In this document: piece after piece, positions 1-32,443 of the stretch
Numbering within the stretch: position 1 is the stretch's first letter
How the letters are laid out: the number at the start of each line of letters is the position of its first letter
Assembly: GCA_029821235.1 (NCBI GenBank)
Contig: JALGTT010000001.1
Location: 1-32,443 of the forward strand
Origin: Candidatus Hebobacteria bacterium
GTDB lineage: Bacteria; Armatimonadota; Hebobacteria; Hebobacterales; Hebobacteraceae
DNA length: 32,443 nt
Direction: 5' to 3'
Translations under genes and position numbers: made by a program
Notes under the pieces: model-generated
Seen by the model: only the letters and a program-made list of their open reading frames with translations
What the model was told of the DNA's origin: nothing
Database searches by the model: none

Positions 1-58
1 CTCTCCGCTGGCCGCGGCCTCCTCCGCGGCCGACGACCTCTCCCTGGCCGCCCGCGAG

Positions 59-400
59 ATGGCCCAGGGTGGAGGGCCCACCCTCCTGGTGGCGATCCAG
101 TGGCTTGCGGCCGGTGTGGTGCTGGCCGCCGCGCTGATCATCGTGCGTCTCCATCACCAGGTGATGGACGAGTGCCAGCATCTGCGGGACCAGATGGCGC
201 GCGCCGACGAGGGGCAGGTGAAGCTGCAAGCCCTGCTCGCGGACGTGCTGGCCACCCTCAACCTTACGATCGCCTCCTCCGAGAGTGAACGCGGAGACGG
301 CGACGACGGAGAGACGGCCTCCCTGCGCGCCGCCATGAGACAGGCGATCGCGGGGACCGCCCCCCTCCCCCTTTCCGCCGACCCGCCGCCCGAGGAGTGA
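59..400 (+). CDS. hypothetical membrane-anchored protein (possibly 5'-partial)
   Basis: The ORF has strong GC3 bias. It has one predicted TM helix (LLVAIQWLAAGVVLAAALIIV), then a charged helical segment and an acidic, Pro-rich tail. The frame stays open back to nt 2, so the true start may lie upstream of the window. No family recognised. Confidence 0.45.
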   Translation: MAQGGGPTLLVAIQWLAAGVVLAAALIIVRLHHQVMDECQHLRDQMARADEGQVKLQALLADVLATLNLTIASSESERGDGDDGETASLRAAMRQAIAGTAPLPLSADPPPEE

Positions 401-415
401 CCCCGGGGGATCGGC

Positions 416-1246
416 TCAGATGCTCTGTCCGGGTGCCGGGTAGCGGAGGGCCATGCTCACCTCCGTGCCCGCGGGGACCGGATGCCCCGCGCGGTCCAGG
501 GCCGCGGTGAGGCGGGCGGACAGTTTCCCCTGCACGATGTCGTGCCTCCCGGGTATCGCCCGCAGATCAACCTTCAGCACGGGGGCGTAGATCTCCGGCG
601 GCTGCGAAAAAACCTGGAACTCGGCGTCGAAATCGGCCAGCGCCCGCTCCACCACCTCCGCCGCCTCCTGCTCCGAAGAGGAGAGCGGCACGTTGAGCAC
701 ATAGGCGATGCTCTCCGTGGTGTAGGTATTGGTGCTGGTGATGGTCCCGTTGAAGAAATAGCGCAGCTGACCATTGGGCTGCCTCAGCCTCGTGGTCCGC
801 AGGCCGATCTGCTCCACCCGGCCGAAGACCCCGTTGATCTCCACCAGGTCCCCGACCGCGTACTGCCCCTCCATGATAATGAAGAAACCGGAGACCACGT
901 CCCGCACCAGATTCTGCGCGCCGAAGCCCACCGCCAGGCCCACCACCCCGGCCGCCGCCAGCACCGGCCGCACATCGATGCCCAGTTCGTCCAACACCGT
1001 GATCGCCACCAGGAACACCACCACCCACCTCAGCACGCTGTTGACCAGCAGCAGGATGGTGGTGATCCGCTCCCGACGTGACTCCTGCTCGATGCGCGCG
1101 GAGGCCGCCGACACCGCGCTCCTGATCACCTTCCTCAGCACCCCGTAGGCCACCCAGGCGAGGACGATGATGAGCAGTATCTTGCCGCCCCGCGCCACCA
1201 GGTGGCCCAGGTCCACATGCAAGTGCAGCCTCTCCAACAGCGTCAT
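416..1246 (-). CDS. small-conductance mechanosensitive channel, MscS family
   Basis: 276 aa. N-terminal TM helices are followed by the MscS pore-helix/beta-domain signature (GLAVGFGAQNLVRDVVSGFFIIMEGQYAVGDLVEINGVFGRVEQIGLRTTRLR). Confidence 0.9.
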   Translation of the reverse strand: MTLLERLHLHVDLGHLVARGGKILLIIVLAWVAYGVLRKVIRSAVSAASARIEQESRRERITTILLLVNSVLRWVVVFLVAITVLDELGIDVRPVLAAAGVVGLAVGFGAQNLVRDVVSGFFIIMEGQYAVGDLVEINGVFGRVEQIGLRTTRLRQPNGQLRYFFNGTITSTNTYTTESIAYVLNVPLSSSEQEAAEVVERALADFDAEFQVFSQPPEIYAPVLKVDLRAIPGRHDIVQGKLSARLTAALDRAGHPVPAGTEVSMALRYPAPGQSI

Positions 1247-1294
1247 GCCGCCTCCTCCAAAGGCCGCCCTGCCTCTCCGCCGAGGTCTCCGCCC

Positions 1295-2161
1295 TTACTC
1301 CGGCCGCTCATCCTTGCGGGCGCGAATCTCCTCGACGATTCTCTCATAATACGGCCGCAGGAACTCCGGGTGCTCCGCGCTCGCCCGCGCGTAGCGCCCG
1401 TCGGCCGCCTCCATGTCCAGGCGGGCGGTGATCATCGTCTGCGAATAATAGTCCGCCTCCGCCAGCGTCAGCCCGGTGGGGTGCTTGATGAACGAGCCGC
1501 CCGTGGAACTCTGCCGGCCTCCGTAGTCCTGTCCCACGGTATTGGCGCAGCAGTGGTAGATGTAGGAGTTGGGCCCCGCCGGCTGGGTCGCCCGCCCGGC
1601 CGCCCGCTTCCACCACACCGCCTCCACGCTCTCCGTGGAACATGCGGGATGAAAGAGGATGCGCGCCCCGGCCATCGCGGGCAGGCGGTACAACTCCGGG
1701 TGCCGGCCGTCCCGGCAGATGACCAGCGTGGCGAGGAACCCCTTGATCTCGAACAGGGAGAGCTTGTTGCCGGGCCGGCAGTACTTCTGCTCGTCCGCCC
1801 CGGCCATCTGGATCTTGGCGTACTCGTGCACGACCTCGCCCCGGTCGTCTATCACGTGGGCGAGGTTGAGGAACCGCTCCCGCCCGGACCGCCGCTGGAT
1901 GGTCCCGCAGATTACCCAGATGCCCCGCGCCCGCGCCGCCTCCCTCACCTGCTCCAACGCCCGCTCCACCTCGGCAGGGGGAAGGCTCACCAGATACGGG
2001 AAATCGTATCCGGTGAGATTGGCCTCCGGGAAGAGGATCACATCACTGCCCTCCTCCGCGGCGCGCGCGATGTTCTCCAGCGTATCCTCCACCAGCCGGG
2101 AGATGGGCTGGGCCCAGTGCTGCTGACACACCGACACCTGAAGCACGTTTGGCGGACTCAT
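1295..2161 (-). CDS. carbon-nitrogen hydrolase (nitrilase superfamily) protein
   Basis: 288 aa with the Glu-Lys-Cys triad contexts typical of the family: ILFPEANLTGY, HEYAKIQM and ATLVICRDGRHPE. Confidence 0.85.
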   Translation of the reverse strand: MSPPNVLQVSVCQQHWAQPISRLVEDTLENIARAAEEGSDVILFPEANLTGYDFPYLVSLPPAEVERALEQVREAARARGIWVICGTIQRRSGRERFLNLAHVIDDRGEVVHEYAKIQMAGADEQKYCRPGNKLSLFEIKGFLATLVICRDGRHPELYRLPAMAGARILFHPACSTESVEAVWWKRAAGRATQPAGPNSYIYHCCANTVGQDYGGRQSSTGGSFIKHPTGLTLAEADYYSQTMITARLDMEAADGRYARASAEHPEFLRPYYERIVEEIRARKDERPE

Positions 2162-2251
2162 AGCAAACCTCGCGGGACGAGTTTCATCTCTCCCCCTCTA
2201 CGGCGCGGGCCGATTGGCTCCTGCCGGGGTCGCAGCGCCTCTCCGGCCCCC

Positions 2252-2291
2252 GAGAAGAGAACGACCGGAGCGGATGGCTCCGCTCCGGTCG
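2252..2291 (-). terminator. Rho-independent-type terminator downstream of the pilus operon
   Basis: Perfect 13-bp GC-rich stem (2262-2274 pairs with 2279-2291) with a 4-nt loop, 33 nt after the stop of the last pilus gene. On the minus strand it is followed by TTCTCTTCTC. Confidence 0.5.
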
Positions 2292-2323
2292 CTATTGGTC
2301 CATGGCCGCTCCGGGCGGGAGCG

Positions 2324-2863
2324 CTACTCGCCCAGGCGCAGCGTATAAGTCCCGTTTCGATCCCGGAGGCGGATGCGGTTCACCGCGATGCTCTCCACCC
2401 GCAGTCCGCCCTCCAGGTACTGACCCTCCTCCACGATAAAGGAATCCTCGCCCCGGCGGATCACCGCCACCGTGGGCTGGCCGTGGATGATGCCGGCCAG
2501 GTGGAGCGCGCTGTCCGAACTGCCCGGCAGAGGCGGCAGCGTGCGAGGCGTGGCCGCCGGCTTCGTCTGCTTGGGGGCGGCGCGCCGCTCTCGCTGCCAT
2601 CGGGGCGCGATCACGGGGTCGAACGGATCCCTGCTGGGGGGCGGCACCGGGGTCAGCAGCCCCGCCCACTTCAGCGGCGTCTCGGCACGCGCCGCCCGCA
2701 GGTCCGCCGCCGCGCGCTCACCCGCGGCGGACTCCATCGCCTCCGCCCTGGCGCGGCTCTGGCGGATCGCCTTGACGTTCGCAACCACCGCCCAGACGAC
2801 CGCGGCCGCCAGGATCACGGAGAGAACGATGATCTTGGGGAGGTCCTCCTTGCGGTATTTCAT
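2324..2863 (-). CDS. PilP-like pilus assembly protein (TM anchor, Pro-rich linker, C-terminal beta domain)
   Basis: 179 aa. N-terminal TM helix, an RDPFDP motif and Pro-rich linker, then a C-terminal segment (LHLAGIIHGQPTVAVIRRGEDSFIVEEGQYLEGGLRVESIAVNRIRLRD) resembling the PilP/GspC HR domain. Its start overlaps the pilO-like stop (ATGA). The family call rests on pattern and context only. Confidence 0.5.
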   Translation of the reverse strand: MKYRKEDLPKIIVLSVILAAAVVWAVVANVKAIRQSRARAEAMESAAGERAAADLRAARAETPLKWAGLLTPVPPPSRDPFDPVIAPRWQRERRAAPKQTKPAATPRTLPPLPGSSDSALHLAGIIHGQPTVAVIRRGEDSFIVEEGQYLEGGLRVESIAVNRIRLRDRNGTYTLRLGE

Positions 2864-3582
2864 TGCGTACCTCCAGTGCTGGCGGTAATGCCCGCCTGCG
2901 ACCCGGGCGGCGGGCCGCCCCCGGTCACCCGCGAGCCTCCGCGCTCGGCCGAGGGAACCCGGGCCAGGTACAGATCAATGGTGATATCTCCCCGCAGCCG
3001 GGGATACCCCTCCTTGGTGTCGGTCATCAGGTCCACCCGCTCCACCGTCATCAACCGCCGGTACGACTCCAGCCTGCGCAGCAGGTAGAAGGCCGACAGG
3101 AAGGTCCCCGAGAACGAGACCGTATGCGGGACGCGGTCTATCGTGGGGCGGGGCTGTTCGTCGGCCTTCTGGCGGCCCGCCGCGGTCCCGCCGCCTCCCG
3201 GCCGCTGGGCCTGGACTTCCTCGTCGCTGGCGGGCGCCCGGCGGGTGTACTGGGCCCTGCGCACCAGGTTCAGGGTATTGCGGGTGTCCTTGCAGAACTG
3301 GATCAAATCCCTCAGGAAGAGCGATTCCTCGTTGCGGGCGAGAATCCCGAACTTGTCGAACCGGCCCTCTCCGGGCGCGGGCCCTCCTGCGATGCGCGCG
3401 TCCTCGATCTCCCGCTTCATCTCCGCCAACTGCCGGCTCTTCTCCGTAACCTGCTCCTGGACGCGGTTGAGAGCCCGCATCCGCGGCGATATCAGCACCA
3501 GGAAACAGAGCAGCGCCCACACCGCCACCATCGTCAGCGCGATCAACAACTCCTGCTTGTCCCTGCGGTCGTCTGCCCTCAT
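2860..3582 (-). CDS. PilO-like type IV pilus assembly protein
   Basis: 240 aa with a TM helix, a coiled coil (RALNRVQEQVTEKSRQLAEMKREIEDA) and a PilO-like C-terminal fold signature (VSFSGTFLSAFYLLRRLESYRRLMTVERVDL). ATGA overlap with pilMN. Contains Gly/Pro-rich low-complexity inserts. Confidence 0.62.
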   Translation of the reverse strand: MRADDRRDKQELLIALTMVAVWALLCFLVLISPRMRALNRVQEQVTEKSRQLAEMKREIEDARIAGGPAPGEGRFDKFGILARNEESLFLRDLIQFCKDTRNTLNLVRRAQYTRRAPASDEEVQAQRPGGGGTAAGRQKADEQPRPTIDRVPHTVSFSGTFLSAFYLLRRLESYRRLMTVERVDLMTDTKEGYPRLRGDITIDLYLARVPSAERGGSRVTGGGPPPGSQAGITASTGGTQ

Positions 3583-5195
3583 GACGGCACCTCCTCGCCC
3601 CCCGAAACCGCCGCCGCGGGGGAGGTTGCGGCCTCAGGCGGCACCATTCCCCTGCGCAGCGCGGCGCTGATCTGGAAGCGAATCACCACTCTCCCCGGGG
3701 AATACTGGTCGTCCTTGGTCAGCGAGCCCAGCACCACATTGCTGAAATAGGGCGACTCGGACAGCGCCTCGATGGTCCTCGGAATCAACTCCCGCCGCAT
3801 GGCGATGCCGGTAAAGGTGATCTTCGAGGCATCCGGGGAACTGATCTTGTCCAGCCAGATCCCCTCCGGGAACCGGTCCGCGATCTCCACCAGAATCTGA
3901 GACCAGTGCACGGAGCGCTCCTTGGCGATGCGTGCGATCTGCCTCTCGACCTCGTTGCGCAACTCCTGCTCGGTGGCCTTCATCGCCCGCAGCATTTCGA
4001 GTTCCGGCTCCAGTTGTCTGATCTGGGTCTCCACCCGGGCGAGTTGCCGCTTCCGTTGGTCGGTCTTGTGGTTCAGAGACACCATCCACACTATCGCGGC
4101 GATGAAGAGCGCGCCCATCACCAGCATCGCCCTCCTGATGGCGGGGCTGGTGAGCAGCCGCGAGCGCCGCACCTGGGGTAGCAGGTTGATGGGCAGGAAG
4201 GTCTCGCCTTCGCCCAGGACCCCCACCGCTCCGCCGCGGAAGGCCGCCAGCGAGAGCGCGCGGGTGGTGAGCGCCGCCTTCTCGTCCACCTCCATCGGCA
4301 ATTGCAGGTCGTGGGCAGGCCGGCCCAGTTCCACCGGCAGTTGGAGTTGCTCCGCCAGGTGAGAGGCGAGCAGATCCGCCTTCGGGTGGTCGGCCGCGAT
4401 CAACAGCCGGTCCACCCCGCGGCCCGGGAACTGATTCTGGAAGAAGCGCAGACAGTGGGCCAGCTCCGAGTACAACTGCGGAGGCGCGGCGAACGGATCC
4501 CGCTGCTCGGGGAGGGGATTCACCCATTCCCCTTCCTCGGTCTGCTCGGGCAGGCCCGCGTTGGCGCTGTAGCACAGCTTCAGCACCCCGTCGTCGAAGA
4601 TCATGACATCCGTCTTGACTTCTCCCACCAGCGCCAGCGCCACCACCTCTCCCGGCGCGAACCGCTCCCGGTAGGCGCGGGCGGCGATCACCGGCGGCAC
4701 CTCCAGCGACACCAGGTCCAGCCCGGCCGCCCGCGCGCAGGCCTGACATTCCTCCACCGTCACCTGCCGGCACGCGCCGAACAGCACGCTGGACATCGGG
4801 TTCCCGTCCTCTTCCAGTTCCTCCACCTCGCAGGCGTCCACCGAGATCTCGTGCTCGGCGAACACCGCGTACCGCTCGGCCACCGACCGCACCGCCCCCA
4901 GCATGTCCTCTCTGGGCATCGGCGGCAACCTCTGCAACTGCGTCACCGCGCTGCCCTCCGGCAGCACCATCACCGCCTGCCGGGCGGAAATCCGCTTCTC
5001 CGCCATGAAGGCCGCGATGGCGCGGCCCAGCAGCTCGCCGTTGGCCAACTGGCCCATGTCGAAGGCCCCCTCGGGAACCTGGATATCGCCGAGCGCCGAC
5101 ACCTGCAGCACGCCGCCCACATACTGAAGTTGCGCCGTTGCGAGGCGCCGCGGCGACAGGGTAATCACCAGCACTGAATCGCTATGAACTGGCAT
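3579..5195 (-). CDS. fused PilM-PilN type IV pilus assembly protein
   Basis: 538 aa. Residues 1-330 are a PilM-like actin-fold ATPase domain. At residues 336-340 sits the conserved PilN N-terminal INLLP motif, followed by a TM helix (AMLVMGALFIAAIVWMVSL), a coiled coil and a PilN-like periplasmic domain. Confidence 0.8.
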   Translation of the reverse strand: MPVHSDSVLVITLSPRRLATAQLQYVGGVLQVSALGDIQVPEGAFDMGQLANGELLGRAIAAFMAEKRISARQAVMVLPEGSAVTQLQRLPPMPREDMLGAVRSVAERYAVFAEHEISVDACEVEELEEDGNPMSSVLFGACRQVTVEECQACARAAGLDLVSLEVPPVIAARAYRERFAPGEVVALALVGEVKTDVMIFDDGVLKLCYSANAGLPEQTEEGEWVNPLPEQRDPFAAPPQLYSELAHCLRFFQNQFPGRGVDRLLIAADHPKADLLASHLAEQLQLPVELGRPAHDLQLPMEVDEKAALTTRALSLAAFRGGAVGVLGEGETFLPINLLPQVRRSRLLTSPAIRRAMLVMGALFIAAIVWMVSLNHKTDQRKRQLARVETQIRQLEPELEMLRAMKATEQELRNEVERQIARIAKERSVHWSQILVEIADRFPEGIWLDKISSPDASKITFTGIAMRRELIPRTIEALSESPYFSNVVLGSLTKDDQYSPGRVVIRFQISAALRRGMVPPEAATSPAAAVSGGEEVPS

Positions 5196-5244
5196 CGTTG
5201 CTGTCCTTCTCCCGGGGCACGCTCGCGCCGCCCCTCGGTTTCTC

Positions 5245-5859
5245 CTACAACACCTGCTTGTTGCGCAAGCGCGCCGCGGACTTGAGACAGGTCGAGTACC
5301 GCAGCGCCTCGCCGGTCTGATGGGGATACGCGTCTCTCGCCACCGTCAACTCCACCTCCACCCGCACCGCCTGGGCCGGAGCGTCGGACAGGTCCGTGAT
5401 CTCCTGCCCGTATCGGTCCCGATAAGTGAACTCCAGCCCCACCACATCGGGAGACACCGCCACCCCGCCGCTGAAGGTGGTGTTCGCCGCGCGGTAGAGG
5501 GTGCGGTCATCCACCCAGTAGCACACCTGCCCGCCGTTCTGGTCGGTGAAGGCGATGCGGTCCGGATAGGCCAGCAGCACCGTCCACCCTCCCCGCAAGC
5601 GGTCTATCATGTCGTCCATCGCCACCTGGGCACTGCGGTCCACCTCCGTCTGGAGGCTGGTGGTGGTCTGGGCGCCGAGTCCGCCCACGAAAATGCGGTA
5701 GATGCCCACCAGCACCATCACTCCCACCAGCAGCGCCACCAGCATCTCCGCCAGCGTGAAGCCGCCGCACTGCTTCCTTGTCTCTATATGCCCCATCTGT
5801 CTGCTCCGCTCCATCAGGGAAAATCGCTTTCTCGCCCTCCGCCGGTCTCCCCAGGGCAT
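5245..5859 (-). CDS. minor pilin (prepilin-type N-terminal cleavage/methylation domain), PilW/FimT-like
   Basis: Class III signal GG|FTLAEMLVALLVGVMVLVGI. The leader is long, so the real start may be an internal Met (5814 or 5796). Confidence 0.72.
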   Translation of the reverse strand: MPWGDRRRARKRFSLMERSRQMGHIETRKQCGGFTLAEMLVALLVGVMVLVGIYRIFVGGLGAQTTTSLQTEVDRSAQVAMDDMIDRLRGGWTVLLAYPDRIAFTDQNGGQVCYWVDDRTLYRAANTTFSGGVAVSPDVVGLEFTYRDRYGQEITDLSDAPAQAVRVEVELTVARDAYPHQTGEALRYSTCLKSAARLRNKQVL

Positions 5860-5861
5860 CG

Positions 5862-6293
5862 CTACACTCCCCTCGGCGTGAAGTAACTGGTGAGCATGGT
5901 CACCGGAGTGGAGGAGCCCGTGCGGTACACCGACACCGTAACTCTCTTCAAACCCGCCACCGGGTCGTCCCGCACCACGGTCACCTCCACCTGAACCTCG
6001 AAGAAGGAGGCATGACTGCCCATGGGCCTCTCCTCTCGCTCCCGGCTGACCAGATAGCCGTAGTCAACCTGCTTCAGCTCCTCCATCGTCTCCCGCGCGA
6101 TGTTCGCGGCGGCCGCGGTGATGCTCGACTGGTTGGTGGTGACCAGCGCCTGAGTGAATCCCAGTATCAGCGGCAGCAGCACCACCGCCAGGATCACCAG
6201 GGCGACCAGGGTCTCCACCAGGGAGAGGCCGGCCCGGCGGCCGCGGTCTCCTGTCATCGCGCTTGCGGATGCCGGCATGGGGCGGAGCGCCAT
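5862..6293 (-). CDS. minor pilin, PilV/GspI-like
   Basis: 143 aa. Prepilin-type motif G|LSLVETLVALVILAVVLLPL. The start may instead be the internal Met at 6257. Confidence 0.7.
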   Translation of the reverse strand: MALRPMPASASAMTGDRGRRAGLSLVETLVALVILAVVLLPLILGFTQALVTTNQSSITAAAANIARETMEELKQVDYGYLVSREREERPMGSHASFFEVQVEVTVVRDDPVAGLKRVTVSVYRTGSSTPVTMLTSYFTPRGV

Positions 6294-6294
6294 C

Positions 6295-7650
6295 TTACAA
6301 CTCCCGCCAACTGTGTGGAGTGGGCTGCATCCAGCCTGTGTCCGGCTCGTTGAACATCGGCGGGGTGGATACGCCGGGCTCGAAGATGGGCGAGTTTGGA
6401 TCGCTCGGATCGATCGGGAACCCGTACTCGATATCGAAGTTCCCTCTCAGCGTCACCGACGGCGACACGATGCATCCCGATGACAGCGAGGCCCGGCAGT
6501 CGAAGGAGCGGCCGGCCCAGATGATGCCCAGGATCCGCACCTCCTCCGGGGTCTGATTGGCGCTGGCGGTGGAGCGGTTCGTGATCAGCACATCCCGGCC
6601 CGCGATCAGCGCCGGATACACCTCCTCCTCGCCTGCACCGCCCTCCGGGATGGTGGGTTTGATGCTCACCTCCGCCATCGCCTGGGTGGTGATGTCTCCC
6701 GTCGCCACGATGGTCCCGTTCACCACCACCTTGCCCTTGATGATGACATCTCCGTGCACGAAGAAGAGGCCGTTGTAGACCGTCAACTGGTTGCCCGGGC
6801 CCTCCTTCCCGAAGGTTACCGTATATCGTTTGCTCCCCGGGGTGCAGACATACGCGTCGGGATAGGAGAGTTCCGGGAAGTAGGGATCGGGAATGTAATA
6901 GTTTTCGTCCGGGGGCGAGGAGTGCGCGCTCGGATCCTCGGGGGCGTCGATTCCATGCCCGTGCCAGTAGACGTGCCGGTCGGCCTCGGCATCCACCTTG
7001 ATGTCGAGCGAACCCGCGTAGGGGAGGCTGCCGTCGGCATTCTGGTCCTGCGCCAGCGCCGTCTGTCGCCACTCGTCCCACCTCGGGGTGGGCAGTTCGG
7101 GCTGGGCATAGGGCGCGTGGGGATCGTTCGGATCGGAGGGGGTATAACTCCCTCCGCCGTTGATGGTGGCATAGGGGTAATCCGGGCTCACCGTGCTGTC
7201 GGCCGACCACACGTGATCCCAGGCCCACTTGCCGTCGGTGTCCAGTTGCACCTGCACGCGCCGGCTCAGACGGAACGGAGAGCCCTGCCAGATATTGCTG
7301 TTGGTGACTCCCTCCGAGGTAACCGAGACCACCCCGCGGGGGTCGGGCGGCCAGCTCCACACCACACTGTAGGCGCCGGTGGTGGGGCCGTTGGGCAGTT
7401 CTCCCTGGTACGGCTGCGCGGTGGGATCGGGAATCCCGTTCGCCCGCCACTCCGAGATCAGCGCGTTGATGCCCGCCTCCGCCAGATACACCGCCTCCGT
7501 ATACTGCTCCCTGGAGGTGGACATCTGGTGGGCGGAAATCGCCATCGCCAGCACCCCGACGATCAGGATCGCGCCGACCACCAGCAGCATCAGCGCGGCC
7601 GCCAGCGCAAACCCGCTTGCTCTCGTACGCCGTCTGTCAGCCCTCATCAT
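6295..7650 (-). CDS. large PilX/GspK-like minor pilin (putative tip or priming subunit)
   Basis: 451 aa. N-terminus SGFALAAALMLLVVGAILIVGVLAMA lacks Glu5 and is followed by a PilX_N-like helix (REQYTEAVYLAEAGINALISEW). Large Pro/Asp/Trp-rich C-terminal domain. Confidence 0.62.
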   Translation of the reverse strand: MMRADRRRTRASGFALAAALMLLVVGAILIVGVLAMAISAHQMSTSREQYTEAVYLAEAGINALISEWRANGIPDPTAQPYQGELPNGPTTGAYSVVWSWPPDPRGVVSVTSEGVTNSNIWQGSPFRLSRRVQVQLDTDGKWAWDHVWSADSTVSPDYPYATINGGGSYTPSDPNDPHAPYAQPELPTPRWDEWRQTALAQDQNADGSLPYAGSLDIKVDAEADRHVYWHGHGIDAPEDPSAHSSPPDENYYIPDPYFPELSYPDAYVCTPGSKRYTVTFGKEGPGNQLTVYNGLFFVHGDVIIKGKVVVNGTIVATGDITTQAMAEVSIKPTIPEGGAGEEEVYPALIAGRDVLITNRSTASANQTPEEVRILGIIWAGRSFDCRASLSSGCIVSPSVTLRGNFDIEYGFPIDPSDPNSPIFEPGVSTPPMFNEPDTGWMQPTPHSWREL

Positions 7651-7720
7651 CCAACCCCTTTGTCTCCCCTCGCGGGCGCCGAAGCCGCGCCCTCCCTCAA
7701 CATCGGCACTTATCCAAGTA

Positions 7721-8173
7721 TCACATGTCTTCCAAAGAACCGTGTCCCGAATCCGGCACCGGGCAGGTGATAGTGATGCGGCCGGTGGCGGGGTCCCGCT
7801 GGTACAAGTAATGGTAACTGTGGTCCCGGTCCAGCGGACATCTGGGTTCCTCCCCCTCGGCGGCGGTCTGGCTGGTCTTGGCGAAATAGGTCGGGCTGCG
7901 GAGAAAATCCTCGAATTCGGCCTGGTCGGCCGGATAAGTGCGATGGTTCTTCACATAGTAGACTTCCAGCGCCGACCGGATGGCTTGCATGTTGTCGCGG
8001 CAGGCCAGGTCGGCCGCCGCGCGCCGCCCGCGCATCACCGAGAGCCCCGCGATGAGCAGGGCCACCGCCACCAGCGCCACCACCACCATCAACTCCGCGA
8101 AGGTGAATCCACCTCCCCGGGCCGGGCGGTCCGCGATCTTCCCGTGCAAGTTTCTCGCGCCCTCTACAGTCAT
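7721..8173 (-). CDS. type IV pilin-like protein
   Basis: 150 aa. GG|FTFAELMVVVALVAVALLIAG prepilin motif. Cys-containing C-terminal domain related to the two upstream pilins (CRDNMQAIRSALEVYY). Confidence 0.75.
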   Translation of the reverse strand: MTVEGARNLHGKIADRPARGGGFTFAELMVVVALVAVALLIAGLSVMRGRRAAADLACRDNMQAIRSALEVYYVKNHRTYPADQAEFEDFLRSPTYFAKTSQTAAEGEEPRCPLDRDHSYHYLYQRDPATGRITITCPVPDSGHGSLEDM

Positions 8174-8181
8174 ATCCTCGC

Positions 8182-8643
8182 CTAAGGCTTCCGGTGCTCC
8201 AGTGCGGTCACCCAGGAGCCCTCAAAATGGTCCTCCACGTTCACCACCACCCCCGCCTGGGGATTGTCCGGGGTGGGCGGCCCGACGGTGCCATCCTCCA
8301 ACACCGGCCTCAGTTCGTACGGCACGCCGAAGGGACAGATCGGCATCTCCGTGAGCGGAGGAGCGATCACGTCCGGAGGCGCCGTGGTCTCGCACATCTC
8401 CTCCACGGTGGCCGGCCATCTGTGGTTGCGCGCAAAGAAGGCCTGCGCCGCCGTATTGATGATCTTGATCTGTGCCTGACAGCCTCTCACCCTTGCCGTA
8501 TACACCGCCCGGAAATACCGGGGAATCGCGATCACCAGCAGCACCGCGATGATGATGATGACCACCAGCAGTTCGACCAGGGTGAACCCCCGTCGGCCGC
8601 GCGCGCGGCACGAATGCAGACCCATACCAAATCTCCTCATCAC
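8182..8643 (-). CDS. type IV pilin (paralogue 2)
   Basis: 153 aa. RG|FTLVELLVVIIIIAVLLVIAIP prepilin motif. Close paralogue of the gene at 8776-9228. Confidence 0.85.
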   Translation of the reverse strand: MMRRFGMGLHSCRARGRRGFTLVELLVVIIIIAVLLVIAIPRYFRAVYTARVRGCQAQIKIINTAAQAFFARNHRWPATVEEMCETTAPPDVIAPPLTEMPICPFGVPYELRPVLEDGTVGPPTPDNPQAGVVVNVEDHFEGSWVTALEHRKP

Positions 8644-8735
8644 TCATCCTTGCTTCCCGAATCTCGGCCGCCACGCCGGACGGACCGGCGGAGTTCGTTC
8701 CGGAGAGTCTGTGCGTCAGAGTTCAAACGGCCTGA

Positions 8736-8761
8736 GGGAGGCGGACAAAGGTCCGCCTCCC
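8736..8761 (-). terminator. hairpin immediately downstream of the first pilin gene (possible attenuator or mRNA stabiliser)
   Basis: Perfect 11-bp stem (GGGAGGCGGAC / GTCCGCCTCCC) with a 4-nt loop, 15 nt after the pilin stop at 8776. There is no clear U-tract. Confidence 0.4.
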
Positions 8762-8775
8762 CCGGAGTCGCTTCC

Positions 8776-9228
8776 CTACGGCAGGTGCGTAGTCGCGTTC
8801 TGCCAGGCTGCGTTCTCGAAGTGGTTGGTCCAGTCCACCACATACCCGACGATGGGGGTGCTGGGATCGCTCGGATCCTCGTGCACCGGAACCATGTCGT
8901 AGGGGTGGTTGCCGTTCACGTCAAACGGACAGATGGGCACCTCGGTCAACTGACCGCCCTTCAGGCCGGCCGGCGTAGTGCAGCCCGGAACATCGGCGCT
9001 CAGCATGTCGCTGACCTCGTCCGGCCACTCCTTGTTCTGGGCGAAGTAGGCCTGTGCCGCGGTGTTGATGATCTTCATGTTCGCTTGACAGGAACGCACC
9101 CTTCCCATGTAGATGGCGGCGAAGTACTTAGGCAGAGCGATAGCGACCAGCACCGCGATGATGATGATCACCACCAACAGCTCGACCATGGTAAAACCAC
9201 GCTTCCTGCGCATTCTCCGTGTCATCAC
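8776..9228 (-). CDS. type IV pilin (paralogue 1, likely major pilin)
   Basis: 150 aa. KRG|FTMVELLVVIIIIAVLVAIALP prepilin motif. It is the first pilin after pilC and is followed by a strong hairpin. Confidence 0.85.
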   Translation of the reverse strand: MMTRRMRRKRGFTMVELLVVIIIIAVLVAIALPKYFAAIYMGRVRSCQANMKIINTAAQAYFAQNKEWPDEVSDMLSADVPGCTTPAGLKGGQLTEVPICPFDVNGNHPYDMVPVHEDPSDPSTPIVGYVVDWTNHFENAAWQNATTHLP

Positions 9229-9306
9229 CTTCTTTCACCTCCTTCCGGGTATTGTCTGGTGTTGACTACTGCCTCCGGCGGAGACTCCGCCGGCGATTGC
9301 CTCGCG

Positions 9307-10539
9307 TCACGGCGTCATTCCCACCCGGTCTTGCCGCAGCATACCGGTCAGGTTGAAGATGGGCAGATACATCGAAATCGCCACGAAACCCACGATCACC
9401 CCCAGCACGATCACCAGGATGGGGTCCAACAGTGTGGTGAGCCGCTTCACCGAAAACTCGATATCCCGGTCGTAGAAGTCCGCCACCTTGTTCAACATGC
9501 CCCCCAGGTCGCCGGACTCCTCGCCGGCCCCCACCATCTGCAGCACCATCGCCGGGAACTGCTCCGTCCTCTCCATCGCCTGCGCCAGCCTGTCGCCCCG
9601 GGTCACCCACACGATGCAGTCCCGCAGCGCGGTGGCGACCACATAGTTGCCGGCCACCCGCGCCGCATCCTCCAGAGCCTGCACCAGGGGCACCCCGCTG
9701 CTGATCATGGTGCCCAGCACCCGCACGCAGCGGGCGACGGAGATCTTGTGGAGCAGCCGGCCGAACAGGGGCATTCGCAACTTCATCGCATCTGCCTTCG
9801 GGCGGCCCTTGTCCGACCGCGCCCAGGCCCGCACCCCCAGCGCCAGGGCCGTCAGCGCCAGACCCAGCGCCCACCACCAGGCGGTGAAGAAGTCCGAGAG
9901 CCCGATCAACAGCTGAGTGGCCCGCGGCAACTCCATCCCCACCCCGCCGTACACCCGGGCGAACACCGGAATCACGAAACCCAACAGAAACGCCACCACC
10001 GCGGCGGCGAGCGTGATCACCACCACCGGATACACGAAGGCCGAGCGCACCCGCTGCCTCAGGTCGGCGTCCTTCTCCATCTGCAGCGCGATCCGCTCCA
10101 GCGACAACTCCAGGAAGCCGCCCGTCTCTCCCGCCTTGATGAGGCTGATCATCACGTGTGAGAACACGTGCGGATAGCGGGCCATCGCCGTGGACAGCGA
10201 CTGGCCGTCCTGCACCCGCTGGCGGACCTCGCCGAGGATTCTCGCCAACTCGGGGCTGTCGGTCTGGTCCCGCAGCGCCCCCAGGCATGCGATGAGGGGG
10301 ATTCCGGCGTTGATCATCGCCGAGAACTGCCAGGCGAACACCAACACGTCATCGTGGCGCACCTTGCGGGAGAAGAGGCCCAGCGCCCGCTCCCCCTTCT
10401 CCTTCATCGCGTCCACGGCAACCGGGTGGTAACCCATCTCGGTGACCTTGAGCTTCACCAGGCGCTCGTTGTCGGCCACCATGGTCCCCTTCACCAGGGC
10501 TCCCGCGCTGTCTCTCGCTCGGTACTGGAAGGTCGGCAT
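9307..10539 (-). CDS. pilC: type IV pilus platform protein PilC (GspF family)
   Basis: 410 aa with a duplicated T2SSF-type domain architecture and TM helices. Lies immediately downstream of pilB. Confidence 0.92.
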   Translation of the reverse strand: MPTFQYRARDSAGALVKGTMVADNERLVKLKVTEMGYHPVAVDAMKEKGERALGLFSRKVRHDDVLVFAWQFSAMINAGIPLIACLGALRDQTDSPELARILGEVRQRVQDGQSLSTAMARYPHVFSHVMISLIKAGETGGFLELSLERIALQMEKDADLRQRVRSAFVYPVVVITLAAAVVAFLLGFVIPVFARVYGGVGMELPRATQLLIGLSDFFTAWWWALGLALTALALGVRAWARSDKGRPKADAMKLRMPLFGRLLHKISVARCVRVLGTMISSGVPLVQALEDAARVAGNYVVATALRDCIVWVTRGDRLAQAMERTEQFPAMVLQMVGAGEESGDLGGMLNKVADFYDRDIEFSVKRLTTLLDPILVIVLGVIVGFVAISMYLPIFNLTGMLRQDRVGMTP

Positions 10540-10548
10540 GGCTTGCCC

Positions 10549-12252
10549 TCACTCCTCCTCGATGTACACCACCCGGAGCACTTCCTCGGGGGAGGTGGTG
10601 CCGGCCAGCACCTTCCGCAGGCCGCATTCCTTCATCAGGATCATCCCCTCCGAAACCGCCTGCTCTCTGATCTCCAGAGAGGACTTCTTCGCCAACACCA
10701 GCCGCTTGATCGGGTCGGTCACCCGCAGCACCTCGAACACGCCGGTCCTTCCGCGATATCCGCGGCCGCCGCAGCTCTGGCATCCCTCTCCCCGCGCGAA
10801 GCGCACGTCCTTCCCCTGGTCGGAGATCCCCAGGTCCTCCAGCACCTCCGGGTCCGGCCGATAAGTAACCTTGCATTCCCTGCACACCTCTCGCACCAGC
10901 CGCTGGCCGATCACTCCGATCACGGAGGAGGCGATGAGGAACGGTTCGATGCCCATGTCCAGCAGCCGGGGGAGAGCGGAGGCCGCGTCATTGGTGTGCA
11001 GGGAACTGAACACCAGGTGCCCGGTGAGCGCGGCATGGATGGCGATATCCGCCGTCTCCCGGTCTCTGATCTCCCCCACCATGATGACATCGGGGTCCTG
11101 CCTGAGAATCGCCCGCAGCCCCCGCGCGAAGGTGATGTTCGCCGCCTCCCGCACCTGGCTCTGATTGATCCCGGGCAACTGGTACTCCACCGGATCCTCG
11201 ATGGTGACGATATTGTTGTCCCCCCGGTTCACCCGGTTGAGGGCGGTGTAGAGCGTGGTGGTCTTGCCCGATCCCGTGGGGCCGGTGGCGAGGATCATGC
11301 CATAGGGTCTGGTGATCAGTTTCTCCACCAGACTCTGCTGCTCCGGCAGGAAGCCCAGGTCCTCCAGTTGCAGCAGCACCGACGACTTGTCGAGGATGCG
11401 CATCACCACCTTCTCGCCGAAAATGGTGAGCAGAGTGGATACCCGCAGGTCGAACTCCCGTCCATCCGCGCTCATCGAAATGCGGCCGTCCTGGGGGAGG
11501 CGGCGCTCCGCGATGTTCATTCCCGCCATGATCTTGATCCGGGAGATCACCGCCGACTGGAGCCGCTTCGGGATCTGCATCATCTCGTAGAGCACCCCGT
11601 CCACCCGGTAGCGAACCCGCACATCCCGCTCCGTCGGCTCCACGTGGATATCGCTCGCCGCGTCCGCAATCGCGCCGTGCACGATGGAGTCCACCAACCG
11701 CACCACCGGCGCGTCCTCCACCATCCGCTCCAGGTCGGGCACCGTCAGCCCGTTCCCATCGGAGGAGTCGTCGTGGTGGGTGCCGTTGCTGTCCTCGATC
11801 GCCTTGTAGGCCGCCGTCCGCCCGTCGAAGAGTTGATTGGTGGCGAGTTGCACATCCTCCTCGGGGGCGAAGAACGGCTGTACGTGGAGGCCCGTCACCA
11901 GCCGCATGGACTCGATGGCGGTCAGGTTGAGCGGGTCGGTCATCGCCACCGACAGAGTGCCGTCCTCCAGTTTGAAGGGAACCGCGCGGTGGGTGCGCAC
12001 GAAACTCTCGGGGAGCAGTTGGCCCAGCTCGGAGGGCACCGTCACTTCCGAGAGGTCCACGTACGGCAGCCCAAGCTGGTCCTGCAGCGCGTCCGCCAGG
12101 TCCCGCTTCTTGATCACGCCCCGCTTCAGCAGGATCTGACCGAGAAACGCCTTTGTCTGCTTCTGCTCAACCAGGGCCTTGTTGAGATCCTCCTCGGTTA
12201 GCGCGCCGCGAGCGACGAGGATCTCTCCCAACTTCTTGTCTTTCAATTTCAC
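10549..12252 (-). CDS. pilB: type IV pilus extension ATPase PilB (GspE family) with MshEN/T2SSE_N-type N-terminal domain
   Basis: 567 aa with a GTG start. Walker A GPTGSGKTT, Asp and His boxes, and a tetracysteine motif (CRECK...CQSCGGRG). The N-terminus carries tandem 24-residue MshEN-like repeats. Confidence 0.95.
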   Translation of the reverse strand: MKLKDKKLGEILVARGALTEEDLNKALVEQKQTKAFLGQILLKRGVIKKRDLADALQDQLGLPYVDLSEVTVPSELGQLLPESFVRTHRAVPFKLEDGTLSVAMTDPLNLTAIESMRLVTGLHVQPFFAPEEDVQLATNQLFDGRTAAYKAIEDSNGTHHDDSSDGNGLTVPDLERMVEDAPVVRLVDSIVHGAIADAASDIHVEPTERDVRVRYRVDGVLYEMMQIPKRLQSAVISRIKIMAGMNIAERRLPQDGRISMSADGREFDLRVSTLLTIFGEKVVMRILDKSSVLLQLEDLGFLPEQQSLVEKLITRPYGMILATGPTGSGKTTTLYTALNRVNRGDNNIVTIEDPVEYQLPGINQSQVREAANITFARGLRAILRQDPDVIMVGEIRDRETADIAIHAALTGHLVFSSLHTNDAASALPRLLDMGIEPFLIASSVIGVIGQRLVREVCRECKVTYRPDPEVLEDLGISDQGKDVRFARGEGCQSCGGRGYRGRTGVFEVLRVTDPIKRLVLAKKSSLEIREQAVSEGMILMKECGLRKVLAGTTSPEEVLRVVYIEEE

Positions 12253-12893
12253 TGTGCCGCTACCATCGGTTCAGAGAGTCGCGAGAGAGAACGCCTGGAC
12301 GCTGTTTCCAGCCGCATCGGAGAAGCCCCGCCACCCCGCCTGATTGTCGTGCGTGGCGCCATCGCCCTCAGTATAACCGGGGGGTTCTTCCGCCGAGTAT
12401 CACCCTTTAGTATTACCGGCCCCCGAACGTGATAAGCAGGTGCCTGGGCCCGTGCCCTCACAGGCGCGCCCACCCATTACTAATATCACCACATCTGGGG
12501 CGTAGATTGCTGTTTTTTGGGTGAGAAAAATGCCCCACTCCGCCCCTCAGACCGGCACGGTCCGCCTCGCGGGGCATCAGGAAGAAACGGGGGGAACATC
12601 GGCGCGGGGGCGCCGGGGCCAAAAAAAGGGAGGCCCCCGTGCGTCGGAGGGGGGACATACACACAGGGGCCTGTCTGCGGCTTGCGCAGACACCTAACCT
12701 TTTCCCCAAACTTCCTTCGTCTAAACCTCAAGTCCTCGCGTAAAGATGGACAGTTTCTCGCACAAGGCCAAGCGCGCGACAAATCACCCGAAATACCGAG
12801 CTCCAGGAGGCGGCCGCCCCTTCGCAGTCGAACTTCCCCATCATACCGGCGGCGGAGCCGAGCTGGCGAAAACGGGAGCGAGGAGGGACCGCG

Positions 12894-13247
12894 GTGGCAG
12901 CAGGCGGCTATTTGGATATCGTAGTGAAGAGCGCGGCGGGCGGATTGCTGATCGCGGTCATCCTGCTGCTGGCGCGCGGCCGCCACTACGTCATCAGCGG
13001 CCTGCTGGTCTCCGTTCCCGCGGTTTCCCTCTACACCTGGTGGTGCATCAATGCGGAGCACGGCCCCGTCCACCTTCGGGAGGCGGTGCGGGCCGCCATG
13101 TGGAGCGCCATTCCCTGGGTCGCCTACCTGGCGGTGGTGTACGCGGGCGCGGGCCGGCTGCCCATCTGGCTCAATCTCACCTTCGGCGTCCTCACCTGGT
13201 TCGTGGTCGCCTTCGGGTTCCTGGTGCTGCTCCGGGGCGGCTCCTAG
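12894..13247 (+). CDS. small four-helix membrane protein, GlpM-like
   Basis: 117 aa with a GTG start preceded by GAGGAGGG. The pattern of hydrophobic helices (LLARGRHYVISGLLVSVPAVSLY...WSAIPWVAYLAVVY) resembles the GlpM family as I recall it from memory. Confidence 0.5.
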   Translation: MAAGGYLDIVVKSAAGGLLIAVILLLARGRHYVISGLLVSVPAVSLYTWWCINAEHGPVHLREAVRAAMWSAIPWVAYLAVVYAGAGRLPIWLNLTFGVLTWFVVAFGFLVLLRGGS

Positions 13248-13277
13248 CCGCCGGCGCCGGGGGAAGCGGATGCCGCC

Positions 13278-14396
13278 ATGACCTCCAGAGAACGCGTGCT
13301 CGCCGCCATGCGCAGAGAACAGCCCGACCGCGTGCCCATCAACATCCGCGGGGTGAGGCTGTGGAACCCGGAATGGGTCGCCTCCCGCCATCCCTCCTAT
13401 CGCCCCGTCATGGAGGCGGTGAGGGAGCACTGCGACCTCATCCCCCACGCCTACGTGCCCGGCCTGGAACTCAACTTGCTCACCGAGGCGGAGCGCGAGA
13501 TCACCGAGCACCAGGTGAGCGACGCGGGCGAGTGGACCATCCACCGCACCATCCTCCACACCCCCAAGGGCGATCTGACCCAGGACTACTGGGAGTCGAA
13601 GCAAGGATACCTGCCGCTCATCAAGAAGTACTTCGTAGAGACGCCGGAGGATGTGGAGCGCGTGCTCTCGGTTCCCTATCGCCCGGTCTCGGTGGACCTG
13701 GAGCCCTACTTCCAGTTGCGGGAGGAGTGGCCGGACAACCTGGTGATGTGCGACTGTCCCCAGGCCCCCTCCTATGTGCACGAGTTGCTCGGCACGGAGA
13801 CCTTCGCCTACTGGTGGACCGAACACCGCGCCCTCCTGTTCGAAATGAGAGAAGTGTTCCAGGAGCGGGTGCTGGCCATCGTAGACGACATGCTCGCGCG
13901 GGGCGTGGGGCCGGTGCTGGCCACCCACGGCTCCGAGCAGATCGCCCCTCCCATGCACTCCCCCCAGACCCACCGGGAGTTCGTGCTCGCCGCCTTCCAG
14001 GACCTCTGCGACCGCGTGCACGCGAAGGGCTGTCTGCTCCACGTCCACTGCCACAACCGGCTCGACGCGCTGCTGGAGGATTTCGCGGAGGTGGGCTGGG
14101 ATGTGCTCCATCCGCTGGAGCCGCCCCCCATGGGCGACATCGTGCTCGCCGACGCCAAACGGCGAATCGGGGACCGCGTCTGCCTGGAGGGGAATATCCA
14201 GATCGGGGACCTCTACGGCACACCCACCGACACCGTGGTGGAGATAGTCGCCCAGGCGATGCGGGACGGCAGCCCGGGGGGAGGATTCATCCTCTGCCCC
14301 AGCGCCTCCCCCCACACCCCCACGCTGTCCGACCTCACCGTCAACAACTACCTGGCGATGATCGAGACCGCGGTCAAGATGCGGGACTACCAGTAG
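13278..14396 (+). CDS. uroporphyrinogen decarboxylase (URO-D) family protein
   Basis: 372 aa. The N-terminal RERVLAAMRREQPDRVP motif and overall TIM-barrel-like pattern are typical of URO-D/MtaA-like proteins. No other heme biosynthesis genes are adjacent. Confidence 0.75.
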   Translation: MTSRERVLAAMRREQPDRVPINIRGVRLWNPEWVASRHPSYRPVMEAVREHCDLIPHAYVPGLELNLLTEAEREITEHQVSDAGEWTIHRTILHTPKGDLTQDYWESKQGYLPLIKKYFVETPEDVERVLSVPYRPVSVDLEPYFQLREEWPDNLVMCDCPQAPSYVHELLGTETFAYWWTEHRALLFEMREVFQERVLAIVDDMLARGVGPVLATHGSEQIAPPMHSPQTHREFVLAAFQDLCDRVHAKGCLLHVHCHNRLDALLEDFAEVGWDVLHPLEPPPMGDIVLADAKRRIGDRVCLEGNIQIGDLYGTPTDTVVEIVAQAMRDGSPGGGFILCPSASPHTPTLSDLTVNNYLAMIETAVKMRDYQ

Positions 14397-14680
14397 CCGG
14401 CCGTCGCACCTTGGGGAAGGACCTCCTGGCGAACACGCCCTGCCTGGCGTTTCACGGTCCCCTGAGCCCGCTCGCGCGGAATATCGCGAGTTCCCGCGAA
14501 TCTCCCGCCGGACAGCCCCTTTGAGGTGCCTGATTGGGAGGGGAGGGTGCACCCTGCGAAAATTGCTATCCGCCGGCGATGGCGATTCCTGGCGCATCCT
14601 GCGCCCGTTTGCCCCTGCCGCCCCTCCCGCACCGCACTCTCTTCCCGCCGGGGGGAAGGAAAAACCCCGATGCTGTCCAA

Positions 14681-14709
14681 TTGACATCACAAGTACTTCG
14701 TGATAATTT
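14681..14709 (+). promoter_or_regulatory. sigma70-type promoter of the hydrogenase operon
   Basis: TTGACA (14681-14686), a 17-nt spacer, then TAATTT (14704-14709) preceded by a TG (extended -10). It sits in a locally AT-rich patch about 245 nt upstream of the first gene. Confidence 0.55.
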
Positions 14710-14955
14710 TAACAAGCCGGGTAGTGATACTGTGAACAGCAGCACGAAGTCCGCATAGAGGAACACCAGTTGCGCCTGAGGCCCGGCCATTGGTGAAGAC
14801 GTGACAACGGTTGTGCTCCTCACATGTTGAGTCGGCGCATCCGCGCGGCAGTCTCGTGTCGGGGCGGGCGGAAACGACGCCTTGGCCGGCGGGGCACTGA
14901 GCGTGATGAGGGGTTGGCGTAGGCGATAGGCTAATGGAAGGGAGGATGCCGCGTC

Positions 14956-16899
14956 TTGGCTGAGATAGCTACCATCTGTCCCTACTGCGGTTGTGGTTGC
15001 GGCCTCTACCTGCACGTGGTCAACAGTCGCGTGGTCGGCACCGCGCCGATGCGAGTCCACCCCGTCTCCCAGGGGCGCCTCTGCCTCAAGGGGTGGCACG
15101 CACACGAGTTGTCCGACAGCCCCGACCGGCTCACCCGCCCGCTGGTGCGCCGCGGAGGCGAACTCCACGAGGCCTCCTGGGAGGAGGCGGTGAGCGAGGT
15201 GGTGCGCGGCCTGCAGGGGGTCGTGGAGACGGCGGGGCCGCAGGCGGTGGGAGTGCTGGGGAGCGCGCGCTGCTCGAACGAGGACAACTACCTGCTGGCG
15301 CGGTTCGCCCGCGCGGTGATCGGGACCTCAAACCTGGACTCCAGCCTGGCCGCCTATTCCCTGCCGGAGAGAATCGCGGAGGTCGGCGACGCGCAAATCG
15401 CCGATCTCGATGACAGCGACCTCATCATTCTGGTGGGAGTGGAGTTGGGGGAGGAGGAGCCCGCGGTGGGAGCGCACGTCTACCGCGCGCTCCAGCGGGG
15501 AACCAGGCTCATCACCGCCTCCGTGCGCCAACATTCCCTCGCCCACTTGGCGCAGCTCCATCTGCCCGTGCGGCCGGGCGGGGAAGCCGCGGCTCTGGGA
15601 AGCCTCCTCCACGAACTGGTGGTGGAGCGGAAACTCGCCGGCGACGCGGACGTCTCCGACCTCACCGCCGCCCTCGCCGACCTGAAGCCGGCCGGGTCGG
15701 AGGCGAAGACGGGCCTCGCCGCGGCCGCGGTGCGCGAGGCGGCCGACCTGTACCAGGCGGCCGAAAAAGTGGTATTGGTCTTCTCCAGCGCGCTGGCCTC
15801 CTCTCCGGAGGGCACGCGTGCGCTCTCGGTATTGCGCGCGTTCCGCGCGCTCGGCGCGGGCCCGCGGGTGGCCCTGCTGGGCCTGCTGGGGCGGTGCAAC
15901 CTCTACGGCTGCTGGGACATGGGGGTGAGGCACGGATTCCTGCCCGGCGCGCCCACCGGCGACATGGCTGCTGCAGGGCGTCTGAAGGGCATCTGGGGCG
16001 ATTTCAACAGTGAAGCGGGTCTTCCGGCCTGGGGCATGATGGACCAATGCCAGGCCCTGTACGTGATGGGGGACGACCCCAGCCGCAATCTCCCGGACTG
16101 GGCGGCGCGGCGGGAGAAGTTGGAGAGCATGAGGCTCCTGGTGGTGCAGGACCTGTTCATGAGCCCCCTTGCCGAACTCGCACACGTGGTGCTGCCCGCC
16201 GCCTCCTTCGCCGAGAAAGACGGCACCGTGACCAACCTGGAGGGCCGCGTGCAACTCGTGCGGGCCGCCGTGGCGTCCCCCGGCGAGGCAAGGGAGGACT
16301 GGCGCATCATCGCCGAACTGAGCCGGGCCTTCGGCAAGGCCCTCTCCTACCAAACCGCGGCCGACATATTCGCGGAGATCGCCCAGGCGGTTCCCGCCTA
16401 CGCGGGGCTCTCCCACGACGGGCTGAAGGCCCCGGGAGGCGGGCAGACATCCCGGCCCGGCGCGGCGAAGGCGGACGAAGGGGCGGCCGCCGCCCTGCGC
16501 GGCGCGGAGGGAGCGGTGGAGGCCGACGAGCAGTTCCCCCTGGTCCTGGTGGCCGACGCCACCCTGGGGCCATGGGCGGAAGAAGTCAGCGTCTCTCACA
16601 TGCCGGTGGCGGGGCGGGAGTTCACGGTGATGAGCAAGGACTACCCGGACGGGATGCTCATCCTGAACCCCGCGGACGGAAGAAAGAACGACCTGCGCCC
16701 GGGCCGCGCCGCGGAGGTCGCTTCTGCCAATGGGGCGGGGCGCATGCAGGTGAAATTCAGCGAGGACGTGCCGGAGGGAGTGGCGGTAACCCCCTACCAC
16801 CACGCCGCCCGGCACCGCATCATGAACATCGTCACCGAGCCGGACACGGGAAGGCCGCTCTTCGTTCCCACTCCGGTGTCGGTGGGAGTTGGCAAGTGA
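14956..16899 (+). CDS. formate dehydrogenase alpha-like molybdopterin oxidoreductase family protein lacking the Cys/Sec Mo ligand
   Basis: 647 aa. TTG start with GGAAGGGAGGA upstream. N-terminal [4Fe-4S] motif CPYCGCGC...CLKGW. Collinear with FdhF through RFARAVIGTSNLD, and has a C-terminal molybdopterin-dinucleotide-binding-type domain. The segment where FdhF has CARVUHGPSV reads SSLAAYSLPERI. Confidence 0.85.
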   Translation: MAEIATICPYCGCGCGLYLHVVNSRVVGTAPMRVHPVSQGRLCLKGWHAHELSDSPDRLTRPLVRRGGELHEASWEEAVSEVVRGLQGVVETAGPQAVGVLGSARCSNEDNYLLARFARAVIGTSNLDSSLAAYSLPERIAEVGDAQIADLDDSDLIILVGVELGEEEPAVGAHVYRALQRGTRLITASVRQHSLAHLAQLHLPVRPGGEAAALGSLLHELVVERKLAGDADVSDLTAALADLKPAGSEAKTGLAAAAVREAADLYQAAEKVVLVFSSALASSPEGTRALSVLRAFRALGAGPRVALLGLLGRCNLYGCWDMGVRHGFLPGAPTGDMAAAGRLKGIWGDFNSEAGLPAWGMMDQCQALYVMGDDPSRNLPDWAARREKLESMRLLVVQDLFMSPLAELAHVVLPAASFAEKDGTVTNLEGRVQLVRAAVASPGEAREDWRIIAELSRAFGKALSYQTAADIFAEIAQAVPAYAGLSHDGLKAPGGGQTSRPGAAKADEGAAAALRGAEGAVEADEQFPLVLVADATLGPWAEEVSVSHMPVAGREFTVMSKDYPDGMLILNPADGRKNDLRPGRAAEVASANGAGRMQVKFSEDVPEGVAVTPYHHAARHRIMNIVTEPDTGRPLFVPTPVSVGVGK

Positions 16900-16927
16900 A
16901 GGGGCCAAGGGGTAGGGAGGATTGCCG

Positions 16928-17959
16928 ATGAGTTCTTACTTTCTGCCGCGGGACCGAGTGGACGAATTGGTCGCCCGCCTCCTTCAGTCCGCGGAGGTGA
17001 TCGCGCCCAAGCGGGTGGAGACGGGAGACGTCTTCTACAGCCCCGTCTCTTCGCCGGCCGAGGTGGCTTGGGACTACAAGACCGCCGTGGAGCCGCTCAA
17101 GCGGTTCCTGTTCCCCCAGCGGGAGCCCATCCTTCAGTTCTCCAGGGAAGAAGGGAAGCTCAAGGTGGAGGCGGTGTTGGAGGGCAAGGAACGGATCTTC
17201 CTCGGCGTGAGAGGATGTGACGTCACCGGCGTCGCCGTGCTGGACGCCATGTTCGGGGGTGAGATCGAGGATCCGTACTACCTGGCCCAGCGGCAGCGGG
17301 CGACCTTCATCGCGCTCGCCTGCCTGGAGGCGGACGAACACTGCTTCTGCGTGTGCGGGGACGCGGGGCCCTTCCTCAAGAACGGCTACGACCAGCAGTG
17401 GATCCCCCTCGCGGAGGGCATGTTGATCGAGGTGGGCTCGGAGAAGGGACAGGCCCTCGCCGACGCGCACCAGGACCTGCTCTCCCCGGCCGAGCCGGAG
17501 CAGGTGGCCGAGAAACTGCAACTGGCGAAGAAGGCGGAGGAGAGTTTCGGCGAGTTCCGCTCCTACATCGCGGCGGCGATGCGCCGGCTCACCATGGCCG
17601 AGACGCCGGACGAGGTGTGGGAAAAACTCGCCGACAACTGCGTCGAGTGCGGCGGATGCACCTTCCTGTGTCCCACCTGCTCCTGCTTCACCGTCACCAG
17701 CCGCGAGGAGGGCGACGGCGGAATGTTAGAGCGCCAATGGGACGCCTGCCTGTATCCCTGCTACGCGCGGGAGGCGAGCGGGCACAATCCCCGGGGCGAG
17801 CACCCGCAGCGGCTGCGCGCCCGCTTCTTCCACAAGTTGAGCCACCAATGGGCGCAGCGCAACGGAAGGCATGCGTGTGTGGGATGCGGCCGGTGTGTCG
17901 TGGGGTGCCAGGCCTGGGCCCACATGTCGGCCGCCACTGAAGCCATTCGGCGAGGTTGA
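16928..17959 (+). CDS. multi-[4Fe-4S] protein, sulfhydrogenase beta (HydB) / AsrA-like
   Basis: 343 aa counted from the ATG at 16928, which has GGAGG 7 nt upstream. Two ferredoxin motifs (CVECGGCTFLCP and CVGCGRCVVGCQ) plus the extra Cys cluster CLEADEHCFCVCGD. The size matches HydB/AsrA. Confidence 0.78.
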   Translation: MSSYFLPRDRVDELVARLLQSAEVIAPKRVETGDVFYSPVSSPAEVAWDYKTAVEPLKRFLFPQREPILQFSREEGKLKVEAVLEGKERIFLGVRGCDVTGVAVLDAMFGGEIEDPYYLAQRQRATFIALACLEADEHCFCVCGDAGPFLKNGYDQQWIPLAEGMLIEVGSEKGQALADAHQDLLSPAEPEQVAEKLQLAKKAEESFGEFRSYIAAAMRRLTMAETPDEVWEKLADNCVECGGCTFLCPTCSCFTVTSREEGDGGMLERQWDACLYPCYAREASGHNPRGEHPQRLRARFFHKLSHQWAQRNGRHACVGCGRCVVGCQAWAHMSAATEAIRRG

Positions 17960-17964
17960 GCAAG

Positions 17965-18795
17965 ATGAGTAACCCCTATTTGCCGGACATAGCCACCATC
18001 CAGCGGGTCAAGCAGGAGACCTACGACACCACGACCTTCACCCTCAAGTTCGATGACCCGGGAGCCTGGGAGAAGTTCCGCTTCCAGCCCGGCCAGTTCG
18101 TCGAGATCTCCGTGTTCGGGGCCGGCGAGGCCCCCTTCTGCATCTCCTCCAGCGCCCACGGCCGCGAGGACTTCGACATCACCGTCCGCCGCCTGGGCCG
18201 GGTGACCCAGGCGCTGCACGACATGAGCGAGGGGGACCAGGTGGGCGTGCGGGGGCCGCTGGGCAACTCCTTCCCCCTCGACGAGGTGGCGGGAAAGCAC
18301 ATCCTGTTCGTGGGCGGCGGACTGGGGCTGGCGCCGCTCCGCCCGCAGATCCTGGACGTCTACCGGCAACGCGACAAGTTCCAGTCGGTAACCGTGCTCT
18401 ACGGGGCCCGCACCCCGGACGACCTGATCTACCGGGACGAACTGGAGCAGTGGCAGAACCTGGAGGGGATGCGCTGCCTGCTCACGGTGGACGTGGGCAA
18501 CGACCAATGGACCGGCAATGTGGGCGTGGTGGGCTCCCTCCTGTCGGAGGTCAAGTTCGACGTCAGCCAGGCCGTCGTCTTCGTGTGCGGCCCGCCGATC
18601 ATGATCAGATTCGTGGTCCGGGACCTGGTGGCGATGGGCTTCGGAGAGGACGAGATCATCAGCACCCTGGAGAGGCACATGCGCTGTGGAATCGGCAAGT
18701 GCAACCACTGCATCCACGGCGACAAGTACATCTGCCTGGATGGGCCGGTGTTCACTTTCCGCCAGATGAAGGCGATGATGGAGTTGGAGCCGTGA
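17965..18795 (+). CDS. FAD/NAD(P)H-binding [2Fe-2S] oxidoreductase, sulfhydrogenase gamma (HydG) / AsrB / PyrK-like
   Basis: 276 aa. Ferredoxin-reductase-type fold with GGGLGLAP nucleotide motif and C-terminal MRCGIGKCNHC...ICLDGPVF [2Fe-2S] motif. An alternative TTG start at 17956 overlaps the upstream stop. Confidence 0.85.
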   Translation: MSNPYLPDIATIQRVKQETYDTTTFTLKFDDPGAWEKFRFQPGQFVEISVFGAGEAPFCISSSAHGREDFDITVRRLGRVTQALHDMSEGDQVGVRGPLGNSFPLDEVAGKHILFVGGGLGLAPLRPQILDVYRQRDKFQSVTVLYGARTPDDLIYRDELEQWQNLEGMRCLLTVDVGNDQWTGNVGVVGSLLSEVKFDVSQAVVFVCGPPIMIRFVVRDLVAMGFGEDEIISTLERHMRCGIGKCNHCIHGDKYICLDGPVFTFRQMKAMMELEP

Positions 18796-19286
18796 TCTCC
18801 GGAGAAGCGGTGCCGGAGGCGCTCGCGGAGTGGCTGCGCCGGGATACGCTGATCCTGTGCGTGGGCAACCGCTGGCTCGGGGATGACGCGGCCGGGCCCC
18901 TGGTCGCCGACGGTGTGGCGGGCGCGGTGGACTGCGGGGACGCCCCCGAGCGGTTCCTCGACCTGGCCGGCTCCCCGGAGGTGGCGCAGGTGCTGGTGGT
19001 GGACGCGGTGGACATCGGGGGCGAGCCGGGCGAGATCGTGTTCTGCGGCCGCGAGGACCTGACCGAGCGGTTCGGCACCACCCATGATGCGGGGTTGGCG
19101 GTGCTCGCCCGCTTCCTGTCCGAGGCCCACGGCAAGGAAATGCGCGTGCTGGGGATCCAGCCCGCGCGCACGGGGGTGGGGACGGAGGTCAGCGAAGCGG
19201 TGCGCGGCGCAGTGGGCCGCGTCGCCGCCTGGCTGGCGCGGGCACAACAGCGAGAACAGGTGGAGACAGCATGGACCCAGTCGTGA
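18792..19286 (+). CDS. hycI: hydrogenase maturation endopeptidase (HycI/HyaD family)
   Basis: 164 aa. The GTG start overlaps the upstream TGA. Conserved metal-ligand contexts GNRWLGDDAAG, VVDAVDIGGEPG and GTTHDAG. Confidence 0.8.
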   Translation: MISGEAVPEALAEWLRRDTLILCVGNRWLGDDAAGPLVADGVAGAVDCGDAPERFLDLAGSPEVAQVLVVDAVDIGGEPGEIVFCGREDLTERFGTTHDAGLAVLARFLSEAHGKEMRVLGIQPARTGVGTEVSEAVRGAVGRVAAWLARAQQREQVETAWTQS

Positions 19287-20728
19287 TGACACTGCTGGTG
19301 GTTCCTTTTGCCGGCGCCCTGCTATGCGGCGTGCTGTCGCGAGGGGCGAAGGCGGCGGCCGCGCTGGTGGCCTTGGTGGTGATGGCGCTGGCGATCATCA
19401 CCGTCTGGCAGGCCTGGCCTCTGTTCCCCGATGGTTGGAACACCACCTTCGGCCAGCTTTCCTGGATGCCGGGGGGCCTGGGCTCCATCCAACTCTTCGG
19501 CGCCCTGGTGGACCCGCTCAGTTCCCTGATGCTGTTGCTGGTCACCGTGGTGGGGTTCGTGGTGGTGCTCTATTCCACCGGCTACCTCACCTCCCGCAAC
19601 GTCGAGCACGCCTACCGGGAGGGCGACAACCGCTACTACTTCTGGCTCCTCTTCTTCCTCGGCTCCATGGTGGGGGTGGCGGTGTCGCCCAATCTCCTCC
19701 AGATGTTCTTGTTCTGGGAAATGACCACCATCTGCTCCTGGGCCCTCATCTCCCATACCCACACCGGAGTCGCCCAGCGGGCCGGCTTCAAGGCCCTGGT
19801 CATCACCCACATCGGCGGGCTCGGCTTCCTGGTCGCCCTTGCCTTCCTGCTGGTGTTCGCGCAGAGTTTCGAGTTCACCGCCCTCGGCAAGCTGGGCGGG
19901 GGCATGAAGACCGCCGCCTTCCTCCTGTTGCTGGCGGCGGCCTGGGCGAAGTCCGCCCAGGTCCCCTTCCACACCTGGCTGCCCGACGCCATGGAAGCCC
20001 CCACCCCCATCAGCGCCTATCTCCACGCGGCGGCGATGGTGAAGGCGGGGGTGTTCCTGGTCGCCCGCCTCATCCAGGCGAGTTGGGAGATGCCCTCCCT
20101 GTTCGGCGCCGTGCTGCTGGCGGGGGCGCTCGTCACCATTCTGATGGCGGTGATCAACTACTTCCGCCAGGACGACCTCAAGCGGCTGCTCGCCTACTCG
20201 ACCATCGCCCACCTCGGCTACGTGATGGTGGGGTGTGCGCTCGGGGTATACGGCTCCTGGATGGGATTCCAGGGCGGGGTGCTCCACATCCTCTGCCACG
20301 GGGTGGCGAAGGGCACCCTCTTTCTGTGTGCGGGTGCGCTCGCCTACGGCGCGGGCACGCGGAGCATCAGCAAACTGCAGGGCATGGGGCGAAGGATGCC
20401 CCTGGTGGGGGCCGCCTTCATGGTGGGAGCCCTCGCCGTCACGGGCATCCCGCCTCTCGCCACCTTCTGGAGCAAACTCTACATCTTCGCCGGAGCGCTG
20501 GACGTGCGCGCGGGTGGAGTGCTCCTCGCCGTGCTGGCGGTGGAGAGCGTGGTCGCCTTCTCCTGGTTCATCTACGTGGGGCACCGCATCTTCCTGGGCG
20601 AGCCCTCCGAGGAGGCGGAGACCACCCCGCTACCGGCGGCGATGAGCGTCTCCCTGGTGATCGGAATGTTGCTGTGTGTGCTCGCCCCCGTCGTCGGCGT
20701 GCCGCTGGTGAGAATGATTCTGCCCTGA
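19271..20728 (+). CDS. hyfD: antiporter-like membrane subunit (NuoM/N, HyfD-like)
   Basis: 485 aa polytopic protein with the WLPDAMEAPTPISAYLHAAAMVKAGVFL proton-pump motif. Size is close to E. coli HyfD. Confidence 0.82.
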   Translation: MDPVVMTLLVVPFAGALLCGVLSRGAKAAAALVALVVMALAIITVWQAWPLFPDGWNTTFGQLSWMPGGLGSIQLFGALVDPLSSLMLLLVTVVGFVVVLYSTGYLTSRNVEHAYREGDNRYYFWLLFFLGSMVGVAVSPNLLQMFLFWEMTTICSWALISHTHTGVAQRAGFKALVITHIGGLGFLVALAFLLVFAQSFEFTALGKLGGGMKTAAFLLLLAAAWAKSAQVPFHTWLPDAMEAPTPISAYLHAAAMVKAGVFLVARLIQASWEMPSLFGAVLLAGALVTILMAVINYFRQDDLKRLLAYSTIAHLGYVMVGCALGVYGSWMGFQGGVLHILCHGVAKGTLFLCAGALAYGAGTRSISKLQGMGRRMPLVGAAFMVGALAVTGIPPLATFWSKLYIFAGALDVRAGGVLLAVLAVESVVAFSWFIYVGHRIFLGEPSEEAETTPLPAAMSVSLVIGMLLCVLAPVVGVPLVRMILP

Positions 20729-20758
20729 CAGGGGATTCGGCCCTATCTGCGAGGTGAC

Positions 20759-22849
20759 ATGATGAATGCAGCACAACTTGTACTGGCCGGTTGGGGACTG
20801 CTGATCTGTGGCGCCGCGGCATGCGCCGTCGTCTCCGCGCGGCGCAACCTGGTGGGGCCGCTGGCCTTCCTGTTCGTGGTCGGCTCCTCCGTGCTGGTGC
20901 TGCCGGCCGCCCTCTCCGTGCTGGTGCAGAACCGGGCCGCGGAGACGGGGGCTCTGCTCGCGCTCCCCGGCGTGCAGGCCTCCCTCGCCTTCCGGGTGGA
21001 TCAACTCAGCGCGCTCTTCCTGCTCATCACCGCGGTGATCGCCCCGCTGGCCACGCTCTACTCCATCCCCTACATGCTCAAATACCGGAACCAGGGCCTG
21101 CTGAGGTACTATCCGCTGTTCCTGCTCTTCTTCGCCGGCCTCATCGGCGTGGTGTGCGCGGCCGACTGGCTCTTCTTCCTGGTGTTCTGGGAGTTCATGA
21201 CCGTCTGCTCCTACTTCCTGGTGATCTTCACCAAGGAGGACCGGACGGCGGCGCGGGCGGGGCTCAAGTACATCGTGATGACCCACGGCGCCACCGCCCT
21301 CATGCTGATCGCGGCGATCGTGACCTGGAAGACGGCGCAGCCTCATTCCTTCAGCTTCGAAGCGGCCAAAGCGACCATGGCGCAGCTCGCGGCGACCAGG
21401 CCCGTCCTCCTGCATGTGCTGCTGGCGCTGTGGTTCGTGGGGTTCGCCACCAAGGCAGGGGTGCTCCCCCTCGGGGACTGGCTGCCCGACGCCTACCCGG
21501 CCGCCCCCAGCGGGGCCGCCGCGGTGTTCGGCGGCATGATGTCGAAGTTCGGCATCTACGGCCTGCTCCGGGTCTTCCTGGATATGGTTCCTGCCTGCGA
21601 GTTCTCCACCGTGTGGGGGATCGTGATTGCGGTGGCCGGGGCCAGCTCCATCTTCCTCGGCACCCTGAGCGCCCTCGCCCAGGACGATTCCAAGCGCCTC
21701 ATGTCCTTCCACGTGATCGGGCAGATCGGCTACATGCTGCTGGCCATCGGCGCCGGCATCTACCTGTTGCCGGTGAACGGCGCGCTGGCCGCGCTGGCGA
21801 TCATGGCGGGGGTGTTCCACCTGGTCAACAATGTGTGCTACAAGACCCTGTTGTTCTTCACCGCCGGCTCCCTCTCGTTCCGCGCCGGGGAAACCAACCT
21901 GAACCGGCTCTCGGGCATGTGGACGGTGATGCCCGTCACCGGGGTGGCCGCGCTGATCGGGTCCCTCTCCATCGCCGGCGTCCCCCCGTTCAACGGCTTC
22001 GCCAGCAAGTGGATGATCTACCACGCCACCATCCTGGGAGTGCCGGGGATGCCGTTGTTCCTCCTGCTGGGGATCCTCGCCCTCTTCGTATCCCTGGTCA
22101 CCCTCGCCTCCTTCCTCAAGTTCCTCGGCGGGGCCTTCATGGGCCCCACCGCGCTTCGCGAAGAGGAGGCGGAGAAGGGCGACGTGCCCTTCGCCATGCA
22201 GTTCCCCCAGATGTTCCTCGCCGCCCTCTGCATCGCCTTCGGGCTGGTGCCGATGCTCGCCCTGGCCGGCATCCATCGGGCGGTGGGCGCGGTGCTGCCG
22301 GTGCAGTCCGTCCCCTCGCTGTCCAGCCTGGTGGGCAACTCCTGGGCCGGGCTCCAGTTGAGCGCCTTCGGGGGGGAGGCGACTGGGGTCTGGTATCCGG
22401 TGGTGGTGCTAGGGGCGCTCGCCGTGGGAATGGCCTTTGCCTACTGGGTGTTCAGGCTGGGCGCCGCCCCGCGCCGGGCCGTGGACATGTGGCAGTGCGG
22501 CGCGTTGGTGGACGGCGCGCTGGCTCGCTACCTGGTGGTGGAGCCGAAACACGAGCCGGCCACCGCCCAGTTCGAGGCCCGCTTCCAGGCCCACGGACTC
22601 TACTCCTGTTTCAAGGTGGCCTTTCGCTCCGTCTACCCGTCGGTGCCGCTGCCCCATGCCGGCTATCCGACGCGGTTCATGAAGATATTCGATGTCGACG
22701 CCTGGCTCTTCGGTCCTCTCGTCCGGTTGGGGAACCGGCTGACCGGAGCCTTGAGCCGCACCCACTCCGGGGTCCCCCAGATGTATCTCATCTGGCAGCT
22801 GGTGGGCCTGGTGGCCGTGGTCGTCCTGTTGGCCGTGTGGGCCAATTAG
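20759..22849 (+). CDS. hyfB: antiporter-like membrane subunit (NuoL, HyfB/HycC-like)
   Basis: 696 aa. DWLPDAYPAAPSGAAAVFGGMMSKFGIYGLLRV motif, with the long C-terminal extension characteristic of HycC/HyfB. Confidence 0.85.
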   Translation: MMNAAQLVLAGWGLLICGAAACAVVSARRNLVGPLAFLFVVGSSVLVLPAALSVLVQNRAAETGALLALPGVQASLAFRVDQLSALFLLITAVIAPLATLYSIPYMLKYRNQGLLRYYPLFLLFFAGLIGVVCAADWLFFLVFWEFMTVCSYFLVIFTKEDRTAARAGLKYIVMTHGATALMLIAAIVTWKTAQPHSFSFEAAKATMAQLAATRPVLLHVLLALWFVGFATKAGVLPLGDWLPDAYPAAPSGAAAVFGGMMSKFGIYGLLRVFLDMVPACEFSTVWGIVIAVAGASSIFLGTLSALAQDDSKRLMSFHVIGQIGYMLLAIGAGIYLLPVNGALAALAIMAGVFHLVNNVCYKTLLFFTAGSLSFRAGETNLNRLSGMWTVMPVTGVAALIGSLSIAGVPPFNGFASKWMIYHATILGVPGMPLFLLLGILALFVSLVTLASFLKFLGGAFMGPTALREEEAEKGDVPFAMQFPQMFLAALCIAFGLVPMLALAGIHRAVGAVLPVQSVPSLSSLVGNSWAGLQLSAFGGEATGVWYPVVVLGALAVGMAFAYWVFRLGAAPRRAVDMWQCGALVDGALARYLVVEPKHEPATAQFEARFQAHGLYSCFKVAFRSVYPSVPLPHAGYPTRFMKIFDVDAWLFGPLVRLGNRLTGALSRTHSGVPQMYLIWQLVGLVAVVVLLAVWAN

Positions 22850-22872
22850 GGTGAGGGGAAAGGGAGAGTTCC

Positions 22873-24573
22873 ATGACGAGTGTTGAGCTGATTGGCAAAC
22901 TGCGGGAGAAGTTCGGGGCCGCCATCCAAGACGTCTGCGAACTTACCCCCAGCAAGGTGCGAGTGGAGGTGGCGCCTGCCTCCGTGGTGCCGGTCTGCGA
23001 GGCGCTGTACCGGGACCTCGGCGCGCGCTTCCTCATCACCGCCGGCATCGATTCCCGCGCCGTGCGGGGCTGCTTCGACGTGGATCACATCTTCTCACTC
23101 GACCCCGACAAGATGTTCGTGATCGTGCGGGCGAGCGTCCCGCCGGAGAGGGCGACGTTGGACTCCATCACTCCGCGGGTTCCGGCCGCCTTCTGGGCGG
23201 AGAGGGAGCTCTACGACGTGCTCGGCGTGAAGGCCGAGGGGCATCCCGACCCGCGCCGCCTGATCATGCCGGACGACTGGCCGGAGGGGCTGTTCCCGCT
23301 CCGCAAGGATGTGAAGTACGGCGACTGGCCGGCGGTGGGAGGCGAAAACGCCGATGCCTCCTACCCGTGGAAACCCGCCCCGGAGGGCACCTCCACGGTG
23401 GTCGTCGGCCCCTTCTTCCCGGTGCTGGAGGAGCCCGCGCAACTCCGGCTCTATGTTGACGGCGAACGGGTGGTGGACTGCGACTACCGCGGCTTCTACA
23501 GCCACCGCGGGATCGAGAAGATGGGCGACAGCGCCCTCACCTACAACGAGATCCCCTTCGTCGCGGAGCGCATCTGCGGCATCTGCGGGTTCATCCACTC
23601 CTCCTGCTACTGCGAGACCGCGGAGGAGGCGATGGGGATCCGCGCCCCCCGCCGGGCCCGCTACATCCGCTCCCTGATGCTGGAGGTGGAGCGGATCCAT
23701 TCCCACCTGCTGTGGCTGGGGATCGCCGGCCACATCATCGGGTTCGACACCGTGCTGATGCAGGCGTGGAGAGTCCGCGAGCCCATCATGTGGCTGTGCG
23801 AGAAGATCACCGGGAACCGCAAGACCTATGGCATGAACCTGGTCGGCGGAGTGCGGAGAGACATCCCGAAGGAAGTCCAGCCCGAACTGCTGGAGGTGGT
23901 GGACAAGATCGAGAAGGAAACGGTGGCGATCGTCAACGCGGTGATCGGCGACACCGTCCTCAAGGCGAGGCTGAGCGGCGTCGGCATGCTCCCGGAGGAG
24001 AAGGCCAAGGAGCTGGCCGTGGTGGGGCCCACCGTCCGGGGGTCCAATCTCCCCCTCGACGCGCGGGTGGACCACCCCTATGCCGCCTACGACGAGATTC
24101 CCCCCAAGGTCATCACCCACCCGGACTGCGACAACTGGGCGCGGGTGGTGGTGAGGCTGGAGGAGACCATCGAGTCCATCCGGTGGATCAGGGAGGGCCT
24201 CAAGCAGATGCCGGACGGACCGATCATGGCCTCCGACATTCCCGAGGACATCCCGCCCGAGCAGTGGGGCGTGTTCGTCGTGGAGGCCCCCAGGGGCGAG
24301 GCGATCCACTATGTGGTAACCGGCGGCGACAACCGCCCCGCGCGCTGGCGGGTGCGGGCGCCCACCTATCAGAACCTTCAGGCGCTGCCCTACCTGATCG
24401 AGCAGGAAACCATCGCCGACGTGCCCATCACGCTGGGCAGCATGGACCCGTGTTTCTCCTGCACCGAGCGCACCGAGATCATCAACGTGCGCTCCGGGGA
24501 AAGCAAAGTGCTGGACCAGCAGGAGTTACTCCGGCTCTCCCGCGAAGCCACCGAGCGGCTGCGGGGCCGGTGA
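22873..24573 (+). CDS. hyfG: group 4 [NiFe]-hydrogenase large subunit, NuoC-NuoD fusion (HycE/HyfG-like)
   Basis: 566 aa. N-terminal 30-kDa (NuoC) domain. N-terminal Ni-Fe ligand motif ERICGICGFIHS and C-terminal motif DPCFSCTER, followed by a 33-aa tail of the kind removed by HycI. Confidence 0.93.
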   Translation: MTSVELIGKLREKFGAAIQDVCELTPSKVRVEVAPASVVPVCEALYRDLGARFLITAGIDSRAVRGCFDVDHIFSLDPDKMFVIVRASVPPERATLDSITPRVPAAFWAERELYDVLGVKAEGHPDPRRLIMPDDWPEGLFPLRKDVKYGDWPAVGGENADASYPWKPAPEGTSTVVVGPFFPVLEEPAQLRLYVDGERVVDCDYRGFYSHRGIEKMGDSALTYNEIPFVAERICGICGFIHSSCYCETAEEAMGIRAPRRARYIRSLMLEVERIHSHLLWLGIAGHIIGFDTVLMQAWRVREPIMWLCEKITGNRKTYGMNLVGGVRRDIPKEVQPELLEVVDKIEKETVAIVNAVIGDTVLKARLSGVGMLPEEKAKELAVVGPTVRGSNLPLDARVDHPYAAYDEIPPKVITHPDCDNWARVVVRLEETIESIRWIREGLKQMPDGPIMASDIPEDIPPEQWGVFVVEAPRGEAIHYVVTGGDNRPARWRVRAPTYQNLQALPYLIEQETIADVPITLGSMDPCFSCTERTEIINVRSGESKVLDQQELLRLSREATERLRGR

Positions 24574-24586
24574 GGAGGCAGGGACG

Positions 24587-25496
24587 GTGAACGTAACCGC
24601 GCAAATGTTGTCAGGGATACCCGGGGCGATACTCGCCGTGGTCGTGTTCGTCGGGCTCGCGCCCCTGGCCGAGGGGCTGCTGAGGAAGCTCAAGGCGATC
24701 GTCCACTCCCGCCAGGGCCCGCCCATCATCCAGCCCTACCTCGATCTCGCGAAACTGCTGATCAAAGAGGACCTCGCCCCCTGCACCAACTGGATCTGGC
24801 GGATGGCCCCCGCCCTCTGCCTGGGCGGCACCATCGTGCTCGCCCTCTTCACTCCGCTCGGCGTACGGCCCGCCTTCGGCTTCAGCGGCGATATCCTGGT
24901 CTTCATCTACCTGGCGGCCATCCCGTCCATCGCCATCATCCTCGGCGCCTTCGCCTCCGGCAACCCCTACGCCTATGTGGGCGGGAGCCGCGAGATGATG
25001 GTGATGCTCAGCGTGGAGCCGGTGATGTCCATCGCCCTGCTGGTGGCCGCCATCAAGGCCCAGTCCCTCACCTTTGCCGGCATCCTGGAGAGATCCGCCG
25101 TCGAGCCCTCCATCTCCATGGGGGTCGCCGGGCTCGCCTTCCTGCTCGCCCTGCAGGCCCAGGTCGGCAAACTCCCCTTCGACATGCCGGAGGCCGAGCA
25201 GGAGATCATGGAGGGCCCCTTCATCGAGCGCAGCGGACCGGGGATGGCGCTCTTCCGGTGGGCGATGCACGCGCGGCTCATGATCTTCACCGCCCTCCTG
25301 GTCAGCATCTTCATCCCCTGGCCGCACGTCGCCAACGCGGGCCTCTCCATGCTGCTCACCCTGGCCAAGATGGCGGTGGTGCTCGCCTTGGTCGGGGTGG
25401 TGGACGTGGTCAACCCGCGGCTCCGCATCGACCAATCCATGGCCTACTACGCCCGCATCGGTGGGCGCGTTGATCTTCGCCATTGTGGGCGCCTGA
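24587..25496 (+). CDS. hyfC: NuoH-like membrane subunit (HycD/HyfC-like), apparent 1-nt frameshift near the 3' end
   Basis: GTG start with GAGGAGG 6 nt upstream. HycD-like sequence runs through NPRLRIDQSMAYYARIG (about nt 25460). Read literally, the frame then continues as Arg-rich junk to 25825, across the next gene. The +1 frame from 25461 instead gives VGALIFAIVGA-stop at 25494-25496. The end coordinate assumes that shift. Confidence 0.78.
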
Positions 25497-25511
25497 GGAA
25501 GGACCGACCCG

Positions 25512-25979
25512 ATGATCATCAGCAAACTGAAAGAGGCGATTATCTGCTTCAAGGCGGGCAGGGTCACGCTGCCCTATCCCTTCAAACCGCACGACCCGGC
25601 GGAGAACTTCCGCGGCCGCGTGACCGTGGATGCCGAGAAGTGCATCGGGTGCGCCGGGTGTGCGGAGGTGTGCCCCTCCCGCTGCATCGTGGTCACCGAT
25701 CCGTCTCCCGACAAGCGGGTCCTCGAGTTCTTCCTCGAGCGCTGCACCTACTGCGCGCGCTGCGCAGAGGTCTGCCCCGAGGACGCCGTCACCGCCACCC
25801 AGGAATTCGAGACCGCCACCAATGACACGCAGGACATGCACATCAAGGTGGAGGTCTTCATGAGCACCTGCCGCCGGTGCGGACGCTGCTACGAGCCGCC
25901 CACCCCGCTGGACCGGCCCATGGAGACGGGAATGCGGGAGGCGACGGACGGAAACGGAAGCGGAAACGGGGAAGGCTGA
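25512..25979 (+). CDS. hyfH: 2x[4Fe-4S] ferredoxin subunit (NuoI, HycF/HyfH-like)
   Basis: 155 aa. Motifs CIGCAGCAEVCP and CTYCARCAEVCP, plus a downstream CRRCGRC as in HycF. Confidence 0.88.
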   Translation: MIISKLKEAIICFKAGRVTLPYPFKPHDPAENFRGRVTVDAEKCIGCAGCAEVCPSRCIVVTDPSPDKRVLEFFLERCTYCARCAEVCPEDAVTATQEFETATNDTQDMHIKVEVFMSTCRRCGRCYEPPTPLDRPMETGMREATDGNGSGNGEG

Positions 25980-26641
25980 TGCTGAACGCGAAACTGATCG
26001 AAACCCTCAGTCTCATCATGATCATCACCTCGCTGGTGGCGGTGGAGACCCACAACCTCAAGCGGGCCGCGGCCGCCTACTGCGTGCAGGCCCTGCTGGT
26101 GTGCGGCCTCATCCTCGCCTTTGCCGCCGCCAACCCGGCCCTCTACACGTGGGCCGCGGTGGCCCTGGTGACCAAGGCGATCGCCACCCCGTGGCTGCTG
26201 CTCCACTATGTGGGCAAGACGGGGGTGAGAGAGGCGAAAGCGATCATCGGATTCGGACCCTCCGTGCTGATCGCCTCCCTCCTGCTGATCACCTCCTACA
26301 CCCTCACCCATCGCTACGTGCACTTCCTGGCCCCCACCGCAGAGGCCGCGCAGGGGGTCTTCCGGACCAATCTCGCGGTCAGCATGACGGTGTTCGCGCT
26401 GGGGCTGTACGCCATTCTCTCCCGGCGGGACGCCATCAAGACCGTGATCGGATTGTGTTTGCTGGAAAATGCCATCCACCTCAGCCTGGTCAGCCTCGCC
26501 CCCCACATGCGGGAGACCGCGTTGGTGGGCATCGCCACCGAGGTGGTCATCACCGTTGCCTTGCTGCTCTACGTGATCGCCGGGATCAAGGAGCAGGTGG
26601 GAACCACGGACACCTTCGAACTCTCGGAGTTACACTGGTAG
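25979..26641 (+). CDS. hyfE: HyfE-like small membrane subunit
   Basis: 220 aa polytopic protein. Its ATG overlaps the upstream TGA (TGATG). Size and position match hydrogenase-4 subunit E. The longer ORF starting at 25877 overlaps hyfH and was rejected. Confidence 0.72.
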   Translation: MLNAKLIETLSLIMIITSLVAVETHNLKRAAAAYCVQALLVCGLILAFAAANPALYTWAAVALVTKAIATPWLLLHYVGKTGVREAKAIIGFGPSVLIASLLLITSYTLTHRYVHFLAPTAEAAQGVFRTNLAVSMTVFALGLYAILSRRDAIKTVIGLCLLENAIHLSLVSLAPHMRETALVGIATEVVITVALLLYVIAGIKEQVGTTDTFELSELHW

Positions 26642-26656
26642 AGGAGGGGCGCGCGG

Positions 26657-28270
26657 ATGCCCTTGCACAATGAAGTCGCTTCAGTCTTGCCGCTCGCGCT
26701 GTGTCTCATTCCCGCGGCGCTGGCGCTCGTCACCTATCCTCTGACCCGCGCCGCGCGGGCCCTGGGGCCTGCCCTCAACCTGCTGGGCAGCGCGGTCGCC
26801 ACCGCGCTCGCCGCGGCATTAATGGCCCACACCATGAGGGGCGACGTGCTGGTGGCCCTGGGCCGGGAATTCCGCGCCGATGCGCTCTCCGCCGTCCTGG
26901 TCCTCATCATCAGTTTCATCAGCCTCGCCGCCTCCATCTACGCCATCTCCTACATGCGCTTGGAGCCGCTGCTGGGCCGGGTGGCGCACGAGGAGGGAGA
27001 GGAGCGGGCCGAGCGTCGCCTCGCCACCTTCTACGCCCTCTGGCAGGCCTTCCTCGCCACCATGCTGTGGGCGTGCCTCACCAACAACATCATCGTCCTC
27101 TACGTCTCCGTCGAGGCGAGCACCATCGCCTCCGGCCTGCTGGTCGCCTTCTACTGGGACCGCCGGGCGCTGGAGGCGGCCTACAAATACCTGATGCTGC
27201 TCACCGTGGGCATCGCCTTCGCACTCCTCGGGTGCGTGTTGCTGTACGCCTCCGCCGCACCTCACCTGGCCGACAAGACCGGGCCGGCCGCCATGCTCAT
27301 CAGCGACCTGCCGGCGGCCGCAGCCGCCATCCCCCGCAGCATGGCGTTGCTCATCATGGCCTGCTTCATCGTCGGCTTCGGCACCAAGGCGGGGATCGCC
27401 CCCTTCCACCCCTGGCTGCCGGATGCCCACGCCGAGGCCCCCGGTCCGGTCAGCGCCCTCCTCTCCGGGGTGATGATCAAGATGGCGATCTACGCCCTCG
27501 TCCGCACCCTCGGCGTCTTCTTCCCGATCGCCGCCTACCACCCGGTGTCTGTGTTCTTCATCGGGCTGGCGGCCTTCACCATGCTCCTGGGGGGAATAAT
27601 GTGCCTCGCCCAGGACGACCTGAAGCGGATGCTCGCCTATTCTTCGGTCAGCCAGATGGGCTACATCGCCGCCGGCCTGGGCATCGTCGGGCTGGGCTTC
27701 GGCCGCGAACTGGGATACCTGGCGGGCTACGGCGCCATCTTCCACATTCTCAACCACGCCCTCTCCAAGGCGCTTCTCTTCCTGGTGGTCGGCGCCGTGA
27801 TCTACGTCACCGCCGGCCGTCGCATCAGCCAACTGCACGGGCTCGGGCGGCGGATGCCCGCCACCGCCATCTGCTTCTTCATCGCCGCCCTCGCCATCTC
27901 CGGCGTGCCGCCCTTCAACGGCTTCTGGAGCAAACTCACCATCTACTTCGCGGCGGCCGAGGCGCGGCTGTGGTGGGCGTTCGGCATCGCCCTCGCCACC
28001 AGCCTGCTCACCCTCATCGCCTTCGTGCGCGCCGGCTTCCGGGTCTTCTGGAGCGAGGGCGATTACCCGGAGCCGGAGCCCGCCCGCGAGAACGGGGAGC
28101 AACAGGCCCTCTCCGATGCGGCGAAGGACCCGCTGGAGGGAGATGCGCCGGTGGCTATGCTGATACCGATGGTGGTCCTCGCGGTGCTCTGCGTGGTGAT
28201 CGGGGTGTTCCCCAACCTCGCCTACCCGATCATCGATCCGGCCGCGCGGGCTCTCGCCGCTATCTTTTGA
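26657..28270 (+). CDS. hyfF: antiporter-like membrane subunit (NuoM/N, HyfF-like)
   Basis: 537 aa. PWLPDAHAEAPGPVSALLSGVMIKMAIYALVR motif, with GAGGAGG upstream of the ATG. Confidence 0.85.
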   Translation: MPLHNEVASVLPLALCLIPAALALVTYPLTRAARALGPALNLLGSAVATALAAALMAHTMRGDVLVALGREFRADALSAVLVLIISFISLAASIYAISYMRLEPLLGRVAHEEGEERAERRLATFYALWQAFLATMLWACLTNNIIVLYVSVEASTIASGLLVAFYWDRRALEAAYKYLMLLTVGIAFALLGCVLLYASAAPHLADKTGPAAMLISDLPAAAAAIPRSMALLIMACFIVGFGTKAGIAPFHPWLPDAHAEAPGPVSALLSGVMIKMAIYALVRTLGVFFPIAAYHPVSVFFIGLAAFTMLLGGIMCLAQDDLKRMLAYSSVSQMGYIAAGLGIVGLGFGRELGYLAGYGAIFHILNHALSKALLFLVVGAVIYVTAGRRISQLHGLGRRMPATAICFFIAALAISGVPPFNGFWSKLTIYFAAAEARLWWAFGIALATSLLTLIAFVRAGFRVFWSEGDYPEPEPARENGEQQALSDAAKDPLEGDAPVAMLIPMVVLAVLCVVIGVFPNLAYPIIDPAARALAAIF

Positions 28271-28315
28271 GTGAGTCGTTAGGCGGGCCCCTCCCGCCGC
28301 CAAGTGAGGAAGACG

Positions 28316-28843
28316 ATGGCAATAAGTGATGCGCTGAAGAAACTCTTTCCGAAATCCCTCTGGGTCTACCACGTCAACGTGGGCGCCTGCAACGGGTGCG
28401 ATATCGAGGTGATCAACGTCCTCACCCCGTACTACGACGCGGAGCGCTTCGGCATCAAGTTGGTGAGCTCCCCCCGCCACGCGGACGTCCTGCTCGTGTG
28501 CGGCCCCGTGACCCGCCAGGTGCTGCCCTCCGTCAAGCGCGTGTACGAGGCCACGCCCAGCCCGAAACTGGTCTTCGCCATCGGCTCCTGCGCCTGCGGC
28601 GGAGGCATCTGGCACGATTCCTACAACATCCTCGGCGGGGCCGACAAGGCGCTGCCGGTGGACTACTACATCCCCGGCTGCCCGCCCCGGCCGGAGGCGA
28701 TCCTCTACGGGGTGGCCGTCGCCCTGGGGCTCGCCCCCAAGAAGGCCGCGCCGGTCCACACCAAGCAGAAGTTCCTCGAGATGCTGGAGAAGGGCGAGGT
28801 CCCCGGGCCCCAGCTCGTCGCTCCGCCCGGGGATTCGGAGTAA
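28316..28843 (+). CDS. hyfI: group 4 [NiFe]-hydrogenase small subunit (NuoB, HycG/HyfI-like)
   Basis: 175 aa counted from the ATG at 28316, which has GAGGA 5 nt upstream. The proximal-cluster cysteines are in GACNGCD, GSCACGGG and IPGCPPRPE. Confidence 0.92.
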   Translation: MAISDALKKLFPKSLWVYHVNVGACNGCDIEVINVLTPYYDAERFGIKLVSSPRHADVLLVCGPVTRQVLPSVKRVYEATPSPKLVFAIGSCACGGGIWHDSYNILGGADKALPVDYYIPGCPPRPEAILYGVAVALGLAPKKAAPVHTKQKFLEMLEKGEVPGPQLVAPPGDSE

Positions 28844-28862
28844 GGTCTGCGTCGTCCGGCGG

Positions 28863-28888
28863 ACGCCCTCCGCGCAGGCGGAGGGCGT
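28863..28888 (+). terminator. terminator-like hairpin ending the hydrogenase operon
   Basis: Perfect 11-bp stem (ACGCCCTCCGC / GCGGAGGGCGT) with a GCAG loop, 20 nt after the hyfI-like stop. Only a short T run (TTT) follows. Confidence 0.5.
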
Positions 28889-28913
28889 TTCCGCGTCGAA
28901 TCCTCCCTCCACC

Positions 28914-29696
28914 ATGCTCATCTCCAGCCGCGCCAATGCCCGCATCAAACACCTCCGCCGCCTCCGCACTCGCCGCGGGCGGGAGGAAAGCGATCTCTTC
29001 CTCGCGGAGGGGCTTCGCCTGGCGCGCGACGCGGTGGAGTGCGGGGCAGAGATCGTCTCCCTCGTCATCGCCCCCGCCCTGCTCGACGAGGAAGCCGCGC
29101 AAGAGGTCGCCAGCCTGCGCCAATCCGCGGACGCGGAGGTGCTGGAGGTGACGCCCGAGGTGCTGGAGACGCTCACCCCCCAGGGGGTGGGGGAGGGTGT
29201 GGTGCTGGCCGCGCGCCGCCGGTGGCGGCGGCTGGAGGAGGTCGCGCCTTCGGACCGCTCCCTCTGGGTCGCCGCCCATCGCGTCGAGCACCCCGGCACC
29301 CTGGGGACCATCCTGCGCACCCTGGACGCGGTTGGTGGAGAGGGGCTGATCGTGCTGGATGACTCCGCCGACCCCCACGACCCCGTCGCCGTGAGGGCCA
29401 GCCTGGGCGCGGTCTTCACCCGGCAACTGGTGAGGGCGAGGTGGCCCGAGTTCGCGGAATGGAAGCGCCGGACCGGGTGTCACCTCGTCGGCGCGGCGCC
29501 GAGCGCGGGCGCGGACTACCGCCAGGCGGCCTATCCCCGCCCACTGGTCATCCTCCTCGGCAGCGAACGCGGGGGGCTGTCGGAGGAGCAGACCGCGCTC
29601 TGCGACCAGGTGGTCGCCATCCCCATGCGCGGCCGGGTGGATTCGCTCCACCTCTCGGTGGCGGCCGGGCTGCTTCTGTATCAGGCCGCGGGGTAG
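28914..29696 (+). CDS. TrmH/SpoU-family RNA 2'-O-methyltransferase
   Basis: 260 aa. SpoU motifs HPGTLGTILRT, ILLGSERGGLS and IPMRGRVDSLHLSVAAGLLLY. Confidence 0.85.
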   Translation: MLISSRANARIKHLRRLRTRRGREESDLFLAEGLRLARDAVECGAEIVSLVIAPALLDEEAAQEVASLRQSADAEVLEVTPEVLETLTPQGVGEGVVLAARRRWRRLEEVAPSDRSLWVAAHRVEHPGTLGTILRTLDAVGGEGLIVLDDSADPHDPVAVRASLGAVFTRQLVRARWPEFAEWKRRTGCHLVGAAPSAGADYRQAAYPRPLVILLGSERGGLSEEQTALCDQVVAIPMRGRVDSLHLSVAAGLLLYQAAG

Positions 29697-29716
29697 GGGA
29701 GGGACGCCGGCCGCGC

Positions 29717-30166
29717 TTATCCTCGCTTGCCGAGGACGCGCAGCAACTTCAGCCCCGACTCCTCGTCCAGCGCGCGCTCCGCGGCCGCGCCCAGCAACTC
29801 CACCACGATCACCTCCAGCAGCAGGAACACCGACATCCCCGCCCTGGGGCAGCCGACGAGCGCCCGGTCCCCGCGCCCGATGCCGGCGTGGAAGTGCAGG
29901 GAGGGCTTTCCCTCCTGGGGGAACACCGTGCCCACCCCCACCAGCTCCCGCGCGTCGTCGAATTCCTCATAGTGGGGCACGATGGGACCGGAGGGCTGCT
30001 CCGGCCCGGTGACCACCTTGCCGCGGCGCATTCCCCCGATCGCCAGCACGAAGGCGGAGGCCACCCCCTCCCGCGCGCACACCTCCTCCACCGAAGTATA
30101 GATGGACTCCCCCTCCTCCAGCCGCAACACCAACACCCTTCCCAAACTCGCCGTGCAATACCTCAC
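29717..30166 (-). CDS. PPC (DUF296) domain protein
   Basis: 149 aa. GRVLVLRLEEGESIYTSVEEVCAREGV...LHFHAGIG pattern typical of PPC/DUF296 proteins. Confidence 0.68.
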   Translation of the reverse strand: MRYCTASLGRVLVLRLEEGESIYTSVEEVCAREGVASAFVLAIGGMRRGKVVTGPEQPSGPIVPHYEEFDDARELVGVGTVFPQEGKPSLHFHAGIGRGDRALVGCPRAGMSVFLLLEVIVVELLGAAAERALDEESGLKLLRVLGKRG

Positions 30167-30195
30167 TCTTACCTCCCAATCTCCCGCGCCCGCCT

Positions 30196-30434
30196 GTAGC
30201 GCAGGTCCCCTGACCTGCGCTCCGCCCGCTGGGGCCGACCTTTAGTGGCGCAGGCGCCCCGCCTGCGGCCGTTCTGCCCTGGTCGTTCTGTAGGGCGGGG
30301 TTACCAAACCCCGCCGCAACGATGTGGGAGCCCCGCCTGCCCTCCGAAGCCCATAGCGAAGGATGGTCCTCGGGGCGACACGTCTCGCAGTGCGGCCGTT
30401 CTGTAGGGCGGGCTTTCCCAAGCCCGCCCTACAG
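30196..30434 (+). repeat. cluster of four REP-like GT[AG]G-headed palindromes
   Basis: Four units in the same orientation:
- GTAG at 30196, stem 30198-30207 / 30212-30221.
- GTGG at 30245, stem 30249-30256 / 30260-30267.
- GTAG at 30290, stem 30294-30302 / 30307-30315.
- GTAG at 30403, perfect 14-bp stem 30401-30414 / 30421-30434.
Units 3 and 4 share the prefix TGCGGCCGTTCTGTAGGGCGGG. Confidence 0.55.
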
Positions 30435-30905
30435 TTCCTGCTGAAGCCGCCCCAGCACCTTCATCGCCCTCCGCAACAGGTTCCGCTGATTCTGATGGGT
30501 GAGCAGGGACAGTGCCGTCCGCGCGTCGAACCAGGCCGCCTCCAGCGCGTGCTCCCGGGCGTTCGCGGCCGGCTCGGCCCCGGGGGGAGCGAGGAACAGG
30601 AACCAGTCCACCCGCTTGCGGCAGTGCTGTCCGTCCGCGCGGTATTCATGCTCGGTCTCGCCCAGCGGAGCCACCAGCGACAGCCCAACGAGCCCCACCT
30701 CCTCCTCGATCTCCCTGCGCGCGGCCTCCTCGGGCCGCTCCCCGGGCTCGACTCCGCCCTTGGGGAAGACCCAGGTGCCGTACCCGGAGCGCATCACCAC
30801 CACCTCCCAGGCCCGTTGCCCGCCGCCCGGCTTCTCCGACTTCCTCGCGACCACCCCTCCGGCCGAGTGGAGGTCCCTCCCCTCTCCCTCCGGGGGCGCG
30901 TTCAC
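30429..30905 (-). CDS. NUDIX hydrolase
   Basis: 158 aa from the GTG at 30905, which overlaps the upstream TGA (GTGA). Nudix box GGVEPGERPEEAARREIEEEVGL. The longer ORF to 31244 overlaps the well-supported upstream gene and was rejected. Confidence 0.8.
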   Translation of the reverse strand: MNAPPEGEGRDLHSAGGVVARKSEKPGGGQRAWEVVVMRSGYGTWVFPKGGVEPGERPEEAARREIEEEVGLVGLSLVAPLGETEHEYRADGQHCRKRVDWFLFLAPPGAEPAANAREHALEAAWFDARTALSLLTHQNQRNLLRRAMKVLGRLQQEL

Positions 30906-32056
30906 TGCTTCCGTCCCCAATCCGCGGGGCGCCGCTCCTCCCACGGCGGGGGTGTGGGGATGCCGAAGGTGTCCCGCTTCAAGTCCAGGTAGTAGAGGTA
31001 GTTCTCGAACGTTACATCCGGCGGCACCCGGTGGTCCACGTGCGGAATCCAGCCGCCCTCGCGGACATACGGCTCGATGCGCTTTATCTCTCTGCGGATC
31101 GCCTCTTTGCCCTCGATCAACGCCCGCTTGTTGACCCCGCCCAGCAGCAGCACCTGTTTGCCGTACTTGTCCCGCAGGGCGATCGGGTCGGTCCCCGCCG
31201 CCACCTCCACCGGGAACATGCAATTTACCCCCGCCTCCAGCCACAGCGGCACCAGTTGATTGATATTCCCGTCACAGTCGGTGTAGACGATGTCGCACCC
31301 GTGCTCGTTCAATACCTCGGTGATGCGCCGATAGCGGGGCACCATCAACCGAGCGAAATCGCGCGGCGAGATCATGGGCCCCTGGTTGAAACACATGTCC
31401 TCCCAGCCGGCGCCGAAGTCGAGGTCCACGTGGGGGGCGATGCGGGAGATGACGCGGGTCACCACGCGGGTGATGGTTTCCATCATCTCCTCGAGCAGTT
31501 CGGGATCATCGTAGACCATCATGGTCGCCCCCTCGAACCCCGCCCAATCGCGGATCCATCCGAACAGGCTGCCGATGCTGATGCCCAGCGGATAGTCGCG
31601 CGCGGCCCACTCCCGCTTCAGCCTCTTCAACTCCGCCTCCGGGGGCAGGCGCCCCGGGTCGTCCGGGTCCAGGCGGGGCTTGAAATCCCGCTCCCACGAC
31701 TCCCGGTCCTTCAGCCGGAACTCCAGGAAGTGGGGGATGGTGGACTGGCCGGAGGCGTACACCATGCAGAGCGCGCCGTTCTCGTCCTGGATGAGCAGTT
31801 GCTCGCCCCGCTCCTCGATGACTTTGCGTTCGAACGAAGGAAGCAGGCCGTGGTGAGCGGGCACCTGGGCGCGGGGAGCGAACCCGAAGTAGAGGTCGGC
31901 CTTCTCGTTGTCGTCAATCTCCCTGGGCAGCCCCTGCTCGTGCCAGACCCGGAAGGTGTCGTCCCAGTACCCGAACTCCTCGTCCGGGATATGGTCCACC
32001 GGCTGGAAGTGCAGGGCCGCCAGCCATCTCTCGCGGTGGGTCATCGGGCCCTTCAT
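30902..32056 (-). CDS. uroporphyrinogen decarboxylase (URO-D) family protein
   Basis: 384 aa. N-terminal HRERWLAALHFQPVDHIP and a C-terminal GGWIPHVDHRVPPDV pattern typical of URO-D-like, non-HemE proteins. Confidence 0.75.
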   Translation of the reverse strand: MKGPMTHRERWLAALHFQPVDHIPDEEFGYWDDTFRVWHEQGLPREIDDNEKADLYFGFAPRAQVPAHHGLLPSFERKVIEERGEQLLIQDENGALCMVYASGQSTIPHFLEFRLKDRESWERDFKPRLDPDDPGRLPPEAELKRLKREWAARDYPLGISIGSLFGWIRDWAGFEGATMMVYDDPELLEEMMETITRVVTRVISRIAPHVDLDFGAGWEDMCFNQGPMISPRDFARLMVPRYRRITEVLNEHGCDIVYTDCDGNINQLVPLWLEAGVNCMFPVEVAAGTDPIALRDKYGKQVLLLGGVNKRALIEGKEAIRREIKRIEPYVREGGWIPHVDHRVPPDVTFENYLYYLDLKRDTFGIPTPPPWEERRPADWGRKQ

Positions 32057-32063
32057 CCGCCCA

Positions 32064-32443
32064 CTATCTCCAGCACACTATCTCCAGCAATTGCCGCAGG
32101 TCCGTGATGCGCGGGCAGTCCGCCTCCGGGTGGGCATTTCGCCGGTCCACCAGCACCGGCCGCAGGCCCGCCTTCCTCGCCGCCGTCACATCGTCATCAT
32201 AGTGATCGCCCACATGCCAGGCCGGGCAACCGCATTCCGCCGCGGCCCGCGCCGCCCGCGCGAACACCTCCCCCTCCGCCTTGATGCCGGCCGCGCCGAA
32301 GGCGTCTATCACCGGGTCGAAGTAATGCAGCACCCCGAGCATCTCCAGGTCCGGCCCCGCCTGCGGCCGGCCGGTGACGATGCCCAGCCGCGCGCCCGCC
32401 CCGGCCAGCCGCTCCAGCACCTCCTTCGCCTCCGGGTAGAGCC
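32064..32443 (-). CDS. HAD-superfamily hydrolase (N-terminus beyond window)
   Basis: The frame is open to the window edge. C-terminal HAD motifs are present (GIVTGRP; HVGDHYDDDVTAARKAGLRPVLV). Confidence 0.7.
   Translation of the reverse strand, partial: LYPEAKEVLERLAGAGARLGIVTGRPQAGPDLEMLGVLHYFDPVIDAFGAAGIKAEGEVFARAARAAAECGCPAWHVGDHYDDDVTAARKAGLRPVLVDRRNAHPEADCPRITDLRQLLEIVCWR

Follow-up and report, generated by a model that had tools for sequence, protein, structure and literature searches.

Combining gene-family searches, alignments to solved structures, structural models and comparative genomics, our work here establishes that a 12-gene operon in the 32,443-nucleotide stretch of Candidatus Hebobacteria DNA that we analysed (the window) is real and widely conserved, and that its arrangement is more than chance, because at least 12 independent loci from several phyla share this gene order. 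We posit, with the balance tipping modestly in its favour, that the operon encodes a single group 4 [NiFe]-hydrogenase that sits in the membrane and translocates ions, that would have NAD(P)(H) rather than formate as its partner in the cytoplasm, and in which the FdhA-like subunit would serve as an inert scaffold. All 12 genes are tightly packed on the + strand between 14956 and 28843, as seen in the open reading frames and their translations:

14681..14716, + strand: promoter-like element, TTGACA-N17-TAATTT (or N15-GATAAT), within the conserved block ACTTCGTGATAATTTTAACAAG
14717..14955, + strand: 5' leader of ~240 nt with aligned conserved blocks, including the palindrome ACAACGGTTGT
14956..16899, + strand: g1, FdhA-like molybdopterin-fold protein, 647 aa (Pfam/NCBIfam, PDB alignments)
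16922..17959, + strand: g2, homologue of sulfhydrogenase beta (HydB/AsrA-like), Fe-S protein, 345 aa (Fer4_22)
17956..18795, + strand: g3, homologue of sulfhydrogenase gamma (HydG/AsrB/PyrK-like), 279 aa (FAD_binding_6, NAD_binding_1, DHODB_Fe-S_bind)
18792..19286, + strand: g4, HycI-type [NiFe]-hydrogenase maturation endopeptidase, 164 aa (PF01750)
19271..20728, + strand: g5, HyfD-like antiporter-like membrane subunit, 485 aa (Proton_antipo_M)
20759..22849, + strand: g6, HyfB/NuoL-like antiporter-like subunit with a C-terminal extension, 696 aa
22873..24573, + strand: g7, NuoC-NuoD fusion, [NiFe] large subunit (HycE/HyfG-like), 566 aa
24587..25496, + strand: g8, NuoH/HycD/HyfC-like membrane subunit, frameshifted in this assembly (PF00146)
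25512..25979, + strand: g9, HycF/HyfH/NuoI-like 2x[4Fe-4S] subunit, 155 aa (Fer4 families)
25979..26641, + strand: g10, HyfE-like membrane subunit with a NuoK-like C-terminal half, 220 aa (PF00420)
26657..28270, + strand: g11, HyfF-like antiporter-like subunit, 537 aa (Proton_antipo_M)
28304..28843, + strand: g12, NuoB/HycG-like small subunit, 179 aa (PF01058)
28863..28888, + strand: GC-rich hairpin, 11-bp perfect stem with loop GCAG, 20 nt past the g12 stop

The reading frames bear out, in strand and position, the operon described in an earlier note made from the sequence, and Pfam, NCBIfam and PDB matches give the identity of each gene. Two stop/start overlaps that the note listed, one at 18792-18795 (GTGA) and one at 25977-25981 (TGATG), can be read off the reading-frame coordinates. 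The promoter that it read at 14681-14709 as TTGACA-N17-TAATTT lies in a block that is invariant in the window and in the close orthologous loci L088 and L089, nearly so in L001, and limited to this close clade; within it, TTGACA and ACTTCGTGATA[A/T]TTT[T/G]AACAAG stay invariant in orthologous loci whose FdhA identity falls as low as 62%, although the sequence on either side has diverged. A scan for consensus promoters did not flag TTGACA-N17-TAATTT because its -10 hexamer matches at only 3 of 6 positions. The 5' leader includes GGGAGGA as ribosome-binding site, with TTG as the start codon, matched no Rfam family and folds no better than its shuffles (z +0.81). The hairpin at 28863-28888 was likewise read correctly, with a tail of TTT only; this tail of fewer than five T explains its absence from the terminator scan, and the hairpin is plausibly a terminator.

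The hydrogenase itself is readily recognized. In g7, which has Complex1_30kDa, Complex1_49kDa and NiFeSe_Hases domains and aligns with E. coli HycE (7z0s_E, E 2e-133) and with MbhL (6cfw_L, E 7e-75), both reported Ni-Fe ligand motifs, RICGICGFIH and DPCFSCTER, are found in the translation, together with a C-terminal extension for proteolytic maturation. The HycI protease for such maturation is encoded by g4 of the same operon, which scores above the cutoff of the general family TIGR00072 (85.9 against 47.45 bits) and below that of TIGR00142 hycI (73 against 119.1 bits), and which sits at the same position in relatives' operons. The earlier note had left g4 unnamed; its statement that the window lacks hyp, fdhD/E and formate-channel genes agrees with our scan of the flanking open reading frames, where no hyp, fdhD/E or focA family was found, but one maturation gene, g4, is present. 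The small subunit g12 passes its NF005012 cutoff (146.2 against 116 bits) and keeps the cysteines of the proximal [4Fe-4S] cluster (CNGC, GSCAC, PGCPP). Among the remaining subunits, g5 exceeds the cutoff of NF005097 'hydrogenase 4 subunit D' (522.7 against 430 bits), while g6 (NF005086 HyfB, 361.7 bits, full-length, with a NuoL model over residues 18-692), g9 (both NF009053 and NF006076), g10 (NF008556, 114.8 bits over positions 2-214 of the 216-position model) and g11 (NF005044 HyfF, 297.9 bits) all fall under theirs.

The description of this Hyf-like set as complete holds for the lineage but not literally for the assembly. Three-frame translation and comparison with L088, a contig of 98.9% identity, reveal a 14-bp deletion in g8 between ~25460 and 25461. 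The deletion shifts the frame, so that the last transmembrane segment is replaced by an out-of-frame tail of ~120 aa, and taken at face value it would make the NuoH-like gene a true pseudogene and the complex non-functional in this genome. We regard this as very improbable: L088 holds an intact g8 of 307 aa (relatives, 301-316 aa), although its own HyfD call is truncated; over 15.5 kb the two contigs differ by 62 gap positions, a pattern that indels from assembly or sequencing typically leave; and the operon genes other than g8 are all intact. The deletion is probably an assembly error.

The input module differs from the classical FdhF plus HycB/HyfA arrangement, as had been claimed, for Pfam and NCBIfam searches find no HycB/HyfA-type ferredoxin gene in the operon, and g2 sits in its place. 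The products of g2 and g3 are homologous to the beta and gamma subunits of sulfhydrogenase, respectively; they keep every cofactor motif, in operons from several phyla, and have the P. furiosus SHI subunits as best solved relatives. For g2 (alternative ATG start at 16928), the best PDB match is SHI beta (9nez_B, E 1e-47), the HydB score of 171.7 bits lies under the NCBIfam cutoff, and 15 of 17 cysteines are invariant in 13 operons. For g3 (alternative ATG start at 17965), which carries FAD, NAD(P)H and [2Fe-2S] sites, the best match is SHI gamma (9nez_C, E 4.7e-56); GEAPF, GGG[IL]GLxPL, GARTP and the four [2Fe-2S] cysteines are conserved in 12 operons, the second motif with one V in L001 and one A in L037.

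The first subunit, g1, retains its N-terminal [4Fe-4S] motif, but the Sec/Cys-His pair and the catalytic Arg are gone, in accord with the claim that it lacks the Mo ligand: it reads 'NLDSSLAAYSLPE' where formate dehydrogenases have 'NVDHCARL[C/U]HxxT', and 'LLGRCNLYG' in place of 'LRGQNNVQG'. The same residues are absent from all 16 degenerate-type loci examined. The residue at the Mo-ligand position varies (Y, Q, E, D, T), and indels flank it. An alignment of 113 active FdhAs has 185 columns with conservation of at least 90%; of these columns, every active protein retains at least 79% (median 98%), the degenerate proteins a median of 53% and g1 46%. The losses cluster in HCARL[C/U]H..FGSGAMTNS, DPR, MGITQH, NPLRGQNNVQGAC, GENP and TTGR..H..TG.M.R, while the [4Fe-4S] cysteines and the VVLPAA..EK.GT.TN.ERRVQ block, which still matches NuoG/75-kDa subunits, are kept. 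With active-site residues and most conserved blocks lost, the view of g1 as catalytically degenerate stands, and we propose it as an analogue of NuoG in complex I, with its inert molybdopterin-like domain and cluster N7. Sequence comparison also places g1 among the fastest-evolving subunits: its identity is the lowest, alone or tied with HycI, in 11 of 13 locus comparisons (HycI lies below it in L087 and L037), and against L002 it reaches 51% where g2-g10 reach 57-85%. Nevertheless, g1 may still bind a cofactor, because its AF2 model (pLDDT 88) keeps the whole four-domain fold of formate dehydrogenases (TM 0.87-0.89, with 0.89 to FdhF in the FHL complex, against 0.70 to NuoG). The former active-site segment is well conserved within subfamilies (e.g. 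SARLEALPGLFDLP and GxSLYDSATLPGLM), possibly because some function persists there or a new one has arisen. A protein ligand to Mo is also missing from some Mo-bisPGD enzymes, arsenite oxidase among them.

MAGs that carry the operon bear the labels Armatimonadota, Gemmatimonadota, Acidobacteria, KSB1 and "Hebobacteria". Pirellulales have a compact variant (L009), in which no HycI was detected; the order g1-g2-g3-HycI-hydrogenase, with overlapping stop/start codons, holds in all Hyf-type loci. In an unbiased genome scan (L005-L084), beta/gamma genes and the large subunit stand together beside 4 of the 5 degenerate FdhAs but beside none of the 75 active ones. Among the latter, 16 are accompanied by beta/gamma alone and two by a hydrogenase alone. 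Because degenerate FdhA is thus tied to both beta/gamma and the group 4 hydrogenase, an NAD(P)H-linked ion-translocating hydrogenase, as the earlier note had proposed, would be the most economical reading of these co-occurrence data. The implied novelty is weakened, since in silico studies of 2019 and 2026 had already noted the architecture. Group 4b clusters with an Fdh lacking Cys/Sec alongside SHI-beta/gamma homologues are reported by Takano et al. 2026 (PMC13582414), so that a subgroup with the same input genes is on record in silico, and the authors report that AlphaFold modelling supports assembly into one complex. The word 'enigmatic' was applied to a similar cluster by Matheus Carnevali et al. 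2019 (PMC6349859).

The 2026 study models a three-branched Fe-S network and favours electron bifurcation or confurcation on the membrane, coupling H2/H+, NADP(H) and an unknown third substrate (PMC13582414). We consider such three-way coupling unlikely, if well short of negligible, and the same holds for the corresponding layout, in which the network would branch to [NiFe], the gamma flavin and an Fdh-like subunit binding both a cofactor and the third substrate. The three terminal branches of those complex models, the retained fold and subfamily conservation of g1, and its persistence at full length with invariant [4Fe-4S] cysteines in every operon would all suit it; the variable, indel-flanked Mo-ligand position, the loss of about half of the conserved positions of active FdhAs, whole blocks included, and the rapid evolution of g1 speak against it. 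Moreover, none of the subunits resembles a known bifurcating flavoprotein. The gamma subunit g3 is of the PyrK/NfnA type, which in Nfn is the non-bifurcating partner.

A separate role for the FdhA-like/beta/gamma trio, as a soluble oxidoreductase merely co-transcribed with a hydrogenase that, like Mbh and Ech, is fed by ferredoxin or some other carrier, seems to us distinctly doubtful. Such trios do stand alone in many genomes, at the 16 loci noted above, and an Mbh-like function was guessed for the 2019 cluster (PMC6349859), but all 16 encode active FdhAs, and an independent trio is hard to square with catalytic residues that are always kept in stand-alone trios and never in hydrogenase-linked ones. 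The fixed gene order with its overlapping codons argues against it as well, and the operon offers no other candidate input subunit. We give hardly any credence to a true formate hydrogenlyase, or to a dual input of formate and NAD(P)H as the earlier note had entertained, in which g1 would oxidise formate through a non-canonical site: the general layout is like FHL-2, Fdh-alpha is the best family of g1, and cytoplasmic formate dehydrogenases and FdhF are its best structural matches, yet the score of 352 bits is far under the curated NCBIfam cutoff of 666, Sec/Cys, His, Arg and most blocks of active FdhAs are lost throughout the clade, and focA, fdhD/E and HycB/HyfA were not found among the open reading frames scanned. 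Formate input to the complex is thus unlikely.

For the NAD(P)H-linked hydrogenase that we favour, we infer how the subunits assemble, how the clusters are ordered, which nucleotide is used, in which direction electrons run and how ions are coupled. Electrons from NAD(P)H would pass to FAD and [2Fe-2S], all within the SHI-gamma-like g3, from there to the [4Fe-4S] clusters of the SHI-beta-like g2, and on through g9 (HycF-like), with its two [4Fe-4S] clusters, and g12 (HycG-like), with its proximal [4Fe-4S], to the [NiFe] site of the HycE-like g7, the whole path being reversible. The g1 subunit, an inert descendant of formate dehydrogenase, would act as a scaffold or hold one [4Fe-4S] cluster on a side branch. 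At standard conditions the redox span is small, ~94 mV by textbook potentials. A span of this size fits poorly with three antiporter-like subunits and counts against our best explanation; E. coli Hyf presents the same mismatch. We suggest that g8, g10 and the antiporter-like g5, g6 and g11 would couple the redox span to H+ or Na+ movement, such that H2 oxidation could yield NAD(P)H while conserving about one ion per H2 and, in the other direction, H2 could be released from NAD(P)H, driven by an ion-motive force or by an H2 pressure that is very low.

Combining profile searches, structure-sequence (PDB) searches and comparison across related loci, our analysis describes an operon in which an intact flavin module and an FdhA-like subunit stripped of its catalytic residues are encoded together with a Hyf-like membrane [NiFe]-hydrogenase, and which is, on its sequence, most economically read as a reversible NAD(P)H:H+ oxidoreductase on an ion-translocating chassis. 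In the window (G+C about 67%), twelve + strand open reading frames run from 14956 to 28843, spaced by 13-45 nt or joined by overlapping stop and start codons. Gene identities were assigned from both kinds of search, and on these assignments the gene list of the earlier note is correct; the fourth gene, present there but left without a name, is the maturation protease.

The twelve operon genes, g1 to g12, with their assignments
g1: FdhA-like molybdopterin-fold protein
g2: homologue of sulfhydrogenase subunit beta (HydB/AsrA-like)
g3: homologue of sulfhydrogenase subunit gamma, with FAD, NAD(P)H and [2Fe-2S]
g4: HycI-type maturation endopeptidase (PF01750; TIGR00072 above cutoff)
g5: HyfD-like (HyfD model above cutoff)
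g6: HyfB/NuoL-like (HyfB the best-scoring model, below cutoff)
g7: large subunit, a NuoC-NuoD fusion
g8: NuoH/HycD-like
g9: HycF/HyfH-like 2x[4Fe-4S] subunit
g10: HyfE-like (HyfE the best-scoring model, below cutoff)
g11: HyfF-like (HyfF the best-scoring model, below cutoff)
g12: NuoB/HycG-like small subunit

The hydrogenase genes have the make-up of group 4: a NuoD-like large subunit, a NuoB-like small subunit, a NuoI-like 2x[4Fe-4S] protein, a NuoH-like subunit and antiporter-like subunits, with five membrane subunits encoded in all. Translation of g7 gives both Ni-Fe CxxC motifs (RICGICGFIH and DPCFSCTER), and the 32 residues that follow ...CTER are, to judge from the sequence, a tail of the kind removed by HycI; this C-terminal extension and the cognate endopeptidase g4 occur together, as in the maturation of group 4 enzymes. 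The best solved relative of g7 is by far E. coli HycE (7z0s_E, E 2e-133), followed by P. furiosus MbhL (E 7e-75). Likeness to the E. coli group 4a formate hydrogenlyases FHL-1 (Hyc, PDB 7Z0S/7Z0T) and FHL-2 (Hyf) extends to equivalents of HycG, HycF, HycD and HyfB, to the HycI protease, and to the Hyf-specific extra membrane subunits HyfD, HyfE and HyfF, of which only HyfD scores above its cutoff. The input side, in contrast, differs: FdhF is a selenocysteine enzyme whereas g1 has neither the Sec/Cys-His pair nor the Arg, an SHI-beta-like protein (after Pyrococcus furiosus soluble hydrogenase I, SHI) takes the place of the HycB/HyfA ferredoxin, and an FAD/NAD(P)H subunit is added. Profile and structure searches found no HycB/HyfA-like product among the twelve genes, and no formate channel or formate-responsive regulator (focA, fhlA/hyfR) was found among the flanking ORFs scanned, which comprise pilus genes, the URO-D family, a SpoU methylase, MscS and others.

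In this assembly g8 is interrupted. Its reading frame continues to 25825 as nonsense, and frame translation places the natural end (…VGALIFAIVGA*, stop at 25494-25496) in the +1 frame. The 98.9% identical contig L088 (JGI 3300033149) has an intact g8 orthologue of 307 aa with 14 extra bases, TCGTCTTCGTGGCG, at about 25460/25461, relative to which g8 of the window is frameshifted by a 14-bp deletion (within 25455-25500). Such a deletion, if real, would make g8 a true pseudogene in this genome; an alignment of the two contigs, however, has 62 gap positions in 15.5 kb, and L088 itself has a truncated HyfD call. We regard the defect as probably a matter of assembly or sequencing indels, not of gene decay.

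The promoter and the terminal hairpin proposed earlier are both present when the sequence is read, TTGACA-N17-TAATTT at 14681-14709 upstream of the operon and a perfect 11-bp GC-rich stem at 28863-28888 followed by three T only; the terminator scan did not flag the hairpin, and a consensus promoter scan of the window missed the promoter because its -10 hexamer is weak. What speaks for the promoter is its conservation: when the window is aligned upstream with three orthologous loci (L088, L089 and L001, with 98%, 82% and 62% identity in the FdhA-like protein), TTGACA and the block ACTTCGTGATA[A/T]TTT[T/G]AACAAG do not vary while neighbouring sequence diverges, a pattern that we read as the phylogenetic footprint of a promoter or operator. 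The block was found in this close clade only. Within 14681-14955, both the promoter/operator block, ACTTCGTGATAATTTTAACAAG, and the 5' leader (about 240 nt) are kept down to the 62%-identity orthologues; the leader has a conserved palindrome, ACAACGGTTGT, and further conserved blocks. An Rfam search matched no family in the leader or elsewhere in the window, the window has no tRNAs, and the leader folds no more stably than its shuffles (z +0.81).

Around the operon lie two genes of the URO-D family (uroporphyrinogen decarboxylase/methyltransferase-like), at 13278-14396 (+) and 30902-32056 (-), the upstream one preceded by a GlpM-like gene and conserved as a neighbour in L001 and L088. Further upstream, a type IV pilus/T2SS-like cluster at 3579-12252 (-) is syntenic with L001 and includes a PilM/PilN fusion, a pilin with an N-methylation motif, a PilC-like T2SSF and a PilB-like T2SSE protein.

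The state of the three input genes is central to how the complex may work. Aligned to solved formate dehydrogenases, g1 reads 'NLDSSLAAYSLPE' where active enzymes have 'NVDHCARL[C/U]HxxT' and 'LLGRCNLYG' where they have 'LRGQNNVQG', so that g1 has neither the Mo/W ligand nor the catalytic His or Arg, and the suggestion in the earlier note of an FdhA-like protein devoid of its Mo ligand is confirmed; the Fdh-alpha HMM gives g1 352 bits against a cutoff of 666. Comparison of sequences indicates that this degeneracy runs through the clade and is no isolated mutation of g1: the best 120 database relatives include 117 full-length proteins, of which 77 are degenerate, in several subfamilies with differing replacement motifs. 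The four cysteines of the N-terminal [4Fe-4S] cluster are all invariant in the FdhA-like proteins. Of 185 alignment columns with conservation of 90% or more among 113 active FdhAs, each active sequence kept at least 79% (median 98%), whereas degenerate sequences keep a median of 53% and g1 46%. The blocks lost in degenerate proteins (HCARL[C/U]H…FGSGAMTNS, DPR, MGITQH, NPLRGQNNVQGAC, GENP, TTGR..H..TG.M.R and FHF) are those that, in Mo/W-bisPGD enzymes, surround the active site and form the pockets for pterin and guanine. What g1 keeps is the cluster motif, SARCTNEDNY and VVLPAA..EK.GT.TN.ERRVQ, the last being precisely the stretch (query 403-485) where g1 can still be aligned with the cofactor-free NuoG/75-kDa subunits. 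In 11 of 13 locus comparisons no subunit is less identical than g1, which ranks last either by itself or level with the HycI protease g4 (51% to the metagenome contig L002, against 57-85% for g2-g10; 36% to the Gemmatimonadota locus L085, against 42-74% for the other subunits), and in L087 and L037 HycI alone falls below it. The AF2 model of g1 (pLDDT 88, pTM 0.90) superposes with a TM of 0.87-0.89 on cytoplasmic formate dehydrogenases and on FdhF in the FHL complex (0.89 for FdhF), and of 0.70 on NuoG; as modelled, g1 keeps the formate dehydrogenase fold, which is silent on pterin binding.

Conversely, g2 and g3, whose best solved relatives are the beta (9nez_B, E 1e-47) and gamma (9nez_C, E 4.7e-56) subunits of group 3b SHI (PDB 9NEZ), keep all of its cluster, FAD and NAD(P) motifs. 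Counted over 12-13 operons from different phyla, 15 of the 17 cysteines of g2 are invariant, as are the four [2Fe-2S] cysteines, GEAPF and GARTP of g3, the last a weak hint at NADPH; GGG[IL]GLxPL is found in 10 of 12 operons, L001 and L037 each having a single substitution. Because both g2 and g3 score below equivalog cutoffs, they are homologues, not orthologues, of the sulfhydrogenase subunits. The operon differs from SHI in that the module accompanies a membrane-bound group 4 hydrogenase, not a soluble enzyme: group 3 alpha/delta subunits are absent, the only large and small subunits being HycE-like and NuoB-like, and no AsrC sirohaem subunit is encoded in the operon, whose scores with the AsrA and AsrB models are 147 against a cutoff of 323 and 211 against 289. 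The contrast between intact g2 and g3 and degenerate g1 is the main internal evidence for the flavin, and not the molybdopterin-fold subunit, as the point of electron entry or exit.

A search of genomes for the spread of this architecture, as the earlier note had proposed, finds it in several phyla, together with a compact variant in Pirellulales.

Loci and contigs of relatives compared with the window
L001, L002: twelve-gene order, metagenome contigs
L005: twelve-gene order, 'Candidatus Hebobacteria' MAG
L006: twelve-gene order, MAG
L037: twelve-gene order, KSB1 MAG
L085: twelve-gene order, closed Gemmatimonadota MAG (CP070815.1)
L086: twelve-gene order, Acidobacteria contig
L087, 11692-13162: closed Armatimonadota MAG (CP070816.1); the locus stops with the NuoH-like gene, and equivalents of HycF, HyfE, HyfF and HycG are not present there
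L090: 1-9560, CODH/ACS genes directly upstream of the operon; 14654-19703, four antiporter-like genes, not three
L091, 14075-14755 and 18800-20482: twelve-gene order, interrupted by a gene for a multihaem cytochrome c that lies between the gamma-like gene and hycI
L009, 9625-19086: Pirellulales MAG; the three input genes, their FdhA-like protein likewise degenerate, then a compact Hyc-type hydrogenase with one antiporter-like subunit

The compact layout of L009 means that the input module is not tied to a Hyf-type membrane arm, and the CODH/ACS neighbourhood of L090 may point to a part in balancing H2 and NAD(P)H in an acetogen-like organism. Downstream of the operon, L085 (15779-21093) and L086 (15771-20178) have genes for response regulators and for histidine kinases of PilS-like or Cache-domain type, possible dedicated regulators that are absent from the window; directly upstream of the operon, L086 (1-2157) carries genes for the small and large subunits of another [NiFe] hydrogenase, of the soluble type, together with a HycI-like protease of its own.

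A genome scan seeded on FdhA alone (80 loci, L005-L084) relates the type of FdhA to its neighbours.

FdhA type and neighbouring genes in the genome scan
Degenerate FdhA, 5 loci: beta/gamma with a group 4 large subunit, 4; beta/gamma without a hydrogenase, 0; hydrogenase without beta/gamma, 0
Active FdhA, 75 loci: beta/gamma with a group 4 large subunit, 0; beta/gamma without a hydrogenase, 16; hydrogenase without beta/gamma, 2

The fifth degenerate locus has just 2.2 kb of downstream sequence. From 4 of 5 against 0 of 75 (Fisher test, p ~3e-6 by hand calculation, flank length being limited in some loci) we conclude that silencing of the formate dehydrogenase site and attachment of the hydrogenase go together.

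Stand-alone trios of FdhA, HydB-like and HydG-like genes are common in Nitrospirota, Chloroflexota, Methanothrix, Syntrophaceae, Pirellulales and others (L007, L008, L010, L012, L013, L017, L029, L034, L035, L044, L046, L048, L051, L053, L060 and L071). They presumably represent a type of NAD(P)-linked formate dehydrogenase; our literature search found no characterised example. Their existence, with the same three genes adjacent, lends some plausibility to the rival view that g1-g3 form an independent soluble enzyme, yet the FdhA of these trios keeps the Cys/Sec-His pair and the Arg and has no adjacent hydrogenase genes, the degenerate type being the one that occurs with the hydrogenase. Residual formate activity in g1 is another rival, and the Fdh-alpha family match and formate dehydrogenase fold of g1 are what could be cited for it; against it stand the missing ligand and catalytic residues, and the sequence makes formate input to the complex unlikely. 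Of the interpretation offered in the earlier note, the NAD(P)H link and the analogy with complex I are therefore the parts that the comparative evidence favours, and formate as a second input is the part that it does not. A bolder alternative is three-way bifurcation or confurcation on a membrane-bound, ion-translocating hydrogenase, in which the Fdh-like subunit keeps a redox cofactor and acts on a third substrate, the ion gradient then being coupled to this substrate, H2 and NAD(P)H together; we consider it rather improbable.

For the simpler NAD(P)H:H+ oxidoreductase, we propose that electrons would pass from gamma (FAD, [2Fe-2S]) through the [4Fe-4S] clusters of beta to the HycF-like and HycG-like subunits and on to the [NiFe] site, an assembly and cluster order that we infer, with the FdhA-like protein serving as a NuoG-like scaffold or as holder of a side-branch cluster. 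Textbook potentials are -320 mV for NAD(P)+/NAD(P)H and -414 mV for H+/H2. H2-driven NAD(P)+ reduction would thus yield about 18 kJ/mol, or roughly one ion translocated, and the reverse reaction could run at very low H2 pressure or when driven by ion-motive force. Three antiporter-like subunits look excessive for such a redox span, a problem shared by E. coli Hyf. Complex I is the natural point of comparison: by analogy, the peripheral and membrane arms are homologous, the donor would be a nicotinamide, and a molybdopterin-fold subunit without catalytic activity keeps an N7-type [4Fe-4S] cluster. The diaphorase, in contrast, is of the FAD/PyrK-type beta/gamma kind and not the FMN-containing NuoEF, no NuoE or NuoF homologue being encoded in the operon; the terminal site would be [NiFe] with H+/H2 and not quinone, the NuoD-like subunit keeping its Ni-Fe cysteines; and the g1 model is by TM far closer to formate dehydrogenases than to NuoG. 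A milder reading, akin to the bolder alternative above, is that the complex would be a living analogue of a transitional form on the way from formate hydrogenlyase to complex I. If so, the nicotinamide input would already be attached and the formate dehydrogenase subunit already silenced, with a bearing on the origin of NuoG.

A complex of this kind has been described in silico. In a purely computational survey of Sec-containing group 4 hydrogenases, Takano et al. 2026 (Front Microbiol, PMC13582414) report that about half of the Fdh proteins encoded in 'Group 4b' clusters are devoid of Cys/Sec, that the clusters with such proteins carry SHI-gamma and SHI-beta homologues, and that assembly into a single complex is supported by AlphaFold modelling, the Fe-S clusters forming a network with its termini at the large subunit, SHI-gamma and the Fdh-like protein; bifurcation or confurcation with a third substrate is their proposal (PMC13582414). 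By description, their clusters share with the window the large and small subunits, HyfE-like, HyfC-like, antiporter-like and ferredoxin subunits, an Fdh-like protein without the Mo ligand and the SHI-beta/gamma homologues, and the phyla overlap in Armatimonadota, Acidobacteriota and KSB1. The window enzyme differs in being of the Cys type (RICGICGF). One locus with the same operon, L091, encodes a large subunit with RICGI*GF, a CXXU motif of the kind they report, which indirectly ties the window's family to theirs; the closest solved structure of g7 is 4a HycE. The complex, a Cys-type one, belongs to a kind known beforehand from in silico work and is not a new kind; in contrast to the bifurcation proposal, the evidence presented here favours an inert Fdh-like subunit. 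A group 4 cluster of Saganbacteria RX5A, called 'enigmatic' and left open in function, likewise combines an unclassifiable molybdopterin oxidoreductase with asrA-/asrB-like and antiporter-like genes (Matheus Carnevali et al. 2019, PMC6349859); compared by its description, it differs in having a cooF-like gene and in its phylum. The group 4f/Ehf literature does not apply, as the 4f enzymes of that study have no Ni-Fe ligands (PMC6349859) and the 4f clusters in neither of two papers include a beta/gamma input module. The NADP-dependent Fdh3 of T. onnurineus, with an NfnB-like NAD(P) subunit and an active FdhA, is not the same module, and a paper on Pelotomaculum group 4b follows a classical formate-driven model that is not informative for this operon. 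Our literature search found no biochemical study of any member of the family.

The putative function of the operon matters for two questions, how uncultured phyla metabolise hydrogen and how complex I arose. Characterised group 4 hydrogenases take their electrons from formate, CO or ferredoxin, and we know of none shown to use NAD(P)(H). Were H2 and NAD(P)H indeed linked by the complex to an ion gradient, a new coupling site would be added to the energy metabolism of widespread uncultured bacteria, among them Armatimonadota, Gemmatimonadota, Acidobacteriota, KSB1 and a Wood-Ljungdahl organism. Metagenome annotations of 'formate hydrogenlyase' would then need rereading, for an annotation that rests on similarity to Hyf/Hyc and FdhA alone predicts formate-driven H2 where none is likely. 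The operon would also offer an experimentally reachable model for how complex I gained a silent molybdopterin subunit and a nucleotide-oxidising head.

Follow-up and report, generated by a model that had tools for sequence, protein, structure and literature searches.

A formate dehydrogenase-like subunit lacking the molybdenum-ligand residues, encoded with a HydB/HydG-like module and a Hyf-type [NiFe] hydrogenase in Candidatus Hebobacteria

Gene content of the locus

The window analyzed here is a stretch of 32,443 nucleotides from Candidatus Hebobacteria bacterium (GenBank assembly GCA_029821235.1, contig JALGTT010000001.1). At positions 14956..16899 of the forward strand it contains a gene for an FdhA-like protein of the MopB fold, hereafter the pseudo-formate dehydrogenase (pseudo-FDH). 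The 647-residue product carries the Pfam domains Fe4S4 (57.6 bits), Molybdopterin (170.5 bits) and a degenerate Molydop_binding (34.6 bits). Its reading frame opens with a TTG start codon, 10 nt downstream of the Shine-Dalgarno sequence GGAGG, and the resulting N-terminus, MAEIAT, agrees with that of homologues. The protein reaches neither the cutoff of the formate dehydrogenase (FDH) alpha family TIGR01591 (352.3 bits against 666.25) nor that of the NuoG family TIGR01973 (163 against 470). Rfam gave no match, and a promoter/terminator scan of the 560 bp upstream of the gene found nothing. In a search for evidence of transcription, the only runs that contain the sequence were of DNA, from metagenomes of hydrothermal vents and sediments.

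The genes that follow lie on the same strand. The first encodes a HydB/AsrA-like Fe-S beta subunit (16922..17959; Fer4_22, 2.8e-25) with 17 cysteines and two CxxCxxCxxxC motifs, whose best PDB match is the beta subunit of Pyrococcus furiosus sulfhydrogenase I (9nez_B, 1e-47). The second encodes a HydG/AsrB-like gamma subunit (17956..18795; best PDB match 9nez_C, 4.7e-56) with the Pfam domains FAD_binding_6, NAD_binding_1 and DHODB_Fe-S_bind and a [2Fe-2S] site. Both contain the domains expected of a beta-gamma module, but because they fall below the NCBIfam equivalog cutoffs they are regarded as family members and not as orthologues of HydB/HydG or AsrA/AsrB. A HycI-type hydrogenase maturation endopeptidase (18792..19286; Pfam HycI, TIGR00072) comes next, its likely start being a GTG that overlaps the stop codon of the hydG-like gene.

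The remaining genes encode a Hyf-type hydrogenase. Three of its membrane subunits are antiporter-like: HyfD-like (19271..20728; NF005097, hydrogenase 4 subunit D, 522.7 bits, above the cutoff of 430), HyfB-like (20759..22849; NF005086, 7.8e-108) and HyfF-like (26657..28270; NF005044, 1.5e-88). The large subunit, of HycE/HyfG type (22873..24573), is a NuoC-NuoD fusion with E. coli HycE as its best PDB match (7z0s_E, 2.2e-133); it has intact Ni-Fe cysteine motifs (RICGICGFIH and DPCFSCTER) and a C-terminal extension. Also present are a NuoH-like HyfC/HycD membrane subunit (24587..25496; Pfam NADHdh, 2.6e-56), a NuoI-like HyfH/HycF 2x[4Fe-4S] ferredoxin subunit with two CxxCxxCxxxCP motifs (25512..25979), a HyfE-like membrane subunit with an ATG start (25979..26641; NF008556, 8.4e-33) and a NuoB-like HyfI/HycG small subunit (28304..28843; Pfam Oxidored_q6, 3.9e-32) whose Cys pattern accounts for one [4Fe-4S] cluster. 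The HyfC/HycD gene appears to be frameshifted within its final ~15 codons, the C-terminus found in homologues being encoded in another reading frame. A six-frame scan of the whole window for CxxCxxCxxxC identified only the HydB-like and HyfH proteins, and no HycB/HyfA-type ferredoxin. Judging from the Ni-Fe motifs, the HycI protease and the cofactor motifs of the beta and gamma subunits, the partners of the pseudo-FDH look functional.

Loss of the catalytic residues

The region equivalent to the FDH active-site loop is degenerate in the pseudo-FDH. It spans N126-G161 (15331..15438, forward strand; codons 126-161), reads NLDSSLAAYSLPERIAEVGDAQIADLDDSDLIILVG, and contains neither Cys nor His; the ORF is unbroken and thus has no in-frame TGA for selenocysteine. 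Both absences had been reported in the preliminary description of this DNA and hold true, as do the strings that it quoted for the pseudo-FDH and for E. coli FdhF, the latter compared here as the translation from NC_000913. In phmmer comparisons with solved FDHs and a MAFFT alignment with FdhF, Y134 and S135 occupy the columns of Sec140 and His141, bearing out the claim that this pair is missing, and the HCARL[C/U]HS motif is absent. A deletion of 6-8 residues shortens the loop after Y134/S135, and the 'G.GAMTNS' loop of FDHs is gone. Arg333 of FdhF had been thought possibly retained within LLGRCNLYG (15883..15909, forward strand), but that pairing was out of register: L311 stands in the Arg333 column, where 24 of 32 clade members have Leu, and R313 in the Gln335 column.

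Of the 120 best database homologues, 79 likewise have no Cys-His pair at the ligand columns; the loss is therefore not a chance event. Conservation of the loop among orthologues, a check proposed at the outset, differs sharply between the two groups. No other part of the protein varies as much within the clade of the pseudo-FDH (entropy up to 2.5 bits), whereas in true FDHs the equivalent loop is the most conserved part (0.28-0.43 bits), and nowhere does the entropy of the clade exceed that of true FDHs by more. Neither Cys nor Ser nor Asp is conserved throughout the family at the ligand position or in its vicinity.

Loss of the putative cofactor-binding motifs

The DPR, PGTD, MGITQH, TGR and K-x-C motifs, which we take to bind the two PGD cofactors, are not intact. 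In the pseudo-FDH and its clade, GxN176 is replaced by D/E, D202-P203-R by S-V/T-R, PGTD223 by E, M297-GITQH302 by S..L.LS, N330 by L, E403-N404 by D-D, T579-G580-R581 by A-D-P, H587 by D, K679 by A and C681 by T; most of the set GxN, DPR, PGTD, MGITQH, GENP, TGR and K-x-C has thus been replaced. The pseudo-FDH keeps 99 of 213 FDH-conserved columns and E. coli NuoG 53, and the columns lost in the clade are largely those lost in NuoG (Fisher p = 2e-7). The Molydop_binding score is likewise at the level of E. coli NuoG (31 bits) and below that of true FDHs (113-124 bits). At former active-site or cofactor-motif columns the clade has invariants of its own, namely R313, D373-D374, D534 and E543; together with the mostly conserved C319, these residues may have acquired another function.

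Retention of the Fe-S site, the fold and purifying selection

The N-terminal [4Fe-4S] site (14977..15093, forward strand) is retained, with CPYCGCGCG and RLCLKG providing C8, C11, C15, C43 and Lys45, the last at the position of FdhF Lys44. The Fe4S4 score lies within the range of true FDHs (57-67 bits). All 23 clade members have the four cysteines, and K45 is conserved in at least 90% of them; in other Cys-less homologues the cluster cysteines are kept in 96-98% of cases. An AF2 model of the pseudo-FDH has the four-domain MopB fold (pLDDT 93.4), for which Foldseek returns TM scores of 0.85-0.89 to FdhF and other FDHs and 0.69 to NuoG, values that bear on the fold only.

The gene is under purifying selection: dN/dS against an 82%-identical orthologue is 0.22, and more than 100 columns are invariant among the 23 clade members, at identities of 48-82%. 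Constraint is tighter on HycE (0.13) and HydG (0.09). A decaying pseudogene was considered and rejected on the dN/dS value and the intact ORF in every relative. The protein has lost the catalytic triad and the FDH-conserved motifs, while its Fe-S site and fold have been retained; its operon linkage is tight.

Distribution among relatives

The gene order MopB-like, HydB-like, HydG-like, HycI and Hyf-type [NiFe] hydrogenase recurs at about 12 non-redundant loci (the window, L167, L002, L003, L007, L004/8, L088, L005, L009, L168, L169 and L170), all of which lack Cys/Sec-His; in L170, hycI is missing between the gamma and hydrogenase genes. The syntenic HyfH gene bears Fer4 domains in L003, L004 and L167. 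In an alignment-based tally of non-redundant loci whose beta-gamma genes are followed by 6 kb or more of sequence, Hyf genes are present at all seven Cys-less loci and absent at 28 of 29 loci with Cys/Sec (Fisher p = 1e-6, for loci that are not phylogenetically independent). Loss of the ligand thus tracks the beta-gamma plus Hyf operon context almost perfectly, and an NJ tree unites the Cys-less Hyf-linked proteins in one long-branched clade. Matches listed from searches of genomes and metagenome contigs were mostly true FDHs.

The operon L129 is a true exception, in which Cys-His and all cofactor motifs are kept and Arg333 is absent; this type of complex therefore does not require a dead MopB subunit. 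In another protein, P0071, the Cys is lost and DPR and PGTD are kept. Three other candidate exceptions were dismissed. L104 and L137 proved to be regex misfires that the alignment-based tally resolved, and at L106 a true FDH lies some 6 kb away from a hydrogenase that is unrelated (24% identity), carries HydB/HydG-like genes of its own and probably belongs to the group 3b sulfhydrogenases.

Comparison with known systems

A close parallel is the C-terminal domain of NuoG/Nqo3/NDUFS1, which also has the MopB/FDH fold, has lost the Mo-bisPGD site and keeps a [4Fe-4S] position (N7), and which likewise belongs to a membrane machine of the complex I superfamily, beside a flavoprotein module that oxidizes NAD(P)H. 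NuoG has in addition an N-terminal [2Fe-2S] and [FeFe]-hydrogenase-like Fe-S domain with on-path clusters; the corresponding Pfam domains (Fer2_4, NADH-G_4Fe-4S_3 and Fer4_Nqo3) are present in E. coli NuoG and absent from the pseudo-FDH, where Pfam identifies the three MopB domains only. Whereas NuoG partners the FMN-containing NuoE/F, the pseudo-FDH, with its single MopB cluster, partners FAD-containing HydB/HydG-type subunits. The pseudo-FDH is also more FDH-like than NuoG, both in fold (TM 0.88 to FdhF) and in conserved columns, the latter a point against its being cofactor-less, and its operon ends in a real [NiFe] center where complex I has a quinone pocket. On the reading favored below, the likeness to NuoG would have arisen independently.

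E. coli FdhF (FDH-H) shares with the pseudo-FDH its domain order, a similar length and an Fe4S4 motif with identical cysteine numbering, as well as a HycE-type hydrogenase partner with a HycI protease and HyfB/D/F antiporter-like subunits. It differs in possessing Sec140, His141, Arg333 and the cofactor motifs. Compared with the formate hydrogenlyase (FHL) Hyc/Hyf systems, the operon lacks the HycB/HyfA connector and has a beta-gamma NAD(P)H module that FHL does not; of the attributes of group 4a hydrogenases it thus shows the large subunit, the Ni-Fe motifs, the C-terminal extension and HycI, but neither HycB/HyfA nor a competent FDH.

The HydB/HydG subunits of Pyrococcus furiosus sulfhydrogenase I and AsrA/AsrB are clear homologues of the two genes behind the MopB gene, with FAD, NAD(P) and Fe-S motifs. 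In those systems the beta-gamma pair serves a soluble group 3b hydrogenase or a sulfite reductase, whereas here it would serve a membrane-bound group 4 hydrogenase by way of a MopB-fold protein. The same HydB-like and HydG-like genes follow fdhA in soluble FdhA-beta-gamma triads of Nitrospirota, Thermodesulfovibrionia, Syntrophaceae and others. Unlike the pseudo-FDH, these keep HCARL[C/U]HS and all cofactor motifs and lack a neighboring hydrogenase; presumably they are genuine FDHs linked to NAD(P), apparently uncharacterized.

A full-text literature search for an FDH-like subunit that lacks the Cys and belongs to an NAD(P)H-linked membrane hydrogenase returned nothing specific. In OmeA of the Dehalococcoides mccartyi Hup-OmeAB-Rdh complex, the Sec/Cys position is replaced by Ser. 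OmeA resembles the pseudo-FDH as an FDH homologue without FDH function in a hydrogenase-containing electron-transfer complex (PMC6258894); it differs in being periplasmic and FdnG/FdoG-related, in partnering an uptake hydrogenase and reductive dehalogenases, and in having been described as a molybdoenzyme. A group 4 hydrogenase cluster of Saganbacteria RX5A, called 'enigmatic', also includes a molybdopterin oxidoreductase, identified as FDH by HMMs and unclassifiable by phylogeny, which makes it similar in description; that cluster has an extra cooF-like gene, and in the parts of the report consulted its function is left open and a missing Mo ligand goes unmentioned (Matheus Carnevali et al. 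2019, PMC6349859).

A proposed role for the pseudo-FDH and its alternatives

The preliminary description had offered two readings of the subunit, a NuoG-like scaffold or Fe-S relay and an enzyme with an unconventional ligand. The first is favored by the absence of Cys/Sec-His and Arg333, the replaced PGD motifs, the degenerate Molydop_binding domain and the retained Fe4S4 domain. From these features, the pseudo-FDH probably contains no Mo cofactor, and we put a probability of about 0.6 on its being a cofactor-less Fe-S relay or scaffold that joins the beta-gamma NAD(P)H module to an FHL-type hydrogenase. It would then have lost formate oxidation and Mo binding while keeping the N-terminal [4Fe-4S] cluster, and would rank as the first subunit in a conserved complex of 12 genes. 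The sulfhydrogenase-type beta-gamma module (FAD, [2Fe-2S], [4Fe-4S]) would exchange electrons with NAD(P)(H), and these would pass through Fe-S clusters to the FHL/Hyf-type [NiFe] hydrogenase with its three antiporter-like subunits. The dead FDH would act as a structural adaptor, and its cluster would either form part of the electron wire or, like N7 of NuoG, be a relic off the path. The net reaction would be NAD(P)H + H+ <-> NAD(P)+ + H2, coupled to ion translocation, with its direction set by H2 pressure and membrane potential; we infer this electron path, net reaction and ion coupling from the predicted subunits. For a group 4 hydrogenase that reduces protons and pumps ions, NAD(P)H is a weak reductant, and the complex may therefore need membrane potential, favor H2 oxidation or draw on another donor.

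That the operon is an ordinary formate hydrogenlyase with a working FDH, as automatic annotation would have it, is hardly credible. FDH is indeed the best Pfam and NCBIfam match, the hydrogenase is of HycE type, and source databases name homologues 'formate dehydrogenase alpha subunit'; yet Cys/Sec, His141, Arg333 and any TGA codon are missing, the TIGR01591 cutoff is not reached and the cofactor motifs are lost, so that the sequence already contradicts this reading. It is improbable, if less so, that an unconventional ligand (Ser135, Ser130, Tyr134, Cys319 or Asp/Glu) holds Mo/W-bisPGD or a single pterin for a non-formate reaction that feeds the hydrogenase and/or NAD(P)+. Because the loop segment holds four Ser and six Asp, it is by itself compatible with a Ser or Asp ligand, and the whole four-domain fold is kept at high confidence. 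Of 32 close relatives, 25 have Cys or Ser in the column beside that of the ligand, the ligand column itself is mostly Glu or Asp in the Armatimonadota sub-clade, C319, near the former loop, is kept in 27 of 32 clade members, and the new clade invariants occupy former cofactor-motif columns. However, none of these candidates is shared by the whole Cys-less Hyf-linked family, the loop is deleted altogether from seven close relatives, and it is the region least conserved in the clade. What tells against a Ser or Asp ligand is the loss of the cofactor-binding motifs, several of which are replaced by acidic residues that may repel the cofactor phosphates; the NuoG-like Molydop_binding score also speaks against a bound cofactor.

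A stronger but still unlikely alternative is that the pseudo-FDH is purely a structural relic of a soluble FdhA-beta-gamma enzyme, which only folds or stabilizes the beta subunit while electrons run from gamma to beta to HyfH and bypass its [4Fe-4S] cluster. Its closest Cys/Sec-containing relatives are FdhA-beta-gamma triads without hydrogenase, at no fewer than 28 loci, and the contact between MopB and beta is therefore ancestral. The A1 cluster of FdhF superposes on the off-path N7 of Nqo3 (PMC9474812), and dN/dS is higher for the MopB gene than for HycE and HydG. Against a bystander role, the invariant cluster cysteines and near-invariant Lys45 argue for selection on the cluster, although N7 too is conserved in many NuoG proteins. 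Moreover, with no HycB-type connector in the window, something must bridge beta to HyfH.

As for origin, we tentatively suggest, at somewhat less than even odds, that an FHL-type ion-translocating hydrogenase captured a soluble FdhA-beta-gamma enzyme whose Mo site was then silenced and whose dead FDH stayed on as Fe-S adaptor from the flavoprotein to the membrane machine, giving a second, independent complex I-like solution in the form of a reversible, energy-coupled NAD(P)H:H+ oxidoreductase. L129 and P0071 would, under such a capture, be surviving graded intermediates. The FHL structure paper considers whether the recruitment of FdhF and that of NuoG to the complex I superfamily were separate events (PMC9474812), and the Cys-less Hyf-linked family may offer a living case of an FDH turned cofactor-less connector, with intermediates available for comparison.

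Implications for annotation

The pseudo-FDH and its relatives are labeled 'formate dehydrogenase alpha' or 'YjgC' by annotation pipelines and source databases, and the automatic formate dehydrogenase labels are probably wrong. Beside a HycE-type hydrogenase, such a label suggests a formate hydrogenlyase or CO2 reduction with H2. We know of no characterized NAD(P)H-linked, ion-translocating group 4 hydrogenase; such an enzyme would directly link the pyridine-nucleotide pool, H2 and membrane potential. Armatimonadota with hydrogenases of this kind have been modeled as acetogens that pair FDH with hydrogenase (PMC10290634). If the subunit is dead, inferences of formate hydrogenlyase or acetogenesis drawn from it need revision. 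An acetyl-CoA synthase/CODH cluster is immediately followed by the operon in one relative.

Loss of the molybdenum ligand

The FdhA-like (MopB-like) open reading frame (14956-16899, + strand) encodes 647 amino acids from a TTG start, with a GGAGG Shine-Dalgarno sequence 10 nt upstream. The preliminary description stated that the protein has no Cys, Sec or His at the molybdenum-ligand position, and translation agrees: 15331-15438 comprises codons 126-161, NLDSSLAAYSLPERIAEVGDAQIADLDDSDLIILVG, with no Cys and no His, and the frame contains neither an in-frame TGA nor any other internal stop, which excludes a UGA-encoded selenocysteine. The strings it quoted for this protein and for Escherichia coli FdhF are all correct, as verified by alignment to the translation of fdhF from NC_000913, used as reference. 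A phmmer comparison with solved structures leaves a six-residue gap in the query exactly at 'HCARLxHS' of the formate dehydrogenases (FDHs), and MAFFT places Y134/S135 at FdhF columns 140/141, followed directly by a deletion that removes the FDH 'G.GAMTNS' loop. The secondary structure of an AF2 model (strand 127-129, loop, helix 137-142) agrees with the MAFFT register; FdhF presumably has the same strand-loop-helix topology at its active-site stretch. The proposed retention of Arg333 had to be abandoned, as alignment puts L311 in that column and pairs R313 with Gln335. With Y134/S135 at the catalytic pair and L311 at the Arg column, the Sec/Cys-His-Arg triad is thus wholly absent.

Within the query's clade (P0001-P0032; 45-82% identity), the ligand column holds Q, Y or H, the following column holds Cys in 15 of 32 and Ser in 10 of 32, and the active-site loop is deleted in 7 of 32. 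No candidate ligand is shared by the whole family.

Decay of the cofactor site in a gene under selection

The 120 best homologues were divided into 41 with Cys-His and 79 without. Out of 213 columns at least 93% conserved in true FDHs, the query keeps 99, against 53 for E. coli NuoG, the textbook cofactor-less MopB protein. The columns that the clade has lost map to the classic MopB motifs, known in this family to contact the two pyranopterin guanine dinucleotides: GxN176 is replaced by D/E, D202-P203-R by S-V/T-R, PGTD223 by E, M297-GITQH302 by S..L.LS, N330 and R333 each by L, E403-N404 by D-D, T579-G580-R581 by A-D-P, H587 by D, K679 by A and C681 by T. Most of them are also lost in NuoG (Fisher p = 2e-7). 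Acidic residues at several of these columns would be expected to repel the cofactor phosphates. Pfam scores for the query, three true FDHs and E. coli NuoG are, respectively, 170.5, 262-302 and 64 bits for Molybdopterin, 34.6, 113-124 and 31 bits for Molydop_binding, and 57.6, 57-67 and 50 bits for Molybdop_Fe4S4, a pattern of decayed cofactor domains beside an intact Fe-S domain. In the clade, residues 127-150 vary more than any other stretch (column entropy up to 2.5 bits), whereas in FDHs the equivalent stretch is the best conserved (0.28-0.43 bits); the second-largest entropy difference lies in the MGITQH region.

The gene itself is not decaying. Across 23 clade members the cysteines C8, C11, C15 and C43 never vary, K45 shows at least 90% conservation, and invariant columns number more than 100. 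The AF2 model has a pLDDT of 93.4 and a pTM of 0.94, and matches FdhF and other FDHs with TM scores of 0.85-0.89 (mycobacterial NuoG, 0.69). Between the window and the locus L167, which carries an 82%-identical orthologue, dN/dS is 0.22 for MopB, 0.17 for HydB, 0.09 for HydG and 0.13 for HycE. The sequencing runs found to contain the query sequence are DNA runs only.

R313 and C319 (15892-15912), D373-D374 (16072-16077), D534 (16555-16557) and E543 (16582-16584) are invariant in the clade, apart from C319, which is mostly conserved; the corresponding columns of true FDHs hold other conserved residues (Q335, A341, E403-N404, G580 and G589). These residues show that what was once the cofactor pocket is under a new constraint.

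A twelve-gene hydrogenase operon

The MopB-like gene is the first of a 12-gene operon lying entirely on the + strand. It is followed by genes for a HydB/AsrA-like Fe-S subunit (beta; 16922-17959), whose best PDB match is the Pyrococcus furiosus sulfhydrogenase I beta subunit (1e-47), and a HydG/AsrB-like FAD/NAD(P)/[2Fe-2S] subunit (gamma; 17956-18795) matching sulfhydrogenase I gamma (4.7e-56). Next come a HycI protease (18792-19286), HyfD (19271-20728), HyfB (20759-22849) and a HycE-type large subunit (22873-24573; E. coli HycE, 2e-133) with RICGICGFIH, DPCFSCTER and a C-terminal tail, then HyfC (24587 to about 25496), HyfH (25512-25979), HyfE (25979-26641), HyfF (26657-28270) and HyfI (28304-28843). 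No HycB/HyfA-type ferredoxin is encoded anywhere in the window.

The hyfC frame continues to 25825 with a low-complexity tail, overlapping hyfH by about 310 nt, and the C-terminus of homologous HyfC proteins (...VGALIFAIVGA*) sits in a different frame with its stop at 25494-25496. The 3' end of hyfC (25440-25500) thus seems to carry a frameshift or a small deletion close to 25450, either genuine or an assembly error.

Distribution of the arrangement

The order MopB, beta, gamma, HycI and Hyf genes recurs, among the matches listed, in relatives down to 33% identity: at L167, L002, L003, L004/L008, L088, L005, L168 and L169, in a Candidatus Hebobacteria MAG (L007), in an Armatimonadota MAG (L009) and at L170, where hycI is missing between gamma and the hydrogenase genes. 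All of these loci lack both Cys/Sec-His and the Arg at column 333. The closest Cys/Sec relatives among the matches listed are FdhA-beta-gamma triads without a hydrogenase, from Nitrospirota, Thermodesulfovibrionia, Syntrophaceae and others. When non-redundant loci with beta-gamma genes and a downstream sequence of 6 kb or more are tallied among these matches, Hyf genes are present in 7/7 Cys-less loci and absent from 28/29 Cys/Sec-His loci (Fisher p = 1e-6 for loci that are phylogenetically structured, so that the link is an association and not seven independent events). The Cys-less, Hyf-linked proteins form one long-branched clade in a neighbour-joining tree drawn without support values.

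The sole exception is L129, where the genes run gamma, MopB, beta, HyfD, HyfB, HycE. Its MopB protein (557-2600) keeps Cys-His and every cofactor motif and has Ile at column 333; a His occurs in 'DPH'. L129 may be an intermediate, or it may encode a molybdenum enzyme for another substrate on a like hydrogenase type. P0071, the MopB protein of L005, has Thr-His at the ligand columns and still has DPR and PGTD; together, L129 and P0071 look like stages of a single degeneration series.

Members of the P0071/P0083 sub-clade encode the hydrogenase large subunit in two genes, one NuoC-like and the other NuoD-like and short (about 322 aa). Between hydG and hycI, L005 also carries an additional gene that gives faint multihaem cytochrome matches; these features lie at 14075-14755 and 18800-20482 in L005 and at 18415-20097 in L168. 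At L169 (1-9560), the locus of the relative P0057, the MopB-beta-gamma-Hyf operon lies directly 3' of an acetyl-CoA synthase/CODH cluster (CdhC/ACS, CdhD, RACo, a pterin-binding methyltransferase and CooC-like ATPases), an arrangement that hints at a tie to the Wood-Ljungdahl pathway.

Proposed function and known systems

The best-supported origin is a soluble NAD(P)-linked FdhA-beta-gamma enzyme that joined an FHL/Hyf-type hydrogenase and whose FdhA-like subunit then lost its molybdenum site. The MopB subunit would have been kept as the holder of the beta-gamma module and the source of one [4Fe-4S] cluster. Electrons would pass from NAD(P)H through FAD and the [2Fe-2S] cluster of gamma to the [4Fe-4S] clusters of beta, then, possibly via the MopB cluster, to HyfH, HyfI and the [NiFe] site, with ion translocation coupled through three antiporter-like subunits. 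E0' is about -320 mV for NAD(P)H against -414 mV for H+/H2, so H2 evolution would require either very low H2 or a membrane potential, and the alternative direction, H2 oxidation, could conserve a little energy.

The MopB cluster may lie on this path, or it may be a relic like N7, the off-path [4Fe-4S] cluster of NuoG/Nqo3. In the FHL of E. coli, HycB and HycF form the docking site for FdhF, whose cluster superposes on Nqo3 N7 (PMC9474812); HycB is absent from the operon described here. The query probably works like NuoG but falls outside that family: it lacks the N-terminal 2Fe-2S/HydA-like domains, its operon has no NuoE/F partners and it scores below the TIGR01973 cutoff for NuoG. It likewise falls outside the FDHs, since ligand, His and Arg are missing, the cofactor motifs are replaced and the score is below the TIGR01591 cutoff. 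By description it resembles a Saganbacteria hydrogenase cluster, termed 'enigmatic' in 2019, in which a molybdopterin oxidoreductase that defies classification accompanies asrA/asrB-like genes and a membrane-bound hydrogenase; the accessible portion of that account makes no mention of a missing ligand (PMC6349859). Dehalococcoides OmeA is also an FDH-like protein inside a hydrogenase-containing complex (PMC6258894).

Neighbouring genes and other FDH-related families

The 560 bp upstream of the operon contain an AT-rich patch (14681-14712) in which TTGACA, the near-palindrome TCACAAGTACTTCGTGA and TAATTT follow one another in that order. It is perhaps a promoter that includes a site for a regulator; a consensus promoter scan did not call it. 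Just upstream (12894-14396, +) are a GlpM-family gene and a gene of the URO-D (uroporphyrinogen decarboxylase/methylcobamide methyltransferase) family, a pair also found upstream at L002; a further URO-D-family gene lies downstream of the operon (30902-32056, -), and L004 has an MTTB methyltransferase upstream. A type IV pilus/T2SS-like cluster (2860-12252, -), syntenic with L002, encodes a PilB-like ATPase, a PilC-like platform protein, several prepilins, a PilM-PilN fusion and a T2SSM-like protein. Genes for a mechanosensitive channel and a C-N hydrolase lie at the window's 5' end.

At least about 50 non-redundant, hydrogenase-free loci (among L010-L082 and L090-L166) from Nitrospirota, Thermodesulfovibrionia, Syntrophaceae, Chloroflexota and others have a true Cys/Sec-FdhA gene with HydB-like and HydG-like genes directly after it or flanking it. 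They seem to encode a three-subunit, NAD(P)-linked formate dehydrogenase that is widespread and apparently uncharacterised. A Bacillota MAG (L077, 9320-14835) encodes a Cys-less MopB domain ('NGSRLYGAA') within an 888-aa NuoG-like fusion with 2Fe-2S, NADH-G and Fer4_Nqo3 domains, a separate family of dead FDH domains; NuoE-like, NuoF-like and methylene-THF-reductase C-terminal-domain genes lie downstream of it.
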